A stretch of DNA of 64,000 nucleotides from positions 12,634-76,633 of the forward strand of contig JANPIC010000133.1 of assembly GCA_031424795.1 (NCBI GenBank), in the 5' to 3' direction. Below, in pieces: positions 1-64,000 of the stretch (its first letter is position 1; every line of letters starts with the position of its first letter). The notes beneath the pieces were generated by a model. The model had not been told where the DNA came from and did no database searches. It was given only the letters and a program-made list of their open reading frames with translations. Source of the stretch: Polaromonas sp. GTDB taxonomy: Bacteria; Pseudomonadota; Gammaproteobacteria; Burkholderiales; Burkholderiaceae_C. Made by a program: the position numbers and the translations under genes.

Positions 1-327
1 GGGTTCACCAGCTTCATAGCGCATGCAGGTGGGCCACCTATCAACGCTTATCTGATTCCCTTGAAACTCAGTCCGCTGGTCTATGCGGCCACTACCTCCT
101 ATCTTTTCTTCTTCATTAATTTGTCGAAATGGGTGCCTTACGCATGGCTGGGTTTATTAGACGTTCGTAACTTCGCAACATCCTTAGTTTTATTGCCTTT
201 TGCACCTCTGGGGGTGTGGATTGGCGTACGCATTGCCAAACGCATCAAGCCCGATCTTTTTTATAAATTGCTGTACGCGGGTATGCTTTTGACGGGGTGT
301 AAACTGGTCTGGGATGCTTTTAAGTAG
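1..327 (+). CDS. TSUP (TauE/SafE, DUF81) family membrane transporter, C-terminal part; the 5' end lies outside the window
   Basis: Frame 1 is open from nt 1 (GFTSFIAHAGGPPINAYLIP...) and runs into the listed 61..327 ORF. The tail is hydrophobic and TM-rich, as in DUF81 permeases. Confidence 0.6.
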   Translation, partial: GFTSFIAHAGGPPINAYLIPLKLSPLVYAATTSYLFFFINLSKWVPYAWLGLLDVRNFATSLVLLPFAPLGVWIGVRIAKRIKPDLFYKLLYAGMLLTGCKLVWDAFK

Positions 328-350
328 CTCGCTGCAGCGATGCACAATTA

Positions 351-2189
351 CTAAACGTTTTTGCCTGCCATCTCTCGCTCTTTTGCCATTTGCTCTGCTA
401 GCTGTGCACGGCCTTGCTTCACGGTGCTGATCACCTTGGCTCGGTCTTTGTAATGTGGGTGCATTTGTTCTAAAAGCTCAAAGTTGTGCGTTCTGAAGAG
501 TTGCACAATGCGATTAGCGTCTTGTGTGGCATAACCAAGTAGTTCTAAAACACTGCTTGCGCTTTGCAAGCTGCTTTCAAAGACTTCACGCTGAATCAAT
601 GTCACGTCACGATCCCGCAGTTTGTTCCAGTGCGTTGCATCGCGTGCCCGGACGACCAGTTGCAGCTGTGGAAAGTGCTCCTGTGCTAAATCAACTATCG
701 CTAAAGATTGCTCAACATCATCCACGGCAACTACCAAAATCTGCGCCGTAGCCGCTCCAGCCGTGCGCAGCAAGTCAAGCCGTGTGGCGTTGCCGTAAAA
801 AACGCGGTAGCCAAAGCTTCTGGCGGTTTCAATCATCTCAGCATCATGGTCAAGCACAGTGGTGGGTATATCTTGCGCCAGCAGCAAGCGACCTATAATT
901 TGTCCATAACGGCCAAACCCTGCAATGATGATGGGTGCGGCTTGCTGCTCTGAAATTTCATCAGGCAGTTCAACACCACAATTGGCATAGCGTGGCAGCC
1001 AAAATTTGTCGATAGCAATCAAAATCAGTGGACTGATTAGCATTGACAGTGCGACGACGCCGATCAAGAAAGAGGCAGTTTCAGGTGCAAACACTTTGGC
1101 TCCAGCAGCAGCTTGAAACACCACAAAGGCGAATTCGCCACCTTGCGCGAGCAGTAAAGTCAGCACAGGTCGCTCCTGAAAAGGCACATTCATGAGACGA
1201 GTGATGCCGTAAATAACTGCAAATTTAATAGCAATAAAGGCGGTCAATACGCTGGCTATGAGCCAAGGAGAGTTGATGAGTACAGAGAAGTCGATGCTCA
1301 TGCCAACGGCTATGAAAAACAGCCCCAGCAGCAATCCTTTGAACGGCTCGATATCTGTTTCTAACTCGCGGCGGTATTCGCTTTCAGCCAGCAGCACGCC
1401 AGCCAGGAAAGCGCCCAAGGCCATGCTCAAACCGACAAACAGCATCAAAGCCGCAATGCCGACGACTAAAAGCAAGGATGCAGCGGTGAAGATCTCAGGT
1501 GTTTTGCTGCGCGCAATCCAGCGGAATATCGGGCGTAGCAGCAGTCTGCCACCGACAACAATGCATGCAATAATTGCTATAATTTTAATAGCTGAATAGG
1601 TAATATCTACAACGGATGATGCCTCATTTACTTCCTGACTGACACCTAAGAGAGGAATCAACGCCAAAATCGGTATCGCGGCAACGTCTTGGAACAATAA
1701 GATCGAAAATCCGGCTTGCCCGCTGCTGGTGGGTAGTAAATTGCGCTCTCCCATCACTTGCAGCGCAATCGCTGTGGACGACAACGCCAAGCCCAGTGCT
1801 GCAACCAAAGCCGTTTTCCATCCTCCTAAAGCGGTAGATACGACAGGAAACAGCAAGCTAGCGCCCCACAATGCAATAAACAAAACAGCAGCGCAGCCAA
1901 TGACTTGAGCGCTACCCCAGCCAAAAATGGGGCGACGCAAGCTCCACAGGCGTTTGGGTTCTAGCTCTAAACCCACCAAAAACAGCATCAAAACCACGCC
2001 AAACTCTGCAAAATGCAAAATATCTTGCACATTGGTGACCAAACCCAAACCCCAAGGCCCAATCGCCATGCCGGCGGCCAAATAGCCAATGATGCTACCC
2101 AAGCCTAGCGCTTTGGAGACAGGTACAGCGATGACGGCTGCGCCTAGGTAGATTAAACTGTTGATGAGCCAAGATGGGGCGTGTTCCAT
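351..2189 (-). CDS. CPA2-family K+/H+ antiporter with a C-terminal RCK/TrkA-N domain (KefB/KefC-like potassium efflux protein)
   Basis: 612 aa. Polytopic N-terminal exchanger domain followed by the Rossmann motif IIIAGFGRYGQ. Confidence 0.85.
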   Translation of the reverse strand: MEHAPSWLINSLIYLGAAVIAVPVSKALGLGSIIGYLAAGMAIGPWGLGLVTNVQDILHFAEFGVVLMLFLVGLELEPKRLWSLRRPIFGWGSAQVIGCAAVLFIALWGASLLFPVVSTALGGWKTALVAALGLALSSTAIALQVMGERNLLPTSSGQAGFSILLFQDVAAIPILALIPLLGVSQEVNEASSVVDITYSAIKIIAIIACIVVGGRLLLRPIFRWIARSKTPEIFTAASLLLVVGIAALMLFVGLSMALGAFLAGVLLAESEYRRELETDIEPFKGLLLGLFFIAVGMSIDFSVLINSPWLIASVLTAFIAIKFAVIYGITRLMNVPFQERPVLTLLLAQGGEFAFVVFQAAAGAKVFAPETASFLIGVVALSMLISPLILIAIDKFWLPRYANCGVELPDEISEQQAAPIIIAGFGRYGQIIGRLLLAQDIPTTVLDHDAEMIETARSFGYRVFYGNATRLDLLRTAGAATAQILVVAVDDVEQSLAIVDLAQEHFPQLQLVVRARDATHWNKLRDRDVTLIQREVFESSLQSASSVLELLGYATQDANRIVQLFRTHNFELLEQMHPHYKDRAKVISTVKQGRAQLAEQMAKEREMAGKNV

Positions 2190-2270
2190 AAGCGTTCGTG
2201 CTGGTATTTAAAGATTCCTGTACTCTGCAGTATATTGTTTTAACATTGAGATATAACATAAAGCTAACCC

Positions 2271-2726
2271 ATGAAAACATTTCAAACCCTCGCTGAACTA
2301 GCTGCTTGCGTTGGTCAAGATGTCGCTGTGAGCGATTGGCTGATCGTCACGCAGGAACAAATCAACCAGTTTGCTGAAGCCACGGGTGACCGCCAGTGGA
2401 TTCACATCGACCCCGAACGCGCCAAAGCTGGCCCGTTTGGTGCACCTATCGCGCACGGATTTTTGACTTTATCGCTCTTGCCGCAGTTTTTCGCCACCGC
2501 TTTGCATGTGGAGCAGACGCGCATGGGTGTGAACTACGGCTTGAACAAAGTGCGTTTTATGTCACCTGTGCCAGTGGGAAGTGCTTTGCGTGCACGCTTG
2601 TTTTTGGTGGCGGCAGAGCAGATTGACAACAATGGTATGCAGATGACTTGGGATGTGACAATTGAGCGTGAGGGTGTTGTCAAGCCCGTTTGTGTGGCGC
2701 AATCTTTGTCGCGCAGCTACCCGTAG
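2271..2726 (+). CDS. MaoC-family (hot-dog fold) dehydratase
   Basis: 151 aa. The DRQWIHIDPERA...GAPIAHGFLTLSL segment is typical of MaoC-like enoyl hydratases. Confidence 0.8.
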   Translation: MKTFQTLAELAACVGQDVAVSDWLIVTQEQINQFAEATGDRQWIHIDPERAKAGPFGAPIAHGFLTLSLLPQFFATALHVEQTRMGVNYGLNKVRFMSPVPVGSALRARLFLVAAEQIDNNGMQMTWDVTIEREGVVKPVCVAQSLSRSYP

Positions 2727-2734
2727 TTTGCGTG

Positions 2735-3208
2735 TTAAATTTTGAGTTGCCCAAACCCATTTTGCCGCCAAGCCTCATACACGGTGACGGCCACAGCGTT
2801 TGATAAATTCAAGCTGCGCTGGTTTGGCAACATGGGCAACTTGATACGTTGATCGGGTAAAAAAGACTCACGTAATGCAGGTGCAAGTCCTTGCGTTTCA
2901 GAGCCGAACACCAAATAATCGCCAGCAACAAATTGCGCGCTATGCACCAAGCGTGTGCCCTTGGTCGTTAGCGCAAACAGCCGCTCTGGCGCAGGTTGTT
3001 GGTTGTCTAGAAACGCCTGCCAGCTAGCATGTCGTTTCAATTCAGCATATTCGTGATAGTCCAAACCCGCGCGGCGCATGTGTTTGTCGTCCATGGAAAA
3101 GCCCAACGGCTCTATCAAATGCAGATGACAACCCGTATTAGCGGCAAGGCGGATGATATTGCCCGTGTTGGGCGGGATTTCAGGTTGAACTAAAACGATG
3201 TTAAACAT
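2735..3208 (-). CDS. trmL: tRNA (cytidine/uridine34-2'-O)-methyltransferase TrmL (SpoU family)
   Basis: [26 protein letters not shown] and LNLSNAVAV motifs. The ORF extends to 3226, but the conserved N-terminus starts at the ATG at 3208. Confidence 0.85.
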
Positions 3209-3241
3209 GCACTTATTGTCTGCCAAAACGTGCTCATTTAG

Positions 3242-4006
3242 CTACTCTGCTTCCGTCCGCGCAAAAACAGCCGCCGTGATGTGAGCCGCGCCAGCTTGGC
3301 GCAGTGCCGTTGCCGCTGCAAAGAGCGTTGCACCACTGGTCATCACATCATCAACCAGCAAGATGCGCTTGCCCTGCAACTCCTTCGCTCGAAGTGGTTC
3401 AACTGCAAACGCTGCGTTTACGTTTTTCATGCGCTCTGACTTGCTTAACGAGCTTTGCGTTAATGTGTCTTTAATTCGTAATAGCAAATACGCTTCTGTT
3501 TTTTCGCGATTCAGATGCTTGCAAATTTCTAAGGCCTGGTTGTAGCCACGGTGTTGAAGTCTGGCTGTCGACAGTGGTACTGGAGTTATCACGTCAGCAT
3601 TGTCGATGGCGTGTTCTATGGATGGTGCGCTTTTTAGAAGAAGTGCAAAAGTGCTGGCCCAAGCCGGGTTGTTGCCAAATTTATAGCTGGAAATACATTC
3701 GCTCCACGGGTACTCGTATGCAACAGCCGCCAAGCATTCGTCCAGAGGAGGTGGTTTGACGATGCATGCGCCGCAGCATTTGATATCAGTCGAAATACCT
3801 GACTTCATCGCCAGAGCGCAAGTGGCGCAACGTCGCACAGGTTGGGCGAAGCGTGTTACACAAGGCTCACAAACCATGCCATTGCTAGGCCAAGTCTTGC
3901 AAACGGCGCATTGGCTGGGAATCCAATTCAAAAGTCGCTCTAAATGTCGCTGTGATACTGGGTTAAATAAAGGACGAATTAAGGGGCGTATCAAACGACT
4001 AAACAT
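3242..4006 (-). CDS. comF: ComF-family protein (amidophosphoribosyltransferase-like competence protein)
   Basis: Cys-rich N-terminal zinc-finger region (CAVC..CEPC..CATC..CGAC) and C-terminal PRTase motif ILLVDDVMTSGATL. Confidence 0.8.
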   Translation of the reverse strand: MFSRLIRPLIRPLFNPVSQRHLERLLNWIPSQCAVCKTWPSNGMVCEPCVTRFAQPVRRCATCALAMKSGISTDIKCCGACIVKPPPLDECLAAVAYEYPWSECISSYKFGNNPAWASTFALLLKSAPSIEHAIDNADVITPVPLSTARLQHRGYNQALEICKHLNREKTEAYLLLRIKDTLTQSSLSKSERMKNVNAAFAVEPLRAKELQGKRILLVDDVMTSGATLFAAATALRQAGAAHITAAVFARTEAE

Positions 4007-4060
4007 AGAGTGCCAATATACTCGCAGTAATACGAATATTCATTTGCAACAGAGTTTAAT

Positions 4061-5062
4061 ATGAAATTTTTGACAAAACTGAGTGGTGTGGTCGGTCTTG
4101 CCTTGATGATGGCTTCAATCGTCACGACGACCGCATTCGCGCAAACAAGTGCGGCAGCATCAAATTACCCCAACAAAACTATCCGTATCATCGTGCCGTT
4201 CACACCCGGCGGTAGCACAGATATTTTGGCTCGCGCCATCGGCATTGAGCTCGGTAAAGCTTGGGGGCAATCCGTTATTGTCGAAAACATCGCGGGTGCT
4301 GGCGGAAGTATTGGCGCCGATAAAGTGGCTAAATCTGCTGGCGATGGCTACACACTGCTGATGGGGCATATCGGCACGTTAGCGGTCAATCCTTCGCTCT
4401 ATCCAGATCTACCTTACCAGCCATTGCGTGACTTCGCGCCGGTCGCCTGGGTGGCACGTGTGCCGAATGTGCTGGTGGTGCATCCGTCAGTTCCTGCAAA
4501 AAATGTCAAAGAATTCATTGCACTGGCAAAAGCTAAGCCAGGACAACTCAACTATGGCTCTGGCGGCAACGGCAGTGCAGCCAATTTGGCGACAGAATAT
4601 TTGAAAGTTCAAACCAATATTTCTTTGCTGCACATTCCTTACCGAGGCACTGCCCCTGCGGTGACCGATTTGTTGGGTGGTCAAATTCAAGTGCTTTTCA
4701 CGGGAGCGCCTGCGGTGATCGGTCAAATCAAGTCTGGGCAACTGCGTGCCTTAGGTGTTTCCTCACCACAGCGTTTAGATTCCTTGCCAGACGTGCCCAC
4801 AGTGGCCGAAAGCGGCTACAAAAACTTTGAGGCAGACCAATGGTACGGCGTTGTTGCACCCAAAGGCATACCGCCAGAGATTGTTGCCAAACTCAATGCT
4901 CAAATCAACCGAGCCTTGCAATCGCCTGAGCTTAAAAATCGCCTGAACAACGAAGGCGCTGTTGCCACGCCGTCCACACCGGAAGTTTTTGGAAAACTCA
5001 TTCAAACTGAAATTGCACGTTGGAAACCAGTCATCAGCTCTGGACGCGTAACAGCACAATAA
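4061..5062 (+). CDS. Bug/TctC-family tripartite tricarboxylate transporter substrate-binding protein (orphan)
   Basis: Signal peptide, then the YPNKTIRIIVPFTPGGSTD motif characteristic of Bug proteins. No tctA or tctB gene is adjacent. Confidence 0.85.
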   Translation: MKFLTKLSGVVGLALMMASIVTTTAFAQTSAAASNYPNKTIRIIVPFTPGGSTDILARAIGIELGKAWGQSVIVENIAGAGGSIGADKVAKSAGDGYTLLMGHIGTLAVNPSLYPDLPYQPLRDFAPVAWVARVPNVLVVHPSVPAKNVKEFIALAKAKPGQLNYGSGGNGSAANLATEYLKVQTNISLLHIPYRGTAPAVTDLLGGQIQVLFTGAPAVIGQIKSGQLRALGVSSPQRLDSLPDVPTVAESGYKNFEADQWYGVVAPKGIPPEIVAKLNAQINRALQSPELKNRLNNEGAVATPSTPEVFGKLIQTEIARWKPVISSGRVTAQ

Positions 5063-5075
5063 GACAGCACAATAG

Positions 5076-6008
5076 TTGACTTTAGCAATGTCTAGCGAGC
5101 GACCACCCACCATCTCCCCCAACGCCGCTGCGCACTGGCAGCGCATTGCACCTGCTGCAACGCCGTGGCTGCACGAAGAAGTAGCCAGCCGCATGGTGGA
5201 TCGTTTGCAATGGATCAACTTACAGCCCAAAACGTGGGCGCACTGGGGCGCTGTGCGAGGCGGGCAGCAGGCGCATGTGGCATTGCTTGAAAAGTATCCA
5301 GATTCAACCTATTTTTTGCCTCTAGCCGGTGAATTTATTGCCGATAAAGCTATTAAAAATATAGCAAATTATGCGAACTCCAGCAGTAAATGGCAGCTGT
5401 CTAACTTGTTTAAAGCCAAGCCAAAAGTAGATTACTCATATCCAGCCGATAGCACGGTTGACATGCTGTGGGCGAACATGCACTTGCACAACGCACTTGA
5501 TCCGCAGATGTTGATAACGCAGTGGCACAAAGCCATAGCGACGGACGGATTTTTGATGTTCTCCTGCCTGGGGCCAGACACCCTGCGCGAACTGCGTGGT
5601 ATGTACGACAAGCTGGGTTGGCCAGTGCCTAGCCACCAATTTACCGACATGCATGATTGGGGCGATATGCTCATCCAAGCCGGCTTTGCCGAGCCCGTGA
5701 TGGACATGGAGCGCATTGTGCTGACGTACGAAACGCCACAAAAGCTACTGGAAGATTTGCGTGAATTAGGCCGAAACTTGCATCCAGACCGATTTCCTGC
5801 CTTGCGTGGCAAAGCTTGGAAAGCCGAGCTAGAAGCCGCTTTGGTCGAACATTTGGCTGACCCGGCTGAGGGTGGCCGGTTAAAGCTGACCTTCGAAGTC
5901 ATTTACGGCCATGCGATGAAGCCGAAGCCAAGGGTTAAGCTGAGTGAGCATAGCGCGGTGTCATTGCGGGATATGCGGGAGATGTTGCACGGTAGCAGAG
6001 GGCGCTAG
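5076..6008 (+). CDS. BioC-like class I SAM-dependent methyltransferase carrying an in-frame repeat-derived insert
   Basis: 310 aa. The LWANMHLH...GFLMFSCLGPDTLRELR block is typical of betaproteobacterial BioC-like methyltransferases. Residues ~PLAGEFIADKAIKNIANY are encoded by repeat copy A. Confidence 0.55.
   Translation: MTLAMSSERPPTISPNAAAHWQRIAPAATPWLHEEVASRMVDRLQWINLQPKTWAHWGAVRGGQQAHVALLEKYPDSTYFLPLAGEFIADKAIKNIANYANSSSKWQLSNLFKAKPKVDYSYPADSTVDMLWANMHLHNALDPQMLITQWHKAIATDGFLMFSCLGPDTLRELRGMYDKLGWPVPSHQFTDMHDWGDMLIQAGFAEPVMDMERIVLTYETPQKLLEDLRELGRNLHPDRFPALRGKAWKAELEAALVEHLADPAEGGRLKLTFEVIYGHAMKPKPRVKLSEHSAVSLRDMREMLHGSRGR
5318..5370 (-). repeat. Dispersed two-hairpin repeat, copy A (reverse), in-frame inside the BioC-like methyltransferase
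   Basis: gcctctagccggtgaatttattgccgataaagctattaaaaatatagcaaatt matches the family consensus GCTATAAATAAAATAGC-NN-TTTAGGCAATAAATACGCCGGCTAGAGGC on the reverse strand. Confidence 0.85.
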
Positions 6009-6025
6009 TCCATCGAAGAGGGCAT

Positions 6026-6063
6026 AAAAAAACCTGCAAGTAGCAATACTGGCAGGTTTTTTT
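6026..6063. terminator. Bidirectional intrinsic terminator between the convergent methyltransferase and helicase genes
   Basis: aaaaaaacctgc-aagtagcaatactg-gcaggttttttt: a stem flanked by an A-run and a T-run. Confidence 0.7.
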
Positions 6064-6103
6064 GTATTGACTCCCCAATTGAACGGGGAGTTGCTGATGC
6101 GGA

Positions 6104-8251
6104 TTACTTAGCGCGAACGGTGCGAGCCTTGGCCATATCACGCGGCACAAACACTTTGCCGCCATTGCCTGGCTTGGCAGCTGGTTTAGCAAACGTTGGT
6201 TTGGCGAAGCCAGGCTTAGCGAATGCTGGTTTACGGTCAGCAAAGTCGCCACGTGGAGCGAAGTCACCGCGAGGGGCGAAATCTTTACGCGGGGCGAAGT
6301 CGCCGCGCTCAGCACGGTCACCACGAGGCGCAAAATCACCACGTGGAGCGAAGTCTTTACGAGGAGCGAAGTCACCACGTGGGGCAAATTCTTTACGTGG
6401 CGCAAAGTCACCGCGAGGTGCGAAATCGCCGCGAGGAGCTGAATCACCGCGTGGAGGAAAGCCACCGCCGCTATTGCGGTCGTTGAAACCACCTTTGCGA
6501 ACATAGCTGTCTGGTGCGCGAGCGTTGTCAGAAGGGCGTCCAGCGAAACGATCACCGAAACGGTCGCCCTGCGGAGCAGCGAAACCACCGCCTTGAGGCG
6601 CGCGGTCAGCGAAGCCTCCACGGTCACCACCAAAGTTACCACCGCCACCGAAACCGCCTTGGCGAGGTGCAAACTTTCGGTCACGGCCAGCGCCGCCGCC
6701 ATGTCCACGGTCGCCACCAAAACCACCGCGGTCTGGGCCGCCGAAGTTACCAGGGCGTGACTCAGGGAAACGTTGTTTTGGCTCTAAGCCAGGAATGACC
6801 TCTGCTTTGAATGGGGTGCGTGTGAACTGCTCGATGTCCATGATACGGCGACGGTCTCGGATTTCAGCAAAGCTGACAGCGATACCGTCACGGCCAGCAC
6901 GACCTGTACGACCAATACGATGGGTGTAATCCTCGGCTTTCATTGGCAGGCCAAAGTTGAACACGTGGCTGATCGATGGCACGTCAATACCGCGTGCTGC
7001 CACGTCGGTTGCCACCAAAATTTGAACTTGACCTTCGCGCAAAGCTTGCAAGCGGCGGTTACGGATACCTTGGTTCAAAGCGCCGTGCAAAGCAACCGCG
7101 CTGAAACCTTCTTGTTGCAGGTCGTTGGCCAAACCGTCGCACTCGATCTGGGTGCTGGCAAACACGATGGCTTGCTTGATGTTGGTGTCGCGCAACCAGT
7201 GGTCGAGCAACTTGCGTTTGTGCTGAGAATTGTCAGCCCAGAACAACGATTGCTTGATGTTTTGGTGCTTGTCTTGCGGGCTGTCGATGGTGATGCGCTG
7301 TGGCTCACGCATCACACGGCCAGCGAGCTGCTGGATGCGTGGTGCAAACGTGGCGCTGAACATCATGGTTTGTTGGCGGCCGCTGGTCAACTGGTTGACT
7401 TCTGCGAGATCGTCTGAGAAGCCCAAATCGAGCATACGGTCGGCTTCGTCAACGACCAAGAATTTCACTTTGTCGAGCTTCAACTGGTGTGAACGCTGCA
7501 AGTCAAGCAAACGGCCTGGGGTTGCCACCACCAAGTTAGCGTTTTGCAACTTGGCCAATTGCAACTGGTAAGGCATACCCCCCACCACGTTGGCAATGCG
7601 CAAACCTTTGCAGTAGCGCACCAAATCAATCGCGTCGTTGGCAACTTGTTGTGCCAATTCGCGGGTCGGGCAAAGAATCAAAGCGCCTGGCGTGGCCGGT
7701 GTGAAATTGCGGAAATTGGTCGGGTCTTTGCGTTTAGCGCGTTTTGGAGGCGCATCGCCACGGGCTTCGGCTTCAGCGCATGCTGCTTCAAACTCAGCGC
7801 GTTCGGCAGCTGCTTCTTGTTCTTGCTGTTTCAGCAAGGTGTGGATCACAGGCAGCAAAAAGGCGGCAGTTTTACCTGAACCGGTTTGGCTGGACACCAT
7901 CAAGTCAATAAATTTCTTCGGTGTGCCGTCAACAGCATCCGCTGGCAAAGCCAATGGAATTGTTTTCATCTGCACGGTGGTGGGTTGTGTGAAACCCATT
8001 TCTTTCGTCGCTTGAATCAGCTCATCAGCCAAGCCAAGTGCGATAAAGCCGTTTGGCAATTTGGCAGCTTCTTCCGCGGCCAAAGCTTTGGCTGCGGCCA
8101 CTTCATCTACTGCATTTTCAGTAGCAATTGAAGCAGTAAATTCGCCGGCTATGGCAGTATTTAATGTTAATTCGTTGTCGGTCTGAGATTCAAAAGTCGT
8201 TGTCATAGAGTCGGTCATACATAGCCGCCACCAATTTCGGTGCGGTTCCAT
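6104..8251 (-). CDS. DEAD-box ATP-dependent RNA helicase (RhlE-like) with a long repetitive RGG/PRGDFA C-terminal tail
   Basis: Motifs SQTGSGKT, PTRELA, VVDEADRMLD, SAT and HRIGRTGRAG. The real start is probably the ATG at 8218 or 8206. Confidence 0.9.
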   Translation of the reverse strand: MEPHRNWWRLCMTDSMTTTFESQTDNELTLNTAIAGEFTASIATENAVDEVAAAKALAAEEAAKLPNGFIALGLADELIQATKEMGFTQPTTVQMKTIPLALPADAVDGTPKKFIDLMVSSQTGSGKTAAFLLPVIHTLLKQQEQEAAAERAEFEAACAEAEARGDAPPKRAKRKDPTNFRNFTPATPGALILCPTRELAQQVANDAIDLVRYCKGLRIANVVGGMPYQLQLAKLQNANLVVATPGRLLDLQRSHQLKLDKVKFLVVDEADRMLDLGFSDDLAEVNQLTSGRQQTMMFSATFAPRIQQLAGRVMREPQRITIDSPQDKHQNIKQSLFWADNSQHKRKLLDHWLRDTNIKQAIVFASTQIECDGLANDLQQEGFSAVALHGALNQGIRNRRLQALREGQVQILVATDVAARGIDVPSISHVFNFGLPMKAEDYTHRIGRTGRAGRDGIAVSFAEIRDRRRIMDIEQFTRTPFKAEVIPGLEPKQRFPESRPGNFGGPDRGGFGGDRGHGGGAGRDRKFAPRQGGFGGGGNFGGDRGGFADRAPQGGGFAAPQGDRFGDRFAGRPSDNARAPDSYVRKGGFNDRNSGGGFPPRGDSAPRGDFAPRGDFAPRKEFAPRGDFAPRKDFAPRGDFAPRGDRAERGDFAPRKDFAPRGDFAPRGDFADRKPAFAKPGFAKPTFAKPAAKPGNGGKVFVPRDMAKARTVRAK
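6240..6455 (-). repeat. Tandem 18-bp repeat, 12 units, coding (hexapeptide PRGDFA-like) within the DEAD-box helicase tail
   Basis: Units read by hand: gcaaagtcgccacgtgga, gcgaagtcaccgcgaggg, gcgaaatctttacgcggg ... gctgaatcaccgcgtgga. They are contiguous and in phase. Confidence 0.9.
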
Positions 8252-8460
8252 TCAATGGTTAAAAAACATCAACCATCAAACGAAGTACAACGTCTATTTA
8301 CTCGATTTTCTCTGCAACCCATATCTAAAGATGTGTGATTGCAGTACGGTAGCGACGCGGTTGGCTTTAATAATCGTTGTCTAAAAAGACAACAAGCCCA
8401 AAGTGTGATGCAAGATGCACGATGCCAGAAACGTGATGCAAATTCACCACGATTTCTGTA

Positions 8461-8480
8461 CAGCCTCGAATTATAGCGCG
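8461..8480 (-). promoter_or_regulatory. Putative sigma70 -10 with conserved downstream AGGCT (DEAD-box helicase promoter; long 5' UTR)
   Basis: The minus strand reads GCTATAATTCGAGGCTGTA. One of six copies of the motif. Confidence 0.45.
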
Positions 8481-8544
8481 ACTACGGGTTTTCACCTAAT
8501 TAAATTTTCAACTAAATGCTAAGTTGTTGATTTATTGGCATTCT

Positions 8545-9150
8545 TCATTTCAAAAAGTGCTCTCGGTAGTGCACCAACTCATCAATCGACTCATGCACAT
8601 CCGCCAAAGCGGTGTGTTTTTGTTGCTTTTTAAAGGCTTTGTAGACTTCAGGCCGCCAGCGTTTGGCGAGCTCTTTGAAGGTGCTGACGTCGATGTTGCG
8701 GTAATGGAAAAACGCATCCAGCTTGGGCATGTATTTGACCAAAAACCGGCGGTCTTGGCTGATGGTGTTGCCGCACAGGGGGGACGTCGCTTTGGGTACG
8801 TACTTCTTCAAAAAAGCCAAAATCTCGGTTTCAGCGTCCGCTTCTGAAAGGGTAGATGCTTTGACCTTGTCAATCAAGCCGCTTTTACCGTGCGTGCCTT
8901 TGTTCCATTTGTCCATTTTGTTCAAAAGCTCGTCGCTTTGGTGGATGACGAGGACAGGGCCTTCGATGCGCGGCTCTAAGTTTGGGCCGGTGACGACGAC
9001 AGCGATTTCTATCAAACGTTCGTTGTCGGGGTCTAAACCGGTCATTTCGCAGTCTAGCCAGATCAGGTTTTGATCATTTTTAGCGAGTAAAACCTGAGTT
9101 TTGGTAGTTTCTGCTGTAGTTTCTTTGTTGATTTTGGCGGTATTAGGCAT
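8545..9150 (-). CDS. orn: Oligoribonuclease
   Basis: 201 aa DEDDh exonuclease with [12 protein letters not shown] and a C-terminal H..ALADV motif. Confidence 0.9.
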
Positions 9151-9211
9151 ATCTAAGGATTGTCACTTATTTCACGTCTAGTCTGCCAATTCATCAGTAA
9201 ACTCATACCTT

Positions 9212-10552
9212 ATGACTAACCCTTCGACGATTCCTTCAATTTCATTCATTTTTTCACTGGTATTTGCAGCGCTTTTAGTGGCTGGTTTGGTGGTCAAATA
9301 TTGGCTGGCAACACGCCAAATCCGTTACGTGGCGCGGCACCGCAACGCTGTACCACCAGCATTTGCGCAAAATATTACCTTAGCAGCGCATCAAAAAGCG
9401 GCTGATTACACGCTGACGAAATCGCGTTTCGGCTTGCTGGAGCTGGCTTTTGGTACGGCAGTTTTGGTTGCTTGGACGCTGCTGGGCGGGCTGGATCTGA
9501 TAAATACCTGGTTACTGGGTTTGATTGGCAATTCTTACGCAGGTTTAGCGCAGCAGTTGGCGCTGTTCGTTAGCTTCGCAGTGATCAGCAGCATCATCGA
9601 GCTGCCGTTCACGCTGTACCAAACCTTTGTGATTGAAGAGCGTTTTGGCTTTAACAAAATGACGTTCAAACTGTGGTTGATTGACGGCATCAAATCCAGC
9701 TTGATTGGCGCCTTGATTGGCCTGCCCCTTGCCGCGCTGATTTTGTGGCTGATGGGCGCTGCGGGCAACTTGTGGTGGCTGTGGACATGGTGCGTGTGGA
9801 TGGGGTTTAACCTGCTGCTCTTGGTGCTGTACCCAACGGTGATTGCCCCGATGTTTAATAAATTCAAACCTTTGGAAGACGAAGCGCTGAAAGCCCGTGT
9901 GACGGCGCTGATGCAGCGCTGTGGCTTCGCTGCCAAAGGTTTGTTTGTGATGGATGGCAGTAAACGCAGCGGCCATGCCAACGCGTATTTCACCGGTTTT
10001 GGCGCTTCTAAACGCGTGGTTTTTTACGACACTTTGCTGGCCAAATTGTCACCCGCAGAGGTGGACGCTGTGTTGGCGCATGAGTTGGGGCATTTCAAAC
10101 ACAAACATGTGATCAAGCGCATCGTTGCGATGTTTGCGATGAGCTTGGCGGGGTTTGCACTATTAGGCTGGCTGTCAACGCAAGTGTGGTTTTACACAGG
10201 CTTAGGAGTCATGCCTAATTCTGCAGCCGTGACCGGCGTGCCAAACAACGCTTTGGCTTTGCTGTTATTGATGATGGCGATGCCAGCGTTCACATTTTTC
10301 ATCTCGCCACTCTTTGCACAACTGTCCCGCAAACATGAGTTTGAAGCAGATGCCTACGCCATCAAGCAAACAGCGGGGAGTGACTTGGCCAGTGCGCTGC
10401 TCAAGCTGTATGAAGACAATGCCTCAACGTTGACGCCAGACCCTTTGTTTGTGAAGTTTTATTACTCGCATCCACCTGCTTCAGAGCGCTTGGCTCGTAT
10501 GGGCTTCACCCCTGGTAGTTTGAGTAGCGCATCTGCAGGGCAGTTGGCCTGA
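9212..10552 (+). CDS. M48-family (Ste24/HtpX-like) membrane zinc metallopeptidase
   Basis: Polytopic N-terminus, HELGHFKH (HExxH) motif and a downstream EFEAD motif. Confidence 0.85.
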   Translation: MTNPSTIPSISFIFSLVFAALLVAGLVVKYWLATRQIRYVARHRNAVPPAFAQNITLAAHQKAADYTLTKSRFGLLELAFGTAVLVAWTLLGGLDLINTWLLGLIGNSYAGLAQQLALFVSFAVISSIIELPFTLYQTFVIEERFGFNKMTFKLWLIDGIKSSLIGALIGLPLAALILWLMGAAGNLWWLWTWCVWMGFNLLLLVLYPTVIAPMFNKFKPLEDEALKARVTALMQRCGFAAKGLFVMDGSKRSGHANAYFTGFGASKRVVFYDTLLAKLSPAEVDAVLAHELGHFKHKHVIKRIVAMFAMSLAGFALLGWLSTQVWFYTGLGVMPNSAAVTGVPNNALALLLLMMAMPAFTFFISPLFAQLSRKHEFEADAYAIKQTAGSDLASALLKLYEDNASTLTPDPLFVKFYYSHPPASERLARMGFTPGSLSSASAGQLA

Positions 10553-10555
10553 CGA

Positions 10556-11527
10556 ATGAGTAATATGCTTCAAAATGGACTTGTCGTCGCTGGTTTTGGC
10601 CGCCATGTGCTCGTTGAGACTGATGCAGGTGAACGCATTATTTGCCACCCGCGCGGTAAGAAAAACACCGCCGTGGTGGGTGACCGTATCAAATGGCTTG
10701 CAACCCAAGACGAAGGCACAATTGAGAAGCTGGAGCTTAGGAAGAACCTGTTTTATAGGCAAGATGAAATTCGCACCAAATCGTTTGCAGCCAATTTAGA
10801 CCAAATTTTGATTCTGATCGCTGCTGAGCCAGAGTTTTCAGAAAGCCAGCTGTCCCGTGCTTTGATAGCGGCTGAGGCAGAGCACATCAAACCCATCATT
10901 GCGCTGAATAAGAGCGATTTGACCGTGCCATTTGCCAAGGCTTGGGAGCGGCTTCAGCCTTACAAAGAGATGGGCTACGACGTCGTCGCCCTGTCTTTGA
11001 AGCCCAAAAATGTGGGGCTAAAGAGTGCCGCCGAAGACTTTGATATTGAGAAAATCGAGCAACAAGCCGAGCTGTTGATGTCGCTCTTACAGGGCAAAAC
11101 TACATTGGTTTTAGGGCCTTCAGGAGCTGGTAAAAGCACGCTGATCAATGCCGTCGTGCCCAATGCAACAGTGTTCACGCAAGAAATTTCACAAGCTTTG
11201 AATTCTGGCAAACACACGACCACTAGCACCACTTGGTATTGGGTGGATGAGGCAAAAACCACGGCTTTGATTGATTCACCAGGTTTTCAAGAGTTTGGTC
11301 TGAACCACATTGAAGCGAGTCATTTAGCCAGCTATATGCCCGACTTTAAAGTGCATGTGCCGAACTGCAAATTTTACAATTGCAGCCACTTGCATGAGCC
11401 GGGTTGCGGTGTTTTGGAATCCATGAAAAATGATGTAAAAAATGACTCTAGCCGTCGTAAAATAAGCTTAGAGCGCTATCGAATATATAGCAGTTTGTTT
11501 GCTGAATTATCCGAGGTTCGGTACTGA
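10556..11527 (+). CDS. rsgA: Ribosome small-subunit-dependent GTPase A
   Basis: Circularly permuted GTPase with LNKSDL upstream of GPSGAGKSTLINA, and a C-terminal zinc cluster CKFYNCSHLHEPGC. Confidence 0.9.
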   Translation: MSNMLQNGLVVAGFGRHVLVETDAGERIICHPRGKKNTAVVGDRIKWLATQDEGTIEKLELRKNLFYRQDEIRTKSFAANLDQILILIAAEPEFSESQLSRALIAAEAEHIKPIIALNKSDLTVPFAKAWERLQPYKEMGYDVVALSLKPKNVGLKSAAEDFDIEKIEQQAELLMSLLQGKTTLVLGPSGAGKSTLINAVVPNATVFTQEISQALNSGKHTTTSTTWYWVDEAKTTALIDSPGFQEFGLNHIEASHLASYMPDFKVHVPNCKFYNCSHLHEPGCGVLESMKNDVKNDSSRRKISLERYRIYSSLFAELSEVRY

Positions 11528-11539
11528 GTATGCCGTACT

Positions 11540-12589
11540 TTAGCCTAGCAATTTAGACAAAGTCAGTAGCGCTAGCAGTAACATCCATAACACCACATAG
11601 CGCCAAACAAGACCAACGACGCTGCGCAGGTGCGCTGGTTCAGCTTCTCGACCTGGCGTGCTGATGGTGGCTTCGGGTTCGGTTGAATTGTTGTTACTTT
11701 CCCCATCAAATGATGAATTAGCCGATTCGGCTCGTGGAGCTGGTTTGAGTAATTCGCCACCTAAACGCACATGCATGGCGCCCGACGTTGCCGCCAAAAT
11801 CACGCCGTCGTTGGCGTTGTCAAGCGTGGGCAATTGCTGTGCATAGTTGCGCCAACAATCAATCGCATCCTCAAAATTGCCCACCACGGCAAACCCCATG
11901 GCGGTGAAACGAGCAGGCAACCAATCGACCAAATACCACGCTTTTGCTGTTGTTTCGCGTAAGTGGTCACTTACGACGGAGGAGTCGTCATGCACGTTGT
12001 CGTCGCTTGAATGACTCAATTTGGTTTTAAAACGTGGTTTCCAAAAACGGACGGTAAATTCAGACATGCGGTAAAACACCGCACCGAATGGGCCTAGCCC
12101 CAAAGCTGCCAAAATGACATACCAAGTCAGCACACCAAACACATGGCGATGCGCCGCCAAAACCGAGTATTCAATGACGTGGCGCACAATTTCGCTGCGC
12201 GGAATGTTACTGGCATCGACGTTTTGCCAGTCAGCTAAGAGTTGACGAGCTAAATCTTCGTCGCCAGCATCTAGCGCATCGCGAATATCGGTGAAGTGGT
12301 AGCTAAATTGCCGAAAACCGAGGGTGACGTAGAGCACCATCACGTTCCACACCACGGCTGCTGGCCAGCCAAAGGCGTAGACCAAGAGCCAATGCACACC
12401 CATCACAGCTAAGGCTGGCAATGCTGCTGTGATCAGCCAAACCACCCAGCTGTGGTCAGATTTGCCTGCATCAAAATTACGACTTACAGCGTTCGCCCAA
12501 TGGCGCAGACCATGATGAATGGGGTTGCTGCGCGTTAGTGGTTTGACTTGCTCGATCAAGAGCGCGCAAAAAATGGCAAAAAAGCTCAT
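11540..12589 (-). CDS. CobD/CbiB-family membrane protein
   Basis: The MSFFAIFCALLIEQVKPL N-terminus is typical of the family. The ORF extension to 12673 would overlap the upstream Nudix gene, so I take the ATG at 12589. Confidence 0.6.
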   Translation of the reverse strand: MSFFAIFCALLIEQVKPLTRSNPIHHGLRHWANAVSRNFDAGKSDHSWVVWLITAALPALAVMGVHWLLVYAFGWPAAVVWNVMVLYVTLGFRQFSYHFTDIRDALDAGDEDLARQLLADWQNVDASNIPRSEIVRHVIEYSVLAAHRHVFGVLTWYVILAALGLGPFGAVFYRMSEFTVRFWKPRFKTKLSHSSDDNVHDDSSVVSDHLRETTAKAWYLVDWLPARFTAMGFAVVGNFEDAIDCWRNYAQQLPTLDNANDGVILAATSGAMHVRLGGELLKPAPRAESANSSFDGESNNNSTEPEATISTPGREAEPAHLRSVVGLVWRYVVLWMLLLALLTLSKLLG

Positions 12590-12618
12590 GACAGCATCAT
12601 ATAGGATGCTGACTAGCT

Positions 12619-13320
12619 TTAAGCGTGCAAAAATCGATAAAAATTGCGCAACATGCCAGCCGTTGCACCCCAAATGAAGTGCTCTTTGCCGTTCGGGGCT
12701 TGGTCGTCAGGGTAGGGCATAGAAAACCACTTGCGACGTGCGCCCTGCCACTCAAACACGTGCTCATGGTGGTTGGCAGGGTTCATTAGATAAGCCAACG
12801 GTACTTCAAATGCGTGCGCAACTTCGTCGGTATTCAGGCGTAATTCAAAATTAGGATTCAGCAACGCAACAACAGGGGTGATGATGAATTGCGTACCCGT
12901 TAAATAGGTTGGCATCGCGCCTATGACTTCAATATGTGATGCCTCAATGCCCACTTCCTCGTAGGTTTCACGCAGCGCAGTCGCCGTGGCATCTGCGTCA
13001 TCTGCATCTGCTTTGCCACCAGGAAAGGCGATTTGCCCGCCGTGGGTGGAGAGGTGGCTGGTGCGCTGCGTTAGCAATACATGCAACTCATCTCGCATCA
13101 CCAAAGGCAGCAAAACGGAAGCGTGCGCTAACTCACGTTGGCTGAAGCTGGACTCGCGCAGCACTTCGGGCGACCAGATGGGCTGATTGGCAAATCGCTC
13201 TCGTAAGGCTTGCGGTGACATCGCAGCGCTTGGCACCGCTGGCATGTCTGCACCCGTACGGGTGACGGGCACTTTGCGCGGGTCGAAAATCGGTGGTGCG
13301 ATGTAGTCAGGTGCGGACAT
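12619..13320 (-). CDS. CoA pyrophosphatase-type NUDIX hydrolase
   Basis: Nudix box GGKADADDADATATALRETYEEVGI. Conserved pairing with the CobD-like gene. Confidence 0.8.
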   Translation of the reverse strand: MSAPDYIAPPIFDPRKVPVTRTGADMPAVPSAAMSPQALRERFANQPIWSPEVLRESSFSQRELAHASVLLPLVMRDELHVLLTQRTSHLSTHGGQIAFPGGKADADDADATATALRETYEEVGIEASHIEVIGAMPTYLTGTQFIITPVVALLNPNFELRLNTDEVAHAFEVPLAYLMNPANHHEHVFEWQGARRKWFSMPYPDDQAPNGKEHFIWGATAGMLRNFYRFLHA

Positions 13321-13335
13321 GGTTGTTTAGTACAT

Positions 13336-13379
13336 AAAAAAACCGCTAAAAGTAACTCAAAGAGTGACCCATAGCGGTT
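13336..13379 (-). terminator. Probable intrinsic terminator after rplS
   Basis: AACCGCTA...TAGCGGTT stem with a large loop, followed on the minus strand by a T-run. Confidence 0.45.
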
Positions 13380-13431
13380 GTTTTTCGGAGCCAGTGCAAC
13401 TGTTATCGCGGCTGACTCTTGGTTGTTGACT

Positions 13432-13824
13432 TTAAGCCGCAGTAACTGCTGCTGTAGCCTTGACCTTCTTAGGAGCCAATTTTTCTTTGATACGTGCAGA
13501 CTTGCCGCTACGATCGCGCAAGTAGTACAACTTGGCGCGGCGAACATCACCACGGCGTTTGACTTCAATCGCCGCGATCAACGGGCTGTAAGTTTGGAAT
13601 GTACGCTCAACGCCTTCGCCGCTGGAGATTTTACGAACGGTAAAACCGCTGTTCAAACCACGGTTACGCTTGGCAATGACCACGCCTTCAAACGCTTGCA
13701 AACGCTTGCGAGTTCCCTCGACCACGTTAACGCTAACGACAACGGTGTCGCCAGGTGCAAATACTGGAATAGTTTTGTTCAAACGAGCAATTTCTTCTTG
13801 CTCTAGTGTTTCGATTAAGTTCAT
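13432..13824 (-). CDS. rplS: 50S ribosomal protein L19
   Basis: [12 protein letters not shown]...PGDTVVV...[11 protein letters not shown] matches L19. Last gene of the rpsP-rimM-trmD-rplS cluster. Confidence 0.95.
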
Positions 13825-13926
13825 AGTTTCCTCTTATGATCATGGCAGCACCAACGTCGGGATTGACATATGCTCGATTCATTTACAAAGAAAACTGTAA
13901 AAAAGAGCGGTCGGCCAGAGGATCGA

Positions 13927-13946
13927 AAAGCCTTTGATTATAACAG
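13927..13946 (-). promoter_or_regulatory. Putative internal promoter for rplS, directly after the trmD stop
   Basis: The minus strand reads GTTATAATCAAAGGCTTTT. Confidence 0.45.
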
Positions 13947-13947
13947 T

Positions 13948-14685
13948 TTATAAGGGCTTTTTCAACAAATCAGGGCGTAGCTCGGTTGTGAGCTTGAGTC
14001 GTTGTTCTTGTCGCCAGAGCTCAATATTCACATGGTGGCCAGACAAAAGCACATCCGGCACGGTTTTAGGCACGCCTTGATCTTCCCAAATCTCTGGTCG
14101 CGTGTAGTGCGGGCAATCTAGCAGGCCGTCTAGAGCGGGGTTGAAGCTGTCTAAGTGGTGGCTGTCTTGGTCACTCAGCACGCCGGGTTGCAGGCGGGCT
14201 ATGGCGTCTAGCAGAGCCATAGCAGCGATTTCTCCGCCTGAGAGGACAAAATCGCCTAGGCTGATTTGAATATCGACATAGGCGTCGATAAACCGCTGGT
14301 CAATGCCTTCGTAGCGACCGCAAACCAGCACGGCGCCATTGCTTTTCGACCATTTTTCTACGCTTGGGTGGTCAAGTTTTTGACCAATCGGGGAAAAAAG
14401 CACCACGGGCGCTTTATTTCCCAGATTCGTTGCTTGATTCCGTCCGGTTTGAATCGCTTCAAGGCACAAACGCAGCGGCTCAGCCATCATCACCATGCCT
14501 GGGCCGCCGCCGAAGGGGCGGTCGTCTATGCGGCGGTAGGTGCCTTGGGCGAAGTCACGGGGATTCCATAGGCGGACATCGACCAAGCTGATGCCGTTTT
14601 TAGTCTCAAAAGCGCGGCGGTTGATGCCAACCGTTAAAAACGGGGCGAAAAGCTCGGGAAATAGGGTGATGACATCGAAGCGCAT
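13948..14685 (-). CDS. trmD: tRNA (guanine37-N1)-methyltransferase
   Basis: MRFDVITLFPELF N-terminus, the GRYEGIDQR motif, and cluster context. Confidence 0.95.
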   Translation of the reverse strand: MRFDVITLFPELFAPFLTVGINRRAFETKNGISLVDVRLWNPRDFAQGTYRRIDDRPFGGGPGMVMMAEPLRLCLEAIQTGRNQATNLGNKAPVVLFSPIGQKLDHPSVEKWSKSNGAVLVCGRYEGIDQRFIDAYVDIQISLGDFVLSGGEIAAMALLDAIARLQPGVLSDQDSHHLDSFNPALDGLLDCPHYTRPEIWEDQGVPKTVPDVLLSGHHVNIELWRQEQRLKLTTELRPDLLKKPL

Positions 14686-14715
14686 AAATCAAGCTGAATG
14701 GGCTTATGTCATGAA

Positions 14716-15291
14716 TCAGTAGTCTGGCTGCCAGTCAACGGTGACGCGTTTCTCAAGCAAATTCACGTCATCAACATAATGTGAAACGAAGGGAATCATG
14801 CGTTCTTGCACTTTTTCAATGCCTTCAACAATCTCGGTGTATTCAATCACCAGCACCGTTTGCGGCCCAGTTGAGAGCAAATCTTTCACGACACCAAGTG
14901 CGACGCCTTCGCGGTTGACGACGTTCAAACCCATCAAATCGACCCAGTAGTACGAGTCAAGTTCAGGCGTTGGAAAGCTGGAGCGGGGAATGAAGATGCG
15001 CGAGCCTTTGAGCGCCTGGGCGATGTCGCGGTCTTCCATCTCATGGGCGACGGCAACAATGGTGTCGGAATGCACTTTGGCTTCACGAATGCGCATGAGT
15101 TGCGTACCAGCAAAGGCGGGTTTGCCGCGTTCGGTGGGTTGCAAATACCAGCGTTTGGAAGAAAAAAGCGCCTCAGGGTCGGCGCTATGAGGTAAAACTT
15201 TGAACCAGCCTTTGAGTCCCCAAGCGTCGGCGATACGCCCCACTTGGATGGCATCTGCTGGTAAATCTACCGGTTCAAGGCCTTGCAACAT
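14716..15291 (-). CDS. rimM: Ribosome maturation factor RimM
   Basis: 191 aa. GRIADAWGLKGWFKV (RimM N-terminal domain), a PRC barrel and cluster context. Confidence 0.9.
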   Translation of the reverse strand: MLQGLEPVDLPADAIQVGRIADAWGLKGWFKVLPHSADPEALFSSKRWYLQPTERGKPAFAGTQLMRIREAKVHSDTIVAVAHEMEDRDIAQALKGSRIFIPRSSFPTPELDSYYWVDLMGLNVVNREGVALGVVKDLLSTGPQTVLVIEYTEIVEGIEKVQERMIPFVSHYVDDVNLLEKRVTVDWQPDY

Positions 15292-15349
15292 GATATTTAT
15301 AAAATGCTGAGCAATTGCCTCGAACTGAAATCAACAACAAAGTTGTTGA

Positions 15350-15613
15350 TTAAACAGCCGCAGGTGCTGCTTTTTTAGCGTGTTGAGCAAACAAACGCTC
15401 AACGGTTGGAGATGCTTGCGCACCAACGCTTTTCCAGTAAGTCACGCGGTCGATAGCGACGCGGATGCTCTCTTCGCCACCAGTGGCGCTAGGGTTGTAA
15501 AAACCAACGCGCTCGATGAAACGGCCGTCACGGCGGGTACGTTTGTCAGCGACAACGATGTTGAAAAAAGGACGCGCTTTTGCGCCGCCGCGAGAAAGTC
15601 GAATGACGACCAT
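15350..15613 (-). CDS. rpsP: 30S ribosomal protein S16
   Basis: [23 protein letters not shown]... The ORF-track extension to 15673 is upstream read-through; the conserved start is the ATG at 15613. Confidence 0.95.
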
Positions 15614-15740
15614 AATAGTTCCTTCAGAAGAATTGCCCAATTTAGGTAAATAAATACCCGAAAAATAAAGCAACCCGATAATTTCATGTAATCTCAGCGT
15701 TGAGACACGTTACATAACCACCCGGCTAGAAACACGCTGA

Positions 15741-15760
15741 AAAGCCTTTGATTATAGCTT
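15741..15760 (-). promoter_or_regulatory. Putative rpsP operon promoter
   Basis: The minus strand reads GCTATAATCAAAGGCTTTT, with ATGACA 18 nt upstream as a possible -35. Confidence 0.5.
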
Positions 15761-15824
15761 TTTACGGGGTGCGCTGTCATTTTTATTCTTATTTGTCAAA
15801 AGTCATCTCAATTCTTCTACTTTT

Positions 15825-16346
15825 ATGTTGATTATTCGACCCAGCACAGACGCCGACTTGCCCGCTATTACGGCGATTTACGCGCACCACGTCCTCACCG
15901 GAACAGGTACTTTTGAGGTCGATCCGCCCACCGTGGACGATATGCGCGGTCGCCATGCTGATGTTTTGTCCAAAGGCTTGCCTTGGTTGGTCGCTGTTCA
16001 AAACGAAGTGGTCATAGGTTATGCCTACTGCAATTGGTTCAAACCGCGCCCAGCCTACCGCTTTTCTGCTGAAGATTCGATTTATTTGAGTCCTGAAGCC
16101 GCAGGAAAAGGCCTGGGTCGAACGTTGTTGGCAGAATTGATGGCGCAGGCGCAGCGGGCGGGTGTGCGTAAATTGATTGCTGTCATTGGCGATTCGGCCA
16201 ATGCAGGCTCTATCGCCGTGCACGCATCGGCAGGTTTTCAGCCTGTGGGCGTTTTGAAATCATGCGGTTGGAAGTTCGATAAATGGCTGGATGTGGTGCT
16301 GATGGACAAAACTTTGGGTGAAGCGGATTTGACCACGCCGGTGTAA
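15825..16346 (+). CDS. GNAT-family N-acetyltransferase (phosphinothricin-acetyltransferase-like)
   Basis: 173 aa. IRPSTDADLPAITAIY...FEVDPPTVDDM and the acetyl-CoA-binding segment GKGLGRTLL. Confidence 0.75.
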   Translation: MLIIRPSTDADLPAITAIYAHHVLTGTGTFEVDPPTVDDMRGRHADVLSKGLPWLVAVQNEVVIGYAYCNWFKPRPAYRFSAEDSIYLSPEAAGKGLGRTLLAELMAQAQRAGVRKLIAVIGDSANAGSIAVHASAGFQPVGVLKSCGWKFDKWLDVVLMDKTLGEADLTTPV

Positions 16347-16427
16347 ACGCGCTAGTTGAAGCGCGCCAGTTTGACCATCCAAAAAGCTTCAAAAACTTAA
16401 AAAAATAACAATAACTAGGGAAAAAAG

Positions 16428-16874
16428 ATGAAAAATAAAACAATCGCCACTTGGCTCTCATTTGTAGGCGGCCCCATGGGGCTGCACCGGTTCTATCTCT
16501 TCGGCATGCAAGACTGGCTTGGCTGGTTGCTGCCTTTGCCAACGATTTTGGGGCTTTACGGTGTGCATAGAGTGCGTACTTACGGTATCGACGACACGGT
16601 TAGCTGGGTATTGCTGCCGGTTTTGGGTTTTGTGATTGCTGGCTGCGCACTCACCGCGATTGTTTATGGTCTGATGACTGCAGAGCAATGGAATGCGAAG
16701 TTCAACCCAACATCAAAGCCTGATGCAAGCGCTGGTCAAACCAGCTGGTTGACAATTGGTGCTGTGGTTTTCTCGCTGTTGATAGGCTGCACAGCATTGA
16801 TATTTGGTACCGTTCAAGTATTTCAGCACTACTTTGAGTACCAAATACTTGAAAGTCAAAAGCTATCTCGATAA
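16428..16874 (+). CDS. TM2-domain membrane protein
   Basis: The GGPMGLHRFYLFG motif plus several TM helices. Confidence 0.7.
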   Translation: MKNKTIATWLSFVGGPMGLHRFYLFGMQDWLGWLLPLPTILGLYGVHRVRTYGIDDTVSWVLLPVLGFVIAGCALTAIVYGLMTAEQWNAKFNPTSKPDASAGQTSWLTIGAVVFSLLIGCTALIFGTVQVFQHYFEYQILESQKLSR

Positions 16875-16875
16875 A

Positions 16876-16940
16876 AAAGCAATAAATATGGCTCTAACCG
16901 GTGTATTTATTGCCTTAAATGCTATTAAATTTATATTAAA
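16876..16940 (-). repeat. Dispersed repeat, copy B (reverse), intergenic, 2 nt after the TM2 gene stop
   Basis: aagcaataaatatggctctaaccggtgtatttattgccttaaatgctattaaatttatat. Contains the GCAATAAATA/TATTTATTGC hairpin arms. Confidence 0.8.
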
Positions 16941-16945
16941 TTGGC

Positions 16946-17839
16946 ATGACTTTAAAACAAATTGAAGCTTTTTACTGGGCTGCGAATTTAGGTACATTTG
17001 CCATCGCGGCGCGGCGACTGCATGTTACACAATCGTCGCTTTCAAAACGCATTGCCGAACTTGAGGAATCTGTGGGGCAGCAACTGTTTGACCGTTCCAG
17101 CAAGCGTGCCCAGTTGACCGAGGCTGGGCATAGACGGATTTCAATAGCAGCCCGAATGATAGAGCTGAAAGAGTCGCTTCGTGTCGAGGCTGATCAGCTC
17201 TCGGATTTGACGGGTATTTGTCGTTTTGGCATCAGCGAACTGGCTTCTTTGACCTGGCTTCCAACTTTTGTGGCTCAAGCCAGGAAAGCCCATCCACGCC
17301 TTGTGTTGCAGCCCTATGTCGATTTGGCTAGAAATCTGGAAAGACAGGTTGCACGGGGGGAGCTTGATTTTTCGGTTGCGCCTGGACCTGTGGAAGACTC
17401 TCAGTTGCGGGCGCAGACGATTAGTCAAGTCGAGTTTAGTTGGATTGCATCTCCAGCCAGAATCAGTGCGGGTACGGTGCTGACAGCCAAAGATTTGGAG
17501 TTCCTTCCATTGATAACGATGACAGAGGGTTCTGGGCTTACCCGAGCCTTCAATAGCTGGGCTGCTGAGAAAGACATCAATATGCAGCGAACGGTGGCTT
17601 GTAACAGCTTGATGGCCATTGTGGGTTTAACTTTGGCGGATGTGGGGATCAGTTTTTTACCAACCCGTTATATGCAGCCCTGGGTAGACCAAGGCAGTCT
17701 GGTGGCTGCACGTAGCGTTCCGGCGCTACCCAGCTTGAATTATTACTTTTTACAACGAGCAGACGATACCAGAGCTGTGGTTCAGACCATGAAGCACTAT
17801 GTGATTCAAGCAGCTGATTTTTCTAATCGTAGACTTTAA
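16946..17839 (+). CDS. LysR-family transcriptional regulator
   Basis: N-terminal wHTH (LKQIEAFYWAANLGTFAIAARRLHVTQSSLSKRIAELE) and a LysR substrate-binding domain. Confidence 0.85.
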   Translation: MTLKQIEAFYWAANLGTFAIAARRLHVTQSSLSKRIAELEESVGQQLFDRSSKRAQLTEAGHRRISIAARMIELKESLRVEADQLSDLTGICRFGISELASLTWLPTFVAQARKAHPRLVLQPYVDLARNLERQVARGELDFSVAPGPVEDSQLRAQTISQVEFSWIASPARISAGTVLTAKDLEFLPLITMTEGSGLTRAFNSWAAEKDINMQRTVACNSLMAIVGLTLADVGISFLPTRYMQPWVDQGSLVAARSVPALPSLNYYFLQRADDTRAVVQTMKHYVIQAADFSNRRL

Positions 17840-17954
17840 AAGTCGCATGGATGATTAAATCATTCTAAAAACGACTATGTAGGTAGTCAAATATATCGCT
17901 TGTTTGATTGGGATTGCGACTTTATGATTCGTCCACTTTTAACAAGGAGACATC

Positions 17955-18920
17955 ATGAAAAAGCTCAATACTGTCCTTGCTGCCCTAATGTTGGCCTTGG
18001 GCACTGCATCCAATACATGGGCTGCCTGGCCTGACGATAAACCCATTGAGGTCGTTATTGGTTTTGCACCCGGTGGCGGCACCGACTCTATGGCACGCAA
18101 GCTGTTGCCTTTTGTTCAAAAACGCTTAGGCGCGGGTACACAATTCGTTGTGGTCAATAAACCCGGCGCTTCTGGTGAGATTGCAAACGCGTATGTCGCC
18201 AAGGCAAAGCCTGACGGTTACACCCTAGCCATCGTGAACGTGCCAGGTTTTCTGTTTCTTCCCATGAGCAAAAAATCGCAGTACCAACCGGAGGATTTTC
18301 AGCTGATCGCCCGAGTTGTTGATGATCCAACCATTCTGGTGACGCGCTCTGACGGCAAAATAAACGCGCTCCAAACAGTGATTGGTGTGGCAAAGCAGAC
18401 GCCGGGCGCTTTGTCAGCCGGTCACAATGGTGATGGCACAAACGGAGACTTGGCACTGCAACTCCTGAAAACAGCTGCAGGCATTGATTTGACTTTGGTG
18501 CCCTACAAGGGGACGGGTCTGCAAAAAACAGATCTTCTGGGCGGCCATATTTCTTTGGGCACCATCAGCGTCAGTGATGTACCTGAGCTACACAAGGGTG
18601 GCAGCGGTAACTTGCGGGCGATTGTTCAATTCACTGCCAAACGCTCTGCAGCGTTGCCTCAAGTCCCTACTGCTACAGAGCTGGGTGTCAACGCTTTGAT
18701 GTCTTCGGAGCGCGGATTTGCCGCACCCAAGGGGGTTTCTGCTGATGTGATGAAAAAGCTTGAACAAGCCATTGCCGATAGTCTGAAAGACCCAGAGTTC
18801 CTCGCGGCAGCATCTTCCGATGCGCCTGTGATTGCTTACCTGTCGGGAGCGCAGTGGCAAAAGTCGTTGGAGCAAAACCGCATCGCGCTTCAAAAATTGG
18901 TCAACAGCCGTAGCAAATAA
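17955..18920 (+). CDS. Bug/TctC-family substrate-binding protein (orphan)
   Basis: Signal peptide plus the PIEVVIGFAPGGGTD motif. Confidence 0.85.
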   Translation: MKKLNTVLAALMLALGTASNTWAAWPDDKPIEVVIGFAPGGGTDSMARKLLPFVQKRLGAGTQFVVVNKPGASGEIANAYVAKAKPDGYTLAIVNVPGFLFLPMSKKSQYQPEDFQLIARVVDDPTILVTRSDGKINALQTVIGVAKQTPGALSAGHNGDGTNGDLALQLLKTAAGIDLTLVPYKGTGLQKTDLLGGHISLGTISVSDVPELHKGGSGNLRAIVQFTAKRSAALPQVPTATELGVNALMSSERGFAAPKGVSADVMKKLEQAIADSLKDPEFLAAASSDAPVIAYLSGAQWQKSLEQNRIALQKLVNSRSK

Positions 18921-18933
18921 GAAAGATTTCATC

Positions 18934-19635
18934 ATGTCAAGCAACTCAACCACCTTCGAGCAACCTGTCTTTGAGCGTGTGTCCCCCGAATTAGTAGCAC
19001 GTGCCAAACAATTTCAAAGCGCTATTTTGTGCGATGTTTTTGGTCGCAGAGGCTCGCTCAATGCACGCGTGCAGCCTTTGAACCCGTCGATGAAAATCGC
19101 CGGTCCTGCCTTCACGGTGGAGGTTAGACCCGGTGACAACCTGATGTTTCACGTTGCGCTAGCCTTAGCCCAACCAGGCGATGTCATCATTGTTGATGGC
19201 AAAGGAGACGATACCTGCGCTCTCGTGGGCGAGTTGATGGTCACACAAGCCGAAGCCGCTGGTTTGGCTGGTTTCGTGGTTGACGCAGCTTCACGTGACG
19301 CAGACACGCTTGCTAAAGGGGTATTTCCGATTTTTTCAGCAGGTCGTAACCCTTGTGGACCCACTAAAGGGCTTGCCGGTACGATTGGAAAACCCATCTC
19401 CATTGCAGGTGCACCTGTCCAGCCTGGCGACTTGGTGGTCGGTGACGCAGACGGCGTCGTCGTCATTCCGCGTGCAGACGTCGCCCGCGTGTTGGAGGCA
19501 GCCGAGCTGAAATTAGCCGCTGAAAAAACGCGATTGGATGAAATTGCACGCGGTGAACTGGTCTCGCCTTGGTTGCATGAGGCTTTGAGCAGCGCCGGTT
19601 TACCTGCTTTGCCGAAACTGCCAGTTCCAGCCTGA
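18934..19635 (+). CDS. RraA-family protein (HMG/CHA aldolase / oxaloacetate decarboxylase-like)
   Basis: The GDVIIVDG...GELM...AGFVVDAASRD pattern of the RraA fold. The ATG at 18934 avoids overlap with the upstream Bug gene. Confidence 0.75.
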   Translation: MSSNSTTFEQPVFERVSPELVARAKQFQSAILCDVFGRRGSLNARVQPLNPSMKIAGPAFTVEVRPGDNLMFHVALALAQPGDVIIVDGKGDDTCALVGELMVTQAEAAGLAGFVVDAASRDADTLAKGVFPIFSAGRNPCGPTKGLAGTIGKPISIAGAPVQPGDLVVGDADGVVVIPRADVARVLEAAELKLAAEKTRLDEIARGELVSPWLHEALSSAGLPALPKLPVPA

Positions 19636-19657
19636 TTGGAGTAATTGGAGTAAAGCC

Positions 19658-20578
19658 ATGAGCAAAGAAACCATTGTCGTAACAGCAGCCTCAATCCATG
19701 TGGATGCCGATGCCATGCTTTCAGACTACCGTGTGATTTATGCAGATGTGCGTGCGGGCGAGGAAGCGCTTGCCGATCTGTGCCGTCAAGAGGAACCCGT
19801 CGGCATCATGGTTCGATACGGCAACATCTCAGAAATGGTGATTGCAGCCTCGCCTAAATTGAGGGTGATTGCTAAGCATGGTGTCGGCACTGACAACATC
19901 GATAAAAAAGCGGCGGAGCGCTTAGGGATACCTGTTACCGCTGCTTTGGGCTCGAACAGCCAAGCGGTGGCGGAGCACACCTTAGGTTTGATGTTTGCGT
20001 GTGCGCGAAAACTGGCTTGGCTGGATGCGCGCATGAAGCAGGGGCATTGGGACAAAGACAACTACTTGGGTTTAGAACTTCGCGGGGCAACGTTGGGGCT
20101 GATAGGTGCAGGTGCTATTGGCGGTGGCGTCGCAACTGTGGCGCTCGCACTCGGTATGCAGGTTGTTGTTTACGACCCGTTTGCCAAGCCGGGCAGTCTG
20201 CCAGAGGGTGCTCGCCTGATGGCAGATCTGGATGAGTTGCTCAAACTCGCCGACGTGATTTCTCTGCATTGTCCGTTGACAGACGGTACGCGCGGTCTTC
20301 TGAGTCGAAAGCGCCTTTCGAGCATCAAAGATGGCGCCATCATCATAAATACTGCCAGAGCGGGGCTGTTTGACGAAGAAGCCATGCTTGATGAGTTGGA
20401 AGCTGAGCGTTTGGTTGCGGGCATTGACTGTTTTCAGGATGAACCACTAAAAAAAGATGCTCGCTGGTTGACGGTTCCTAATACGGTACTGACCCCGCAT
20501 ATCGGCGGGACGACTGCGACAGCATTTAGGGCGATGGGTGTGGATGCGGCAAGATCTATTTTGTCGAATTTGAGCTAA
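19658..20578 (+). CDS. D-isomer-specific 2-hydroxyacid dehydrogenase, NAD-binding
   Basis: GLIGAGAIGGGVA Rossmann motif, a catalytic Arg/Glu/His pattern, and a TPHIGG C-terminal motif. Confidence 0.85.
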   Translation: MSKETIVVTAASIHVDADAMLSDYRVIYADVRAGEEALADLCRQEEPVGIMVRYGNISEMVIAASPKLRVIAKHGVGTDNIDKKAAERLGIPVTAALGSNSQAVAEHTLGLMFACARKLAWLDARMKQGHWDKDNYLGLELRGATLGLIGAGAIGGGVATVALALGMQVVVYDPFAKPGSLPEGARLMADLDELLKLADVISLHCPLTDGTRGLLSRKRLSSIKDGAIIINTARAGLFDEEAMLDELEAERLVAGIDCFQDEPLKKDARWLTVPNTVLTPHIGGTTATAFRAMGVDAARSILSNLS

Positions 20579-20580
20579 AA

Positions 20581-20652
20581 AAGCAATGAATATGCCTGCA
20601 GCCGGCGTATTTATTCATTATATAGCTATAAAAATTATAGCAATTCTAGAGG
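20581..20652 (-). repeat. Dispersed repeat, copy C (reverse), intergenic, 3 nt after the dehydrogenase stop
   Basis: aagcaatgaatatgcctgcagccggcgtatttattcattatatagctataaaaattatagcaattctagagg. Confidence 0.85.
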
Positions 20653-20684
20653 GTATTTAAAGTTACCCGCCTAGACTTGAGTCA

Positions 20685-21692
20685 TTAAAACAACTGTAAA
20701 CTTACCCAGTAGGCAACGGCTGCGACAAATGCGCTGGCTGGAATCGTGAAAATCCAAGCCCACACAATGTTGCCAGCCACACCCCAACGCACCGCACTGG
20801 CGCGCTGAACTGAACCTACGCCGACGATAGAACCTGTAATGGTGTGCGTCGTGGAGACCGGAACACCTAAAAAGGTGTTTAAAAACAAGGTGATAGCGCC
20901 AGCGCCTTCCGCACAAAAGCCACCCACTGGTTTAAGTTTGGTGATTTTTTGTCCCATGGTTTTCACAATGCGCCAGCCGCCAAACATGGTGCCCGCGCCA
21001 ATGGCGCAGTAAGCTGAAATGGCCACCCACATCGGCGGCGATTTGTCGCCAGCGGCAGAGTAGCCCGTTGCAATCAACAGCATCCAGATGATGCCGATGG
21101 TTTTTTGCGCATCGTTACCGCCATGGCCTAAGCTAAACGCAGCCGCTGAAAGCAGCTGCAGACGTCTAAAAATGCGATCTACTTTAGAGGGTGCCGTTTT
21201 GCGGCAAATCCATGCAACCGCGACCATCAGCAATGAACCGAGCACAAATCCCAATATGGGGGACACAAAAATAAAAATGACGATTTTGATGATGCCACTT
21301 GAAATCACCGCGCCAGCGCCTGCTTTGGTGACGGCTGCGCCAATGATGCCGCCCGCTAAGGCGTGGGAAGAACTGCTTGGAATGCCGTAATACCAGGTAA
21401 TGGTGTTCCAAGTGATACCGCCAATCAGTGCGCCAAACACCACATGGATGTCAACAATGGCCGGGTTGACCAAGCCTTTGCCCATGGTGGCTGCCACGGC
21501 AAAGCCGAATACGAAAATAGCAACAGCATTAAAAAATGCAGCAAAAACAACAGCTTGACCGGGTTTTAGAACGCCAGTGGAGACTACGGTTGCGATGGAA
21601 TTGGCCGCGTCATGAAAACCATTCATAAAGTCGAAAGCCAATGCCAGCAGCACCAGCATGGCGACTATCCAAAGCGCGGTTTGGGCTTGCAT
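20685..21692 (-). CDS. PiT-family inorganic phosphate transporter
   Basis: FMNGFHDAANSIAT and GHGGNDAQKTIGI signature repeats. Confidence 0.9.
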   Translation of the reverse strand: MQAQTALWIVAMLVLLALAFDFMNGFHDAANSIATVVSTGVLKPGQAVVFAAFFNAVAIFVFGFAVAATMGKGLVNPAIVDIHVVFGALIGGITWNTITWYYGIPSSSSHALAGGIIGAAVTKAGAGAVISSGIIKIVIFIFVSPILGFVLGSLLMVAVAWICRKTAPSKVDRIFRRLQLLSAAAFSLGHGGNDAQKTIGIIWMLLIATGYSAAGDKSPPMWVAISAYCAIGAGTMFGGWRIVKTMGQKITKLKPVGGFCAEGAGAITLFLNTFLGVPVSTTHTITGSIVGVGSVQRASAVRWGVAGNIVWAWIFTIPASAFVAAVAYWVSLQLF

Positions 21693-22339
21693 TAAGAGTT
21701 CTCCAGAATGATGCCTTCAATCAAGTTCGCCACGTCTTCGCATTTGTCTGTAATCGTCTCAAGCAGCTCGTAAATGGCTTTGAGTTTGATAATTTCGCGT
21801 ACGTCGTTCTCTTCGCGGAACAGCTTGCTCATGGCGCTGCGCATCACGCGGTCTGCATCTGACTCAAGTTTGTCAATTTCTTCGCAGGTTTTCAGCGCTG
21901 TTTCAGCGGTCGCTGGGTCGGCAATGCTGCCTAGCAAATAGACCGCATCTTTGAGACGGTCTATACATTTCACACTGATGTCAGTGAGGCGCTTGATGTC
22001 GGGTGTCATCTCGCGCACGTCATATAAAGCCATGGTTTCAGCAGAATCTTGCAGCAAATCTGCCACATCGTCCATGGTGTTGATGAGTTTGTGGATGTGC
22101 TCACGGTCGATCGGGGTGATGAATGTTTTGTGCAACATTTGATTCACATCACGGGTCACGCGGTCAGCAGCGCGCTCGGCATTGTCAACGTCGCGGTTGT
22201 ATTGCTCGCGCAGGTGTGTATCGTTGTAGTTGTCTACCAAATGCGAAAAGGCGCGTGCCGCTTCGACGGTGCGGTCGGCGTGCTGGTTGAACATTTCAAA
22301 AAAGTTGCCTTCGCGTGGCAGTAATTTACCGAAGAACAT
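21692..22339 (-). CDS. DUF47-family (PhoU-like) Pit accessory protein
   Basis: 215 aa helical protein starting MFFGKLLPREGNFFEMF. Its stop overlaps the start of the PiT gene. Confidence 0.8.
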   Translation of the reverse strand: MFFGKLLPREGNFFEMFNQHADRTVEAARAFSHLVDNYNDTHLREQYNRDVDNAERAADRVTRDVNQMLHKTFITPIDREHIHKLINTMDDVADLLQDSAETMALYDVREMTPDIKRLTDISVKCIDRLKDAVYLLGSIADPATAETALKTCEEIDKLESDADRVMRSAMSKLFREENDVREIIKLKAIYELLETITDKCEDVANLIEGIILENS

Positions 22340-22454
22340 GGAAGCCTCCCGTGGGATATATTTCTATTACGTGTCAAAAAGATGACGTTTTGATGACTCC
22401 GAGGAGTTTAACCGCGAGTTAAACCAAGCTAATAGATTTAAATTTAAAAAAGCT

Positions 22455-22489
22455 AAAAAAAAACCGCACAACGCAAAAGTTGTACGGTT
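22455..22489 (-). terminator. Intrinsic terminator after tRNA-Leu
   Basis: The minus strand reads AACCGTACAAC-TTTTGC-GTTGTGCGGTT followed by TTTTTTTT. Confidence 0.7.
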
Positions 22490-22494
22490 TTTAG

Positions 22495-22581
22495 TGGTGC
22501 CGGAGGCCGGAATCGAACCGGCACGGGTCTTACCCCGCGGGATTTTGAGTCCCGTGCGTCTACCAATTTCACCACTCCGGC
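22495..22581 (-). tRNA. tRNA-Leu (anticodon CAA), type II with long variable arm, CCA encoded
   Basis: The reverse complement GCCGGAG-TG-GTGAAATTGGTAGACGC-A-CGGGA-CTCAAAA-TCCCG-CGGGGTAAGACCCGT-GCCGG-TTCGATT-CCGGC-CTCCGGC-ACCA folds as a cloverleaf. Confidence 0.9.
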
Positions 22582-22595
22582 AATTGGAATCTGTG

Positions 22596-22615
22596 AAGCC
22601 TCGAATTATGACACA
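22596..22615 (-). promoter_or_regulatory. Putative tRNA-Leu promoter
   Basis: The minus strand reads GTCATAATTCGAGGCTTCA. The -10 box ends about 24 nt upstream of the mature tRNA 5' end. Confidence 0.45.
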
Positions 22616-22635
22616 TTTTATGGCACATTATTGGC

Positions 22636-23538
22636 ATGAACTATTTAACCATTGAAGATGTCATCGGAAAAACGCCTTTAGTTGCTTTGCAGCGAATAGG
22701 TGCTGCAGAAAATAAGCTTAGAAACAATGTTGTTTTGGGTAAATTAGAAGGCAATAACCCTGCAGGCTCGGTGAAAGACAGAGCCGCCATGTCCATGATC
22801 AAACGGGCTGAGGAGCGCGGGCAGATCAAACCTGGTGATAAATTGATTGAGGCAACCTCTGGCAACACCGGGATTGCCTTGGCGATGGCAGCCGCAATCA
22901 GAGGCTACAACATGGTGCTCATCATGCCGGAAGACCTGTCTATTGAGCGTGTGCAAACCATGAAAGCCTTTGGTGCAGAGCTGATTTTGACGCCCAAAAG
23001 CGGTGGCATGGAATACGCCCGTGACTTGGCTGAGCAAATGCAAGCAGAAGGTAAAGGTTTGGTTTTAGACCAGTTTGCCAACCAAGATAACCCGCGCAGC
23101 CATTACGAGACGACTGGCCCAGAGTTGTGGGCCGATACCAATGGGAAAATCACCCACTTTGTCAGTGCCATGGGCACGACGGGAACAATTACAGGTGTAT
23201 CCAAATACTTAAAAGAAAAAAATCCCAACGTCAAAATCATTGGTGCGCAGCCATCTGAGGGGTCACGTATTCCTGGCATACGCAAATGGCCCACAGAATA
23301 TTTACCCAAAATTTATGACCCCACTCATGTGGACGAATTGGTACTGGTAAGCCAAACCGATGCTGAAAATATGTGCCGTCAATTGGCAAAAGACGAAGGT
23401 ATTTTTTGCGGCATTTCAGCGGCAGGCGCATGCTGGGTGGCACAGCAAATTGCCCAGACTGTTGAAAATGCGACGATTGCGTTTATCGTTTGCGATCGGG
23501 GTGACAGGTATTTGTCGACAGGTGTTTTCCCAGCATGA
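22636..23538 (+). CDS. cysM: Cysteine synthase B (O-acetylserine sulfhydrylase)
   Basis: 300 aa. PLP-lysine motif NPAGSVKDRAA and the SGNTG loop. Confidence 0.85.
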   Translation: MNYLTIEDVIGKTPLVALQRIGAAENKLRNNVVLGKLEGNNPAGSVKDRAAMSMIKRAEERGQIKPGDKLIEATSGNTGIALAMAAAIRGYNMVLIMPEDLSIERVQTMKAFGAELILTPKSGGMEYARDLAEQMQAEGKGLVLDQFANQDNPRSHYETTGPELWADTNGKITHFVSAMGTTGTITGVSKYLKEKNPNVKIIGAQPSEGSRIPGIRKWPTEYLPKIYDPTHVDELVLVSQTDAENMCRQLAKDEGIFCGISAAGACWVAQQIAQTVENATIAFIVCDRGDRYLSTGVFPA

Positions 23539-24854
23539 CGTCGAACATGACGATTGAGTCAAACTTTATAAAAGGCATCACGCCAGCTATCAATGCGGAT
23601 GCGGCTAGAGCAATCGCTGCAGAGTTAGATCTGCGCAACCCGCCAGCAGCTTTCTATAGCAATCCGTATCCTGTTTATGCAGCTTTACGCGAGTTTGAGC
23701 CTGTGCGTCGTATGCCTGACGGCTCGGTGCTAATCACGCGCTACAAGGATTTGATTCAAGTTTATAAAGATGCGCATACGTTTAGCTCGGACAAAAAAAT
23801 TGAGTTCACACCAAAGTTTGGTGATGCACCGCATTTATTGGAACATCACACCACGAGTTTGATTTTTAACGACCCACCACTACACACGCAGGTGCGACAA
23901 ATCATGATGGGCGCGTTGACGCGCCGCGCGATTGACCAAATGGAAAGCAGTTTGACCGAGCTAGTTTCTAAGCTTGCCGATCGTATTCAAACCCAAGGTG
24001 GCGGTGATTTGATTGAGGATTTTGCAGCAGCTATTCCGATTGAAGTGATTGGAAACTTGTTGAACATTCCCCACGACGAACGTGACCCTCTCAGAGATTG
24101 GTCACTCGCTATTTTGGGTGCGCTTGAGCCGAAAATTTCGGTTGATCAAGCGCAGCGCGGGAATACTGCAGTCGCTGAATTTTTAGAGTACTTGAAGGTC
24201 TTGGTGGCTGACAGGAGAACGCATCCTGGCAACCCCGAAAGCGATGTGTTGACACGTTTGATTCAAGGTGAGCGCAGCGACAACGGGCAACGATTGAGTG
24301 AAAACGAGTTGCTGCATAACTGCATTTTTATTTTGAACGCTGGCCATGAAACCACGACGAATTTAATCGGCAATGCCTTGGTTGCACTGCAAGAGTGGCC
24401 GGAGCAAAAAGAGCTGCTTATCAAACGCATAGTCGAATCTCAGTACGATAAAGCGACTTTGGACGATGTGTTGAGTACTGCTGTTGATGAGTTCTTGCGG
24501 TTTGAGTCGTCGAACCAGCTCGGAAATCGCCGTGCAACCGTCGATTGCATCGTGGGCGAGGTCCCGCTACTTAAAGGGACATTGATAACGTTGTGCATTG
24601 GTTCGGCCAACCGCGATCCGACTCAGTTTGAGAGTGCTGAATTGATGGATATCACGCGACCCAATTGCAAACATTTGTCGTTCGCTTTTGGAATTCACCA
24701 ATGTGCAGGGCTTCACTTGGCGCGTTTGGAGGGCAGGGTTGCATTGCAAATCTTCTTACAGCGATTCCCTAATTACAAACTGACTGCAGCGCCAACACGC
24801 GGTGGTCGTGCGCGTTTTAGAGGTTTTTTGAACGCCCCGTTCTCCATAAATTAA
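23535..24854 (+). CDS. Cytochrome P450
   Basis: I-helix AGHETT, the EFLR (ExxR) motif and the heme-thiolate loop FAFGIHQCAGLHLA. Its ATG overlaps the cysM stop (ATGA). Confidence 0.9.
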   Translation: MTSNMTIESNFIKGITPAINADAARAIAAELDLRNPPAAFYSNPYPVYAALREFEPVRRMPDGSVLITRYKDLIQVYKDAHTFSSDKKIEFTPKFGDAPHLLEHHTTSLIFNDPPLHTQVRQIMMGALTRRAIDQMESSLTELVSKLADRIQTQGGGDLIEDFAAAIPIEVIGNLLNIPHDERDPLRDWSLAILGALEPKISVDQAQRGNTAVAEFLEYLKVLVADRRTHPGNPESDVLTRLIQGERSDNGQRLSENELLHNCIFILNAGHETTTNLIGNALVALQEWPEQKELLIKRIVESQYDKATLDDVLSTAVDEFLRFESSNQLGNRRATVDCIVGEVPLLKGTLITLCIGSANRDPTQFESAELMDITRPNCKHLSFAFGIHQCAGLHLARLEGRVALQIFLQRFPNYKLTAAPTRGGRARFRGFLNAPFSIN

Positions 24855-24858
24855 ATCA

Positions 24859-25401
24859 TTGAGAGAGATTTCTGTGACACAAGCTTATAAATATTGCCCT
24901 TCATGTGCCTCTCCTTTGGCTTTCGTTGCCTTGATGGAGGACGGCGGCATGAAAGAACGCTTGCGTTGTCAAGTTTGTGATTTCACGCACTGGAACAACC
25001 CAACGCCTGTGCTGGCCGCAGTCATTGAGTATGAAGGGCGAATTTTTCTTGCGCAAAACGCAGCTTGGCCAGGCAAGATGTTTGCACTGATTACTGGCTT
25101 TATGGAAGCTGGGGAAACGCCTACTGAAGGTATTGCGCGCGAAATCAAAGAAGAGACGAATCTTGATGTCAGCGAACTCAATTTGATTGGTGTTTACGAT
25201 TTTCAGCGCATGAATCAAATCATCATTGCTTACCATGCAGTCGCTTCGGGGGATGTTGTTTTGTCGCCTGAGCTGGTCGATTTCAGGCTGTTCTCACCGC
25301 AAACGGTGAAGTGTTGGCCTTCAAGCACGGGTTATGCCTTGGCTGATTGGCTTAAATCGCGTGGGCATGAACCGCAATTTGTGGAGTGGCCAAAGTCTTA
25401 A
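24859..25401 (+). CDS. NUDIX hydrolase with an N-terminal zinc ribbon (NudC-like architecture)
   Basis: CPSC...CQVC zinc ribbon and Nudix box GFMEAGETPTEGIAREIKEETN. Confidence 0.8.
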   Translation: MREISVTQAYKYCPSCASPLAFVALMEDGGMKERLRCQVCDFTHWNNPTPVLAAVIEYEGRIFLAQNAAWPGKMFALITGFMEAGETPTEGIAREIKEETNLDVSELNLIGVYDFQRMNQIIIAYHAVASGDVVLSPELVDFRLFSPQTVKCWPSSTGYALADWLKSRGHEPQFVEWPKS

Positions 25402-25425
25402 AAATACAAAGTCTGTTCCAAAGTA

Positions 25426-25461
25426 AAAAGCCCTTCAAACGATATGTTTGAAGGGCTTTTT
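25426..25461. terminator. Bidirectional intrinsic terminator between the Nudix gene and rpmG
   Basis: aaaaagcccttcaaac-gata-tgtttgaagggcttttt. Confidence 0.8.
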
Positions 25462-25477
25462 AAGTCGAAAAACTGAA

Positions 25478-25645
25478 TTACTTCAATTTAACTTCTTTGT
25501 AATCCACATGCTTACGTGCTTTTGGATCAAATTTCTTGATCAGCATTTTGTCAGGAGTGGTTTTTTTGTTTTTGTCAGTCGTGTAGAAATGACCTGTACC
25601 AGCTGTTGATTCCAGCTTGATTTTTTCGCGTCCGCCTTTTGCCAT
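25478..25645 (-). CDS. rpmG: 50S ribosomal protein L33 (55 aa; below the ORF-track size cutoff)
   Basis: My translation of the minus strand is [55 protein letters not shown]. It lies directly downstream of rpmB. Confidence 0.9.
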
Positions 25646-25677
25646 GATGGTTCTCCGTATCTAGGTGTGTGGGTGGA

Positions 25678-25911
25678 TTAAGCTTGACCGCGAGCACGCA
25701 TGTCTGCGAGCACGGATTCGATGCCGTTTTTGTCGATCAAACGGATAGCTGCAGCTGAAACGCGCAGGCGAATCCAGCGGTTTTCGGCTTCGATCCAGAA
25801 GCGACGATATTGCAAATTCGGCAAAAACCGACGTTTGGTGTGGTTGTTGGCGTGAGAAACATTGTTTCCCGACATTGGGCCTTTGCCCGTTACTTCACAT
25901 ACGCGTGCCAT
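25678..25911 (-). CDS. rpmB: 50S ribosomal protein L28
   Basis: [34 protein letters not shown]. Confidence 0.95.
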
Positions 25912-26040
25912 GAGGACACTCCTAAGAAAAACGCAATCTAAAGAAATTGCGCGTTAACGGCTTTCGCCGCACCTCGCCATCACAAAATGCTAAAACTAAA
26001 CATCAGAAATGGCGGTAATAATCACTGCAATAAGCAGCAA

Positions 26041-26076
26041 AGCCTTGGATTATAGCGTTTTTAGAGCTCTAAAAAC
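26041..26076 (-). promoter_or_regulatory. Putative rpmB-rpmG promoter with an overlapping 20-bp perfect palindrome
   Basis: The minus strand reads GCTATAATCCAAGGCTTTG. The palindrome GTTTTTAGAGCTCTAAAAAC (26057..26076) abuts the -10 box. Confidence 0.45.
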
Positions 26077-26144
26077 ATACTTCCTGGTCGGAAATGACCA
26101 AAACTTGGCATAAAACAAGCCAAAAATAAGCAAAAAACGGATAT

Positions 26145-27176
<1,032 letters not shown>

Positions 27177-27345
27177 TTAGACCCTAATTTCGGGTTATAA
27201 CTATCTCTGTGAATCGATTTTAGACCATCGCAATTAGGCTCGCTGAGGCAAGTCTTAAATGGGAATGGCAGATGTAACTATGTGTGCTGCTTAAGTGCGT
27301 TATCTAGTTAGTGTGCGTAGTAATTTTAAATATTAGGGTTTCAGC

Positions 27346-28020
27346 ATGACTATTTTGTCAAATTTAGATTTAATTCGGCGAGTACCTTTGTTTTCGATGC
27401 TGTCAGATGCGCAGGCGCAAACGATTGCTGAGTCAGTAACGAAGCAACGCTTTAGGCGAGGTGAGGCTGTTGTTGAAGGCGGCAAGAAAGCCAATGCGCT
27501 GTATATTATTTTGAATGGTCGTGCACACGTTGTCGCGACGGACACGCGGGGTCGTGAAGCCATCTTGGCAAATTTAAAGCAAGGTGATTACGTTGGCGAG
27601 ATGAGTCTTATAGATAACCAGCCTCACTCAGCCACGGTGCGTGCTGAAGTGCAAACAGATGTGCTCGTGCTTGGACGTACGCAGTTCGCGCGCATCTTGC
27701 CAGAAAACGCTGCCATGACATACGCCATCATGAAAGTGTTGGTACAGCGCTTGCGCCAAGCAGATCGCAAAATTGAATCGCTGGCCTTGATGGATGTCTA
27801 TGGTCGCGTCGCGAATGCGCTTTTAGATTTGTCTGAACTTGCAAGTGATGGGCACTCTTTTATCAAAGAAAAAGTGTCGCGCCAGAACATCGCCAAAACC
27901 GTGGGTGCTTCTCGCGAGATGGTCAGCCGGGTGATGAAAGACCTAGAAGACAAGGGTTATATTGAAAGTCAAGAAGATGGTTCGATCTTGATTCGGAATA
28001 GTAGCCACACCTTGTTGTAA
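27346..28020 (+). CDS. Crp/Fnr-family transcriptional regulator (cNMP-binding domain plus HTH)
   Basis: 224 aa. cNMP-binding fold (GDYVGEMSLID) and a C-terminal HTH (RQNIAKTVGASREMVSRVMKDL). Confidence 0.85.
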   Translation: MTILSNLDLIRRVPLFSMLSDAQAQTIAESVTKQRFRRGEAVVEGGKKANALYIILNGRAHVVATDTRGREAILANLKQGDYVGEMSLIDNQPHSATVRAEVQTDVLVLGRTQFARILPENAAMTYAIMKVLVQRLRQADRKIESLALMDVYGRVANALLDLSELASDGHSFIKEKVSRQNIAKTVGASREMVSRVMKDLEDKGYIESQEDGSILIRNSSHTLL

Positions 28021-28032
28021 TTCCCCAGAATT

Positions 28033-30378
28033 TTGCTGATGACCTATTCTCTAAATACGCTTAACAACACGCAATCAAGTTCTGAGCCCTCCGCAGCTGA
28101 GCGATTTATTCAAGAAGTTGCCTTGGTCTTAGGTGGGTTGGTACTTGTTTTTTGGGTGTTGTCACTGCTGAGCTACACGAGTAACGATGCGGCGTGGTCA
28201 ACCACTGGTTTAGGCACGACAACTCAAAATTGGGGTGGTCGCATTGGTGCGAATGTTGCGGATTTGAGTTATTATTTTTTTGGCTTCTCAATTTGGTGGT
28301 GTATCGCTGCGCTGGCTAGTGCATGGCTTGCGTGGTTGGCGTCTTGGATGCGTCACGAAAAAATGCATCAAACATTTTTGCAAGACCAGCCGAGGTTTTA
28401 CATGTCAGTACGTGTGCGATTTTGGCTTGGCTTGGTTCTGTTGCTAGGCGTTAGTACAGCGATAGAGTGGGCGCGCTTGTACCGATTTGAGCCACATTTG
28501 CCTGGCCATGCTGGTGGTGTTTTAGGATACATTTTGGGCCGATTTAGCGTTGCTTCGCTGGGCTTTACGGGTGCTGCATTGGCTTGCATCGGCGTAGGTG
28601 TGATGGCCGCATCGATGGTGTTTAATTTTTCTTGGAGCAAAACTGCTTCTAGGCTGGGCGAGTGGCTAGAAGCCTTTATTGCAGCACGGCGACAAAAAAG
28701 TGAAGTGGCGCAAGACATGGCACTCGGCAAAGCTGCAGCGCGTGAACGCGAGGTGGATTTGCAAGATGAGCGCGTAGTGATTGCGGATCATCACCCCACA
28801 CCTGTGCGTATTGAGCCTGTGCTGGCCGAGGCGCCGCCTAGCTTGCGAGTGGCAAAAGAGCGTCAAAAGCCTTTGTTCACCGATATGCTGGACAGCAAAT
28901 TGCCGCAGGTTGATTTGTTAGATGGTCAAGTTACTCGCCAAGAAACCGTGTCTCCAGAAACTTTAGAGATGACCTCGCGCTTGATCGAGAAAAAACTCAA
29001 AGACTTTGGTGTCGAAGTTCGCGTTGTTTTGGCCTCACCTGGTCCTGTCATTACCCGCTATGAAATCGAACCTGCCGTTGGTGTCAAGGGCTCACAAATT
29101 GTGGGTTTGGCCAAAGACTTAGCGCGTTCGCTCAGTTTGGTGTCGATTCGCGTGGTCGAGACGATTCCTGGCAAAAACTACATGGCCTTGGAGTTGCCCA
29201 ATGCGCGACGTCAATCTATCAAACTCAGTGAAATTTTGGGTTCGGACGTCTATAACGAAGCCAAATCTTTGCTCACCATGGGCTTGGGTAAAGACATCAT
29301 TGGCAATGCGGTGGTGGTTGATTTGGCAAAAATGCCACACGTTTTAGTGGCTGGTACAACGGGCTCGGGTAAATCAGTTGGTATCAACGCCATGATTTTG
29401 TCTTTGCTCTACAAAGCTGAAGCATGCGATGTGCGACTGTTGATGATTGACCCAAAAATGCTTGAAATGAGTGTTTACGAAGGCATTCCGCACCTTTTGG
29501 CTCCGGTCGTGACCGACATGCGCCAAGCCGCGCACGGCTTGAACTGGTGTGTGGCTGAAATGGAGCGACGCTATAAGCTGCTCAGCAAAATGGGTGTGCG
29601 TAACTTGGCGGGCTACAACGCCAAAATTGACGAAGCGAAAGCGCGCGAAGAGTTCATTTACAACCCGTTCAGCTTGACGCCTGAGTCACCTGAGCCGCTA
29701 GGTCGGGAACCGCACATCGTGGTGGTGATCGACGAGTTGGCTGATTTGATGATGGTTGTAGGCAAGAAAATCGAGGAATTAATAGCACGCTTGGCACAAA
29801 AGGCGAGGGCTGCAGGTATTCATTTGATTTTGGCGACGCAACGCCCCAGTGTGGATGTGATTACCGGTTTGATCAAAGCCAACATCCCTACACGTATTTC
29901 CTTCCAAGTTAGCAGCAAAATAGATAGCCGGACTATTTTGGACCAAATGGGTGCAGAGGCGCTTTTGGGCATGGGCGACATGCTTTATATGGCCAGCGGC
30001 ACGGGGCTGCCCATCCGTGTGCACGGCGCGTATGTCAGCGACGAAGAGGTGCACCGCGTTGTATCTTATCTAAAGAGTCAAGGCGAGCCGGATTATATTG
30101 AAGGCGTGCTGGAAGGCGGAACGGCCGATGGTGATGGTGAATTACTGGATGGTATGGGTGGTAACGGTGGCAGCAATGAAAAAGACCCTATGTACGACCA
30201 GGCTGTCGAGGTGGTTTTGAAGAACCGCAAAGCCAGTATTTCACTCGTTCAACGGCATTTAAAAATTGGCTATAACCGAGCAGCAAGATTGGTGGAAGAT
30301 ATGGAAAAAGCAGGCATGGTCAGCGCGATGAGCAGCAACGGGCAGCGAGAAATTTTGGTGCCGCAGCGTGCGGAGTAA
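28033..30378 (+). CDS. ftsK: DNA translocase FtsK
   Basis: N-terminal TM helices, a linker, the motor domain with GTTGSGKS and the C-terminal gamma wHTH ([21 protein letters not shown]). The start could be TTG 28033 or ATG 28039. Confidence 0.95.
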
Positions 30379-30385
30379 GTTAAGC

Positions 30386-31069
30386 ATGTTTAAATATTTT
30401 GCTATGTTATTTGTAGCTGTTCAGGCAATAAATACGCCGGCTGCAGGATTAAATGCACTTGAAAACTTTTTGAAATCTACGCAATCTGGTAAAGCTGAGT
30501 TCAGCCAAGTGGTAACTAGCCCAGCTAAGACGGAAGCCAAATCGGAATCTAAGTCCGATTCAGCTGAAAAATCAGTTGCCAAAGTCAAAACCTCTAGCGG
30601 CACATTTGAATTTTCACGACCTAATCGGTTTAAGTTTGTTTACAAAAAGCCGTTCGAGCAAACCATCGTCGCCGATGGCACCACGCTGTGGTTGTTTGAC
30701 GTAGATTTGAACCAAGTCACCGCCAGAAAGCAAGCCCAAGCTTTAGGCTCTACACCTGCAGCTTTGATAGCCACGGCCGCGAGTTTGAAGGCTTTGGAAG
30801 CTGAATTCAAACTGCAAGACGCGCCTGATGCCAATGGTCTGCAATGGGTGATTGCCACCCCAAAAGCCAAAGACGGGCAGATTCAGAGCATCAAAGTTGG
30901 CTTGAAAGGTATGGCGGACACGGGTGTTTCGCTCTCGGTTCTAGAGATTTTGGATAGTTTCGGTCAGCGTTCGGTGATTAATTTTGCCAATATTGAGCGA
31001 AATGTAACTTTTAGCGCTGACAACTTCAATTTCAAACCGCCAGTGGGAGCGGATGTGATTCGGCAATAA
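30386..31069 (+). CDS. lolA: Outer-membrane lipoprotein carrier protein LolA
   Basis: Signal peptide, then LENFLKSTQSGKAEFSQ... Conserved ftsK-lolA-rarA order. The signal peptide is encoded by repeat copy H. Confidence 0.85.
   Translation: MFKYFAMLFVAVQAINTPAAGLNALENFLKSTQSGKAEFSQVVTSPAKTEAKSESKSDSAEKSVAKVKTSSGTFEFSRPNRFKFVYKKPFEQTIVADGTTLWLFDVDLNQVTARKQAQALGSTPAALIATAASLKALEAEFKLQDAPDANGLQWVIATPKAKDGQIQSIKVGLKGMADTGVSLSVLEILDSFGQRSVINFANIERNVTFSADNFNFKPPVGADVIRQ
30397..30447 (+). repeat. Dispersed repeat, copy H (forward), encodes the LolA signal peptide
   Basis: ttttgctatgttatttgtagctgttcaggcaataaatacgccggctgcagg. The stop-generating TAG positions of the consensus are altered (TTcAGG, CTgcAGG). 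Confidence 0.85.
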
Positions 31070-31094
31070 GTCATCACTATCGAATTCAACTCAA

Positions 31095-32369
31095 ATGGTA
31101 AATACTCCGCCGCTGGCAGAGCGGATGCGCCCCACCAAGCTGTCTGAAGTCATTGGGCAGCAGCATATTTTGGGCGAAGGCATGGCGTTGCGCATTGCTT
31201 TTGAGTCTGGACAGCCACACAGCTGCATTCTTTGGGGGCCGCCTGGGGTGGGGAAGACGACGATCGCGCGGTTGATGGCGAATGCATTTGATGCGCAATT
31301 CATCACCATCAGTGCGACTTTGGGTGGTGTCAAAGACATTCGGGAAGCGGTTGAGCAAGCACTCATTTGGCAAGGTCAAGGCAAACGAACCATCGTGTTT
31401 GTGGACGAAGTACACCGCTTTAACAAAGCGCAGCAAGATGCGTTTTTGCCGCATGTGGAAAGCGGTTTATTGACCTTTATTGGCGCGACGACTGAGAACC
31501 CGTCGTTTGAAGTCAACTCCGCTTTGTTGTCCCGCGCTGCTGTTTACGTGTTGCAACCACTATCACCTGCTAATTTAGAGGAAATTATTGCTCTAGCCAG
31601 CGTATTTTCTGTCTCAATAGCTATAGATAAAGTAGCAATTGACAAATTGGTGGCGTATGCAGATGGTGATGCGAGACGCTTGCTCAACACGTTAGAGAAT
31701 CTCTACATCGCCGCTGAAAAGGAAAAGATAACGACGATCACGGATGCTTGGCTCACCCAAGTGTTAGGCGAGCGCATGCGCCGCTACGACAAAGGCGGCG
31801 AGCAGTTTTACGACACCATCAGCGCTTTGCACAAAAGCGTGCGTGGCTCAGACCCTGATGCGTCGTTGTACTGGTTTGTTCGCATGTTGGATGGTGGGGC
31901 AGACCCGCGCTACATGGCGCGCCGGCTGGTTCGCATGGCCAGTGAAGACATTGGTTTGGCGGATCCGCGTGCGCTATCCATGGCGCTAGATGCTGCCAAC
32001 ACCTACGAACGACTGGGTTCGCCCGAAGGCGAGTTGGCATTGGCGCAATGTGTGATTTATCTGGCAGTTGCTCCTAAGTCAAACGCGGTTTACAAAGCCT
32101 TCAACGCCGTCAAAGCGCACATCAAAAAAGACGGTACGCGACCTGTGCCCATGCATTTGCGCAATGCACCGACCAAGTTGATGAAAGAGCTGGACTATGG
32201 CAAAGGCTACCGTTATGCACATGACGAAGCCGACGGATTTGCCGCTGGCGAGCAATATTTACCAGATGGCATGAAAGATGCTTTGTTCTATGAACCTGTA
32301 GAACGCGGTTTGGAAATCAAGATTGCAGATAAGTTGCGGACGCTGAAAAAATTAAACGCAAGAAATTAA
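31095..32369 (+). CDS. rarA: Replication-associated recombination protein A (AAA+)
   Basis: LAERMRP...GPPGVGKTT, the VDEVHRFNKAQQD motif and a C-terminal MgsA domain. Confidence 0.9.
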   Translation: MVNTPPLAERMRPTKLSEVIGQQHILGEGMALRIAFESGQPHSCILWGPPGVGKTTIARLMANAFDAQFITISATLGGVKDIREAVEQALIWQGQGKRTIVFVDEVHRFNKAQQDAFLPHVESGLLTFIGATTENPSFEVNSALLSRAAVYVLQPLSPANLEEIIALASVFSVSIAIDKVAIDKLVAYADGDARRLLNTLENLYIAAEKEKITTITDAWLTQVLGERMRRYDKGGEQFYDTISALHKSVRGSDPDASLYWFVRMLDGGADPRYMARRLVRMASEDIGLADPRALSMALDAANTYERLGSPEGELALAQCVIYLAVAPKSNAVYKAFNAVKAHIKKDGTRPVPMHLRNAPTKLMKELDYGKGYRYAHDEADGFAAGEQYLPDGMKDALFYEPVERGLEIKIADKLRTLKKLNARN

Positions 32370-32580
32370 ATCAGTAAAGCAAATGGTGCAAAGACTAGAT
32401 AAGTAAATCTAATCATGCATTAATTGCATAGGGCTATTTGTTAATAGCAACGAATACATGAGAAATGCAAGGGTAAACCCACCCGTTTCTATGCTGCAAA
32501 TTTGCAATCGGTCGATACAATTGCGCACAGTTCGTGGAACGCCCTTTTTTGGGTCATATTAGACATATTGGAGTAATTAA

Positions 32581-33510
32581 ATGGAAGTCTTGCTACAACA
32601 GATCATCAACGGTCTGGTGCTGGGCAGCATGTATGCTTTGGTAGCTCTGGGTTACACCATGGTTTACGGCATTATTGGCCTGATCAATTTTGCGCACGGT
32701 GAGGTGCTGATGGTTGGCGCTATGACCAGCTGGTCCATTATTGGGTTGATGAAAGATGCAAGCCCTAACTTGCCAGGATGGCTGATTTTGCTGTTGGCAC
32801 TGCTGATTGCATGCGTCGTAGCAGCCACGCTTAACTATGTGATTGAGAAAGCAGCCTATCGTCCTTTGCGAAACAGCCCTAAACTGGCCCCGCTGATCAC
32901 GGCGATGGGCATGTCTTTGCTGTTGCAAACTTTGGCTCGCATTGTTTGGACGCCTAATCCTAAGCCATTCCCGTCTTTGCTTCCTTCAGAACCGATTGAA
33001 TTTGCTGGCGCAGTGATCACTGTGACGCAAGTACTTATCTTAGGTGTAACGGCTGTTTCATTGGCTGTTTTGATGTACACGGTGAATCACACCCGATTAG
33101 GCCGTGCGATGCGCGCCACGGCAGAGAACCCGCGCGTTGCAGGTTTGATGGGTGTTCGCCCAGATACAGTGATTTCAGCTACTTTTATTATTGGCGCGAT
33201 TTTGGCTGCGATTGCTGGAGTGATGTGGGCGGCGAACTACGGCACAGTGCAATACACCATGGGCTTTATGCCGGGACTGAAGGCTTTTGTGGCAGCCGTT
33301 TTTGGTGGCATCGGCAACTTGGGCGGTGCTGTAGTCGGTGGTCTTCTATTAGGCTTGATTGAGTCCATTGGCGCTGGCTATTTGGGTGATTTAACAGGTG
33401 GCGTCTTGGGAAGTCATTACACAGATATCTTTGCTTTCGTTGTGCTTATTTTGGTGCTGACTTTGCGTCCTTCTGGCTTGCTGGGGGAGAGGGTGGCTGA
33501 TCGAGCGTAG
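32581..33510 (+). CDS. livH: Branched-chain amino acid ABC transporter permease (LivH type)
   Basis: The MEVLLQQIINGLVLGSMYALVALGYTMVYG N-terminus is typical of LivH. Confidence 0.85.
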   Translation: MEVLLQQIINGLVLGSMYALVALGYTMVYGIIGLINFAHGEVLMVGAMTSWSIIGLMKDASPNLPGWLILLLALLIACVVAATLNYVIEKAAYRPLRNSPKLAPLITAMGMSLLLQTLARIVWTPNPKPFPSLLPSEPIEFAGAVITVTQVLILGVTAVSLAVLMYTVNHTRLGRAMRATAENPRVAGLMGVRPDTVISATFIIGAILAAIAGVMWAANYGTVQYTMGFMPGLKAFVAAVFGGIGNLGGAVVGGLLLGLIESIGAGYLGDLTGGVLGSHYTDIFAFVVLILVLTLRPSGLLGERVADRA

Positions 33511-33565
33511 GTGCTTTTCAAAAGTATCTGTATTGCACGACAACTTAAATATTGAGTAAAAAATC

Positions 33566-34642
33566 ATGACAAAAAATAAACTACCTATGTATATCGCTGG
33601 CGGCATACTATTAATAGTTCTGCCCTTTATTCTGCAAATGTTTGGCAATGCGTGGGTTCGCATTGCAGACGTTGCCTTGCTTTATGTTTTGCTAGCCGTG
33701 GGCTTAAATATTGTGGTGGGCTACGCCGGCTTGTTAGATTTAGGCTATGTGGCGTTCTTCGCTCTAGGGGCTTACATTTTTGCCCTGCTGGCATCGCCGC
33801 ATTTGACTGAAAATATACCAGCACTGGCAGAAATGTTCCCCAATGGCATTCATTTGTCGTTTTGGGTGATCGCCCCCATAGCGGCACTGTGCGCGGGGTT
33901 ATTGGGCATGCTCTTAGGTGCGCCTACGCTGAAGTTGCGTGGCGACTATTTGGCGATTGTTACTTTGGGCTTTGGCGAAATCATCCGCGTGTTTTTGAAC
34001 AACTTGGAAAGCCCGGTCAACATCACCAATGGCCCAAGAGGCATTTCAGGCATCGACTCGGTGAGTCTGTTTGGCCACGATTTTGCCAAAACGCTCAACA
34101 TTGCTGGTTTTAATATCAACTCGGTGACTTTGTACTACTTCTTGATTTTGGTGATGGTTCTCTTCACCATTCTCATCAGCCATCGTTTGGAATTATCCCG
34201 CATTGGCCGCGCTTGGATGGCGATTCGCGAAGACGAAATTGCCGCAAAAGCCATGGGCCTGAACACCCGCAATTTGAAGCTGTTGGCGTTTGGCATGGGT
34301 GCTACGTTTGGCGGACTGTCAGGTGCTATCTTTGCGGCTTTCCAAGGTTTTGTGTCTCCAGAGTCATTTGGTTTGATGGAATCCGTGATGATTGTTGCGA
34401 TGGTGGTTTTGGGTGGCATGGGTCACTTGCCTGGTGTGGTATTGGGTGCCGTTCTTTTGGCTGCTTTGCCTGAAGTTTTACGCTACGTTGCAGGGCCTTT
34501 GCAAGACATCAGCGGTGGGCGATTAGATGCCTCCATCTTGCGCCAACTCTTGATCGCTTTGGCCATGATTGGCGTGATGCTGATGCGTCCTCGGGGCTTG
34601 TGGCCTTCGCCTGAGCATGGCAAATCATTACAAACTAAATAA
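33566..34642 (+). CDS. livM: Branched-chain amino acid ABC transporter permease (LivM type)
   Basis: Polytopic, with GYAGLLDLGYVAFFALGAY. Operon context. Confidence 0.85.
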   Translation: MTKNKLPMYIAGGILLIVLPFILQMFGNAWVRIADVALLYVLLAVGLNIVVGYAGLLDLGYVAFFALGAYIFALLASPHLTENIPALAEMFPNGIHLSFWVIAPIAALCAGLLGMLLGAPTLKLRGDYLAIVTLGFGEIIRVFLNNLESPVNITNGPRGISGIDSVSLFGHDFAKTLNIAGFNINSVTLYYFLILVMVLFTILISHRLELSRIGRAWMAIREDEIAAKAMGLNTRNLKLLAFGMGATFGGLSGAIFAAFQGFVSPESFGLMESVMIVAMVVLGGMGHLPGVVLGAVLLAALPEVLRYVAGPLQDISGGRLDASILRQLLIALAMIGVMLMRPRGLWPSPEHGKSLQTK

Positions 34643-34657
34643 ACAGGAGAACATCAC

Positions 34658-35428
34658 ATGAGCGATACAGTTCTCAAAGTTGCGGGTATTTCTAAGCGTT
34701 TTGGTGGTTTACAAGCCTTAAGCGATGTCGGCATCACCATAGAGCGCGGCATGGTTTATGGGCTGATTGGCCCTAACGGTGCAGGCAAAACCACATTTTT
34801 CAATGTCATCACTGGTTTGTACACGCCCGATAGCGGCACGTTTGAGTTGGCTGGCAAGCCTTATCAACCAACAGCGGTTCACGAAGTGGCCAAGGCGGGT
34901 ATTGCGCGCACATTTCAAAACATTCGTTTGTTTGCAGAGATGACAGCGTTAGAGAACGTCATGGTTGGTCGCCATATCCGCACACACTCCGGCTTGTTTG
35001 GTGCTATTTTCAGAACCAGTAGCTTCAAATCTGAAGAAAAAGCGATTGCCAAACGCGCGCAAGAGTTGCTAGATTATGTAGGCATTGGGCAGCTGGCGGA
35101 CTACAAAGCGCGTACCTTGAGCTATGGTGACCAGCGCCGCTTAGAAATCGCCCGCGCTTTGGCGACCGATCCGCAATTGATCGCCTTAGACGAACCCGCT
35201 GCGGGTATGAATGCCACTGAAAAAGTGCAACTTCGTGCCTTGATTGACAAAATTCGCCACGACAACCGCACCATTTTGCTGATCGAGCATGACGTGAAGT
35301 TGGTCATGGGCTTGTGCGATCGCATCACCGTGTTGGACTACGGCAAGCAAATCGCCGAAGGTACAGCCAACGAAGTACGGGCTAACGAAAAAGTGATCTC
35401 GGCCTATTTGGGCACAGGTGGACACTAA
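34658..35428 (+). CDS. livG: Branched-chain amino acid ABC transporter ATP-binding protein (LivG type)
   Basis: Walker A GPNGAGKTT, signature LSYGDQRRLE and Walker B LIALDEPAAG. Confidence 0.9.
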   Translation: MSDTVLKVAGISKRFGGLQALSDVGITIERGMVYGLIGPNGAGKTTFFNVITGLYTPDSGTFELAGKPYQPTAVHEVAKAGIARTFQNIRLFAEMTALENVMVGRHIRTHSGLFGAIFRTSSFKSEEKAIAKRAQELLDYVGIGQLADYKARTLSYGDQRRLEIARALATDPQLIALDEPAAGMNATEKVQLRALIDKIRHDNRTILLIEHDVKLVMGLCDRITVLDYGKQIAEGTANEVRANEKVISAYLGTGGH

Positions 35429-35476
35429 GAGGTATGAAGTTGTCACGACGTGACACTGAGATTCAAGGAAACAAAC

Positions 35477-36193
35477 ATGGCAAATATTCTTCTCAAAGTA
35501 AGCGGACTCAAAGTGGGTTACGGCGGCATTCAGGCGGTTAAAGGGGTTGATTTTGAAGTGCACGAGGGCGAACTGGTCACCTTGATCGGCTCCAACGGCG
35601 CTGGCAAAACCACCACCATGAAAGCCATCACCGGCGGTTTGCCGTTTACCGAGGGCGACATTCAGTACTTGGGTAAAAGTATCAAAGGTCAAGGCGCTTG
35701 GGACTTGGTTCACCAAGGTCTAGCCATGGTTCCAGAAGGACGAGGCGTTTTCACCCGCATGACCATCTTGGAAAACTTGGCCATGGGCGCGTACATCCGC
35801 AACGACAAAGCTGAAATTGCAGCGGATGTGGACATGGTTTTTCAAACTTTCCCTCGCCTAAAAGAGCGCAAAGACCAGTTGGCCGGCACCATGAGCGGTG
35901 GCGAACAACAAATGCTAGCCATGGGCCGCGCCTTGATGAGCCGCCCGAAAGTGCTTTTGTTGGACGAGCCGTCGATGGGTTTATCGCCCATCATGGTCGA
36001 TAAAATTTTTGAAGTCGTCAAAGACGTGTCATCCAAAGGTGTCACCGTTTTGCTCGTCGAACAAAACGCCAGCCGCGCCCTTGGCATTGCAGACCGTGGC
36101 TATGTGATGGATTCAGGCTTGATCACCATGAGTGGCGATGCGAAGATCATGTTGAACGATCCGAAGGTTCGTGAAGCGTATTTGGGCGAATAA
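35477..36193 (+). CDS. livF: Branched-chain amino acid ABC transporter ATP-binding protein (LivF type)
   Basis: GSNGAGKTT, MSGGEQQML and LLLDEPSMGL. The ATG at 35477 is preceded by AAGGAAAC. Confidence 0.9.
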   Translation: MANILLKVSGLKVGYGGIQAVKGVDFEVHEGELVTLIGSNGAGKTTTMKAITGGLPFTEGDIQYLGKSIKGQGAWDLVHQGLAMVPEGRGVFTRMTILENLAMGAYIRNDKAEIAADVDMVFQTFPRLKERKDQLAGTMSGGEQQMLAMGRALMSRPKVLLLDEPSMGLSPIMVDKIFEVVKDVSSKGVTVLLVEQNASRALGIADRGYVMDSGLITMSGDAKIMLNDPKVREAYLGE

Positions 36194-36214
36194 ATCACCT
36201 TAAATGATGCTAGA

Positions 36215-36287
36215 TTTGCTATTTTTTGCTATAAATAATATAGCTGCTTAGGAAGTAAATACGCCGGCTAGAGGCGTATTTTTAGGC
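36215..36287 (+). repeat. Dispersed repeat, copy D (forward), intergenic after livF
   Basis: tttgctattttttgctataaataatatagctgcttaggaagtaaatacgccggctagaggcgtatttttagg, with hairpin AAATACGCC/GGCGTATTT. Confidence 0.9.
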
Positions 36288-36301
36288 TTGAATCAAAACT
36301 T

Positions 36302-37225
36302 TTAAAACGCCGACCCCAATGGCGTGGCTTTGGCAAATTTAGCCACTAAAAAATCCACAAAAGCCCGAACACGCGCCGCTGTTTGGTGGCGTTGGGGGTA
36401 GATGGCGTAGATGTCGGCAGGCGGCGTTTGGTAGTTTTCCAGCACTTGTTTGAGTCTGCCGCTACGCATGTATTTGGCAACGTCCCACTCCGCGCGCATC
36501 AGCAGGCCGTGGCCAGCCAAGGCCCAGTTCACAGCGATTTCGCCGTCGTTGGTGCTTAAATTACCCCTCACTTTGACGGTTTCTGTCTTAGCGCCTGCGC
36601 TGAGGTGCCAAGTACCGTAGGCTTCGTCGCCTTGGCGAATACCGATGCAGTTGTGCGCTGCCAATTCAGCGGGGGTTTTGGGCATACCATGTCGCTCTAA
36701 GTAGGCGGGGGCGGCACAAATCAATCGTCTGTTGGCGGCGATGCGTTTGGCAATCACGCGGTTGTCGGGCGGTTCGCCAAAACGAATGCACACGTCAAAC
36801 ACGTCTTCGCTCAAAAGCGGTGGGTTAACAGTCAGCTGCAATTGCACTTGTACGTCGGGCTGCATTTTGACGAATTCAGAAATCAGCGGCGCAATGTGGC
36901 TGCGGCCAAAGCCCAGCGTGGCATTCACGCGCAGCAAGCCTTTGGGGGCAGCCGTGCTGCTGGCGACTTGCTGCTCCATGTCGTCAATGTCCGCCAAGAT
37001 GCGCCTAGCATGGGCGAGGTAGATTTCCCCCTCAGGTGTCAAACCGCTGCGCCGCGTGGTGCGAATGAGCAGCTGCACACCCAGCCGTCCCTCTAGCAGC
37101 GCCAAGCGCTTGCTCACTGCAGGTTTTGAAATGCCCATTTCCCGTGCGGTGGCCGAAAAGCTGCCCGTTCTGGCCAACAAGCTGAAAAATGCCATTTCTG
37201 AAGGGGCAGATACGGGGGTAGACAT
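36302..37225 (-). CDS. LysR-family transcriptional regulator (DmlR-like, divergent from the dehydrogenase)
   Basis: N-terminal wHTH (FFSLLARTGSFSATAREMGISKPAVSKRLALLE). Confidence 0.85.
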   Translation of the reverse strand: MSTPVSAPSEMAFFSLLARTGSFSATAREMGISKPAVSKRLALLEGRLGVQLLIRTTRRSGLTPEGEIYLAHARRILADIDDMEQQVASSTAAPKGLLRVNATLGFGRSHIAPLISEFVKMQPDVQVQLQLTVNPPLLSEDVFDVCIRFGEPPDNRVIAKRIAANRRLICAAPAYLERHGMPKTPAELAAHNCIGIRQGDEAYGTWHLSAGAKTETVKVRGNLSTNDGEIAVNWALAGHGLLMRAEWDVAKYMRSGRLKQVLENYQTPPADIYAIYPQRHQTAARVRAFVDFLVAKFAKATPLGSAF

Positions 37226-37397
37226 GGGGTTGAATTATGACCAAAGAATACGGATTTGTTTGTTTTATTGTGCAGTCAAAGTAAACAATGACTTCATTTT
37301 TGCATACTTCATTAAATTTTACAGTACCTAGAATTTGTGCCTGACAGCAACCGTCTAACCAATTTTTTAACCTGTATTTCTTTTTTTGAAAGTAAAC

Positions 37398-38462
37398 ATG
37401 AAAACCTACAAAATAGCATGCATCCCCGGCGACGGCATTGGCAAAGAAGTCGTTCCAGCGGGGCAAACAGTGCTGGAGGCGCTGGCGATAGCAAGCAACT
37501 CGTTCAAATTTGAATTTGAAAACTTCGGCTGGGGTGGTGACTGGTACCGTGCCCACGGTGAGATGATGCCGCAAAACGGCTTGGACGCCTTACGCAACAA
37601 AGACGCGATTTTGTTTGGCTCTGCGGGTGACCCAGACATTCCTGATCACATCACCCTATGGGGCCTGCGTTTGAAAATTTGCCAGGGTTTTGACCAATAC
37701 GCCAACGTGCGTCCCACACGCATTTTGCCCGGCATTGATGGTCCGCTGAAAAAGTGCAAACCAGAAGACCTGAACTGGGTCATCGTGCGTGAAAACTCAG
37801 AAGGTGAATACTCTGGCGTGGGCGGTCGTGTGCACCAAGGCCACCCGACAGAAGCGGCGACCGACGTTTGCATGATGACGCGTGCCGGTGTGGAGCGCAT
37901 CATGCGCTTCGCCTTCAAACTGGCCGAATCACGCCCACGCAAGCTACTTACCGTGGTGACCAAATCCAACGCACAGCGCCACGCCATGGTGATGTGGGAC
38001 GAAATTGCATTGCAAATAAGTAAAGAATTCCCTGCTGTGACGTGGGACAAGGTGCTCGTAGATGCGGCGACTGACCGCATGGTCAACCGCCCAGCCACGT
38101 TGGACACCCTTGTAGCGACCAATTTGCATGCTGATATTTTGAGCGATTTGGCTGCCGCACTCGCCGGCAGCCTAGGCATTGCACCAACTGGCAATATCGA
38201 CCCAGAACGCCGCTACCCTAGCATGTTTGAGCCGATTCACGGCTCAGCTTTTGACATCATGGGCAAAGGTTTGGCCAACCCCGTTGGCACGTTTTGGAGC
38301 TGTGTGATGCTGCTAGAGCATTTGGGCGAAGCGGCAGCCGCTAAGAAGCTTATGGCTGTGATTGAACAAATCACGGCTGACAAGAGTTTGCACACCGGAG
38401 ACCTAGGTGGCAAAGCTACAACCGCGCAAGTCACGGCGGCTGTGGTGCAAGGTCTGAAGTAA
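37398..38462 (+). CDS. Tartrate dehydrogenase/decarboxylase or D-malate dehydrogenase (isopropylmalate/isocitrate dehydrogenase family)
   Basis: MKTYKIACIPGDGIGKEV..., VRENSEGEYSG and NLHADILSDLAAAL motifs. A TTG at 37386 is an alternative start. Confidence 0.85.
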   Translation: MKTYKIACIPGDGIGKEVVPAGQTVLEALAIASNSFKFEFENFGWGGDWYRAHGEMMPQNGLDALRNKDAILFGSAGDPDIPDHITLWGLRLKICQGFDQYANVRPTRILPGIDGPLKKCKPEDLNWVIVRENSEGEYSGVGGRVHQGHPTEAATDVCMMTRAGVERIMRFAFKLAESRPRKLLTVVTKSNAQRHAMVMWDEIALQISKEFPAVTWDKVLVDAATDRMVNRPATLDTLVATNLHADILSDLAAALAGSLGIAPTGNIDPERRYPSMFEPIHGSAFDIMGKGLANPVGTFWSCVMLLEHLGEAAAAKKLMAVIEQITADKSLHTGDLGGKATTAQVTAAVVQGLK

Positions 38463-38496
38463 TCATAAAACCCCGTATTTTTAAAGGAGACAAAAC

Positions 38497-39456
38497 ATGA
38501 AAAAACTACTCAATTTCCTGCTGGTAGCCTTAGCTGCCACCACTGCGACAGGCATGGCGCAAGCACAAGCCTGCCCCGACAAAAACTACCTGTACTACCA
38601 AGCTTTCCCACCAGGTGGCGAGTCTGACCTCTCAGCTCGTCACCAGCAAATTGTGATGAAGAAGAAATGCCCCGCCATTGACACCATCATCCAATACAAA
38701 GCCGGTGCAGGCGGCGCATTGATGTGGGGGCAAATGAACCAGCTGCCAGGAGATGGACTCAATATCGTGGGCGTGAATCTGCCACATATTGTTTTCCAAC
38801 CCTTGGAAGGGCAAGTGCAATACAAAACAGCAGATATCACCCCCGTTTTCTGGTTTCACTACACCCCAGACATCTTGGTTGTTCCAGAGAAAAGTCCCAT
38901 CAAAACCTTTGCAGATTTGGTCAAAGCTGCTAAAGCCACACCCGACAAAATCAGTTTGGGTGGCTCAGGCTTGAATTCAGCCAACCATGCAGCGCATGAG
39001 CGTATGAATGCCGAGTTTGGCATTAAAACCGTCTATATCCCCTACAAAGGCACGGGCGACATGTCCACAGCCGTGCTGGGCTCGCAAGTTGACGGGGCGA
39101 TGACCTACACCCCCTTTGCCATCGCGAACAAAGGTCGTGTACGCGCACTAGCCGTTGCTATGGAAAAACGCCACCCTTTGCTGCCAGAAGTTCCAACTTT
39201 CAAAGAACTGGGTGTGAACTGGGTGGATGGTGCCTATCGTGGCATTGGTGTACCTAAATCCACGCCGCCAGAAGCTCGCAAGCGCATCTCTGACCATTGG
39301 GCTGCATTAAACAGCGATCCTGAAATGATAACCCTAGCAGCCAAGAGCGGTTTTGAGCTGGTCAATGTTGGTGTGGACAAAATGGACGCCTTTATGGCGG
39401 AGAAAACCAAGCTTTACACAGAATCTGCAAAGCGACTAGATTTCAGCAAGAAGTAA
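38497..39456 (+). CDS. Bug/TctC-family substrate-binding protein (orphan)
   Basis: Signal peptide and Bug-family fold signature (AFPPGGESD). Confidence 0.8.
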   Translation: MKKLLNFLLVALAATTATGMAQAQACPDKNYLYYQAFPPGGESDLSARHQQIVMKKKCPAIDTIIQYKAGAGGALMWGQMNQLPGDGLNIVGVNLPHIVFQPLEGQVQYKTADITPVFWFHYTPDILVVPEKSPIKTFADLVKAAKATPDKISLGGSGLNSANHAAHERMNAEFGIKTVYIPYKGTGDMSTAVLGSQVDGAMTYTPFAIANKGRVRALAVAMEKRHPLLPEVPTFKELGVNWVDGAYRGIGVPKSTPPEARKRISDHWAALNSDPEMITLAAKSGFELVNVGVDKMDAFMAEKTKLYTESAKRLDFSKK

Positions 39457-39457
39457 T

Positions 39458-39532
39458 TTTAGCTATAAACAATATAGCTATTTAGGCAATAAATACGCCG
39501 ACTAGAGTCTGATTTCATGCTCTAGCCGGTTC
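39458..39532 (+). repeat. Dispersed repeat, copy E (forward), intergenic between the Bug gene and ppc stops
   Basis: ttttagctataaacaatatagctatttaggcaataaatacgccgactagagtctgatttcatgctctagccggt, with inverted CCGACTAGAG/CTCTAGCCGG arms. Confidence 0.9.
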
Positions 39533-39540
39533 TTTACATG

Positions 39541-42411
39541 CTAGCCCGTATTCCGCAACCCAGCCGCAATCCCGTTGATGGAAATATGAATCCCGCGCTG
39601 TACCCGCTCGTCGGATTGGCCTGCGCGGTAACGGCGTACCAGCTCGACTTGCAGGTGGTGCAGGGGATCAATGTAGGGGAAGCGGTGGCGGATGGAGCGT
39701 TGCAGCGCAGCGTTGTTCGTCAGGCGTTGTTTGTCGCCGGTGATCAGTTGCAGCGCTGTGACCGTCAAATGCCATTCGGTTTCAATGCGGTTGAATATCT
39801 TCTTGCGCAAGGCGGCATCGGTGACCAATTCGGCGTATCTGGACGCCAAAGCCAAATCGCTTTTCGCCAAAACCATGTCGATATTGCTCAGCAGGGTGCG
39901 GAAAAATGGCCAGTCTTTGACCATTTTTTGCAGCAAGGCGAGCTGTTTCTTGGATTCTGCTGGCGATTGATCGGCATGTAAAAACGTATGAACCGCAGAG
40001 CCAAAGCCGTACCAACCCGGCAGGGTTAAACGGCACTGTCCCCAGCTGAATCCCCAGGGAATAGCGCGTAAATCTTCAATTTTTTGCGACGCTTTGCGCG
40101 ACGCAGGCCGTGAGCCCAAGTTCAGTTCAGCAATTTCTCGCAGTGGGGTGGACTGGAAGAAGTAATCCGTAAAACCGGGTGTTTCGTACACCAAAGCACG
40201 GTAAGCCGCCATGCTGGACAACGACAAACTCGCAGCGGTTTCTAAAAACTTGGCACTTGCAGACTTTGTGGGCTGCAGCAAGGTGGCCTCCAAGGTGGCA
40301 GCAACCAAGGTTTCTAAATTGCGACGGCCAATTTCAGGGTTGGCGTATTTAGAGCCAATCACCTCGCCTTGCTCGGTCAGGCGAATCTGGCCACGCACGG
40401 TGCCGGGTGGTTGCGCCAAAATGGCTTGGTAGCTTGGACCACCGCCACGCCCCACTGTGCCGCCACGGCCGTGGAACATGCGCAGCTGGATGCCGTGCGA
40501 GGCGGCGAGTTCATCAAACAGTTCTACCAGCGCAATCTCCGCCCGGTACAGCTCCCAGTTGCTGGTGAAAATGCCACCGTCTTTGTTGCTGTCAGAGTAG
40601 CCCAGCATGATGTCTTGCTCGCCACCGCTGCGTTGCACTTGCTGCGCCACGCCCGTCAAAGCGTAAAACTCGCGCATGATGGGGGCGGCGTTGCGCAGGT
40701 CTTCGATGGTTTCAAAGAGTGGCACGACGATCAAATCATGGCTGGCTTGCTTGTCCAGCGTGCCATGCATCAAACCGACTTCTTTTTGCAACAACAAGAC
40801 TTCCAGCAAATCGCTGACGGTTTCTGTGTGGCTGATGATGTAGTGGCGAATGGCGTGGTGGCCGTAACGTTGGCGCATGGCTTTGGCGGCTTCAAAAATA
40901 GCCAATTCACCCTGGGTGTGGTCTGAATAAGTGGCATCCAAAACGCGCAAAGGCCGCGCGTCGCTGAGCAGTTTAACCAGCAGGCTGCGTTTGGCTTGTT
41001 CGTCCAAGCTTGAATAATTGCCCTCTAAACGCGCTACGGCCAGCAGTTCAGCGACGACTTCTTCATGCTTGTCAGAACTTTGGCGCAAATCTACCGTGGC
41101 TAAGTGAAAGCCAAAGACTTCAACAGCGCGAATCAAGGGGTGCAAACGTTGGCTGCTTAGCGCTTGACCGTGGTTGTCTTGCAGTGAGGCTTGAATCGTG
41201 CGCAAGTCGGCTAAAAAATCTTCAGCCTGTTTGTAGGGGTTTTGCGGTGAAACGGCGTGGCGCGCCGCGTCGCCGCCTGTCATTTCCTTTAAATTCGCAG
41301 CCAAACGGGCATACACGCCCGTCAAAGCGCGGCGATAGGGCTCATCTTTGCGGTGTTCGTTGGTGTCGGGTGATTGTTCGGCCAAAGCTTTCATGGGCTC
41401 AGACAAAGGCACCAAAATTGACGACATCGACAACTCAGAGCCTAAAAAATGCACTTCTGTCAAATAAAACCGCAGCACCATCTCGGCCTGACGGCGCAGG
41501 GCATATTGCAGGGTTTGGGCGCTGACATTGGGGTTGCCATCGCGGTCGCCGCCAATCCATTGCCCCATGCGTAAAAAGCTGTGCACGGGTTGGTTGCCCA
41601 AGGATTGCTCAAGCTCTGCATACAGTTTGGGAATTTCGCGCAAAAACGTGGATTCGTAATAGCTCAGCGAGTTTTCAATCTCATCCATCACGGTGAGCTT
41701 GGAGTAGCGCAGCAATCGCGTTTGCCACAGCTGCATCACGCGGGCGCGCAGCTGTAATTCGTTGGCGCTCAACTCTTTGGGTGTCAGGGCATCCTTACTG
41801 CTGCCGTTGGCCAAACTGCGCATTTTGATGTCATCACGCGCGGTGAGCAGCTGGGCAATGTCGCGCTCCGCATCCAAAATGCTTTTGCGCTGCACCTCGG
41901 TCGGGTGCGCTGTCAACACAGGGGAAACGTGGCTTTTGGCCAAAGTTTGCGAGATGGTTTTGGGCGTGATGCCCGCCCAGCGCAGGCGCGCCAAGGCCAC
42001 TTCAATGCTGCCTTCTTGCGTGTCGCCCACGCGCTCGTGCACCTCGCGGCGGCGAATGTGGTGTCTGTCTTCCGCCAAATTGGCCAAATGGCTGAAGTAG
42101 GTGAAAGCACGAATCACGCTGACCGTTTGGTCACCCGACAAGCCTTTGAGCAGCTTTTTGAGCGCTTTGTCGGCTGTATGGTCCTCATCGCGCCTAAAAG
42201 CGACTGACAATTTACGGATTTGCTCGATCAACTCGTACGCGGCAGCGCCTTCTTGCTCCCGAATCACATCGCCTAAAATTCGTCCTAGCAACCGAATATC
42301 TTCGACCAAAGGCCGTTCATTCAGTTTTTGCTTGGACAGAGATTGAGATTTCGGAGATTCCGTTATTTTTAGGGTTTGAGTTTTCATGGTTGTTGTACAT
42401 GCTAGCATCAA
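39541..42411 (-). CDS. ppc: Phosphoenolpyruvate carboxylase
   Basis: [21 protein letters not shown] and [14 protein letters not shown] motifs and a C-terminal ...GLRNTG. The start may be the ATG at 42387. Confidence 0.95.
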
Positions 42412-42477
42412 AACTAAGCTGTATTTACCTGTAGATTACCAATGAGTTCCCAATATAAAAACAAATAAAAGCAAAAA

Positions 42478-43455
42478 ATGCCGAACACAAGTCAACAACC
42501 GTTATTGAATATCACCATCGCCACCCGTGAAAGCCGTCTCGCCCTGTGGCAGGCCGAGCATGTGAAAGCCTTGTTAGAAGCGCGTGGCCACCGCGTGAAA
42601 CTGCTGGGCATGACAACGATGGGTGACCAAATCTTAGACCGCTCGCTCAGTAAAGTGGGCGGTAAAGGGCTGTTTGTCAAAGAGCTGGAAACCGCTTTAG
42701 ACGATGGCTCGGCAGACATTGCCGTGCATTCGCTCAAAGACGTGCCTATGGATTTGCCAGACGGCTTCGCCCTAGCCTGTGTAATGGAACGTGAAGACCC
42801 GCGTGATGCTTTTGTCTCCAATAATTACGCCAATTTAGCCGCTTTGCCGTTGGGTGCAACCGTAGGCACATCCAGCCTACGCCGCGTTGTGTTGCTCAAA
42901 GCGCTGCGGCCTGATGTGAAGATTGTTCCCCTGCGTGGCAACTTGGACACTCGCTTGCGCAAGCTGGACGAAGGTCAGTTTGATGCCATTATTTTGGCCG
43001 TTGCAGGGCTGAAACGTCTTGGCTTAGCCCTACGCATTCGTGCCGTTTTTGAGACGACAGAAATGCTGCCGGCCGCTGGGCAAGGTGCTTTGGGCATTGA
43101 AATCAAAGCAGATCGGGCTGATTTGGTTGCTGCATTGGCACCATTGGCGTATTTGCCGACGTGGATGGCTGTTTCTGCTGAGCGGGCCGTCAGCCGCGCC
43201 ATGGGTGGCAGTTGTTCTATGCCTTTGGCAGCGCATGCCGTGTGGGATGGGGCGCAATTGCGACTCAATGCGGCTTGGGGTGAGCCTGAAGAGGACAAAA
43301 CATCAGCAGCTAACGAAACAAGCGAGTTGGTCACAGCAAGCTCAAGCCATGCTGCGGCCGATATTGATGCGGCTACTGCGATGGGCGAGGAGGTTGCCGC
43401 AAAATTGCTCGCCAATGGTGCACGGAAATACACCAAGTTAGTTGGCGATGAGTAA
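42478..43455 (+). CDS. hemC: Hydroxymethylbilane synthase (porphobilinogen deaminase)
   Basis: [16 protein letters not shown] and [13 protein letters not shown] motifs, plus the dipyrromethane Cys (GGSCSMPL). Confidence 0.95.
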
Positions 43456-43524
43456 ATCCCCCCTAGCCCCCCTTTTTCAAAGTGGGGAACAAGAGTTAAA
43501 GCAATACTTAGTTGGGGTTTTAAC

Positions 43525-44367
43525 GTGAAAGTCATCGTGACCCGCCCGCGCCTAGAGGCCGATGTTTGGGTCAAACAGTTGCGGGCTTTGCACTTTGATG
43601 CTGTTGCGCTACCGTTGATTCACATTGGCGCTGCGGCAGATACTGAAAGCGTTAAGTGGGTTTGGCAGAATTTGCACCAATACCGTGCAATCATGTTTGT
43701 CAGCAGCAACGCAGTTCGCTATTTTTACCCCTTAAATATGCCTATAGCCGGCGAATTTATTGACTATTCAGCTATAAAAAATATAGCAAATTTAGACAAT
43801 TCTGCATCCTATCCAAGACTGTGGGCAACCGGACCAGGCACGCGGGACGCCTTGCTGGCGCAGTCTGTGCCTAGCGATTTGATTGATTCGCCCGCTGCAG
43901 ACGCAGCACAGTTTGACTCAGAAGCGCTGTGGAATATCATCAAATATCAAGTCAAACCGGGCGATAAAGTGCTGATTGTGCGAGGCAGCACCCCACATAC
44001 CAAAGATGCTGAAGGGGTTGCCATGAACGGTCGTCCTTGGTTGGCTGACCAACTGACCGCAGCTGGTGTGCAGGTGGATGTTGTGGTTAGCTACCAGCGC
44101 AGCGCTCCAGTTTTTGATGTGTCGGAGCTGGCGCTGATGGCGCAAGCCGCAACGGATCAATCAGTCTGGTTGCTCAGCAGTTCGGAAGCGGTAGCGAATT
44201 TAGCAGCTCATTTAAAGGAGATTCCAGAGCTGAACTTGTCACAAGCCAGAGCCATTGCCACCCACCCCCGCATTGCACAGGCAGCCAGAGACGCTGGTTT
44301 TGGTGTTGTTTACGAGTCACGCCCGCTGCTGGCTGACGTGGCGGCTTCTATAGAATCTCTGCTATGA
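43525..44367 (+). CDS. hemD: Uroporphyrinogen-III synthase with an in-frame repeat-derived insert
   Basis: Sits between hemC and hemX and has a HEM4-like sequence (VIVTRP...). Residues PIAGEFIDYSAIKNIANL are encoded by repeat copy F. Confidence 0.8.
   Translation: MKVIVTRPRLEADVWVKQLRALHFDAVALPLIHIGAAADTESVKWVWQNLHQYRAIMFVSSNAVRYFYPLNMPIAGEFIDYSAIKNIANLDNSASYPRLWATGPGTRDALLAQSVPSDLIDSPAADAAQFDSEALWNIIKYQVKPGDKVLIVRGSTPHTKDAEGVAMNGRPWLADQLTAAGVQVDVVVSYQRSAPVFDVSELALMAQAATDQSVWLLSSSEAVANLAAHLKEIPELNLSQARAIATHPRIAQAARDAGFGVVYESRPLLADVAASIESLL
43741..43793 (-). repeat. Dispersed repeat, copy F (reverse), in-frame inside hemD
   Basis: cctatagccggcgaatttattgactattcagctataaaaaatatagcaaattt. Confidence 0.85.
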
Positions 44368-45530
44368 GTGACATTTCCATGCAAGACCCCCCTAACAGCC
44401 CTGAGAGCCCTGTGGCACAGGCAGCAACGACCTCAAATGCTTTGCAAAACACGGCTGCCAGTAGTAATCATGTTGGAAATACTGGCTTTTCTAAGTTTTT
44501 TACTATATTTATAATAGCAGCTTTGGCAGTATCTATGCTGGCTAGCTTCTATTTATGGCGTAAATTGACGAATATGCAAGAGCATTTGGCCAGACAAAGT
44601 GCCGATGCGACCAATTTAAGCGTCGAAGCGCGCAGCTTGGCGAAAAACGCGCAAGACGTGGCGCGGGAAGCGTCCGCGAGATCGTCTTTGAACGAAACGC
44701 GGCTGAGCGAAGTTGCCCTGCAGCGCAGCCAGTTGGACGAGTTGATGCAAAGTTTGTCCCGCTCACGCGATGAAAATTTGGTGGTGGATGTGGAGTCTGC
44801 CCTGCGTTTGGCGCAGCAGCAGGCGCAGTTAACCGGCAGTGTCGAGCCGCTTTTGGCTGCTTTGAAAACAGCAGACCAGCGTTTGGCACGTGCAGCCCAA
44901 CCCCGTTTGAACGCCGTGCGCCGAGCCTTGGCCAGTGACACCGACAAAATCAAGGCCGCAGCGGTGACAGATATTCCAAGCTTACTCGTCAAGCTGGACG
45001 AAATCAGCCGTTTGGTGGAAGACTTGCCCGTGTTGAATACGGTGACAGCGGTGGCGAGGGTTGACAAGCAAAACGCGCCATCTAACACATCATCCAAGGC
45101 GTCAGGTGCTAAATCAGCTGTAAATACCTCTGCAAACCAAGATGCCGACTGGCAAAGCAGTGTGCAAAACTTCATGCAAAACAATTGGCAAATTGTCCGT
45201 GCTGAACTTGCGAAATTGGTGCGCGTCAGCCGCATTGAAAACCCAGATGCCGTGCTGCTGTCGCCTGAGCAAACCTACTTTTTGCGTGAAAACCTCAAAC
45301 TCAAAATCCTCAATGCAAGGCTTGGTTTGTTGGGGCGGCAAATTCAGTCTGCTAAATCTGACCTAGCGTCAGTGGCGGACGATGTGCGTAAGTACAGCGA
45401 CCCAACCTCCAGACAAGCGCAGACGCTGCAAAGCGCGCTGTCACAAGTGCAGACGCAGCTGGGCAATGCCAGCATTCCTGCGCTTGATTCATCTTTAGCA
45501 GCGTTGACGCTGGCTGCGGCGGGTAAATAA
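44364..45530 (+). CDS. hemX: HemX-like membrane-anchored protein (uroporphyrinogen-III C-methyltransferase-like family)
   Basis: Single N-terminal TM anchor, then a coiled-coil-rich domain. ATGA overlap with hemD; hemCDXY order. Confidence 0.75.
   Translation: MSDISMQDPPNSPESPVAQAATTSNALQNTAASSNHVGNTGFSKFFTIFIIAALAVSMLASFYLWRKLTNMQEHLARQSADATNLSVEARSLAKNAQDVAREASARSSLNETRLSEVALQRSQLDELMQSLSRSRDENLVVDVESALRLAQQQAQLTGSVEPLLAALKTADQRLARAAQPRLNAVRRALASDTDKIKAAAVTDIPSLLVKLDEISRLVEDLPVLNTVTAVARVDKQNAPSNTSSKASGAKSAVNTSANQDADWQSSVQNFMQNNWQIVRAELAKLVRVSRIENPDAVLLSPEQTYFLRENLKLKILNARLGLLGRQIQSAKSDLASVADDVRKYSDPTSRQAQTLQSALSQVQTQLGNASIPALDSSLAALTLAAAGK
44496..44546 (+). repeat. Dispersed repeat, copy M (forward, degenerate), encodes the HemX TM anchor
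   Basis: tttttactatatttataatagcagctttggcagtatctatgctggctagc aligns colinearly with the consensus, with about 10 mismatches. Confidence 0.6.
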
Positions 45531-46828
45531 TGCGCGCGGCTTTGTGGTTTTTGGCTTTGTTTGGTATCGCCGTGGCGGTCGCCGTGTTCGCGGGAAACAA
45601 CGATGCAACGGTAACTCTGTATTGGGCGCCTTACCGAGTCGATTTGTCGCTGAACTTTGTGATTCTCGCGTTGGTTTTCAGTTTTGCGCTTATTTATGCC
45701 GCTATGCGTACGGCGGCGCTTTTGTTTGCTTTGCCCGATCAAGCCAAACGCTGGCGCGCCTTGCAAAAAGAGCGGGCTATCAACGCTGAGCTGTTCAATG
45801 CACAGTCACATTTTTTAGCGGGGCGGTATATTCGCTCGCGCAAATCGGCTTTGTCTGCGCTGAGTTTGGATAGGTCAAGGGAGCATGCGCACCCAAAAGC
45901 CACCGATTTGGTGGGAAATGAGCCGCAACTGCGTGCTTTGGCGCACGTCATGGCGGCGCAAAGTGCCCATGCCTTGCAAGACAGTGCTGCGCGAGATGAC
46001 CATTTGAAGCAAGCGCTAGAAAATCAAAATCAACGTGCCTCCTTAGACACACGCGAAGGCACGCAGTTGCTGGCTGCCAGTTGGGCATTGGATGACCGCG
46101 ACGCATCATCGGCGCTGAAGTGGTTAGCGCAATTGCCCAGTGGCGCAGCGCGTCGTACTTTGGCGCTGCGACTCAAACTCAAAGCGGCGCAGCTGGACAA
46201 TGCGAGCGTTGAAGCACTTGAAACCACACGTTTACTCGCCAAGCACCACGCTTTCTCCAAAGATGTTGCGCCAAGTTTGATCAAAAGTTTGGTGTTGAAA
46301 CGGCTGGACGATGCACGAGATGCCGCCCAGCTGCAAGCCACATGGCGTGCGTTGGACGTTGGTGATCGATTGCAAGCAGACATTGCCATTCATGCCGCAC
46401 ACAAACTCAGCGCCATGAATGGGCAGGAACAGCAAGTGACAGATTGGCTGCTGCCCGCATGGCTTACGTTAACTGGTTCCGAGGGCGGTTTGAACAATAT
46501 TGATGGCACACGTTGCGCGGAGTTGATACAAACACTGGAAGCGATATTGACAGCGCAAATGGAATCGCAGGATTTGGCGTGGCTGGCAAGAATTGAAAAA
46601 GCGCAATTGGCGAATCCTAGAGATGCGCGTTTACAGTATTTGGCGGGTATTGCCTGCAAATCTCACCAACTGTGGGGTAAAGCACAACAGCAATTGACGC
46701 AAGCTGCACCGCAGTTAAAAGACATCTATTTGAAGCGCCGCGCTTGGTGTGCTTTGGCTGAGTTGGCAGAGCAGCGGGGCGATGCAATAGCCGCTGGCGT
46801 TGCATGGAAGAATGCCGCACAAGTTTAG
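45530..46828 (+). CDS. hemY: HemY-like heme biosynthesis-associated TPR membrane protein
   Basis: Two N-terminal TM helices and a TPR-like C-terminus. TAATG overlap with hemX. Confidence 0.75.
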   Translation: MRAALWFLALFGIAVAVAVFAGNNDATVTLYWAPYRVDLSLNFVILALVFSFALIYAAMRTAALLFALPDQAKRWRALQKERAINAELFNAQSHFLAGRYIRSRKSALSALSLDRSREHAHPKATDLVGNEPQLRALAHVMAAQSAHALQDSAARDDHLKQALENQNQRASLDTREGTQLLAASWALDDRDASSALKWLAQLPSGAARRTLALRLKLKAAQLDNASVEALETTRLLAKHHAFSKDVAPSLIKSLVLKRLDDARDAAQLQATWRALDVGDRLQADIAIHAAHKLSAMNGQEQQVTDWLLPAWLTLTGSEGGLNNIDGTRCAELIQTLEAILTAQMESQDLAWLARIEKAQLANPRDARLQYLAGIACKSHQLWGKAQQQLTQAAPQLKDIYLKRRAWCALAELAEQRGDAIAAGVAWKNAAQV

Positions 46829-46859
46829 TGCTTTTGTACACGAATGACTTTGTGACCAT

Positions 46860-49454
46860 ATGACGCTTATGTCGTTCTGGCATGGTCGGATTAGCTTGCT
46901 TTTTGCAACCTTGTTGGCTTGGGTAATGGGCACTTGGTTGCAGCTGCTGCAAACGTCTTTGAATGATGCTTTATTTTATGCATCATATTTGGCTCTAGCC
47001 GGCGTGTTTGTTGCCTGTATTGCTATAAATGGTAGAGTAAAAAATACGAAAAATAAACACCCATATTTCCACATTTTGTTACCCATTTGCATACTGTTAG
47101 CCAGCGGCTGTGCAGCTTTTGGTTTGACTGGTTTGCGTGCTGTTGCCTACGCCTCGCATCAGCTGTTGCCGGCTTACGAAGGGCGGGACATCCAGGTCGT
47201 CGGGGTTGTCTCTGCCATGCCGCATATCAACGAGATGGGAACACGGTTTCAGCTTGATGTTGAGTCTGCACAATTGCTGACTCTTGCATCTTCAAATACG
47301 GAGCAACTTCAAAGCAAGCAAGTTGTTGAGTTGCCTTCTAAAATTTCACTCAGTTGGTATGGCAGCGTTTTTGGTGCTGTGGAAAATGCGGACGACTTGG
47401 CAACACTGCAGCGCAAACCCATGCCTATTCTTCCCGGTGAACGTTGGCAAATGACGGTACGACTCAAAGCACCGCATGGCAACAGCAACCCAGGCGGTTT
47501 TGACTTTGAACTGTGGCTGTGGGAGCAAGGCATACAAGCGACTGGTTATGTGCGCACGGGCGCAAACGACGTCGCACCCGTACGCATCGCGCAGACCTGG
47601 CAGCATCCAGTTGAACAATTGCGTTACAAAGTGCGAGATGCCATTTTTGCGCGTATGTCATCGCACATGTCACCTTCAGACTCTTTCAAAAATTCAAGTG
47701 AAGCAGGTATCGTTGCCGCTTTGGTGACGGGTGACCAGCAGTCGATTGACCGTGCCGATTGGGATGTCTTTCGCACCACAGGCGTTGCGCATTTGATGAG
47801 TATTTCAGGTCTCCACATCACCATGTTTGCTTGGGGCGCAGTGCTTGTGGTGGGTATGTTGTACAGACGATCAACGCGCTTATGTTTGGCTTACCCCGCA
47901 ACAAACGCTGCTTTGCTGGGCGGTTTGATGCTGGCGACAGGCTACGCGGTCTTTAGTGGTTGGGGTGTGCCATCGCAGCGGACGATTTTGATGCTGGCAA
48001 CGGTAACGTTGCTCAGATTATTTGGCAAACGCTGGCCTTGGCCAACGGTGTGGATGTTGGCTTGCGCCGTAGTGGTTGCGGTTGACCCTTGGGCATTGCT
48101 GCAAGCGGGTTTTTGGCTCAGCTTTGTGGCAGTCGGCGTGTTGTTTGCCACGGATATTTCGACCAATACCCCAAGACTTTCGGATCGCAATCATGCTGAT
48201 GTCGATGCCAATGACAATGCTTCATCAAAATCAAACTTGGCAGCAACATTCAAAAAGAAATTATGGCTAAGTGGTCGTGAGCAGTTCATCATCACCATGG
48301 TGCTTGCACCCTTGACGCTGTTGCTGTTTGGTCAAGTTTCTGTGGTCGGGCTTTTGGCAAATGCTTTGGCCATACCGTGGGTGACGCTGGTTGTGACGCC
48401 CTTGGCAATGCTGGGCGCAATTGCTTCTCCGATGTGGGATTTAGCCGGTTTGGCTGTGCATGTGTTAAGCCGATTTTTAGGTTTACTGGCTGGATTGCCG
48501 TTTGCCACAGTCTCTGTTGCTGTCCCGCATCTGCTGGTGAGTGTTATTGCTATGTTAGGTGGTGTTCTTTTGGTTTTGCCATGGCCTTGGCAACTGCGCC
48601 TTCTCGGCTTCCCTTTGTTGCTGCCAGTTATTTTGTGGCAAGCGCCTCGCCCAGCAGACGGGCAATTTGAATTGATAGCGGCTGATATTGGTCAAGGCAA
48701 CGCCGTCATCATACGAACGGCAAAGCACACGCTGGTGTATGACGCGGGGCCGCGTTATTCCATTGACAGCGATGCCGGTCATAGGGTGTTGGTTCCGCTA
48801 TTGCGGGCGACGAATGAAAGCGTTGATACCGTCATGCTCAGCCACCGCGATATTGACCATTCAGGCGGCATCAAATCTGTGCTGGCCATGCATCCGAAAG
48901 CAAACTTCATCAGTTCAATTGAAAGCACCCATGAATTACAAGTTCTCCGTCCCGTGCAGCGTTGTGTGGCTGGGCAAGCGTGGCAATGGGATGGCGTTGA
49001 TTTTGCTGTGCTTCACCCATCAACGTCAGATTATGAATCGCCACAAAAATCAAACGCCATGAGTTGTGTGTTGCGCATCAGCACGCCACAAGCCAGTGTT
49101 TTGTTGGCTGGCGATATTGAACTGGCGCAGGAAACAAGACTGGTATCAAACCAACAAAACGATGGTTTGAAATTAACGAGTACGATGTTATTGGTGCCGC
49201 ACCACGGCAGCAAAACCTCGTCTAGTGCTGCATTTCTAGAGGCTGTTCAACCGCAGTTTGCGGTCGTGCAAGCGGGTTACAGAAATCGTTTCGGTCATCC
49301 CGCCGCAAATGTTCTGGAGCGCTATAACGGACGCAATATCAAAGTGATAGACACAGCGCATTGTGGAGCAATGCTTTGGAGCAGCTCAACACCGAAGGAA
49401 GCGCGTTGCCAACGTGAAATTGCTGGGCGGTATTGGCATCATCAAGTGCCGTAA
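46860..49454 (+). CDS. comEC: DNA internalization-related competence protein ComEC/Rec2
   Basis: 864 aa. Competence (polytopic) domain with GVAHLMSISGLH, plus a C-terminal metallo-beta-lactamase domain (SHRDIDHSGG). Confidence 0.9.
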   Translation: MTLMSFWHGRISLLFATLLAWVMGTWLQLLQTSLNDALFYASYLALAGVFVACIAINGRVKNTKNKHPYFHILLPICILLASGCAAFGLTGLRAVAYASHQLLPAYEGRDIQVVGVVSAMPHINEMGTRFQLDVESAQLLTLASSNTEQLQSKQVVELPSKISLSWYGSVFGAVENADDLATLQRKPMPILPGERWQMTVRLKAPHGNSNPGGFDFELWLWEQGIQATGYVRTGANDVAPVRIAQTWQHPVEQLRYKVRDAIFARMSSHMSPSDSFKNSSEAGIVAALVTGDQQSIDRADWDVFRTTGVAHLMSISGLHITMFAWGAVLVVGMLYRRSTRLCLAYPATNAALLGGLMLATGYAVFSGWGVPSQRTILMLATVTLLRLFGKRWPWPTVWMLACAVVVAVDPWALLQAGFWLSFVAVGVLFATDISTNTPRLSDRNHADVDANDNASSKSNLAATFKKKLWLSGREQFIITMVLAPLTLLLFGQVSVVGLLANALAIPWVTLVVTPLAMLGAIASPMWDLAGLAVHVLSRFLGLLAGLPFATVSVAVPHLLVSVIAMLGGVLLVLPWPWQLRLLGFPLLLPVILWQAPRPADGQFELIAADIGQGNAVIIRTAKHTLVYDAGPRYSIDSDAGHRVLVPLLRATNESVDTVMLSHRDIDHSGGIKSVLAMHPKANFISSIESTHELQVLRPVQRCVAGQAWQWDGVDFAVLHPSTSDYESPQKSNAMSCVLRISTPQASVLLAGDIELAQETRLVSNQQNDGLKLTSTMLLVPHHGSKTSSSAAFLEAVQPQFAVVQAGYRNRFGHPAANVLERYNGRNIKVIDTAHCGAMLWSSSTPKEARCQREIAGRYWHHQVP
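46991..47035 (-). repeat. Dispersed repeat, copy G (reverse, partial), in-frame near the ComEC N-terminus
   Basis: ggctctagccggcgtgtttgttgcctgtattgctataaatggtag. Confidence 0.7.
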
Positions 49455-49470
49455 CATATGTTTAGCTTAT

Positions 49471-50559
49471 CTATTTTCCCATCTGCTGAGCTACTTCACG
49501 ACCTAGATCAATCACTGACATGGCATAGTAGCTGCTCCAGTTGTAGCGGGTGATGGCGTAAAAATTCTCTGTTCCAGCCACATAGCTAGGCGTATTTTCT
49601 GCAATGCTAGGGTCGCCATTTTGCAGTTCTATCAACGCTAGTGGACCGGTATGTGCAGCACCAACAGCATTCAAATTTGCGCCTTTGGCCATGAAGCTGG
49701 TGACGCTAAACGTAGGCAAAATATCAGGTGCCATCAGTGCATCCATGTCTAATTTTGCAGTATCAAAAGTAACGGGGTAATGCGTTGGCATACCTGGTTG
49801 CCACTTGAAGGCTTTGAAATAGTTGGCAACAGAGCCGATCACATCGGCAGGGCTGGTGAACAAATCGACCTTGCCATCTTCATCAAAATCAATCGCATAT
49901 TTCACCCAGCTGCTAGGCATAAACTGCGGTAAACCCATGGCACCTGCGTAGCTGCCGCGTGGCGACAGCGGGTCAACACCAGAGCGTGAGGTCAGCGATA
50001 AAAAATGTTCTAACTCGCCTTTGAAAAACGCCTGCCGTTCAGCAGCGCGAGGGTGGGATGCAGGGAAGTCAAACGTTAAAGTCGTCAGCGCATCAATCAC
50101 CCGATAGCTGCCCGTATCGCGCCCATAAATGGTTTCAACACCAATGATGCCCACGATGATCTCCGCTGGCACACCGTATTCTTTCTCCGCTTTGGTTAGT
50201 GCCGCCGCATTGTCTTGCCAAAATTTAACGCCTGCCTTGATACGGACAGGGTCAATAAACCGACTGCGATAAACGCGCCAGTTTTTGGCGACACCCCTAG
50301 GAGCTGGCTGCATCAGTCGTGAGATTTGCCCAATGTTCCTAGCTTGACCAATTGCATTCCGTACCCACTCTTTGTCCAAATCGCGCCGTTCAGCAATATC
50401 GTCAGCCATCTGCATGGCCTCTGTGCGTGTGGCGTAGAGTTCGTACTGTGTTGAAGGTTTTGCGCTAACCTGTTTTTTATTGCCAATTTGTGCTGTAGCC
50501 GGCGTATTTATTGCTTGAAATGCTATAAATAGCATAGTAAAAATTAATCTTTGTTGCAT
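49471..50559 (-). CDS. mltB: Lytic murein transglycosylase B
   Basis: GIIGVETIYG and AGAMGLPQFMPSSW motifs. The signal peptide is encoded by repeat copy I. Confidence 0.85.
   Translation of the reverse strand: MQQRLIFTMLFIAFQAINTPATAQIGNKKQVSAKPSTQYELYATRTEAMQMADDIAERRDLDKEWVRNAIGQARNIGQISRLMQPAPRGVAKNWRVYRSRFIDPVRIKAGVKFWQDNAAALTKAEKEYGVPAEIIVGIIGVETIYGRDTGSYRVIDALTTLTFDFPASHPRAAERQAFFKGELEHFLSLTSRSGVDPLSPRGSYAGAMGLPQFMPSSWVKYAIDFDEDGKVDLFTSPADVIGSVANYFKAFKWQPGMPTHYPVTFDTAKLDMDALMAPDILPTFSVTSFMAKGANLNAVGAAHTGPLALIELQNGDPSIAENTPSYVAGTENFYAITRYNWSSYYAMSVIDLGREVAQQMGK
50492..50541 (-). repeat. Dispersed repeat, copy I (reverse on +, forward relative to mltB), encodes the MltB signal peptide
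   Basis: gctgtagccggcgtatttattgcttgaaatgctataaatagcatagtaaa. Confidence 0.85.
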
Positions 50560-50620
50560 TTTAAAAAGGGTTAACTTCTGCTAAGTGTAGATATTCGCAA
50601 TTATTGACAGGTGTTTGGAT

Positions 50621-52660
50621 CTATTTTACAGGCCAAGCGATGTTTTTAAGCCCGGATTTCAAGCTTGCAATATCCGTGTTACGTATGTGTTGACGGTAGC
50701 GAAGTTCTTCAAGCTGGATCAGCCAGGCCGCAAGCGGTTTTGCTGATTCGCCAAAATGGTGGATTGCAATACCAGCAAGCTCTCGCGGGGAAATGCTTGC
50801 CGGACTTGTCAAACCTGTTTTTTCCAGTCGTGTCCGTACTGAAGAAAGCAAGCGCAACCAAGGGTCGTGCTGTCGTTTGTCCCATGTGGTCCATGCGATT
50901 CCGAATAAGCTGGCGGCCACAATGATAGTTATCAAGACATAGCTTAAATCGGTCCAACTCGGTGATGTGAAACCCAGATTTTTTAGCACATTTAATTGTG
51001 TCGCCTCTGAGTAATTCAGAATTTTTTGATTCCACGAGTTGTTCACCGCATCCCATACGGCACGAAGCTGCAGCAATGGGTTGTAGCCAGTGCCGACAGT
51101 ATTTGTCCATAAACTAGCCATCACACCACCGAAAGCACTGCTTGGCGCGCTTAATCGTTGCAGCGAATCTATACGCTGTGGTGAAACGGCCGATGTGGGG
51201 TCAACGCGAATCCAGCTTCCAACGGTGCTGCCATCTTGTTTGCCTGCCTGCCATATCTCCGCCCAAGCATGCGCATCGCTTTGGCGCACCACCCAATAGC
51301 CATCTATCGCGTTGAATTCGCCGCCTTGGTAGCCTGTGACGATGCGTGCTGGGACATTCAAAGCACGCATCAACACCACAAAGGCAGAGGCGATGTGTTC
51401 GCAAAAGCCGGTTTTACGGTCAAACCAAAATTCATCTGCCGTATTATCGCCATACACACCGGGCTCTAGGGTGTATTCGTAACCGCCAGTGCGCAACTTT
51501 TGCATGATTTCGTTAGCCAAAGTTGCCGCGTCTGCTTGGACGAAGCGCACATCACGCTTCATGTCTGCGGCCAGTTGCAGGGTACGTGGGTTGAAGCCTG
51601 CGGGTAGGTCCAGATAGTTTTTGAGACTTGGTTCTGCCTCTTGAGGGCCATAGCTAAACTGTGTGTAGCTTTGCGCTTTGTAGCGAACCAGCTCGGTGAT
51701 GGGGCGGTTGCTGAGCCACTGCAAGTCGGGTGTCATGCGCAACTCGTAGCCTGCTAAGCTGGGCGCAGTCGCCGCCGCATCAACGACAAACAGCCACGGT
51801 TTGTTGTTGGGCTCTAAGCTTACTTCGTAGTTGATCGGCCGGCCGCTTACCCGCAATTTCGCATTCGCAGGATAGTTTTTCGACGGTAACCATTCCCGTC
51901 CATCAAAGCTAGCCAGCACGGGCCCACGCAAGTAGATGTCTTTTGCAGCTGGCGGTTTGTCGTCAAACTTGATGCGCAGAGCGATACTGTCATCCAACGC
52001 CAGCTTGGCAATGGTGCCCACCCGCATGTCTGCACTCAAGCCAGATTTGCCCTGCGCCGGTCCCCCCGGCATGCCCCACAAAGGCGCAAGCCGTGGAAAC
52101 AGCATGAAAAGTACGACCATGATGGGCGCACCCAAGAGCACCATCTTCGCCGCAATCTTAGCCGCCACCATCAACTGTGGTTTGCCCACAGGCATGTGCG
52201 CGTTGACCAAGGCGGTTAACAAACCCATCAACGCTGCCAGCATGGCAAAGGCAGTGAGCAGCGATTGAGAAAACAAGAAATTGCTTAGCATGCAAAAGAA
52301 GCCGAGGAAGAACACCACAAAGGCATCTCGCTGGGCACGCAGCTCTAAAGTTTTGAGCGCCAGCAAAATCACCAGCAAGGTCACACCAGCATCACGCCCC
52401 AATATGGTTTTGTGTGTTGCCAATGTTGCGGCAACGGCTACGATCAGCAAAGTTACCAACCACCAGCGGCCAGGTAACGGCTGAGACTTCCAAGCCAGTA
52501 TGCCCCGCCACACCAATACACCTGCCACCAAGCCACTGCACCACAATGGCAAATGCGCTACCTGCGGCAGCACCACGGTGGTGATGACGAGCAGCAGAAA
52601 CAGCGTGTCGCGGCTGTCTCGCGGCAGGTGGCTCAAGGTGTTGATGAGTTTGCTAAACAT
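50621..52660 (-). CDS. Transglutaminase-domain membrane protein (TgpA-like: DUF3488 plus TGase core)
   Basis: Multi-TM N-terminus and a Cys-His-Asp core (GFCEHIASAFV...DAHAWAEIW). Confidence 0.8.
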   Translation of the reverse strand: MFSKLINTLSHLPRDSRDTLFLLLVITTVVLPQVAHLPLWCSGLVAGVLVWRGILAWKSQPLPGRWWLVTLLIVAVAATLATHKTILGRDAGVTLLVILLALKTLELRAQRDAFVVFFLGFFCMLSNFLFSQSLLTAFAMLAALMGLLTALVNAHMPVGKPQLMVAAKIAAKMVLLGAPIMVVLFMLFPRLAPLWGMPGGPAQGKSGLSADMRVGTIAKLALDDSIALRIKFDDKPPAAKDIYLRGPVLASFDGREWLPSKNYPANAKLRVSGRPINYEVSLEPNNKPWLFVVDAAATAPSLAGYELRMTPDLQWLSNRPITELVRYKAQSYTQFSYGPQEAEPSLKNYLDLPAGFNPRTLQLAADMKRDVRFVQADAATLANEIMQKLRTGGYEYTLEPGVYGDNTADEFWFDRKTGFCEHIASAFVVLMRALNVPARIVTGYQGGEFNAIDGYWVVRQSDAHAWAEIWQAGKQDGSTVGSWIRVDPTSAVSPQRIDSLQRLSAPSSAFGGVMASLWTNTVGTGYNPLLQLRAVWDAVNNSWNQKILNYSEATQLNVLKNLGFTSPSWTDLSYVLITIIVAASLFGIAWTTWDKRQHDPWLRLLSSVRTRLEKTGLTSPASISPRELAGIAIHHFGESAKPLAAWLIQLEELRYRQHIRNTDIASLKSGLKNIAWPVK

Positions 52661-52681
52661 GATTTCTGCAATGAAGTTGGC

Positions 52682-53677
52682 TCAATACAGGGCAAGTGCT
52701 TGCAAACACTGCTGTTGATGCGCTTCACCATTTGCCGGAGAAATCTCGGTTTTAGGCAATCGTAGCCCAGGCAATCGCAGCCCATACACCAAGCCAAGCG
52801 TCTCAGCCTGTACCACCCAAGCACACAGCCGCGAGAGCGAAGCTTCCGTATCTGCACAGCCCGTGCGTGCAAAATCTAGCCACAGCTCTTGCGCAGCTGC
52901 GTGTTGGGTATCGCGGCTGATCAAATCAATGGAAGGGCTGGGGTCATCCGCATCCATGCTCGCCCAGGTTTTGGCAACTTTCTTCCACACAATGTGCTTC
53001 ATGGGGTCGCCACGGCGGTAGGCACGTATGCCGTCAAATTCACCTGTCGCTTTTGTTTGCGCCTGTTTGGCGTCGCCAGACAGCGGCTCGCCAGCCGGCA
53101 AAGCTGGCGCATTGGGCTCAATAGCTGGATAAACCCACACGTGCATCGCAGGGCGTATGACAGTCCACACCCGAAACGTACCCATGGGAAAACGCGTCTC
53201 GGCAGTCAGTGTCGGCAGCCGGTGCTTGCCGCGCGGCATGCCTTGGCCAGCGATTTTTACGGTGGCGCTGCCCTGAGCCGGTACATCTGCCCATGTCCAA
53301 TGCGACAGATTCAGAACACTCATGCCAATGCCGTGTCTGAGGCGCTTTCCTGCACTGCTCAAAACAAGCTCAAAATTAACAATAGCTGGCGTAAAATATG
53401 CCTGAGGTGCTATGATGTTGATAGCTATTCCGCGTAGATTGGCATGTCCAATGTGCATCCCAACCAGCACACTACCACCTATCAAAAACGTCAACAAATA
53501 GCCTAAATTCAACTGGTAGTTGATGCTGGCGACTAACAGCACCAGCAAGGTCACCACCATCATCCAGCCGGCTTTGGTCGGCAAAATGTAGACATTGCGC
53601 TGGTTCAGCAGCATGCTGTCGGTCAACGGCAATCGGGCTTCAAACCATTGCTGAAAGCGTTTGCGAAAGAAGCCCAT
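52682..53677 (-). CDS. DUF58-domain protein
   Basis: Two N-terminal TM helices and the GEFDGIRAYRRGDPMKHIVWK motif. Positioned between the MoxR and TGase genes. Confidence 0.8.
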   Translation of the reverse strand: MGFFRKRFQQWFEARLPLTDSMLLNQRNVYILPTKAGWMMVVTLLVLLVASINYQLNLGYLLTFLIGGSVLVGMHIGHANLRGIAINIIAPQAYFTPAIVNFELVLSSAGKRLRHGIGMSVLNLSHWTWADVPAQGSATVKIAGQGMPRGKHRLPTLTAETRFPMGTFRVWTVIRPAMHVWVYPAIEPNAPALPAGEPLSGDAKQAQTKATGEFDGIRAYRRGDPMKHIVWKKVAKTWASMDADDPSPSIDLISRDTQHAAAQELWLDFARTGCADTEASLSRLCAWVVQAETLGLVYGLRLPGLRLPKTEISPANGEAHQQQCLQALALY

Positions 53678-53686
53678 ATCGAAAAT

Positions 53687-54670
53687 TCAGGACAAAGCGA
53701 CAGCGTCTAACATCGCCCGAACTTGCGCACTGGCATTGCGTCCTGCGCTGCTGACAGGGTGCAAACGGTGCGCTACGGTTTGCACCATCACGGCGCGTAT
53801 GTCATCAGGTGCGACGTAATCTCGTCCGCTCAAGAGTGCCTGCGCTTTGGTTGCACGCAGCAGCGCAATGCCGGCGCGCGGGCTTAAACCTTGCACAAAC
53901 CAATGGCCAGAGCGGGTGGCGGCAATCAGGTCTTGCAGGTAATTTAGGAGCGGTTCAGAGGCATGAATTTGCAGCACTTGCTGTTGCAACAGCGCCAACT
54001 CGGCAGCGGTTAACAGTGCAGGCAGCGCATCGACCACAGTGCGTGTATCGCCATTCGTCAGCAGACTTCGTTCCGCAATTCGGTCAGGGTAGCCTAGTGA
54101 AATGCGCATCAAAAACCGGTCCAGCTGTGATTCTGGCAGCGCATACGTACCCAGCTGATCGTGCGGGTTTTGCGTGGCGATGACGAAAAAGGGTGAGGGC
54201 AGGGCGCGGGTTTCGCCTTCAATGGTGACTTGTTTTTCTTCCATCGCTTCCAGCAGCGCACTTTGTGTTTTCGGGCTGGCGCGGTTGATTTCATCGGCCA
54301 ACAGCACTTGTGCAAACATGGGGCCGGGGTGAAAGACAAACGACTGGCTGGCACGCTCGTAGATAGAGACGCCGCTCAAATCGCTGGGCATCAGGTCGCT
54401 GGTGAACTGCACGCGAGAAAATTGCAACCCAAATGTCCGCGCTAAGGCATGCGCCAAGGTGGTTTTGCCAACGCCAGGCACGTCTTCAATCAGCAAATGC
54501 CCGCCCGCCAGCAAGCAGGCGACGCAGTCTTGCACTTGCTCAGGTTTGCCCACAATCACGCTGTTGAGCTGAGTCAGCAAGGCTTTGAGTTTGCTTTGAG
54601 TGTTATTTTGGATATTGACTTGGGTCATGGTTTTGGGATTTAACGCGTTCACAGGCTTTTCTTGAAGCAT
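53687..54670 (-). CDS. MoxR-family AAA+ ATPase
   Basis: Walker A GVPGVGKT, Walker B LLADEINRA and FFVIATQNP. The start may be the ATG at 54628. Confidence 0.9.
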   Translation of the reverse strand: MLQEKPVNALNPKTMTQVNIQNNTQSKLKALLTQLNSVIVGKPEQVQDCVACLLAGGHLLIEDVPGVGKTTLAHALARTFGLQFSRVQFTSDLMPSDLSGVSIYERASQSFVFHPGPMFAQVLLADEINRASPKTQSALLEAMEEKQVTIEGETRALPSPFFVIATQNPHDQLGTYALPESQLDRFLMRISLGYPDRIAERSLLTNGDTRTVVDALPALLTAAELALLQQQVLQIHASEPLLNYLQDLIAATRSGHWFVQGLSPRAGIALLRATKAQALLSGRDYVAPDDIRAVMVQTVAHRLHPVSSAGRNASAQVRAMLDAVALS

Positions 54671-54721
54671 ATTTTTGCACTATTATGGATACCAGTACCT
54701 TACCGTAAAAATGACAAAATC

Positions 54722-55693
54722 ATGATGACCCCAAGCCACACCATGAGAACTGGTTATTTCACCCACCCCGATTGTCGTAAACACGAAATGGGTCGCGGCC
54801 ATCCCGAGTGCCCTGAGCGCCTGGACGCGATCAACGACCATTTGCTTTACACCGGGCTGCTTGACCATTTGGCGCAACCTGACGTGCCTTTGGTGCCCAT
54901 CAGCGTCGTCGAACTCGCCCACAGCAAGCGCCACGTCGCCGCACTGCGCGGCATGAGCGACGCTTTGGTGGAGGATATCGAGGCTGGCGGCCCCAAATAC
55001 GCGCAAATTGACCCTGATACCGCCATGAACCAGTTCACCTTGTTGGCCGCCCTGCGTGCCACCGGTGCCGCCGTGGCCGCGACCGACGCTGTCATGGCCG
55101 GTGAGCTGGCCAACGCCTTTTGCGCCATCCGCCCGCCTGGCCACCACGCTGAGCATGACCGCTCCATGGGTTTTTGCCTGATCAACAGCGTCGCCACAGC
55201 CGCCAAATACGCGCTGGAGCGCCACGGGCTGGAGCGCGTCGCCATCGTCGATTTTGATGTGCACCACGGCAATGGCACAGAAGACATTGTCAGTGGTGAC
55301 AACCGTATTTTGATGGTTAGCATCTTTCAGCACCCGTTTTACCCGCATTCCGGCGCGGACAGCACGGGTAGCAACATCGTCAATCTGCCTGTACCCGCCT
55401 ACACCAAAGGTGCTGTGGTGCGCGAAATGATTGAGCACGGCTGGATACCGCGCTTGGAAGCCTTCAAGCCGCAAATGGTCTTCATCAGCGCCGGTTTTGA
55501 CGCCCACAAAGACGACGATTTGGGCCAACTCGGCTTGGTAGAGCAAGATTACGCGTGGATCACAGCCCGCATCAAAGACATCGCCAAGCGCCACGCCCAT
55601 GGCCGCATCGTCTCCTGTTTAGAAGGCGGCTACAACCTCAATGCCTTGGCGCGTAGCGTGGAAGCGCATGTGCGGGTGTTGGCGGATCTTTGA
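54722..55693 (+). CDS. Histone deacetylase-family (class II HDAC / acetylpolyamine amidohydrolase-like) protein
   Basis: RPPGHHA, DFDVHHGNGT and EGGY motifs. The ATG at 54722 avoids overlap with the MoxR gene. Confidence 0.9.
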   Translation: MMTPSHTMRTGYFTHPDCRKHEMGRGHPECPERLDAINDHLLYTGLLDHLAQPDVPLVPISVVELAHSKRHVAALRGMSDALVEDIEAGGPKYAQIDPDTAMNQFTLLAALRATGAAVAATDAVMAGELANAFCAIRPPGHHAEHDRSMGFCLINSVATAAKYALERHGLERVAIVDFDVHHGNGTEDIVSGDNRILMVSIFQHPFYPHSGADSTGSNIVNLPVPAYTKGAVVREMIEHGWIPRLEAFKPQMVFISAGFDAHKDDDLGQLGLVEQDYAWITARIKDIAKRHAHGRIVSCLEGGYNLNALARSVEAHVRVLADL

Positions 55694-55708
55694 AATTAAC
55701 AGTCACGC

Positions 55709-57025
55709 ATGACATTATTCACCGCACTCGCGCCAGCCACCTCGCTCACTGTATCTTCTGCCATGCCGACGCAGGACATAGCGCAATGGTTTGCCCAGTT
55801 AGCCACACCAAAATCGCTGCTTGAGCTGGCCGTGCTGGCGCTCTGTGCGGCCTTGGCCTGGGGCTTGCTGTGGCTGATGCGGCGCAGTTTGGCGCATGTG
55901 GACGACAAATCCATTCTGTTTGGCAAGCGCCTGGTGGATGGCGTGCTGTTCCCTTTGTTGCTGTTGTGTTTGGCCTTTGTGGCGCGCGTGGTCTTGCTGC
56001 GCACCATGGAGGTGCATGTGCTGCACATTGCGATACCTGTTTTGCTCGCCTTGGTTGTCATCCGCGTGGGTGTCAAGGTGCTGCAGGTCGCTTTTAAAAA
56101 ATCGCCACTGGTGCGGTTTTTAGAGCGCACTATTTCTTGGGTGGTCTGGCTGGCGCTGGTGTTGTGGATCAGCGGTTTGCTGCCCTTGGTGCTGCAAGAA
56201 ATGGAACAGATTACCTGGCAGGTTGGCGACAGCGCACTGTCTTTGCGCACCATGCTGGATGGCGCACTGACCGCTGGAGCGGTGCTGTTGTTGGCTTTGT
56301 GGGTCGCATCGGCGGTGGAATCCAAGCTGCTGCGCCACGCCAGCGGTGGTGAGCTGTCGCTGCGCAAAGCCGCCAGCAACGCGGTGCGGGCGGTGTTGAT
56401 TTTTGTGAGCCTGTTGTTGTCGCTCAGCATCGTTGGTATTGATTTGACCGCGCTGTCCGTTCTAGGCGGTGCTGTTGGTGTGGGTATTGGCTTGGGGCTG
56501 CAAAAACTGGCGTCCAACTACGTCAGCGGCTTCGTCATCCTGACCGAGCGCAGCATGCGCATTGGTGACTATGTGCGGGTTGACAGCTTTGAAGGCCGCA
56601 TCACCGACATCAAAACCCGCTACACCGTCATCCGCTCAGGCAGCGGGCGTGAATCCATCGTCCCTAACGAAATGCTGGTCACCAACCGCGTTGAAAATTT
56701 GACCCTCAGCGACACCCTGATAGCGCAGCAAACATTGGTGTCCGTGGGCTACGCCAGCGACGTCGCGCTGGTCCGACGCCTGCTGGTAGAAGCCGCGCTG
56801 GGACAAAGCCGCGTCATGGCTGAACCCGCGCCCATTTCAGCTTTGACGGCCTTTGGCGCAAATGGTCTGGAATTTACCTTGAATTACTGGATCACCGATC
56901 CCGAAAATGGCCAGCTCAACATCCGCTCAGACGTCAACGTCGCCATCTTGACCCACTTGCGCAGCCATAGCATCGACATCCCGTACCCGCAGCAGGTGGT
57001 GCATGACGCGAAACCACGGGTTTAG
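55709..57025 (+). CDS. MscS-family mechanosensitive ion channel protein
   Basis: Several TM helices, then the LASNYVSGFVILTERSMRIGDYV beta-domain signature. Confidence 0.85.
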   Translation: MTLFTALAPATSLTVSSAMPTQDIAQWFAQLATPKSLLELAVLALCAALAWGLLWLMRRSLAHVDDKSILFGKRLVDGVLFPLLLLCLAFVARVVLLRTMEVHVLHIAIPVLLALVVIRVGVKVLQVAFKKSPLVRFLERTISWVVWLALVLWISGLLPLVLQEMEQITWQVGDSALSLRTMLDGALTAGAVLLLALWVASAVESKLLRHASGGELSLRKAASNAVRAVLIFVSLLLSLSIVGIDLTALSVLGGAVGVGIGLGLQKLASNYVSGFVILTERSMRIGDYVRVDSFEGRITDIKTRYTVIRSGSGRESIVPNEMLVTNRVENLTLSDTLIAQQTLVSVGYASDVALVRRLLVEAALGQSRVMAEPAPISALTAFGANGLEFTLNYWITDPENGQLNIRSDVNVAILTHLRSHSIDIPYPQQVVHDAKPRV

Positions 57026-57053
57026 CTCGGGGGGCCTCGTTTTAAGCAGACGT

Positions 57054-57090
57054 AAAAAAAACCACCAAATCTTTCGATTGGTGGTTTAGT
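57054..57090 (+). terminator. Probable terminator after the MscS-family gene
   Basis: aaaaaaaaccaccaaatc-tttc-gattggtggttt (one bulge). Confidence 0.5.
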
Positions 57091-57134
57091 TGCTTAACTT
57101 TTAACAGTTTGGCTTGCTAGCTGACAGCGCACCC

Positions 57135-57166
57135 AACAAAACGGCGAACTACAAATTTGCAGTTCG
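57135..57166 (-). terminator. Possible terminator after rpsT
   Basis: CGAACT-ACAAATTTGC-AGTTCG hairpin, followed on the minus strand by a T-rich tract (GTTTTGTT). Confidence 0.35.
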
Positions 57167-57186
57167 GGCGATTTGCTTAAATTGAA

Positions 57187-57489
57187 TTAAGCAGCGGCCA
57201 AGACCAGAGTCTTGACTTTGGTAGACAAACGGCTCTTATCGCGCGCTGCCTTGTTTTTGTGGAAGATGCCTTTGTCAGCCACGGTGTCAACCACAGCTTG
57301 CATCTTCGCAAAAGCTTCAGTTGCTTTTGCTTTGTCGCCAGCGATAACGGCTTTTTCGACGTTTTTCACAGCGGTACGGTATTTAGAGCGCAAAGAAGTG
57401 TTTGCAGCATTGATTTTGACGTCTTGGCGTACGCGCTTACGGCCAGAGGCTAGACGAGGGTTTTTCTTTTTTGGTTTGGCTGATGCCAT
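57187..57489 (-). CDS. rpsT: 30S ribosomal protein S20
   Basis: [39 protein letters not shown]. Confidence 0.95.
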
Positions 57490-57526
57490 GATTTATGTTC
57501 CTTAAATGTATGTGGATGATGTCAGC

Positions 57527-57546
57527 TAAGCCTATGATTCTAGCAT
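57527..57546 (-). promoter_or_regulatory. Putative rpsT promoter
   Basis: The minus strand reads GCTAGAATCATAGGCTTAG. Confidence 0.45.
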
Positions 57547-57619
57547 TTTTGAGGACTCCAGTCCACGCATTGCTGGGCTTAGATGGCTGCGAGGCTTTTG
57601 AAATAGCGCTAAAATGGAT

Positions 57620-57635
57620 GTATTACATGTAATAC
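57620..57635 (+). promoter_or_regulatory. 16-bp perfect palindrome, candidate operator of the toxin-antitoxin operon
   Basis: GTATTACATGTAATAC lies immediately upstream of the AGGAG Shine-Dalgarno of the RHH antitoxin gene. Confidence 0.5.
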
Positions 57636-57647
57636 AGGAGTTCTGAC

Positions 57648-57884
57648 ATGTCCAGTTCCGTGATGACCATCCGCTTATCCCAAGACGATACAGTCAGATT
57701 GGCAAATTTGTCTGAAAAAACGCACCGCCCCAAATCTTTTTACATCAAAGAGGCACTTGCTCGCTATTTCGAAGATATGGAAGATCTTTATTTAGCCGAA
57801 AGCGCTATGGCTCGCATCCGCTCAGGGGAAGAGCGTACTTACACCTTAGACGAAGTAGAGGCCAAGCTTGGTTTGGCGGGTTGA
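57648..57884 (+). CDS. Type II antitoxin, ribbon-helix-helix (CopG/RelB/ParD-like)
   Basis: 78 aa. RHH N-terminus (MTIRLSQDDTVRLANLSEKTHRPKSFYIKEALARYF). Overlaps the downstream RelE/ParE gene by 17 nt. Confidence 0.8.
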   Translation: MSSSVMTIRLSQDDTVRLANLSEKTHRPKSFYIKEALARYFEDMEDLYLAESAMARIRSGEERTYTLDEVEAKLGLAG

Positions 57885-58137
57885 GCTGTCGGAGACGGCG
57901 CTTAAAAACCTCTCCAAGCTCGACAAACCAGTAGCACTACGAATTCGTAATTTTCTTCGCGACAGGCTGTCCGCATTAGACGACCCGCGCAGCATAGGCG
58001 AGGCACTTAAAGGCGCAAAGCTGGGTGATTTGTGGAAATACCGAGTCGGCGATTATCGTGCCATAGCCAGCATCGAAGACGGCAAAGTCGTCATCTTGGT
58101 TTTAGCAATTGGAAATCGTAAAGAAGTTTATCGTTGA
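57868..58137 (+). CDS. Type II toxin, RelE/ParE superfamily
   Basis: 89 aa. LKNLSKLDKPVALRI...LWKYRVGDYRAIASIEDGKVVILVLAIGNRKEVY is the canonical RelE/StbE pattern. TTG start. Confidence 0.85.
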   Translation: MVWRVELSETALKNLSKLDKPVALRIRNFLRDRLSALDDPRSIGEALKGAKLGDLWKYRVGDYRAIASIEDGKVVILVLAIGNRKEVYR

Positions 58138-58145
58138 GGCTAAGT

Positions 58146-58198
58146 TTTGCTATATTTAAAATAGCACTTTAGGCAATAAATACGCCGGCTAGAGGTGT
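58146..58198 (+). repeat. Dispersed repeat, copy J (forward), 8 nt after the relE/parE stop; left border of the low-GC cassette
   Basis: ttttgctatatttaaaatagcactttaggcaataaatacgccggctagaggtg. Shares an identical 29-nt core with copy K. Confidence 0.9.
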
Positions 58199-58243
58199 AA
58201 ATGAGGAATAAATTAGAGGTTTTATGCACTAATCTTGCATTTA

Positions 58244-58582
58244 TCAAACTTCATTTTCAAGTAACTCAGTCGCTTGAGCCAATTTTTCATTTTTGCAATA
58301 CTCGGCATAGTTTTTGCCGAATTCTTTTTTATACCAAGATCCGACAATATAGCGGCTTAAGAAATAGCTAACTCTTTGCAAAAAAATAAAGACTGGAAAG
58401 ACAATTAATATTACAAATAGCATTTCTATGCTAAGTGAATTCCATGCTATGTCACGATACCAGCGTATTGCACCCAATACAGACGTCAAAAAAAATGTAC
58501 TGTTAAGTACAATTCTCTGCATGCGTAAATTTGCATTTCGGAACTTGAAAAACTCTAATTTTTTAATTTCATCCATTTGCAC
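58244..58582 (-). CDS. Hypothetical small membrane protein (two predicted TM helices), low-GC cassette
   Basis: Hydrophobic segments IVLNSTFFLTSVLGAI and MLFVILIVFPVFIFL with a charged C-terminal tail. The likely start is ATG 58576 (AGG upstream). I recognise no family. Confidence 0.6.
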   Translation of the reverse strand: MQMDEIKKLEFFKFRNANLRMQRIVLNSTFFLTSVLGAIRWYRDIAWNSLSIEMLFVILIVFPVFIFLQRVSYFLSRYIVGSWYKKEFGKNYAEYCKNEKLAQATELLENEV

Positions 58583-58723
58583 AAACCTTATTTTTATTTA
58601 CATTTAAAACTTGAAAATATTTTTTAAACTTATGAGTGAATAATGCATTTTAGTTCTAAATAAAATAGAATTTTAGATAATAAATGCGATTGCCAAAAAC
58701 ATAAGTTATATGAAAATATGGAT

Positions 58724-59374
58724 TTAAGATTTGTCGAAACTTTGAAATTTTTCGATAAGTTCAATAATTCGTTTGGCTTGGGCTGCATACTGTTTGTAGC
58801 AGCCTTCAATATTATCAACGACCAAGCTATGGTTGCCGTTTTCTAGCTTCTGGAATGTGAGATTGTTGTAGTACTTTGCACGTTCAACAGTTTCGGCGTT
58901 GAAATCGAGGGCGCTTCGGATTTCTAGCAATGCTCTTTGAGTATCCGTGTCGAAGCTCCATATTGCGGAAACCCTAGCATCCAAAAGTGGGGTTCCGTAT
59001 TTTTGCAAAGTAAGGCTCTTTCCAGCTGGAGCTTTCTTGCTGAGGAAGAATTGATTCAATTGCTCGTCTGTAGCATGAAGGTATGGTTTAAGTACTGAGC
59101 AGATCTTCTGCGCATCAGTGTCAGCAGTTTCAGTGCTTAGGTGCTTAATAAGCCATTTGAGGCTTTGCCTAGTCATTGTGCCTTGGTGCTCTTCAATGGT
59201 ATAGCTACAAAGCGCTAATTTAATCTTTAGAGAGGAAAGTTCTGATCTAATTGCTTCTCGACCAAGCTTGTTTTCTCGGAGCCGCTTTATTTCATCTACG
59301 ACTATCGGGGCTAATAGACCTAGTAGCCATCCCAAGAGCAAAAGTGCAAGCTTCTCCATGGTTTCCTTAAGCAT
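58724..59374 (-). CDS. Hypothetical protein with one N-terminal TM helix and a ~185-aa helical domain, low-GC cassette
   Basis: LALLLLGWLLGLLAPIVV anchor. The likely start is ATG 59359, preceded by AAGGA. I recognise no catalytic or family motif. Confidence 0.65.
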   Translation of the reverse strand: MLKETMEKLALLLLGWLLGLLAPIVVDEIKRLRENKLGREAIRSELSSLKIKLALCSYTIEEHQGTMTRQSLKWLIKHLSTETADTDAQKICSVLKPYLHATDEQLNQFFLSKKAPAGKSLTLQKYGTPLLDARVSAIWSFDTDTQRALLEIRSALDFNAETVERAKYYNNLTFQKLENGNHSLVVDNIEGCYKQYAAQAKRIIELIEKFQSFDKS

Positions 59375-59508
59375 TTTGTTCGAAAAGGTCTAGAAGTAAT
59401 TAGTATTGCAAAAGTTGCAAAAATTTCTTAGAGAGTAATGCAATATAACTTAAATTTCACGAAAACAGCATCAAATTTAGTCAAATTTCACTGTTAAATT
59501 ATTTAATC

Positions 59509-59568
59509 TGCTATAAATAAAATAGCGCTTTAGGCAATAAATACGCCGGCTAGAGGCATATTTAAAGG
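59509..59568 (+). repeat. Dispersed repeat, copy K (forward), right border of the low-GC cassette, upstream of murJ
   Basis: ctgctataaataaaatagcgctttaggcaataaatacgccggctagaggcatatttaaagg. Confidence 0.9.
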
Positions 59569-59667
59569 CTAAAATGGGACAAATCAGCCATAAATCCACA
59601 AAAACAAGCCAAATCTACCTTTAAACGGCTTCCGTAGCTCCGAATTAAGCCGCTAAACTCAATCCCC

Positions 59668-61239
59668 ATGTCCCTGCTCAAATCCGCCTCCGTCATCTCG
59701 CTGCTCACGCTGGTATCCCGCATCACAGGTATGGTGCGTGACCAGTTGATGGCGGCTATGTTTGGGGCTTCGGCTATGACGGATGCGTTTAACGTGGCGT
59801 TTCGGCTGCCGAATATGTTCAGGCGGCTGTTTGCGGAAGGGGCGTTTAGCCAGGCGTTTGTGCCTGTTTTGGGGGCGAGCAAGGTTAAAAACGGGGACGA
59901 GGCGACCAAGGTGTTGGTTGATCGTGTCGCCACCGTGCTGTTTTGGGTGTTGGTGCTCACTTGCGTGATTGGCGTAGCCGCTGCGCCTGCGCTGGTGTGG
60001 GTGATGGCCAGCGGGCTGCAGCAAAACCAGCAGGGGTTTGACGCTGCGGTGTTCATGGCGCGGTGGATGTTTCCTTACATTGGGTTCATGTCGCTGGTGG
60101 CGCTGGGCGCGGGGGTGCTGAACACCTACAGACGCTTTGCCGTGCCTGCCGTGACGCCTGTTTTGCTGAATATGGCGATGATTTTGGCGGCTTGGCTGGG
60201 TGCACCGTGGTTCAAAAGCATGGGGATTCAGCCGATTTACGCGATGTCTATGGGTGTTATTGGTGGTGGCGTGTTGCAGTTGGTGATGCAGTGGCTGGCG
60301 CTGCGCAAAATTGGCATGTTGCCGAAAATTCGCGCCAATTGGGCGGAAGTGAAGGCGGCTTGGGCGGATGCGGGCGTTAAAAACGTGGCTAAATTGATGC
60401 TGCCAGCGCTTCTCGGCGTGGGGGTGGCGCATATTTCGGCGATTATCAACCTGCAGATCGCCTCGCATTTAACGCCCGGCAGTGTCAGCTGGATGAGCTA
60501 CGCCGAGCGGTTGATGGAGTTTCCCACCGCCATGCTGGGCGTTGCGCTGGGCGTGGTGCTGACGCCGCGCTTGGTGGCGGCCAAGGCCAGCGGTGACGAC
60601 GCCACCTATTCCGCCATGATTGACTGGGGGCTGCGGCTGGTGATCTTGCTGGCTGTGCCTTGTACCGTGGCGTTGCTGCTGTTTGCCAAGCCGCTGGTGG
60701 CGACTTTGTTCCATTACGGCGTGTTTTCAAGCAACGATGTGCAGCAGGTGACCACGCCTTTGATGGGCTACGGCGTCGGTTTGATTGGTTTGGTCGCTAT
60801 CAAAATATTGGCGCCCGGGTTTTACGCCAGCCAAGACATCAAAACCCCAGTCAAAATCGCCATTGCTGTGCTCATCATCACCCAGCTGCTGAATATCGCA
60901 CTGGTGCCGCTGTTTGCGCACGCGGGGCTGGCGCTGGCGATTGGCTTGGGTGCGTTGATCAACGCGCTGTGGCTGCTGATTGGTTTGATCAAGCGTGGCA
61001 GCTACCAGCCGTTGCCGGGGTGGGGTAAATTCATCGCCCAAGTCGTCATTGCCAGCGCCTTATTAGGGGTCTGGTTGTGGTGGAGCGCGGGTTATGTTGA
61101 TTGGGTTGCGCTAAAAAGTGACGTTTTTAAGAGAATAATGCTTCTAGCCGGCGCATTAATTGCCTCTGCAGCTATTTATTTTATAGCATTGATGGTTGCT
61201 GGTGTGAAAATCAAGACTTTGCTGCGGGGTCAAGGCTAG
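59668..61239 (+). CDS. murJ: Lipid II flippase MurJ (MviN)
   Basis: MSLLKSASVISLLTLVSRITGMVRDQLMAAMFGAS...FRLPNMFRRLFAEGAFSQAFVP. Confidence 0.95.
   Translation: MSLLKSASVISLLTLVSRITGMVRDQLMAAMFGASAMTDAFNVAFRLPNMFRRLFAEGAFSQAFVPVLGASKVKNGDEATKVLVDRVATVLFWVLVLTCVIGVAAAPALVWVMASGLQQNQQGFDAAVFMARWMFPYIGFMSLVALGAGVLNTYRRFAVPAVTPVLLNMAMILAAWLGAPWFKSMGIQPIYAMSMGVIGGGVLQLVMQWLALRKIGMLPKIRANWAEVKAAWADAGVKNVAKLMLPALLGVGVAHISAIINLQIASHLTPGSVSWMSYAERLMEFPTAMLGVALGVVLTPRLVAAKASGDDATYSAMIDWGLRLVILLAVPCTVALLLFAKPLVATLFHYGVFSSNDVQQVTTPLMGYGVGLIGLVAIKILAPGFYASQDIKTPVKIAIAVLIITQLLNIALVPLFAHAGLALAIGLGALINALWLLIGLIKRGSYQPLPGWGKFIAQVVIASALLGVWLWWSAGYVDWVALKSDVFKRIMLLAGALIASAAIYFIALMVAGVKIKTLLRGQG
61141..61190 (-). 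repeat. Dispersed repeat, copy L (reverse), in-frame in the last TM region of MurJ
   Basis: cttctagccggcgcattaattgcctctgcagctatttattttatagcatt. Confidence 0.75.
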
Positions 61240-61279
61240 CGTGAAGAAATAAGTCTAAAAAATAGTTCAAAATAGAGCC

Positions 61280-62143
61280 ATGCAACTCGAATTTGACGTC
61301 CCAACACCTCTGGCTTATTTCAGCCTGTTGGTGAGTAGTGACGAGCATTTTCCGCTCTTGGAAGCGGCAGTTGCCATCGCGCAAGACGAATACCCCGAAT
61401 TAGACGTCGAGCAGGTGCTGGGCGAGGTCGACCAGCTCTTGGCGCGGCTGAAGCGTCGCTTGCCCGCAGACGGCACAGCATTGGCAAGATTGCGGCTTTT
61501 GAACCAGTTTTTTTACCACGACCTCGGCTTCAGCGGCAACGTCAACAACTATTACGACCCCGACAACAGCTACCCCCACGCCGTGCTGCGCACCCGCCGG
61601 GGCATTCCCATTTCATTGGCGGTGTTGTGGCTGGAGCTGGCGCAGGGCTTGGGTTTGAACGCACGCGGCGTCGCTTTTCCCGGGCATTTCATGGTGAAGG
61701 TGAATTTGCCCAAGGGGCAGGTGGTGATTGACCCGTTTACCGGCCAATCATTGAGCCGTGAAGACCTGAGTGAGCGTTTGATGCCGTTCAAACATCTGAG
61801 CGACTTGCCTGAATCCGACAAGGAAGAGGCCGATATTCCGCTCGGTTTGTATTTGCAATCCGCCAAACCGCGCGACATCATCACCCGCATGCTGCACAAC
61901 CTCAAAGAGGTGCACAAAACGGCGGAAGACTGGCAGCGCATGATTCCGGTGCAAGACCGCCAAATCGCGCTGAACCCTGATGCGTGGAGCGAATACCGCG
62001 ACCGCGGTTTGGCTTTTGCCGAGCTGGGCAAGGCAACAGCGGCAGTACGTGATTTTGATGTTTACCTGCTCAATGTCACCGAGGCCCCCGATGTCAAAGC
62101 CATCGCACTGCGGGCGCAAGAGCTGCGCCGGGCGGTGATTTAA
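61280..62143 (+). CDS. SirB1/YchA-family protein (transglutaminase-like N-domain plus TPR)
   Basis: 287 aa. RRGIPISLAVLWLELAQGLGL..GVAFPGHFMVKV motif and a TPR-like C-terminus. Confidence 0.75.
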   Translation: MQLEFDVPTPLAYFSLLVSSDEHFPLLEAAVAIAQDEYPELDVEQVLGEVDQLLARLKRRLPADGTALARLRLLNQFFYHDLGFSGNVNNYYDPDNSYPHAVLRTRRGIPISLAVLWLELAQGLGLNARGVAFPGHFMVKVNLPKGQVVIDPFTGQSLSREDLSERLMPFKHLSDLPESDKEEADIPLGLYLQSAKPRDIITRMLHNLKEVHKTAEDWQRMIPVQDRQIALNPDAWSEYRDRGLAFAELGKATAAVRDFDVYLLNVTEAPDVKAIALRAQELRRAVI

Positions 62144-62174
62144 CGAAATAAGTTCGCTGGGTTAATTGAGGTTT

Positions 62175-62942
62175 TTAAGAACCTTGCGAACCCCGATGCG
62201 CCCATGCTGTGGTGTGGCGCTCGATGTAGCTGAAAAATTCGTACATGGCCATGGCCATCGCACCAATCACCACCAAGCCTGCAAAAGCCAAAGCCAAGCG
62301 CTGTTGCGAACTAGCCGTTTGCATGAGGTAGCCAATGCCTGAATCCCCTGCGGTCATCTCGGCCAGTACCGTTCCCACAAACGCCAAGGTGATGGCGATT
62401 TTGAGCGATGCATAAAAGTAAGGCAAGGAACGTGGCAAGCCGACTTTGACCAGCACATCCCAACGCTTCGCACCCAGCACTCGCAACACGTCTTCGAGTT
62501 CAGGCTCCAGCGTTGCCAAACCTGTGGCGATGTTGACGGTGATGGGGAAGAAAGAGATTAAAAAAGCAGTCAAGATGCCTGGACCAATGCCAATGCCAAA
62601 CCACACCACCAAGATTGGCACGATAGCGGCTTTGGGGACGGCGTTGAAGGCGACCAAGAGCGGAAACACGGCGGCGTAAACCAAACGGGCTGATCCGACC
62701 AAAAAGCCCAAGAGCACACCGACCACAATCGACAGACCAAAACCCACCATGGTCACCCAAAAGGTTTGCCAAGCAGCGCCAGCAATAGGGCCCGCAAACT
62801 CAAACATGGCTTGACCGATTAGTAAGGGGCTAGGAAAGATGAATTCTGGGATGTTGAACAGACTGCAAATGCCCTGCCACAGTGCCAGCAAGACCACAAA
62901 TAATATTAAAGGCGAATAGGCTTCTAGTTTTTTGGAGTTCAT
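62175..62942 (-). CDS. ABC transporter permease (NitT/TauT, SsuC/TauC-like)
   Basis: Six TM helices and a binding-protein-dependent transport EAA-like loop (LEDVLRVLGAKRWDVL). Confidence 0.8.
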   Translation of the reverse strand: MNSKKLEAYSPLILFVVLLALWQGICSLFNIPEFIFPSPLLIGQAMFEFAGPIAGAAWQTFWVTMVGFGLSIVVGVLLGFLVGSARLVYAAVFPLLVAFNAVPKAAIVPILVVWFGIGIGPGILTAFLISFFPITVNIATGLATLEPELEDVLRVLGAKRWDVLVKVGLPRSLPYFYASLKIAITLAFVGTVLAEMTAGDSGIGYLMQTASSQQRLALAFAGLVVIGAMAMAMYEFFSYIERHTTAWAHRGSQGS

Positions 62943-63760
62943 GCTGCCTTTCCCGCCAAACTAGCGCCAGCGCCACCTCGGATGGCACCAATATGACCAC
63001 GCAGCTCGTGCACGATCTCACTAAACTCAGACGTGTAGGTGATTTCTAAATCTCGCGGCCTAGGCAAATCAATCTTACGCTCCACGACAAAACGACCTGG
63101 ATTTTTGGACATCACAAACACCTTGTCGGCCAGAAAAACAGATTCGCGCAAATCATGCGTGACCAAAATGACGTTGAATTTTTGCAATTGATGCAAATCG
63201 CGCAGCACGCACCATAGCTCCTCTTTGGTGAAGGCGTCAAGAGCACCAAACGGCTCGTCTAGCAGCAGCATTTTGGGTTCGTGAATCAATGCGCGGCAAA
63301 TGCTGGCACGCTGTTGCATGCCGCCCGACAACTGCCACGGAAACTTGTCCGCATAGCCGTCTAATCCTACAGTTTTGAGCAATTGCCGCGCACGTGCTTC
63401 GTACTCTGCGCGTTTGGCTTTGAGGCTGCTGCGGTAGGGTTCTACGATTTCTAGCGGTAACATGACATTGTCCAGCGTGGTGCGCCAAGGCAACAATGAG
63501 GGCGCTTGAAACGCCATGCCCGATATTTTGAGTGGCCCCGTCACAGGCGCACCATCCACATGAATGCTGCCGCGCGTGGGCATTTTCAAGCCCGTCGTCA
63601 ACTTCATGAAGGTGGATTTACCGCAACCCGATGGTCCTACGATGGCGATAAATTCGCCCTCAGTGACCGACAGGTTAATGTCCTCAACCGCAAACTGGTT
63701 TTGCGCCAACAGCTCGTCGTTGTAGGCCAGCCAGACATTTTTAAAATCAACAAACGCCAT
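62939..63760 (-). CDS. ABC transporter ATP-binding protein (SsuB/TauB-like)
   Basis: GPSGCGKST, LSGGMQQRASICRAL and LLLDEPFGALD. 4-nt overlap with the permease gene. Confidence 0.85.
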   Translation of the reverse strand: MAFVDFKNVWLAYNDELLAQNQFAVEDINLSVTEGEFIAIVGPSGCGKSTFMKLTTGLKMPTRGSIHVDGAPVTGPLKISGMAFQAPSLLPWRTTLDNVMLPLEIVEPYRSSLKAKRAEYEARARQLLKTVGLDGYADKFPWQLSGGMQQRASICRALIHEPKMLLLDEPFGALDAFTKEELWCVLRDLHQLQKFNVILVTHDLRESVFLADKVFVMSKNPGRFVVERKIDLPRPRDLEITYTSEFSEIVHELRGHIGAIRGGAGASLAGKAA

Positions 63761-63786
63761 GAGGCTGTCCTAACGAGTTTTGTCTA

Positions 63787-64000
63787 TTACTTTTTAGCGG
63801 GTGCAGCTTTTGCAGCTGGCAGCACAGCATTCAAAGCAGCATCGCTAGGCAAGAAGCTGCCATTCCAAATTGCATTACGATCAACGCGGGTTTTTGTGCC
63901 GAAGGCATCAGACACTTGGCTCGCCATCAGCGACAAACGGCCATCGCTGACCTTGCCGAAGCCCTCAGTACGTGCGTCCGGGCTGTTGATGACCGTGTCA
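63787..64000 (-). CDS. Probable ABC substrate-binding protein, C-terminal end (5' part outside the window)
   Basis: The minus-strand frame is open to the window edge (...DTVINSPDARTEGFGKVSDGRLSLMASQVSDAFGTKTRVDRNAIWNGSFLPSDAALNAVLPAAKAAPAKK*). It lies just upstream of the ATPase and permease genes. The call rests on context only. Confidence 0.5.
   Translation of the reverse strand, partial: DTVINSPDARTEGFGKVSDGRLSLMASQVSDAFGTKTRVDRNAIWNGSFLPSDAALNAVLPAAKAAPAKK

Follow-up and report, generated by a model that had tools for sequence, protein, structure and literature searches.

An AT-rich dispersed repeat, conserved as primary sequence, in genes and intergenic regions of a freshwater betaproteobacterium and its relatives

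An AT-rich repeat of ~57–78 bases forms a genuine dispersed family in a freshwater betaproteobacterium and its relatives, with about one copy per 3–5 kb. It is best read as a previously undescribed relative of REP/RPE-type repeats in which the primary sequence is kept, not the hairpin. The copies are old and common to several genera, and of those within genes, some are true insertions whereas others replace native sequence in place. In the window (the whole 64-kb stretch of Polaromonas sp. DNA analysed), a profile search (nhmmer) identified 12 strong copies (41–60 bits, E 1e-10 to 1e-16) and 7 weaker relics, the scores forming a continuum from 60 down to 16 bits (Table 1). E. coli K-12 DNA (158 kb), matched to the window in G+C (51%) and rich in transporter genes, scored no higher than 7.3 bits against the profile. 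The 29-nt core pattern matched 4 times in the window vs. 0 times in 100 shuffles, and the module-1 pattern matched 14 times with 0.15 matches expected. The shuffles, the expected counts and the E. coli control exclude chance as the source of the repeat.

Table 1. Copies and relics of the repeat in the window. "New" marks the six relics (16–37 bits) beyond those listed by the sequence-only reading.
Position	Strand	Class	Location	Frame	Bits	Encoded sequence
1221–1259	+	relic, weak, new	KefC-like gene (351–2189, -)	R2	22.8	WLIASVLTAFIAIKFAVI (membrane-helix stretch)
1574–1629	+	relic, weak, new	KefC-like gene	R2	24.9	YSAIKIIAIIA
5315–5368	-	strong	BioC-like methyltransferase gene (5076–6008, +)	R2	48	LPLAGEFIADKAIKNIAN
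8113–8162	+	relic, new	DEAD-box helicase gene (6104–8251, -), N-terminal extension	R2	28.9	AIAGEFTASIATENA
11442–11492	-	relic, faint, new	RsgA-like ORF (10556–11527, +), 3' end	R1	16.9 (E 0.004)	
16884–16935	-	strong	intergenic, TM2-like/LysR gap		45	
20589–20643	-	strong	intergenic, convergent 2-hydroxyacid dehydrogenase (+)/PHO4 transporter (-)		44.6	
30398–30452	+	strong	LolA signal peptide	F0	49	MFKYFAMLFVAVQAINTPAAG, then LNALENF...
31583–31638	-	relic, new	RarA/MgsA linker (31095–32369, +)	R2	36.5	IIALASVFSVSIAIDKVAID
36225–36281	+	strong	intergenic, after LivF-like gene, convergent pair		54.8	
39462–39515	+	strong	intergenic, after TctC/Bug gene, convergent pair		49	
43734–43789	-	strong	inside hemD (43525–44367, +)	R2	51	NMPIAGEFIDYSAIKNIAN
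44500–44545	+	relic, weak	HemX membrane helix (44364–45530, +)	F0	27	FFTIFIIAALAVSMLAS
46985–47041	-	strong	ComEC first membrane helix (46860–49454, +)	R2	41	LALAGVFVACIAINGR
50485–50541	-	strong	MltB-like lytic transglycosylase (49471–50559, -), signal peptide	F0	47	MQQRLIFTMLFIAFQAINTPATA, then QIG
53380–53425	-	relic, faint, new	331-aa ORF (52682–53677, -)	F0	16.1 (E 0.0075)	AINIIAPQAYFTPA
58146–58200	+	strong, near-consensus	intergenic, 8 nt past ParE/RelE toxin gene		57	
59509–59563	+	strong, consensus-perfect	intergenic, divergent region upstream of murJ		60	
61138–61188	-	strong	MurJ (59668–61239, +), transmembrane helix 14	R2	42.7	MLLAGALIASAAIYFIAL

The sequence-only reading had listed 13 positions, and a copy lies at each, 12 of them strong and the thirteenth (44496, in the HemX helix) a weak relic that scores lowest of the 13. 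Its consensus agrees with the profile-derived one, and its count of 6 forward and 7 reverse copies is correct; with all relics included, 9 copies are forward and 10 reverse, i.e., strand bias is absent though the window is mostly of one GC-skew sign. It had recognised neither a named family nor a transposase. The sole match at gathering score in an Rfam scan of the window was a tRNA-Leu, the repeat having no family, nothing was found in Rfam around the two best copies at E<=1, and no transposase was found among the window ORFs scanned. That reading had further tied its claim to the presence of copies elsewhere and to a likeness extending beyond AT-rich runs, and both were found. The likeness spans a 26-nt core that contains G+C, and at least 112 further stretches among species-representative genomes, nearly all of them Comamonadaceae MAGs, contain the exact core 18-mer GCAATAAATACGCCGGCT. 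In these stretches and the window (0.86 Mb), we identified 229 copies at E<1e-6, under the source labels Polaromonas, Variovorax, Rhodoferax, Brachymonas, Burkholderiaceae and Ca. Aalborgiella, the last with a lineage variant; one sub-family has a different right part. In two relatives chosen irrespective of the repeat, 42 kb held weak coding relics only. The two near-consensus copies of the window (58146 and 59509) sit within an accessory stretch of 40% G+C, which we count as a sign of recent activity.

The consensus is TTTGCTAT-N7-ATAGC-TGCTTAGGCAATAAATACGCCGGCTAGAGGCATATTTA: a unit of 57 nt in which a 5-7-5 palindrome (GCTAT-N7-ATAGC) precedes the asymmetric core of 26 nt (TTAGGCAATAAATACGCCGGCTAGAG), or ~78 nt when a looser right-hand extension is counted, with an information content of ~68 bits over the 57 nt. 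Comparison of orthologous intergenic copies shows that identity depends on position (stems 97%, core 88%, module-1 loop 67%, linker 47%, upstream flank 30%), which is not the pattern expected from neutral decay of a selfish element. Copy 59509 and its orthologue in the related locus L080 share an identical 32-nt core, whereas 5 of the 7 loop bases differ and the upstream flanks cannot be aligned. Conserved inverted termini are absent from the 108-column profile, and neither a target-site duplication nor a terminal inverted repeat was seen. In every orthologous comparison the copy was present on both sides, with flanks 70–95% identical, so that there was no empty site from which the exact ends of the unit or any duplication could be read.

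Intergenic copies lie at a median distance of 33 nt from the upstream stop codon. Of those that could be classified, 58% are in tandem, 35% in convergent and 7.5% in divergent gaps (baseline 63%, 17% and 19%, respectively), and copies show no bias in their orientation towards the upstream gene (opposite in 45, same in 32). The REP-like placement proposed from the sequence thus holds: copies are near stop codons, with convergent gaps enriched and divergent gaps depleted. Five of the six intergenic copies of the window begin 5–31 nt past a + strand stop codon, as had been described, next to genes whose identities likewise stand (2-hydroxyacid dehydrogenase, LivF-like ABC, TctC/Bug and ParE/RelE), that of TM2 by a weak match only. 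Copy 16884 fills a 71-nt gap, 9 nt past the stop codon, and copy 20589 is 10 nt past one. Copies also mark recombination junctions. The 3.27-kb segment between the direct copies 36225 (left) and 39462 (right) is absent from L052, where one copy remains at the junction, and synteny with L080 begins exactly at a copy.

About 30% of copies are within coding sequence, where they lie nearly always in two frames, encoding FAxxxIAxQAINTPA or PLAGVFIAxxAIKxIA. Read from the sequence, the consensus has a stop codon in each of the six frames; long open frames were found in F0 for 31 copies, in R2 for 21, and in each other frame for 3–6. In the window, 12 of the 13 coding copies are in F0 or R2 (p ~2e-5, our own binomial estimate). 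The seven coding copies noted previously (in the BioC-like, LolA, HemD, HemX, ComEC, MltB-like and MurJ genes) are all confirmed; that coding copies are in frame, prefer two frames, encode signal peptides and membrane helices, and are in part true insertions and in part in-place replacements, and that the copies are old and occur in several genera, are features outside the sequence-only reading. The encoded parts include the signal peptides of LolA and MltB, MurJ helix 14, and loops in HemD and in the BioC-like protein. The LolA domain was confirmed, and of the 120 closest LolA relatives, which extend to 73% identity, nearly all have the peptide FIAxQAINTPAAG, with variants among the most remote of them; more distant LolA proteins have ordinary signal peptides of similar length. 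In MltB, the SLT_2 domain follows from residue 48. The hemD segment was found in 120 of the 120 closest HemD proteins; a shorter version that retains rare AT-ending codons is present in orthologues of 60–75% G+C, and some HemD orthologues have the segment whereas others lack it entirely. In the BioC-like gene, which was confirmed to be real, LPLAGEFIADKAIKNIAN and its counterpart in G+C-rich Polaromonas, VAEAHSDRAQQAMKNIAKP, align with no indel, and graded intermediates exist. In both of these genes, module 1 is kept at the DNA level, with rare codons, in G+C-rich relatives, and this retention suggests that module 1 is old. Further copies recur in relatives: that of RarA is also present in L052 and that of ComEC is kept in L113, the KefC-like genes of L197 (1221 relic) and of L197 and L198 (1574 relic) contain weak matches, and matches of 28–38 bits occur in L197 and L198 near the start of the adjacent ~690-aa gene, corresponding to the relic in the helicase, the DEAD domain of which begins at residue 92. 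The relic at 53380–53425 is an uncertain family member, and that at 11442–11492 is the least certain of all.

Comparison with solved structures and relatives shows two kinds of coding copies. DapF of L111 and DapE of L032 are each longer by 26 aa than PDB 8QZY and 8F8O, respectively, and in both the repeat peptide is inside the insertion; L039 PurL and the L010 ABC exporter linker also look longer than the usual family sequences. Conversely, there was no net length gain at five coding copies: those at MurJ helix 14, in RarA and in the BioC-like protein, that of the LolA signal peptide, and one in an L026 MurJ loop compared with the window MurJ. The helix 14 copy aligns to solved MurJ 7WAW without an indel, and by our count ~44 of its 51 nt match the consensus, synonymous sites included; in RarA, the length is that of E. 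coli RarA 3PVS, and the usual xRGxG loop is replaced.

We assign a probability of roughly 0.5 to the reading in which the family is old and of the REP/RPE kind, made up of short dispersed elements that are non-autonomous and recognised by their primary sequence. New copies would be whole units inserted mostly directly 3' of genes, and coding copies would persist only where the peptide is tolerated, namely in the two frames with a single stop codon to repair; since both encoded peptides are hydrophobic, the copies became signal peptides, membrane helices and surface loops. The observed conservation pattern points to a protein partner, either a mobilising enzyme or a host factor, that would recognise the family as sequence, with the repeat probably not acting as an RNA hairpin, and short-patch copying of the repeat over partly similar native sequence may also take place. 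The size and spread of the family, the equal-size DapE and DapF insertions, the HemD orthologues with and without the segment, the frame bias, the 3'-end bias, the two near-consensus copies in the accessory stretch and the junctions count for this reading, whereas the in-place replacements, the conservation in place, the age of module 1 and the lack of an empty site, insertion signature or strand bias count against it. A candidate mobilising enzyme is encoded in the related MAG L098, where an IS200-like Y1 transposase gene (Pfam Y1_Tnp, E 7e-11) is followed 13 nt past its stop codon by a degenerate copy (71% identical), with a full copy ~570 nt away; the link is weak and could be coincidence, as the gene is directly bracketed by its own 25-nt inverted repeats, which are unrelated to the repeat family.

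A serious rival, although we hold it only tentatively, is a recognition sequence akin to USS/DUS, or the genome-wide site of a DNA-binding protein, that is kept in place by substitutions under drive or selection. Such substitutions would be favoured where the local sequence tolerates them, and coding copies would therefore replace native codons, not add to them. The equal-length replacements in MurJ, RarA, the BioC-like protein and the LolA signal peptide, with matching synonymous sites, are consistent with this, as are the graded match series in the BioC-like protein, the continuous range of scores, the position-specific conservation with a free loop and no covariation, and the persistence of orthologous copies despite diverging flanks. 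Equal orientations, gene-end enrichment, preferred frames and a location in poorly conserved protein regions agree as well; uptake sequences have been described as favouring certain reading frames and regions of poor conservation (Findlay & Redfield 2009, PMC2817400). The lineage variant in Ca. Aalborgiella and the presence of comEC in the window point the same way. Known uptake sequences, however, have a core of 9–12 nt and occur about once per kb, vs. ~68 bits over 57 nt and a density of ~1 per 3–5 kb here, and the +26 aa of DapE and of DapF are net insertions of equal size. The two best copies are within the low-G+C accessory stretch, whereas genes that have no homologues in related genomes are reported to lack uptake sequences (PMC2817400). 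The scarcity of copies in the two relatives chosen irrespective of the repeat also argues against this explanation, and a full-text literature search surfaced no report of transformation or uptake sequences in Comamonadaceae. It is conceivable, if rather doubtful, that insertion was combined with templated, length-preserving conversion or USS-like drive, either of which would write over native DNA of partial similarity, with sequences that resemble GCTAT-N7-ATAGC (peptide AIKNIA) as the apparent seeds. If true, a dispersed motif would remodel coding sequence in place via a sequence-specific factor, and the signal peptides, a transmembrane helix and linkers of essential proteins would have been rewritten across a whole bacterial lineage.

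That the copies act as RNA hairpins, either as transcription terminators or as protectors of mRNA 3' ends, had been suggested from the sequence, which was read as a two-hairpin element, and now appears improbable; conservation does not follow the two hairpins. The location 5–31 nt past stop codons with enrichment in convergent gaps fits this suggestion, and the consensus forms a palindrome, with 75% of cells paired (vs. 31–37% with partner columns slid). The folding energy of the reverse-strand RNA is -16.4 kcal/mol (z = -2.4), whereas the forward-strand fold is no better than shuffles (z = -1.1). Among 140 intergenic copies, however, covariation is absent (score 0.032 vs. 0.036 in shuffles): only 2 stem pairs changed on both sides, and two stem positions are unpaired in 116 and 79 of the 140 copies. 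Helix 2 pairs in only 67% of cells, the right arm of module 2 being degenerate and the other arm much better kept, and the best-conserved parts are the hairpin 2 loop and the unpaired linker-to-core sequence. Copies 16884 (on the - strand) and 20589 have a long stem followed by a T run, but none of the six intergenic window copies, 16884 included, was called terminator-like; in three related MAG loci (L012, L022 and L090), a separate canonical G+C-rich terminator is downstream of the copy. The unbiased orientation relative to genes and the ~30% of copies within genes also stand against a hairpin function. Highly improbable, in our estimation, is a further explanation under which module 2 is the core site of a tyrosine recombinase and the copies bracket exchangeable gene cassettes. 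The geometry fits (AATAAATACGCC / GGCTAGA / GGCATATTTA, inverted arms of 9–12 bp around a 7-bp asymmetric spacer), one arm is conserved far better than the other, and the 3.27-kb segment between direct copies is missing from L052, which retains one. However, homologous recombination between 57-nt repeats accounts for this junction equally well, no recombinase gene was found adjoining the 3.27-kb cassette, and hundreds of sites per genome in both orientations (extrapolated from density) would let an active recombinase scramble the genome. The sequence of the copies also seems unlike the dif and attC consensus sequences.

The closest known systems each match the repeat in part. The six intergenic window copies lack the combination of G+C-rich stem, U tract and compensatory change that characterises intrinsic terminators. 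Like MITEs (Correia/NEMIS, ERIC, RUP), the repeat is a small, non-coding dispersed element of a kind that can be placed at gene ends and can change those ends or gene expression, but terminal inverted repeats of 15–30 bp or a target-site duplication were not seen and it falls at or below the bottom of the 70–300 bp size range (definition as quoted in PMC3733652). With the USS of Pasteurellaceae and the DUS of Neisseriaceae it shares conservation of primary sequence, equal orientations, lineage variants, and coding copies in preferred frames at poorly conserved residues, five of them without indels (PMC2817400), but it is ~5x longer and ~4x sparser, and true insertions also occur. Like REP/REPIN–RAYT systems, it consists of short palindromic high-copy repeats that lie mainly 3' of genes in tandem and convergent gaps, persist over long times, pass on vertically and are occasionally intragenic, and a Y1_Tnp gene is present in a related MAG; 3'-end bias and depletion from divergent regions are documented for REPs, as are intragenic REPs and RPEs (Di Nocera 2013, PMC3733652). 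It differs from them in its two-module unit of 57–78 nt (a REP is a single palindrome of 20–40 nt), in a stem that is not maintained (helix 2, covariation), in its ~30% of coding copies, in copies that are mostly isolated, with no regular head-to-head dimers seen in the loci read (untabulated), and in that the only Y1 gene found is flanked by unrelated inverted repeats of its own. Nor does it have the conserved unpaired GTAG/CGTC tag: CGTC is absent from the consensus, and the reverse-strand motif NTAGCCGGCG, in which N is C in 47%, G in only 28%, A in 13% and T in 12% of copies, is placed inside the hairpin 2 loop, not at the end of the palindrome. Compared with RPEs, the host is a free-living betaproteobacterial lineage (Comamonadaceae), the sequence is unrelated and the unit shorter, the peptide is hydrophobic and used as signal peptide and transmembrane helix, and several copies replace native sequence with the length unchanged. 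As with RPEs (literature summarised in PMC3733652), copies are in frame within numerous unrelated housekeeping genes that predictions still class as functional, are common to several species with the peptide in loops and termini, and add an in-frame peptide (DapE and DapF) with a bias to frames F0 and R2.

The 29-nt core pattern of the repeat has 4 matches in the window at ≤3 mismatches, compared with 0 in 100 shuffles, and the 17-nt palindrome pattern has 14 matches, compared with 0.15 expected. An nhmmer profile seeded on nine copies, then iterated over all sequence under comparison and thus derived from the repeat family itself (consensus TTTGCTATAAATTTAATAGCTGCTTAGGCAATAAATACGCCGGCTAGAGGCATATTTA), gave 19 hits in the window (9 forward, 10 reverse): 12 at 41–60 bits, copy 44496 at 27 bits, and 6 relics at 16–37 bits. 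Of the 13 copies claimed by a sequence-only reading of this DNA, 12 are the strong hits and the 13th is copy 44496. In 158 kb of E. coli K-12, which matches the window in G+C content (51%) and contains many transporter genes, the best profile score was 7.3 bits; the shuffles together with this control rule out chance or low complexity as the source of the repeat, and the transporter-rich control rules out the weak hits being an artefact of membrane-helix coding. Rfam holds no family matching the repeat, in agreement with the same reading, which had recognised no named family. Literature searches found the core string in no paper, and nothing relevant on Comamonadaceae uptake sequences or on betaproteobacterial coding palindromes.

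Copies are not confined to the window. The exact 18-mer GCAATAAATACGCCGGCT was found in at least 112 further stretches of species-representative genomes, and the matches listed are nearly all in MAGs labelled Polaromonas, Variovorax, Rhodoferax, Brachymonas, Burkholderiaceae or Ca. Aalborgiella, many of them from glacier-fed streams, with a G+C content of 46–61%; matches in Aggregatibacter, a Hydrogenedentota MAG and a gammaproteobacterial MAG involve the core only and were dismissed as chance. In 0.8 Mb of 18-mer-bearing stretches, the profile yielded 233 hits, and these stretches plus the window, in a comparison set consisting mostly of MAGs, contain 229 copies at E < 1e-6. Two ENA metagenome contigs are 99.8% identical to the window. 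Two relatives fetched via a protein, and hence unbiased for the repeat, have no more than weak coding relics across 42 kb, so the expansion is lineage-specific.

What the repeat keeps is sequence, not pairing. The profile has an information content of ~68 bits, concentrated in the stems GCTAT and ATAGC, which are always spaced by 7 nt, and in the run TTAGGCAATAAATACGCCGGCTA-AG, whereas the 7-nt loop of module 1, the 5-nt linker and the right arm GGCATATTTA are variable. The outer pair of helix 1 is an A·C mismatch in 28% of the copies, with variation that is not compensatory, and two stem positions of helix 2 are unpaired in 79/140 and 116/140 copies. The covariation score is 0.032, compared with 0.036 in shuffles; relative to shuffles, folding is somewhat better for reverse-strand RNA (z = −2.4) but not for forward-strand RNA (z = −1.1). 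Thus, of the two hairpins proposed from the sequence, the palindromic consensus is real but the pairing is not conserved, and for this family a view of REPs centred on hairpins would have to be modified.

The gene contexts of the 133 intergenic copies that could be classified, using gene calls that are crude and ORF-based outside the window, are compared with all intergenic regions in the table. These copies lie a median of 33 nt from the upstream stop codon, without orientation bias relative to the upstream gene (45 opposite, 32 same). The suggestion that they act as terminators was not supported: none of the six intergenic copies in the window received a terminator-like call and, in one orthologous set of three comparison loci (L012, L022 and L090), a canonical G+C-rich terminator comes after the copy. 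In this set, the order is stop codon, repeat, then real intrinsic terminator (AACCCCCTC...GGGGGTTTGGTGTTTT), the last directly 3' of the repeat. Promoter-like sigma-70 matches overlapping the copies are no more common than in shuffles, and when the core was compared by eye to the sigma-54 consensus, the GG/GC spacing fitted but the conserved bases did not; both readings were rejected.

Approximately 30% of the copies lie within long open frames, and two frames are favoured among these coding copies: 31 are in F0 and 21 in R2, compared with 3–6 in each other frame. The window has 13 coding copies including relics, in keeping with the sequence-only claim that copies occur in coding sequence, and 12 of these are in F0 or R2 (p ~ 2 × 10−5 by our own binomial estimate). 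All six frames of the consensus contain a stop codon, and in F0 and R2 repair of a single one suffices; the resulting peptides are FAxxxIAxQAINTPAxx (F0) and xMPLAG(V/E)FIAxxAIKxIA (R2). With host proteins identified by Pfam and homologue search, window copies were found to encode helix 1 of ComEC, helix 14 of MurJ, and segments of HemD, a BioC-like protein, RarA and a DEAD-box helicase. The signal peptide of LolA is repeat-encoded as well (MFKYFAMLFVAVQAINTPAAG, followed by the mature N-terminus); almost every one of the 120 closest relatives (identity down to 73%) has the repeat peptide, with variants among the most remote of them, whereas distant LolA proteins have unrelated signal peptides of similar length. 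The MltB-like signal peptide, likewise encoded by a copy, has a good A-x-A cleavage motif at its end. Calls of start codons and terminators will be misled by copies located where genes start or end.

Coding copies appear to include both net insertions and length-neutral replacements. Over the segment concerned, DapF of L111 counts 39 residues against 13 in PDB 8QZY, and DapE of L032 counts 30 against 4 in PDB 8F8O, so that each is +26 aa; both insertions contain the repeat peptide and the looser right-hand extension, which suggests a full repeat unit of ~78 nt. PurL of L039 and an ABC exporter linker of L010 look longer too when set against family sequences. Some HemD orthologues are entirely without the repeat segment; solved structures were uninformative for the relevant region of HemD, and ComEC in the G+C-rich loci is not syntenic and offered no comparable site. 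Helix 14 of MurJ aligns with the solved MurJ 7WAW without an indel, and ~44 of its 51 nt match the repeat by our own count, with the rare CTA and ATA codons among the matches. RarA is no longer than E. coli RarA (3PVS), its usual xRGxG loop being replaced, and LPLAGEFIADKAIKNIAN of the BioC-like protein aligns without indels to VAEAHSDRAQQAMKNIAKP of G+C-rich Polaromonas, with intermediates. At a MurJ loop, L026 has a copy in place of ~36 nt, whereas the window and L080 show native sequence of the same length there. Several of the proteins with replacements natively contained a stretch resembling AIKNIA, the reading of module 1 in frame R2. We give a simple mobile element no more than roughly one chance in two, mainly on account of the equal-length replacements; if confirmed, these would represent a new route by which repeats alter proteins.

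Copies mark rearrangement junctions in MAG assemblies. Locus L052 is 87% identical to window 28537–36192 and then jumps to 39462, lacking a 3.27-kb segment with LysR, isocitrate/isopropylmalate dehydrogenase-family (Iso_dh) and TctC/Bug genes; two direct copies bracket this segment in the window, and a single copy is at the junction in L052 (L052 1–343). There are two TctC/Bug receptor genes in the 64 kb; the first immediately precedes the BioC-like gene and is missing at the corresponding place in L196, L197 and L198. Synteny with L080 starts exactly at copy 59505 and, because it starts only there, the preceding ~2 kb looks like an accessory insertion adjoining rpsT and murJ. This region is low in G+C (0.40 in 58001–60000) and contains a ParE/RelE toxin gene and two ORFs without a Pfam match.

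No transposase was seen among the window ORFs scanned, as the sequence-only reading had stated. With E. coli RayT as the tblastn query, a single IS200-like Y1 gene came up, in L098 (Pfam Y1_Tnp, E = 7e-11); a degenerate copy is located 13 nt beyond the stop codon of this gene, and a full one ~570 nt away. However, this gene is bracketed by unrelated inverted repeats of its own (25 nt, 92% complementary; TAATTAGGGTCAGATTCTAATTAAA), an arrangement resembling TIR-associated tyrosine transposases (Di Nocera et al., PMC3733652), so that a role in mobilising the repeat is suggestive at most. These inverted repeats were considered as a second dispersed family and rejected, as they are unique to L098 among all comparison loci.

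Gene contexts of intergenic copies, sequence identities by region (12 orthologous intergenic pairs; orthology inferred from flanking genes and loop similarity), and coordinates of features
Feature	Locus and position	Strand	Value	Baseline or remark
Tandem-gene context			58% of copies	63% of all intergenic regions
Convergent-gene context			35% of copies	17%
Divergent-gene context			7.5% of copies	19%
Stems			97% identity	
Core			88% identity	
Module-1 loop			67% identity	
Linker			47% identity	
Upstream flank			30% identity	ungapped comparison
Y1 transposase gene	L098 1758–2480	−		within bracketed region 1630–2513
Intrinsic terminator	L022 4726–4830			
Intrinsic terminator	L090 4141–4240			
Intrinsic terminator	L012 2540–2645			
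Segment absent from L052	window 36290–39457			
TctC/Bug gene	window 4061–5062			
TctC/Bug gene	window 38497–39456			
Apparent accessory insertion	window ~57500–59500			
G+C-rich palindromic insert	L086 ~5045–5135			
Apparent G+C-rich cognate	L134 12440–12500	−		
hemD 3' end	window ~44350–44367			
tRNA-Leu(CAA)	window 22495–22581	−		sole structured RNA gene detected in the window

All orthologous comparisons that were possible (flanks 70–95% identical) have a copy on both sides, and a search for empty sites with the flanks of 250 copies against all comparison loci yielded no clean case of presence and absence. The sole candidate, L086 vs. L109, proved to be a second, G+C-rich palindromic insert (CCGTTCGCATTGAGCTTGTCGAA...TTCGACAGGCTCAGCCCGAACGGGTAGGG) adjoining a shared copy; unrelated to the AT-rich repeat, absent from L109 and ending in a GTAG-like motif, it may be a classical REP. 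Between random non-orthologous pairs, identity is 48% in the module-1 loop and 81% in the core, and upstream of murJ the copy and its L080 counterpart share an identical 32-nt core, with 5 of the 7 loop bases different and an unalignable upstream flank. In relatives with 60–75% G+C, the hemD segment keeps the rare AT-ending codons GCT, AAA (100%), ACA (88%) and AGA (71%), compared with mostly ~10–25% AT-ending codons in the rest of the gene, and the BioC-like gene of P. jejuensis retains GCT ATG AAA AAT ATA GCG. At the 3' end of hemD in such orthologues, I276 is ATA (96%) and E277 is GAA (100%), a constraint on the DNA itself that probably reflects the overlapping hemX start region. G+C-rich loci totalling 562 kb contain GCTAT-N7-ATAGC 3 times, compared with 0.03 expected, and never with any other spacer length; at one of these sites, in a 70% G+C genome, L134 has an apparent G+C-rich cognate of the whole element (TTGCTATCTTTTGTATAGCTGCTCGGGCAATGGGATGTGGCGC), and G+C-rich Comamonadaceae may harbour a diverged form of the family. 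From these observations, the family (or module 1 at the least) is older than the low-G+C lineage and is subject to constraint at the DNA level or to repeated conversion. A repeat kept as sequence and held in place amid decaying flanks suggests that a protein recognises it and that it may also serve the host.

If these findings hold, free-living, environmentally abundant Comamonadaceae of glacier streams carry a selfish-looking repeat that forms working protein parts, including the export signals of LolA and MltB and the last helix of MurJ, and offer a tractable model; to our knowledge, Rickettsia has been the main example of repeat-derived protein parts until now.

Each known system fits only in part. 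Both REPs and RPEs have been described inside genes (Di Nocera et al. 2013, PMC3733652). The REP-like character proposed from the sequence is borne out by the genomic distribution of the repeat, but not by a GTAG or CGTC tag, REP size or a maintained stem; the in-frame insertions fit RPEs, whereas the equal-length replacements do not. Uptake sequences, which show frame preference and occupy poorly conserved parts of proteins (Findlay & Redfield 2009, PMC2817400), resemble the repeat in both respects and in conservation in place, but differ from it in length, density and the lack of true insertions. Given these partial fits, a USS-like motif maintained in place is a serious rival, and we file the repeat with the REP/RPE kind, as a variant not described before.

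Follow-up and report, generated by a model that had tools for sequence, protein, structure and literature searches.

Old in-frame copies of a dispersed two-hairpin repeat encode the predicted signal peptides of LolA and MltB and probably co-evolve with their family

Introduction

The closest described counterparts of the repeat reported here are the palindromic elements of Rickettsia and the in-frame fusions of MITEs. Rickettsia palindromic elements (RPEs), as outlined in PMC2229807 (Ogata et al. 2000, via PMC2229807), are hairpin repeats found in intergenic positions as well as in frame within conserved genes. Among MITEs, YPAL/RU-2 at YPO1552 and ERIC at STM0083 are fused to open reading frames (ORFs) and contribute a predicted signal peptide or transmembrane part (Delihas, PMC2229807).

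In this work, we describe a dispersed unit of ~55-62 nt with two hairpins, which occurs in ~17 copies in the window (the whole stretch of 64,000 nucleotides that was analysed), two of them at the 5' ends of lolA and mltB. As an in-frame coding repeat it can be placed beside the RPEs, in functional class and not in sequence family: it too lies both between genes and in frame within them, and extra or replaced peptide is tolerated (~19 aa in hemD). It differs in having no sequence relationship to RPEs, in length (55-60 nt vs ~100-150 nt) and in its hosts, which are Comamonadaceae-type Betaproteobacteria; moreover, copies here appear to give N-terminal signal peptides of essential envelope proteins and to co-evolve with the dispersed family. 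The MITE fusions share with it a hydrophobic translated repeat fused in frame. However, those fusions involve hypothetical proteins within one species or genus, whereas here the proteins are LolA and MltB and the arrangement is conserved across genera. The fused MITEs are also 100-170 bp long with terminal inverted repeats, in contrast to a shorter unit in which none are evident. More generally, a unit of ~55-62 nt falls outside the MITE class (terminal inverted repeats, ~100-400 bp), and its ends, TTTGCTAT.. and ..CATATTTAA, are not mutual inverted repeats.

Two further classes offer partial parallels. REP/BIME sequences and REPINs are mobilized by RAYTs, are extragenic by definition, and consist of single imperfect palindromes of 20-40 nt, often in inverted pairs. 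The present element is likewise short, abundant and hairpin-forming, with lineage or species variants, but it has two unlike hairpins, occurs as single copies, and about half of its copies in the window lie inside genes instead of being extragenic. DNA uptake sequences (DUS/USS) of Neisseriaceae and Pasteurellaceae have a core of 9-12 nt, occur about once per kb, are taken up preferentially through a competence receptor and require no hairpin pair. The likeness here is one of evolutionary pattern only ('dialects', particular coding frames, tolerant positions, upkeep at the DNA level against synonymous drift); a unit of ~55 nt at 0.1-0.28 per kb is not of the uptake-sequence type.

Taken against this background, in-frame 'selfish' repeats are already known from Rickettsia, and MITE fusions with predicted signal peptides only from hypothetical proteins. 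In the present case the hosts are two essential, universally conserved envelope proteins, the arrangement has persisted through the radiation of the family, and the DNA is conserved better than the peptide.

The repeat and its copies in the window

In the repeat, hairpin A (GCTAT-N7-ATAGC) is followed by a spacer and then by a second hairpin (hairpin B), which is lineage-specific and has the end ..GGCTAGAGCC/GGC..TATTT. Its 18-nt core, GCAATAAATACGCCGGCT, has 13 matches in the window at up to three mismatches, compared to 0.08 expected. A density of about one copy per 4-6 kb holds for this genome and for Comamonadaceae-type genomes generally. The following copies are canonical and non-coding:

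16880-16940, minus strand: between an upstream plus-strand gene and a lysR-type gene starting at 16946
20585-20645, minus strand: flanked by convergent genes
36224-36283, plus strand: flanked by convergent genes; two-hairpin fold
39458-39519, plus strand: flanked by convergent genes
58145-58205, plus strand: found by nhmmer
59506-59565, plus strand: top match to the family model; two-hairpin fold

The two-hairpin fold is a property of non-coding copies and is absent from coding ones. An intact hairpin A is kept by 71% of the non-coding copies, among which a few compensatory pairs occur, vs 27% of the coding ones, and coding copies lack the 3' arm of hairpin B as well as the 3' tail of the non-coding copies. 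For the copy at 59506-59565, the reverse strand gives the more stable fold (z = -3.1). Scans for promoter and terminator consensus sequences near the non-coding copies gave nothing beyond shuffles. Rfam returned no family for the repeat, either across the whole window at the gathering threshold or for two canonical copies at E <= 10. Literature searches with the element's sequence strings and on Comamonadaceae REP/RAYT yielded no description of it, and no RAYT was seen among ten annotated proteins of the window.

About 11 of the 17 copies in the window overlap ORFs, and at least seven of these lie within well-supported genes. Besides those in lolA and mltB, they include the following, all in reverse orientation:

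43730-43791, minus strand: in frame in hemD, codons 69-89 (PLNMPIAGEFIDYSAIKNIAN); nhmmer E = 7.7e-16
5313-5369, minus strand: in frame in a bioC-like methyltransferase ORF, codons 80-98 (FLPLAGEFIADKAIKNIAN); E = 2.6e-15
31583-31638, minus strand: in frame in rarA, codons 163-182 (EIIALASVFSVSIAIDKVAI)
61132-61189, minus strand: in frame in murJ, codons 489-508 (RIMLLAGALIASAAIYFIAL); nhmmer E = 3.2e-14
46981-47043, minus strand: in frame near the N-terminus of comEC, codons 41-62 (ASYLALAGVFVACIAINGRVKN); nhmmer E = 6.1e-14
8114-8164, plus strand: weaker copy in the N-terminal extension of a DEAD-box helicase ORF with an uncertain start codon, codons 30-46; nhmmer E = 1.1e-5

The bioC-like, rarA, murJ and comEC ORFs stay open through their copies, and the bioC-like ORF is coding on either side. 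Aligned to solved HemD structures from the PDB, the hemD copy is an insertion of ~19 aa. In MurJ, where TIGR01695 spans residues 2-517, the copy is a hydrophobic C-terminal segment, presumably the last membrane helix. Copies in comEC are also found within the called comEC genes of two other loci (L083 and L084), and a copy at the rarA site is present in roughly 46-64 of the 81 lolA loci, as far as a positional classification dominated by that site can tell.

The copies in lolA and mltB

The two genes and their copies are:

30386-31069, plus strand: lolA, 227 aa; TIGR00547 195.7 bits (cut-off 112)
30397-30451, plus strand: repeat copy in lolA, forward, codon register 1; nhmmer E = 3.2e-10 with a model lacking this copy
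49471-50559, minus strand: mltB, 362 aa; TIGR02282 308.1 bits (cut-off 281.4); Slt35/SltB relatives in the PDB align from residue ~42
50492-50543, minus strand: repeat copy in mltB, orientation to the gene and register as in lolA; nhmmer E = 4e-10

A first-pass annotation of this DNA had read both 5' ends as repeat copies in a common frame and orientation. An nhmmer model of 10 other window copies, from which those in lolA and mltB were left out, recovers both (E values of 3.2e-10 and 4e-10) at positions that agree with that reading, and each copy matches the core at 18 of 18 positions. In lolA, the 5' end reads ATG TTT AAA TAT TTT GCT ATG TTA TTT GTA GCT GTT CAG and continues GCA ATA AAT ACG CCG GCT GCA GGA, which translates to MFKYFAMLFVAVQAINTPAAG with the repeat-derived peptide FAMLFVAVQAINTPAAG. 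In mltB, it reads ATG CAA CAA AGA TTA ATT TTT ACT ATG CTA TTT ATA GCA TTT CAA and continues GCA ATA AAT ACG CCG GCT ACA GCA, which translates to MQQRLIFTMLFIAFQAINTPATA with the repeat-derived peptide FTMLFIAFQAINTPATA. The RNA fold of the lolA copy is no better than that of shuffles.

The mature LolA and MltB proteins are unrelated (BLASTP E = 21), and the proposal that their common string reflects DNA identity and not protein similarity is borne out by the codons. Both genes use GCA ATA AAT ACG CCG GCT, including the rare ATA (only 11% of Ile codons in the window); for the peptide AINTPA at the codon usage of the window, this codon string has P = 1.7e-4 per gene. A further proposal, that stops in the consensus are changed to sense codons in both copies, holds for one of the two sites. 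In the signal-peptide frame the family consensus is ...GTT TAG GCA ATA AAT ACG CCG GCT AGA GCC, and its TAG has become CAG in lolA and CAA in mltB; across low-GC coding copies the TAG is replaced by the one-step neighbours CAG, CAA or AAG. The second site, CTAGAGG, is not an in-frame stop: it reads GCT AGA GG. (Ala-Arg-Gly), and its change to GCT GCA GGA or GCT ACA GCA loses an Arg.

Both N-termini carry the n-, h- and c-regions of a Sec-type (signal peptidase I) signature. The n-region is short and positively charged, being MFK (K3) in LolA, or MRSKLSMFK from the alternative GTG start, and MQQR (R4) in MltB. The hydrophobic core, for which about 7-15 residues are expected, is YFAMLFVAV in LolA (nine residues, mean Kyte-Doolittle 2.44) and LIFTMLFIA in MltB (mean 2.80). 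By the -3/-1 rule the sites are AAG|LNA at residues 21/22 and ATA|QIG at residues 23/24, which are the predicted points of cleavage. The repeat encodes LolA residues 4-22 (YFAMLFVAVQAINTPAAGL), that is, the h- and c-regions of the predicted signal peptide, and MltB residues 6-23 (IFTMLFIAFQAINTPATA). In each gene, the copy is present in frame upstream of the mature domain and is conserved family-wide; the best-scoring alignment of LolA to solved structures starts at residue ~61. Judged by these heuristics and by the known periplasmic location of the proteins, the copy would serve as a functional signal peptide in both.

A GGAG lies ~10 nt upstream of the lolA ATG, and the in-frame alternative GTG at 30368 overlaps the end of ftsK. 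Translation from a site downstream of the repeat, which the first-pass annotation had named as fatal to its reading, is impossible: from any start codon further down, these periplasmic proteins would be made without a signal peptide. The copy itself contains an ATG (lolA codon 7, mltB codon 9), which corresponds to Ile, Thr or Leu in orthologues.

Distribution among relatives

The arrangement in lolA and mltB is old, not recent. Of 81 lolA loci from Comamonadaceae-type genomes (Polaromonas, Rhodoferax, Acidovorax, Alicycliphilus, Curvibacter and Hylemonella), 69 have an in-frame copy at the 5' end of the gene, and every one of the 10 clade genomes, like most outgroup genera, has the copy at this position. 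For mltB, the 5' copy is found in at least 37 of 80 metagenomic loci, outgroups included, and in four others (L081-L084); the metagenome matches listed are mostly outgroups, with one further clade locus (L085). At the protein level, repeat-coded peptides are conserved in hundreds of orthologue clusters. The best 120 LolA hits (73-100% identity, with one database protein, P0001, 100% identical to this LolA) and MltB hits down to ~73% identity show the motif FIA.QAINTPA or graded variants of it.

Further out, relatives sampled at the DNA level down to ~55-63% LolA identity (L001-L080) still contain repeat copies, and the peptide varies with the lineage variant. LolA cluster representatives at 55% identity or less, compared as proteins, have unrelated signal peptides. 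A search of a 5.8-billion-protein database with the concatenated repeat peptides gave 139 candidates, among which a truncated LolA and a spurious ORF were returned.

Lineage variants and maintenance at the DNA level

The repeat differs in sequence from one lineage to the next, and the lolA copy takes after the variant of its own lineage. Measured over model positions 24-52, the identity of the lolA copy to the non-coding consensus of its own lineage, compared with the best other-lineage consensus, is 0.83 vs 0.56 in the low-GC lineage and 0.63 vs 0.51, 0.70 vs 0.62 and 0.52 vs 0.49 in three others, the tracking being weak for Acidovorax (margin 0.02). These consensuses derive from only five copies in Rhodoferax and eight in Acidovorax, all near lolA, and in high-GC loci 'non-coding' means copies without a long ORF, a classification confounded by long spurious ORFs. 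Among lolA copies, 40 of 50 match their own-lineage consensus best (the majority in all four lineages), as do 22 of 33 rarA copies (the majority in three of four, failing in Rhodoferax), which amounts to about four real data points because copies within one lineage are not independent. Parallel GC-to-AT mutation pressure was rejected as a source of the low-GC variant: the step between ..TGCGCAATATCGGCGAGGGCT.. and ..TAGGCAATAAATACGCCGGCT.. does not consist of GC-to-AT transitions.

The pattern of substitution is distinctive. For lolA of the low-GC lineage, the copy has a synonymous fraction of 8.7%, compared with 38% for the remaining codons (24% in the lowest 17-codon window elsewhere), and a non-synonymous fraction of 25%, compared with 9%. 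Synonymous values for copy and rest are 25 vs 39%, 22 vs 44% and 15 vs 31% in the other lolA lineages and 19 vs 42% in mltB (a clade test with three sequences). The internal copy in rarA gives 8.9 vs 32% synonymous and 21.5 vs 2.9% non-synonymous change. Overall, within lineages, repeat-coded codons show synonymous change 2-4 times lower and amino-acid change 2-3 times higher than the rest of the gene. It follows that the DNA and not the peptide is maintained, by gene conversion or by selection at the DNA level. Low synonymous divergence at the 5' end of a gene can also be caused by translation-initiation constraint; the internal rarA copy speaks against such a constraint as the full account.

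Origin of the arrangement and alternatives

The explanation we favour, and consider probable, is that lolA and mltB contain ancient in-frame copies that are still co-evolving with the dispersed family. One copy would have joined the 5' coding region of lolA, and another that of mltB, before Acidovorax, Rhodoferax, Polaromonas and this low-GC lineage split. Both would sit in the orientation and frame that give [F/I]-A-[I/T]-x-[L/F]-[I/V]-A-x-x-A-x-x-T/S-x-A-x-A/G. Hairpin A and the spacer would supply the hydrophobic core, while the c-region, which has small residues at -3 and -1, would come from the loop and 5' arm of hairpin B. Met and the positive charge would be added by three to five initial codons belonging to the gene itself, and the product would behave as an ordinary Sec signal peptide. 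Far from being inert relics, the coding copies would co-evolve with the dispersed family, most likely because other copies repeatedly convert them or because a putative mobility machinery of the element re-templates them; selection would then purge only those changes that ruin the reading frame or the signal peptide. Copies may survive in signal peptides, membrane helices and variable loops because almost any hydrophobic or short peptide is tolerated there. Counting against this explanation, gene conversion between copies of ~55 nt at ~70-85% identity would be near the lower limit for RecA-dependent exchange, and no mobility enzyme or binding factor for the element was identified.

A broader version, which we offer tentatively and rate slightly short of an even chance, extends this to a Comamonadaceae-wide element that is homogenized across its copies and that, in place of selection on the protein, dictates the primary sequence of the signal peptides of LolA and MltB together with membrane or loop segments of MurJ, ComEC, RarA and HemD. 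Homogenization would proceed by gene-conversion molecular drive, element-directed re-templating or co-evolution with a putative trans factor. The peptides would then shift lineage by lineage, from ..IAACA.. to ..IAAPA.. to ..IA.QAINTPA..., and in high-GC lineages the element would supply a lipobox-like IAAC.

The alternative that survives best, although we regard it as unlikely, replaces conversion with selection: the element would be a functional nucleic-acid site (bound by a co-evolving protein, uptake/segregation or RNA), its copies in lolA, mltB and rarA would persist through continued performance of this role, and the encoded peptide would be a by-product. Low synonymous with high non-synonymous change in the copies fits this equally well, as do 'dialects' common to coding and non-coding copies and an orthologous position held over a long time; DNA uptake sequences in Neisseriaceae and Pasteurellaceae, which the pattern resembles, also lie in tolerant coding positions. 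However, coding copies mostly lack hairpin A (27% vs 71% intact) and the 3' arm of hairpin B and fold no better than shuffles, and would therefore be defective if structure is the functional part. In addition, compared with known uptake sequences the element is five times longer and ~5 times rarer, no trans factor is known, and promoter and terminator signals are at chance level.

Descent in the opposite direction, with the family derived from a mobilized signal-peptide-coding segment and lolA or mltB as its source, is very improbable. In its favour, coding copies reach back as far as the family can be followed here and lie near its consensus, but copies also occur in two unrelated genes and in both orientations inside hemD, bioC, rarA, murJ and comEC. 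Moreover, the complete second hairpin and 3' tail are present only in non-coding copies, the hemD copy is a clear insertion relative to homologues, and the low-GC consensus has a stop in the signal-peptide frame.

Even less credible is recent recruitment in this lineage, newly creating the secretion signals of LolA and MltB. An 18/18 core identical to canonical window copies speaks for it; against it stand the presence of the same copy at the same site throughout the 10 clade genomes and in most outgroup genera and the peptides conserved across hundreds of orthologue clusters. To our knowledge, LolA and MltB are essential, universally conserved envelope proteins and are periplasmic in all Proteobacteria, so both had signals beforehand. 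Of the suggestion in the first-pass annotation that a repeat was recruited as a secretion signal, what stands is that the hydrophobic core and cleavage region are repeat-encoded; recruitment in this genome or its close relatives does not (69/81 lolA loci). Given that LolA and MltB already had signal peptides, it is at least as likely that a permissive signal-peptide region tolerated the in-frame insertion of a copy, or was overwritten by one, as that the repeat was adaptively recruited. Finally, chance or convergent peptide composition with no shared DNA origin, to which the general compositional likeness of signal peptides might point, has a negligible probability in view of nhmmer E values of ~1e-10 each, identical codons (P = 1.7e-4) and 13 core matches vs 0.08.

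Implications

If confirmed, the favoured explanation, that of ancient copies co-evolving with the dispersed family, would provide a natural experiment on the minimal sequence information in signal peptides and would clearly illustrate how coding and non-coding copies of a short repeat evolve in concert. Synonymous recoding of the 17-codon segment would also make the function or mobility of the element testable. On a practical level, start-codon calls, SignalP/LipoP predictions and dN/dS scans would be distorted at these sites in Comamonadaceae. The lipobox is a case in point. The window LolA and MltB peptides have no Cys and do not match [LVI][ASTVI][GAS]C, with Q at the relevant position; in high-GC relatives the repeat codon matching this Q is TGC, giving IAAC, and the LolA of Rhodoferax seems to have a lipobox, an example of an annotation trap.

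Repeat copies at the 5' ends of lolA and mltB

The lolA reading frame, which opens at 30386 on the plus strand with MFKYFAMLFVAVQAINTPAAG, and the mltB reading frame, which opens at 50559 on the minus strand with MQQRLIFTMLFIAFQAINTPATA, each begin with a copy of the interspersed two-hairpin repeat. Gene identities are secure (NCBIfam TIGR00547, 195.7 bits against a cut-off of 112; TIGR02282, 308.1 bits against 281.4), and the mature parts of the two proteins are unrelated. A repeat search of the window recovered the family in both orientations, and its core, GCAATAAATACGCCGGCT, matches 13 times at three or fewer mismatches (0.08 expected). An nhmmer profile trained on ten other window copies, with those of lolA and mltB excluded, found 18 sites, including:

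30397-30451, plus strand, lolA repeat copy (E = 3.2e-10)
50492-50543, minus strand, mltB repeat copy (E = 4e-10)

In alignment, the two copies share codon register and gene-relative orientation. The codon string GCA ATA AAT ACG CCG GCT has a probability of 1.7e-4 given the peptide AINTPA and the codon usage of the window, where ATA makes up only 11% of Ile codons. The repeat match and this probability indicate that LolA and MltB have a peptide in common because their DNA is common, as the first-pass annotation proposed. Its further claim, that consensus stops had been changed to sense codons, holds for one of two sites. In the signal-peptide frame the consensus reads GTT TAG GCA ATA AAT ACG CCG GCT AGA GCC; TAG, the sole stop, is CAG or CAA in the window's coding copies, and CTAGAGG reads Ala-Arg-Gly, with no stop. 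A six-frame peptide-pattern scan of the window found no additional signal-peptide-type copy within any long reading frame.

Signal peptide reading and start codons

The n-regions come from the genes' own first codons: MFK in LolA (or MRSKLSMFK from an in-frame GTG at 30368) and MQQR in MltB. The copies encode the hydrophobic cores (YFAMLFVAV in LolA, LIFTMLFIA in MltB) and the c-region QAINTPA(A/T)(G/A), with -3/-1 sites AAG|LNA and ATA|QIG, respectively. For both proteins, the best-scoring alignments with solved structures begin downstream of the copy-encoded part, and the ATG within each copy is unconserved among orthologues. LolA and MltB are periplasmic proteins, and translation starting beyond the copy would leave them without any signal. 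The repeat-encoded residues are thus the predicted signal peptides of both, on heuristics and established biology.

The codon at the lolA start position varies: ATT or ATA replaces ATG in two clade genomes (L003 5733, L010 4796), and for several orthologues in the database the annotated start lies upstream, in frame, where it overlaps the end of ftsK. The true start may lie upstream, in the window at GTG 30368; either start keeps the repeat within the signal peptide.

Where the window's repeat encodes Q, high-GC relatives carry TGC, giving a lipobox-like ..L-I-A-A-C-A.. at the lolA 5' ends of L013 (~10013-10063), L014, L015 and L022 and the mltB 5' ends of L081 and L082. E. coli MltB is a lipoprotein, and a lipobox reading is plausible for MltB from the motif. 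LolA is the lipoprotein carrier; there the Cys position varies (C/S/Y/P/G/Q), and the motif is probably not used.

Anatomy of the element

The low-GC lineage consensus is TTTGCTATAAATAATATAGCTGTTTAGGCAATAAATACGCCGGCTAGAGCCATATTTAA. Non-coding copies form hairpin A (GCTAT-N7-ATAGC) and a second hairpin, AAATACGCC-GGCTAGA-GGCGTATTT or a short GGC-TAGA-GCC, the reverse-strand fold being the more stable (z = -3.1 and -2.7). The lolA and mltB copies lack the 3' arm of the second hairpin and fold no better than shuffles. Of the non-coding copies, 71% have an intact hairpin A, against only 27% of signal-peptide-type copies.

With the element in the same orientation, the 7-nt loop of hairpin A is either A-rich (AAATAAT; window copies at 36252, 59534 and 39486) or T-rich (ATTTTTT; 5324, 20600 and 43746). 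Only the T-rich loop gives the hydrophobic reading A-I-F-F-I-A, and it is found in all signal-peptide-type copies.

Other copies in the window

Among the 17 family hits in the window, about six lie clearly outside genes, in several cases between a convergent pair, and the remainder overlap reading frames. Reverse-orientation copies within genes use the frame ..CTA GCC GGC.. (L-A-G):

43730-43791, hemD, codons 69-89, near-canonical; ~19-aa insertion relative to solved HemD structures
5313-5369, bioC-like gene, codons 80-98, near-canonical; flanked on both sides by coding sequence
31583-31638, rarA, codons 163-182; takes the place of a variable segment when compared with E. coli RarA
murJ, codons 489-508; hydrophobic C-terminal segment, presumably the last membrane helix
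comEC, codons 41-62, in frame

The hemD and bioC-like copies (56-58 bits) lie in frame within cytoplasmic enzymes and read PIAGEFIDYSAIKNIAN and PLAGEFIADKAIKNIAN. The hemD copy recurs in clade loci L004, L005, L009 and L084 and is absent from the called hemD of L083. Weaker matches fall in kefC, a DEAD-box helicase N-terminal extension, an rsgA-like C-terminus and a hemX-like membrane anchor.

Other features of the window include eight tandem 18-nt units (family D1) at 6239-6472, in the C-terminal part of the DEAD-box helicase frame 6104..8251 (minus strand), and a second short repeat, GAAAAGCCTTTGATTATARCNTTTTA (family D7), with four copies (13925, 15739, 26037 and 57525; 73-100% identity) and no relation to the main element. 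A tRNA gene (22498-22581, minus strand) is the window's only Rfam match at the gathering threshold.

Age and distribution

Among LolA relatives, the FIA.QAINTPA motif or a graded variant of it is present in the best 120 (73-100% identity), and cluster representatives at or below 55% identity have unrelated signal peptides. In MltB, FIA.QAINTPATAQ is kept to ~73% identity, below which it grades to ILFIAACA(I/L)ST.. in Polaromonas and Rhodoferax.

We fetched 80 genome loci around lolA: ten from the low-GC clade to which the window belongs ('Polaromonas sp.' MAGs, GC 48-52%) and 70 from outgroups (Polaromonas jejuensis, Rhodoferax, Acidovorax, Alicycliphilus, Curvibacter and Hylemonella; GC 54-66%). 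The window-built model matched in the clade only and in no outgroup among these loci. Outgroup lolA 5' ends are recognisably homologous copies of the element (e.g. ATTGCTCTTATTTTGATAGCTGCTTGCGCAATATCGGCGAGGGCTGGAGGC, encoding IALILIAACAISARAGG), which also lies between genes in these genomes. An iterated family model found 238 copies in 1.43 Mb, and in 69 of 81 loci a forward copy occupies the 5' end of lolA. The reverse copy in rarA occurs across genera in roughly 46-64 of the 81, a count from positional classification dominated by that site. For mltB, the 5' end of L082 reads CTGATTGCTATTCTTTTTATAGCTGCTTGCGCATTATCCACGGTAGCCAGAGCC (peptide LIAILFIAACALSTVARA), and at least 37 of 80 metagenomic loci have a significant forward copy; several more have the motif at sub-threshold score, and the most distant have unrelated signals or a classical lipobox.

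This distribution implies that the insertions are old, to about family depth. The first-pass annotation had proposed that a repeat was recruited as a secretion signal; the signal peptides are indeed repeat-encoded, and the arrangement is ancient and family-wide, not an event of this genome. Most likely, these arose as insertions tolerated by a region that was permissive beforehand, and the lolA and mltB copies are kept repeat-like by a process at the DNA level.

Many outgroup genomes have an extra copy in the short lolA-rarA spacer, ~570-640 nt past the lolA start (among L030-L080, e.g. L038 10573-10630, L042 10641), giving up to three copies per 1.3 kb (lolA 5' end, spacer, inside rarA).

Evidence for concerted evolution of coding copies

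The consensus of non-coding copies differs by lineage, and lolA copies follow it: over the variable part, the own-lineage consensus is the best match in four of four lineages, two of these consensus sequences coming from 5-8 copies only, all from the lolA neighbourhood. By individual copy, non-independent within a lineage, the same holds for 40 of 50 in lolA and 22 of 33 in rarA, with Rhodoferax rarA the exception.

Variable part of the non-coding consensus (model positions 24-52); identity of lolA copies to own / best other lineage consensus; synonymous (S) and non-synonymous (N) difference within lineages, copy / rest of gene. S is the fraction of identical-amino-acid codon pairs differing synonymously.
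lolA, low-GC clade: ..TAGGCAATAAATACGCCGGCTAGAGCC..; 0.83 / 0.56; S 8.7% / 38% (lowest 17-codon window 24%); N 25% / 9%
lolA, ~55% GC Polaromonas MAGs: ..TCCCGCAGTATTTTATTGGGCTATAGGCC..; 0.63 / 0.51; S 25% / 39%; N 49% / 17%
lolA, Rhodoferax: ..TACGCATTTTCGACGAGGGCTAGAGCCC..; 0.70 / 0.62; S 22% / 44%; N 46% / 22%
lolA, Acidovorax: ..TTGCGCTTGTTGAATAAGCGCTAGAGGCC..; 0.52 / 0.49 (weak signal); S 15% / 31%; N 23% / 8%
mltB, clade, three sequences: S 19% / 42%; N 14% / 9%
rarA internal copy: S 8.9% / 32%; N 21.5% / 2.9%

The tracking extends to changes that alter the amino acid: after ..IA(A), the Rhodoferax and Acidovorax lineages have TGC (Cys) and the 55% GC lineage has CCC (Pro), and where the low-GC family has TAG, coding copies carry CAG, CAA or AAG. 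For lolA in all four lineages, for mltB and for rarA, synonymous difference within the copy is far below that in the remainder of the gene; since the rarA copy is internal, position at the 5' end does not by itself account for the pattern. These comparisons indicate that the nucleotide sequence of the copies is maintained, not the peptide. The main alternative is that every copy is under selection for a function at the DNA or RNA level, which the data do not separate from conversion. Of the two, conversion is the preferred reading: coding copies would undergo recurrent gene conversion or re-templating, filtered by selection against stops.

Comparison with known repeats

Rfam holds no family matching the repeat (whole window at the gathering threshold; two canonical copies at E <= 10), and literature searches by sequence strings or by Comamonadaceae with REP/RAYT terms found no description of it. 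It is not a REP, since it is not extragenic, nor a MITE, given its size and its lack of terminal inverted repeats. Functionally, its nearest analogues are the Rickettsia palindromic elements, in-frame insertions in conserved genes as summarised in PMC2229807. Delihas described MITE-ORF fusions in which a hydrophobic repeat, once translated, is predicted to form part of a signal peptide (YPO1552) or of a membrane segment (PMC2229807); the likeness lies in the translated hydrophobic repeat supplying a predicted signal peptide. The case here differs in its element, of ~55 nt with two hairpins and without terminal inverted repeats; in having essential and universally conserved envelope proteins as hosts; in persisting from genus to genus; and in showing evidence for concerted evolution. 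DNA uptake sequences resemble it in evolutionary pattern only.

Follow-up and report, generated by a model that had tools for sequence, protein, structure and literature searches.

The hemD gene (uroporphyrinogen-III synthase; positions 43525..44367, + strand) is part of a hemC-hemD-hemX-hemY cluster and consists of an intact open reading frame (ORF) of 280 aa with a Pfam HEM4 match (1.9e-26). Within it, at aa 70-90 (NMPIAGEFIDYSAIKNIANL), lies one copy (copy F, 43734..43793, +) of a dispersed palindromic repeat of ~58 nt, which is present in 14 strong copies in the window, i.e. the whole 64-kb stretch of DNA that was analysed. A second copy (copy A, 5314..5372, +) is located at aa 80-99 (FLPLAGEFIADKAIKNIANY) of the likewise intact, 310-aa ORF of a BioC-like protein (5076..6008, +) whose SAM-binding motif is degenerate. 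When aligned by codons, the HemD segment (PIAGEFIDYSAIKNIANL; context YFYPLNMPIAGEFIDYSAIKNIANLDNS) corresponds to 43741-43794 and the BioC-like segment (PLAGEFIADKAIKNIANY; context YFLPLAGEFIADKAIKNIANYANS) to 5319-5372; they are identical at 45/54 nt and 13/18 aa and use the same strand and frame of the repeat. This is in agreement with an earlier, sequence-only reading of this DNA, which had proposed that one palindromic repeat gives both proteins the same peptide, in the same orientation and frame and with neither a stop codon nor a break of the host frame. That reading had located both segments correctly, with ends that were off by 1-2 nt. The possibility that the two genes are pseudogenes, which it had also raised, is excluded, as the ORFs are intact and conserved in >100 orthologues of each protein. 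The phenomenon extends beyond these two hosts, with six sense-frame and two antisense-frame host genes in the window.

The repeat family and its copies

An 18-nt core pattern of the repeat matched the window 14 times, compared with a chance expectation of 0.25, and none of 100 shuffled sequences reached 14 matches. An HMM was trained on 7 intergenic copies only and then run against the window with nhmmer. It recovered the genic copies, including those of hemD (E=5e-14) and the BioC-like gene (E=1.7e-12) and the MltB, MurJ, ComEC, helicase and RarA copies (1e-12 to 7e-8). Weaker matches (E 1e-3 to 5e-5), mostly in hydrophobic segments, were found in Kef, HemX and RsgA. These weakest matches could be compositional, but the probability that chance, or the composition of AT-rich codon runs, explains the likeness as a whole in place of a shared element is negligible, given that the two focal copies were detected at these E-values by a model built without them, share 45 of their 54 nt, and belong to a set whose size no shuffle attained. 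For the 14 strong copies, chance resemblance is refuted.

In the hemD orientation, the consensus of the repeat is AAATATGCC-TCTAGCC-GGCGTATTTATTGCC-TAAAG-C-GCTAT-N7-ATAGCAAAA. It comprises a conserved core, Box A, and an inverted repeat, Box B (GCTAT-N7-ATAGC). The motif extends over ~55 nt with ~30 near-invariant positions, and the window has one copy every 4.6 kb. Folding of the intergenic copies predicts two hairpins, and most of these copies have z-scores from -2 to -4.4. The Box A core can supply the right arm of a hairpin; the variable left arm that this hairpin needs is absent from the coding copies, so it has no clean covariation support. In Box B, compensatory changes from T-A to C-G were weakly indicated in a noisy sample, the census having been performed with a relaxed regular expression whose heavy false-positive contamination yields no clean statistic. 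Read in the hemD frame, the intergenic consensus gives NMPLAGVFIA*SAILFIAK, with one stop that is replaced in every translated copy.

Nine of the 14 strong copies lie in translated sequence. The sense-frame hosts are HemD, the BioC-like protein, a DEAD-box RNA helicase, RarA, ComEC and MurJ. The helicase copy (8104..8163, -; LNTAIAGEFTASIATENAVDE; E=2.7e-8) lies within the N-terminal extension and has matches at the same site in related loci L003 and L004. The copy in rarA/mgsA (31583..31641, +; EIIALASVFSVSIAIDKVAID; E=7.4e-8) brings no gain in length and is conserved in related loci L006 and L166-L169. The RarA orthologue from locus L144 (70% GC) is of equal length, with unrelated GC-rich DNA at the position of the element, and in comparison with an element-free orthologue 5/18 residues are kept in register. 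In ComEC, the copy (46984..47046, +; SYLALAGVFVACIAINGRVKNT; E=5.6e-10) lies within the N-terminal hydrophobic segment, and orthologous copies are present in L007, L086 and L166-L169. The MurJ copy (61134..61191, +; RIMLLAGALIASAAIYFIAL; E=1e-10) encodes the last transmembrane helix, again with no gain in length, and the protein aligns gap-free to MurJ structure 7waw. Two further copies are read in antisense, both in the same single frame, and encode the signal peptides of LolA (30395..30454, -; MFKYFAMLFVAVQAINTPAAG; E=1.2e-15) and of the product of an mltB-like SLT_2 gene (50484..50545, +; MQQRLIFTMLFIAFQAINTPATA; E=1.3e-12).

Intergenic copies are located immediately 5' of a LysR gene (16884..16942, +; E=5.3e-15), between convergent genes (20589..20647, +; E=2.6e-16), at the border of a 3-gene cassette that is bracketed by two direct copies (36221..36281, -; E=2.1e-18), directly past the ppc stop codon (39455..39516, -; E=1.4e-17; hairpin z=-4.4), at 58142..58202 (-; E=6.3e-18), and between divergent genes upstream of murJ (59504..59563, -; E=1.6e-19), the last being closest to the consensus. 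The ppc copy consists of an inverted pair of the core, in which an extra left arm produces a long, terminator-like hairpin. Its position is kept in relatives, and in their alignment the element is nearly invariant, with a 3' flank that cannot be aligned.

An Rfam search of the whole window returned only a tRNA, with no family matching the repeat at the gathering threshold. A scan of 30-48 kb for promoter and terminator consensus sequences made no systematic call at the copies, and its totals were at the level of shuffled sequence. BLAST of the consensus against plasmids gave no match, and nothing relevant emerged from full-text literature searches on the core strings or on Comamonadaceae REP elements. 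Regular spacing of the copies was considered and found unconvincing (coefficient of variation ~0.65 over 13 intervals, calculated by hand).

The segment in HemD and the BioC-like protein

The HemD model matches solved HemD structures (4es6, 3mw8 and 3re1). The protein is ~7-18 residues longer than HemDs that lack the element and is also longer than the solved HemD structures. In the AlphaFold model, residues 71-93, between helix 61-67 and strand 98-101, have pLDDT <50, with the rest of the protein predicted confidently; a short helix is predicted at residues 82-88. As placed by this model rather than by a solved structure, the HemD segment would be a surface excursion compatible with the fold. 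The segment is retained in 120/120 of the closest HemD homologues (>=70% identity), and a homologous 15-residue piece, N.xLAPVFxAQxAIK, is present in 78 HemD orthologues from Comamonadaceae with 57-72% GC.

The BioC-like protein matches TIGR02072 (BioC) in its C-terminal half only (residues 124-282) and has no Pfam match; in a profile search against solved structures, BioC structure 8x8i likewise aligned with the C-terminal half only. In the model, the segment follows strand β2 and includes a helix at residues 91-102 with pLDDT <50, within a low-confidence stretch (pLDDT <50) spanning residues 85-113. Judged from the model and general knowledge of the fold, this segment would be the equivalent of helix B in the canonical methyltransferase fold. 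The segment is present in every BioC-like homologue, and in the Polaromonas and Variovorax orthologues it is equally long and ends in AIKNIAKP.

The sequence-only reading had described ~18 residues added to each protein and asked whether they are tolerated in surface loops. An addition is seen in HemD, where ~7-18 residues are gained, but not in the BioC-like protein, and the Comamonadaceae orthologues of both proteins have a homologous segment. The low-confidence excursion predicted for HemD residues 71-93 is consistent with loop tolerance, but the two segments do not appear to be simple add-on inserts. It had further been suggested that the idea would fall if orthologues from repeat-free genomes had the same segment. 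They do have it, but their genomes carry the family at low density and are not truly repeat-free. The fair conclusion is that the earlier view should be replaced by an ancient embedded element, not by the absence of an element.

Inheritance of the copies and constraint on their nucleotide sequence

Relatives were sampled as ~20-kb loci around hemD and the BioC-like gene. Close relatives were obtained from HemD scans of genome and metagenome collections (at least ~6 among the matches listed), and further close loci were added singly. In 9 related loci with HemD identities of 61-80%, copies recur at lolA, rarA, the 3' end of ppc, hemD, comEC and mltB. Orthologous copies are 80.7% identical, compared with 73.9% for paralogous copies in the same genome and 72.5% for unrelated pairs. 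The same sites in these relatives, and the greater similarity of orthologues than of paralogues, show that the copies are old and vertically inherited at fixed sites, and are not recent insertions. In 2.18 Mb from high-GC genomes, 12 strict matches to the full element were found against 0.6 expected, and beyond hemD there were 38 additional HMM matches. The density there is ~1 per 180 kb, with the hemD, BioC-like and lolA copies still conserved. The family belongs to Comamonadaceae, being rare in the high-GC genera and ~40 times denser in the low-GC (50-53%) lineage, related to Polaromonas, from which the window derives. Concerted evolution or gene conversion was rejected as the cause of the conservation, as copies from one genome resemble each other hardly more than they resemble copies from other genomes.

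These data bear on the view that a selfish element of the RPE or MITE type recently jumped into the genes in frame, its ~18 aa being tolerated in surface loops. Unrelated proteins do carry the same repeat on the same strand and in the same frame, in HemD the loop that holds the segment is of low confidence and longer than in solved structures, a few copies are on putative viral contigs, and the ~40-fold higher density than in high-GC relatives implies past proliferation. However, every copy examined keeps its position in the relatives with 61-80% identical HemD, the segment is present in all 120 HemD and all BioC-like homologues, and high-GC genera have homologous AT-rich islands. Alignment of the copies with their flanks revealed no evident terminal inverted repeats or target-site duplications; the element had no sharp boundaries, and no empty site was encountered. 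The 'recent' part of this explanation is largely refuted, and we regard the explanation as a whole as quite unlikely.

The BioC-like protein, RarA, MurJ and the LolA signal peptide are unchanged in length, and for the first three this replacement without a change in length is not predicted by a simple insertion model. It would be expected if coding segments that resembled the motif by chance had been driven towards it in situ, without indels, by a molecular drive of the uptake-sequence type (USS/DUS) or by short-patch conversion from intergenic copies. The 5 of 18 RarA residues that still align in register with those of the element-free orthologue, the matches of graded, lower strength in Kef, HemX and RsgA, and the inverted core pair and terminator-like hairpin downstream of ppc, which recall DUS pairs, point the same way. 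Nevertheless, ~55 nt with ~30 near-invariant positions exceed the information content of known uptake signals by far, high-GC relatives with only ~1 copy per 180 kb keep their hemD, BioC-like and lolA copies, and homogenisation within genomes is very weak (0.739 vs 0.725), which argues against ongoing conversion. Such assimilation is therefore an unlikely origin of the copies.

Within genes, conservation extends to synonymous positions. In the low-GC clade, the fraction of identical codons among hemD residue pairs that encode the same amino acid is 0.87 in the element and 0.61 elsewhere, in a set of pairs that includes close relatives (L007, L087 and L088). The top-scoring 20-codon windows of hemD all begin at codons 69-76, where synonymous conservation is the highest in the gene. 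Among the 78 HemD orthologues from higher-GC Comamonadaceae, third-position A/T is 0.55-0.9 at codons 66-99 and ~0.2 elsewhere, and the rare codons in this island are CTA, GTA, GCT, ATT, AAA, ACA and AGA. More generally, in Comamonadaceae with 60-70% GC, the hemD and BioC-like segments are AT-rich islands of rare codons in genes with an otherwise high GC3 (0.8-0.9). Box B (GCTAT-N7-ATAGC) of the BioC-like gene is kept with rare codons in Variovorax terrae and two Polaromonas; in V. terrae, in which GC3 of the gene is 0.92, the Box B region is the window with the lowest GC3. Islands of AT-rich rare codons could in principle also reflect selection for slow translation instead of a binding site.

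The data show that the element is kept inside genes at synonymous positions, against the genomic GC bias. This conservation at the DNA level even within genes suggests that the nucleic acid, rather than the peptide, is what has been retained. The converse, that the peptide is a selected module (e.g. an amphipathic helix that binds a membrane or a partner) and that nucleotide likeness stems from common origin and amino-acid constraint, would account for the AIKNI motif, which is almost invariant in the 120 HemDs and in most BioC-like homologues, for the V-to-E change common to the soluble hosts, and for the short helices predicted in HemD (82-88) and the BioC-like protein (91-102). It leaves unexplained the conservation of synonymous sites and the rare AT-ending codons in genomes with 60-70% GC. 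In addition, untranslated intergenic copies are conserved equally strongly, both strands are used and give quite different peptides, and the segments are of low confidence in the models; we consider a selected peptide module very unlikely.

Relation to known repeats and proposed role

Rickettsia palindromic elements (RPEs) are described as palindromic repeats that reside in frame within unrelated housekeeping ORFs, encode a fold-compatible peptide and recur in related species (Ogata et al. 2000/2002, summarised in PMC10969869). The repeat described here is similar in forming a dispersed, hairpin-capable family with many copies in ORFs, always in frame, with a conserved peptide and with distribution among relatives. 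It differs in its length of ~58 nt (RPEs being ~100-150 bp), in its free-living, betaproteobacterial host family instead of a reduced intracellular alphaproteobacterium, in that several copies replace rather than add residues, in the translation of both strands, with the antisense strand encoding signal peptides, and in the clear constraint at the nucleotide level, which in high-GC genomes takes the form of AT-rich codon islands. The likeness to RPEs noted in the sequence-only reading holds for in-frame translation of a repeat in unrelated proteins and fails for recent insertion. Membership in the RPE family is not claimed, because length and host lineage differ.

The betaproteobacterial repeat element BRE has been reported from Comamonadaceae and Bordetella, with 29 copies in Polaromonas sp. 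JS666, as a 75-91 bp, ~69% GC and often tandem sequence (TTTTTTTGGCCGCGGGCCGCCCAAGGCAAAAAAGCCCCC...) (Hot et al. 2011, PMC3110155). BRE was rejected as the identity of the repeat, since the BRE sequences published for Bordetella are rich in GC and have no similarity to it.

Features of two further classes of repeats are found in the family. Like REP, REPIN and BIME elements, it consists of short, structured repeats that lie at the ends of genes and frequently between convergent ones, persists for long by vertical descent, and may act as protein-binding or mRNA-structure sites and mediate rearrangement between copies. REP, REPIN and BIME elements are by definition extragenic, occur in gamma- and betaproteobacteria and have a simple palindrome headed by GTAG. 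The long-term persistence at fixed sites is found here as well. The family is not strictly extragenic, however, since 9 of its 14 strong copies are translated, and its conserved part is an asymmetric Box A together with a 5-7-5 inverted repeat. The uptake signals USS (Pasteurellaceae) and DUS (Neisseriaceae) have cores of 9-12 nt and occur ~1 per kb. Like them, the repeat occupies coding and non-coding sites in preferred frames, without indels and at conserved positions, and its inverted pair past ppc has a terminator-like form, as inverted pairs of uptake signals double as terminators. In contrast to their short cores, it is ~55 nt long; it is also sparser, with one copy every 4.6 kb in the window and about one every 180 kb in relatives.

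The explanation that best fits these observations, and which we regard as probable, is an ancient REP/RPE-like element under nucleotide-sequence selection, whose peptides are tolerated or co-opted by-products. The DNA or RNA of the element would act in cis and be maintained for this reason, most likely as a protein-binding or hairpin-forming REP-like site, and where a copy falls in an ORF the host protein would have accommodated it. The sense frame would then give an amphipathic or hydrophobic helix, PLAG(E/V)FIAxxAIKNIAN, that could be placed in a disordered loop (HemD), after β2 (BioC-like protein), in terminal extensions or in transmembrane helices. In the soluble hosts, GAA (Glu) is found at the consensus GTA (Val). 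The antisense frame would provide the core of a signal peptide, (F)AMLF(V/I)AxQAINTPA, in LolA and MltB. The peptide common to HemD and the BioC-like protein would accordingly be a by-product, tuned to its context, of a shared nucleic-acid element.

We tentatively extend this explanation of an ancient element to a functional signal, although we rate the extension as possible rather than probable. The repeat may be a chromosomal or regulatory protein site, or an RNA hairpin, that is held at fixed sites across the family, including in essential genes, and that also marks the boundaries of accessory cassettes. The stretches in hemD, the BioC-like gene, lolA and other hosts might then be dual-coding, with the protein sequence dictated by a non-coding function. 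If so, the HemD loop, the BioC-like helix after β2, the LolA and MltB signal peptides and the MurJ transmembrane helix would all have been set in this way.

The islands formed by the element explain the recurrent low-confidence loop in HemD and BioC-like models, and in the annotation of metagenome-assembled genomes they could be mistaken for horizontally acquired DNA or insertions. In-frame palindromic repeats have so far been viewed as peculiar to Rickettsia, and as selfish sequences merely tolerated by their host proteins. The same kind of object is now found in a large free-living family, Comamonadaceae, with its embedded copies held at the nucleotide level. They would offer cases from nature, two signal peptides and a transmembrane helix among them, in which a non-coding constraint has set part of a protein sequence.

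The repeat in hemD, the bioC-like gene and other hosts

In the window, whose GC content is 51%, hemD (43525-44367, + strand; Pfam HEM4, E = 1.9e-26) lies within a hemC-hemD-hemX-hemY cluster, and the BioC-like protein of 310 aa is encoded at 5076-6008 (+ strand). The sequence-only reading held that both proteins carry the same repeat-derived peptide, and this was borne out: HemD contains NMPIAGEFIDYSAIKNIANL and the BioC-like protein FLPLAGEFIADKAIKNIANY, and the codon-aligned segments (hemD 43741-43794; bioC-like 5319-5372) are identical at 45/54 nt and 13/18 aa. The C-terminal half of the BioC-like protein matches BioC (TIGR02072), a Pfam search of the protein returned no match, and its label in source databases is 'biotin synthase' or 'malonyl-CoA O-methyltransferase'. 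At the position of the GxGxG SAM-binding loop of class I methyltransferases it has WGAVRGG, as do all of its homologues, so it may not be an active methyltransferase.

An 18-nt core pattern of the repeat matched the window 14 times (0.25 matches expected by chance). An HMM trained on seven clearly intergenic copies only recovered the copies in HemD (E = 5e-14), the BioC-like protein (1.7e-12), MltB (1.3e-12), MurJ (1e-10), ComEC (5.6e-10), the DEAD-box helicase (2.7e-8) and RarA (7.4e-8), and the HemD and BioC-like segments are confirmed as copies of a dispersed repeat, far beyond chance. Weaker element-like matches (E 1e-5 to 1e-2) are located in the HemX membrane anchor (44497-44545), two Kef segments (1214-1258 and 1569-1605) and the RsgA C-terminus (11438-11495), all three proteins being hit by the intergenic-only HMM, and in an ORF at 52.7-53.7 kb (53384-53428). 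These may be either degenerate copies or a product of base composition; those in HemX and at 53.4 kb were found again at the same sites in relatives. Chance resemblance cannot account for the 14 strong copies; it may account for the weakest matches, which fall mostly within hydrophobic segments.

In the hemD orientation, the consensus reads AAATATGCC TCTAGCC GGCGTATTTATTGCC TAAAG C GCTAT-N7-ATAGC AAAA. It has two conserved parts, Box A (CTCTAGCCGGCGTATTTATTGCC) and Box B, the 5-7-5 inverted repeat GCTAT-N7-ATAGC. The pairing partner of Box A is a variable left arm (AAATACGCC, or CCGGCTAGAG in the intergenic copy just after the ppc stop codon, 39455-39516); intergenic copies fold into two hairpins, and the left arm is absent from coding copies. 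One sense frame (NMPLAGVFIA*SAILFIAK) and one antisense frame (FAINKIAL*AINTPARGIF) of the consensus are each interrupted by one stop, which falls in the CCTAAAG spacer; when the six frames were compared, a third was fully open, yet it is used by no copy.

Nine of the 14 strong copies are within ORFs. One common sense frame is read in six hosts: HemD, the BioC-like protein, the DEAD-box helicase (N-terminal extension, LNTAIAGEFTASIATENAVDE), RarA (EIIALASVFSVSIAIDKVAID), ComEC (first hydrophobic segment) and MurJ (last transmembrane helix). Soluble hosts have GAA (Glu) at the consensus GTA (Val), and membrane copies stay hydrophobic. Two periplasmic proteins take their N-terminal signal peptide from the antisense frame: LolA (30395-30454, starting MFKYFAMLFVAVQAINTPAAG) and the MltB-like SLT_2 lytic transglycosylase (50484-50545, starting MQQRLIFTMLFIAFQAINTPATA); both element-encoded signal peptides are kept in six related genomes. 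The helicase (6104-8251, - strand) also has a ∼50-aa insert between motif I (SQTGSGKT) and motif Ia, and a C-terminal run of (PRGDFA)-like hexapeptides from an 18-nt tandem repeat (6239-6472). A second repeat family of 26 nt (GAAAAGCCTTTGATTATAaCagTTTA), unrelated to the element, has four copies, at 13925, 15739, 26037 and 57525, two of which adjoin ORFs between 13.4 and 16.3 kb.

Element copies also bracket segments of the window. A 3.2-kb cassette (36302-39456) with genes for a LysR regulator, an Iso_dh-family dehydrogenase and a TctC/Bug receptor is flanked by two direct copies (36221-39516). In L006 and L166-L169, loci from related genomes, the cassette is absent and a single copy lies between livF and ppc. 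This copy resembles a hybrid, its left half being like that of the 39455 copy and its right half like that of the 36221 copy, which points either to an integration that used the element as its site or to a deletion spanning the interval from one copy to another. At 16884-20647, a stretch bounded by a LysR gene and a 2-hydroxyacid dehydrogenase gene (16946-20578) lies between direct + copies, and at 58142-59563 two ORFs (58244-59374), neither with a match in a Pfam search, lie between direct - copies. All three bracketed segments have direct copies, which is not significant on its own.

Insertion and replacement at the host sites

The HemD and BioC-like segments are both present in orthologues elsewhere, which is the kind of outcome that the sequence-only reading had named as refuting it. 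Among the best 120 HemD homologues (70-100% identity), xMPLAG(E/V)FIAYxAIKNIxN is kept in 120/120, and a homologous piece, FFxxNxxLAPVFxAQxAIK-TRAW, was found, among the matches listed, in representatives of HemD 50%-identity clusters and in 78 orthologous loci from Comamonadaceae of 57-72% GC (Rhodoferax, Acidovorax, Curvibacter, Polaromonas and others). The HemD linker in the 50%-cluster representatives has three length modes, ∼20-21 residues with no element, 27 in a short form and 33-40 in the AIKNIAN form, to which the window HemD belongs; solved HemD structures have ∼19 residues fewer at this site. In BioC-like orthologues from Polaromonas, Variovorax and relatives (61-65% identity), the segment is equally long (AEAQVERAQVAIKNIAKPWW), and the window protein has extra residues only downstream of the repeat. 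MurJ aligns with solved MurJ without gaps across the element. RarA is six residues shorter there than E. coli RarA and equal in length to its orthologue (80% identity) in a genome of 70% GC, where the corresponding DNA is GC-rich and unrelated to the element. In the rarA copy of one relative (L006, 1347-1402), a 5-residue duplication (IEKIAIDKVAVDK) indicates that the element region can still change length.

These alignments indicate a modest net insertion in HemD and same-length replacements in the BioC-like protein, RarA and MurJ, none of which appears recent. Of the earlier proposal of in-frame inserts resembling those of Rickettsia, the repeat origin of the peptide stands, and its reading as a recent or simple insertion does not.

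The AlphaFold model of HemD (mean pLDDT 80.7; best structural matches 4es6, 3mw8 and 3re1) is confident outside two stretches, residues 71-93 and 159-169. Between helix 61-67 and strand 98-101, the peptide encoded by the element loops out at low confidence and contains one short helix (82-88). The BioC-like model (mean pLDDT 70.7) falls below 50 across residues 85-113, and its element segment comes after strand 78-80 and takes in helix 91-102. By position and general fold, we infer that this segment may correspond to the helix after β2 of class I methyltransferases; solved BioC aligns with only the C-terminal half of the protein.

Age and nucleotide-level constraint

The nearest genomes among the matches listed are metagenome-assembled Comamonadaceae of 50-53% GC (GCA_013298945.1 included), some labeled Polaromonas sp. 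and one Candidatus Aalborgiella, with HemD 61-80% identical to that of the window. Nine of these related loci share the sites of the element with the window: the lolA and mltB signal peptides, rarA, hemD, the comEC N-terminus and the spacer 3' of ppc, where the element is nearly invariant and the sequence 3' of it is unalignable. Orthologous copies are 80.7% identical, compared with 73.9% for paralogous copies within one genome and 72.5% for unrelated pairs, so inheritance is vertical, with little concerted evolution. High-GC genomes gave 38 further HMM matches outside hemD, intergenic and genic, the genic ones in the same frame, and 12 strict full-element matches in 2.18 Mb (0.6 expected), a density of ∼1 per 180 kb versus 14 in 64 kb here. 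The age of the element family equals that of the Comamonadaceae, and the family expanded at the base of the low-GC lineage. Complete copies also occur on three IMG/VR contigs classed as viral (L172, 7384-7433; L173, 4977-5025; L174, 3275-3322), which have 51-53% GC and 1-2 copies each and could represent either prophages or host DNA of the same lineage that was misclassified.

Constraint within genes extends to the nucleotide level, which was unexpected. When pairs of low-GC clade hemD sequences with the same residue were compared, the fraction using the identical codon was 0.87 inside the element, against 0.61 elsewhere in hemD, and the best 20-codon windows of the entire gene all begin at codons 69-76. 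In the 78 high-GC orthologues, third-position A/T is ∼0.2 along the gene and 0.55-0.9 exactly at codons 66-99; the segment (for example, CCT CTA GCC CCC GTA TTC ATT GCG CAA TCA GCT ATT AAA ACA AGA GCA) is element sequence in codons rare for those genomes, with CAA (Gln) at the position of TAA in the intergenic consensus. In bioC-like genes, GCTAT-N7-ATAGC is kept in Polaromonas jejuensis, Polaromonas SM01 and Variovorax terrae, and in the last of these (gene GC3 0.92) the element stretch is the lowest-GC3 window. In a relative of 59% GC, too, element-like, AT-rich DNA encodes the lolA signal peptide.

A recent selfish insertion is contradicted by the segments shared among orthologues, the same-length replacements, the vertical inheritance and the constraint in high-GC genomes. 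Uptake-sequence-like drive or ongoing gene conversion would account for same-length replacements; it fits poorly with the motif size, the low density in relatives and the weak homogenization within genomes. Selection for a peptide module cannot explain the conservation of synonymous and intergenic sites, and it is disfavored because untranslated copies are conserved equally strongly, conservation reaches synonymous sites against genomic GC bias, and the two strands encode quite different peptides.

Nature of the element

The repeat is most likely an ancient structured element of REP/RPE-like type, its nucleotide sequence held by purifying selection wherever it occurs, and the evidence fits translated peptides that are accommodated or co-opted by-products. 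It would act as a cis-acting site recognized as DNA, the 5-7-5 inverted repeat and adjacent asymmetric box suggesting a dimeric binding protein, similar to the binding of IHF and gyrase by REP/BIME elements. Alternatively, it may form hairpins in RNA or single-stranded DNA; ∼12/14 copies are sense relative to transcription, which keeps an RNA role in play. Rfam contained no family for the element, its copies had no consistent promoter or terminator signature, a plasmid search gave no match, and full-text searches of the literature yielded no account of it. The published BRE repeat was rejected as its identity on comparison with the published sequences.

The element is not confined to extragenic sequence, as REP elements are, and differs from uptake sequences in size and density. 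Its closest analogue, functionally and descriptively, is the Rickettsia palindromic element, which PMC10969869 describes as an in-frame conserved peptide in unrelated proteins. We do not file the element as an RPE because its length and host lineage differ and no residues are added by several of its copies. It is best placed among in-frame palindromic repeats, as a new form of that phenomenon. That dual coding should be conserved in genomes so different in GC content is a surprise and can be tested directly, and the element is notable for its age, its nucleotide-level selection and the translation of both of its strands, including as signal peptides.
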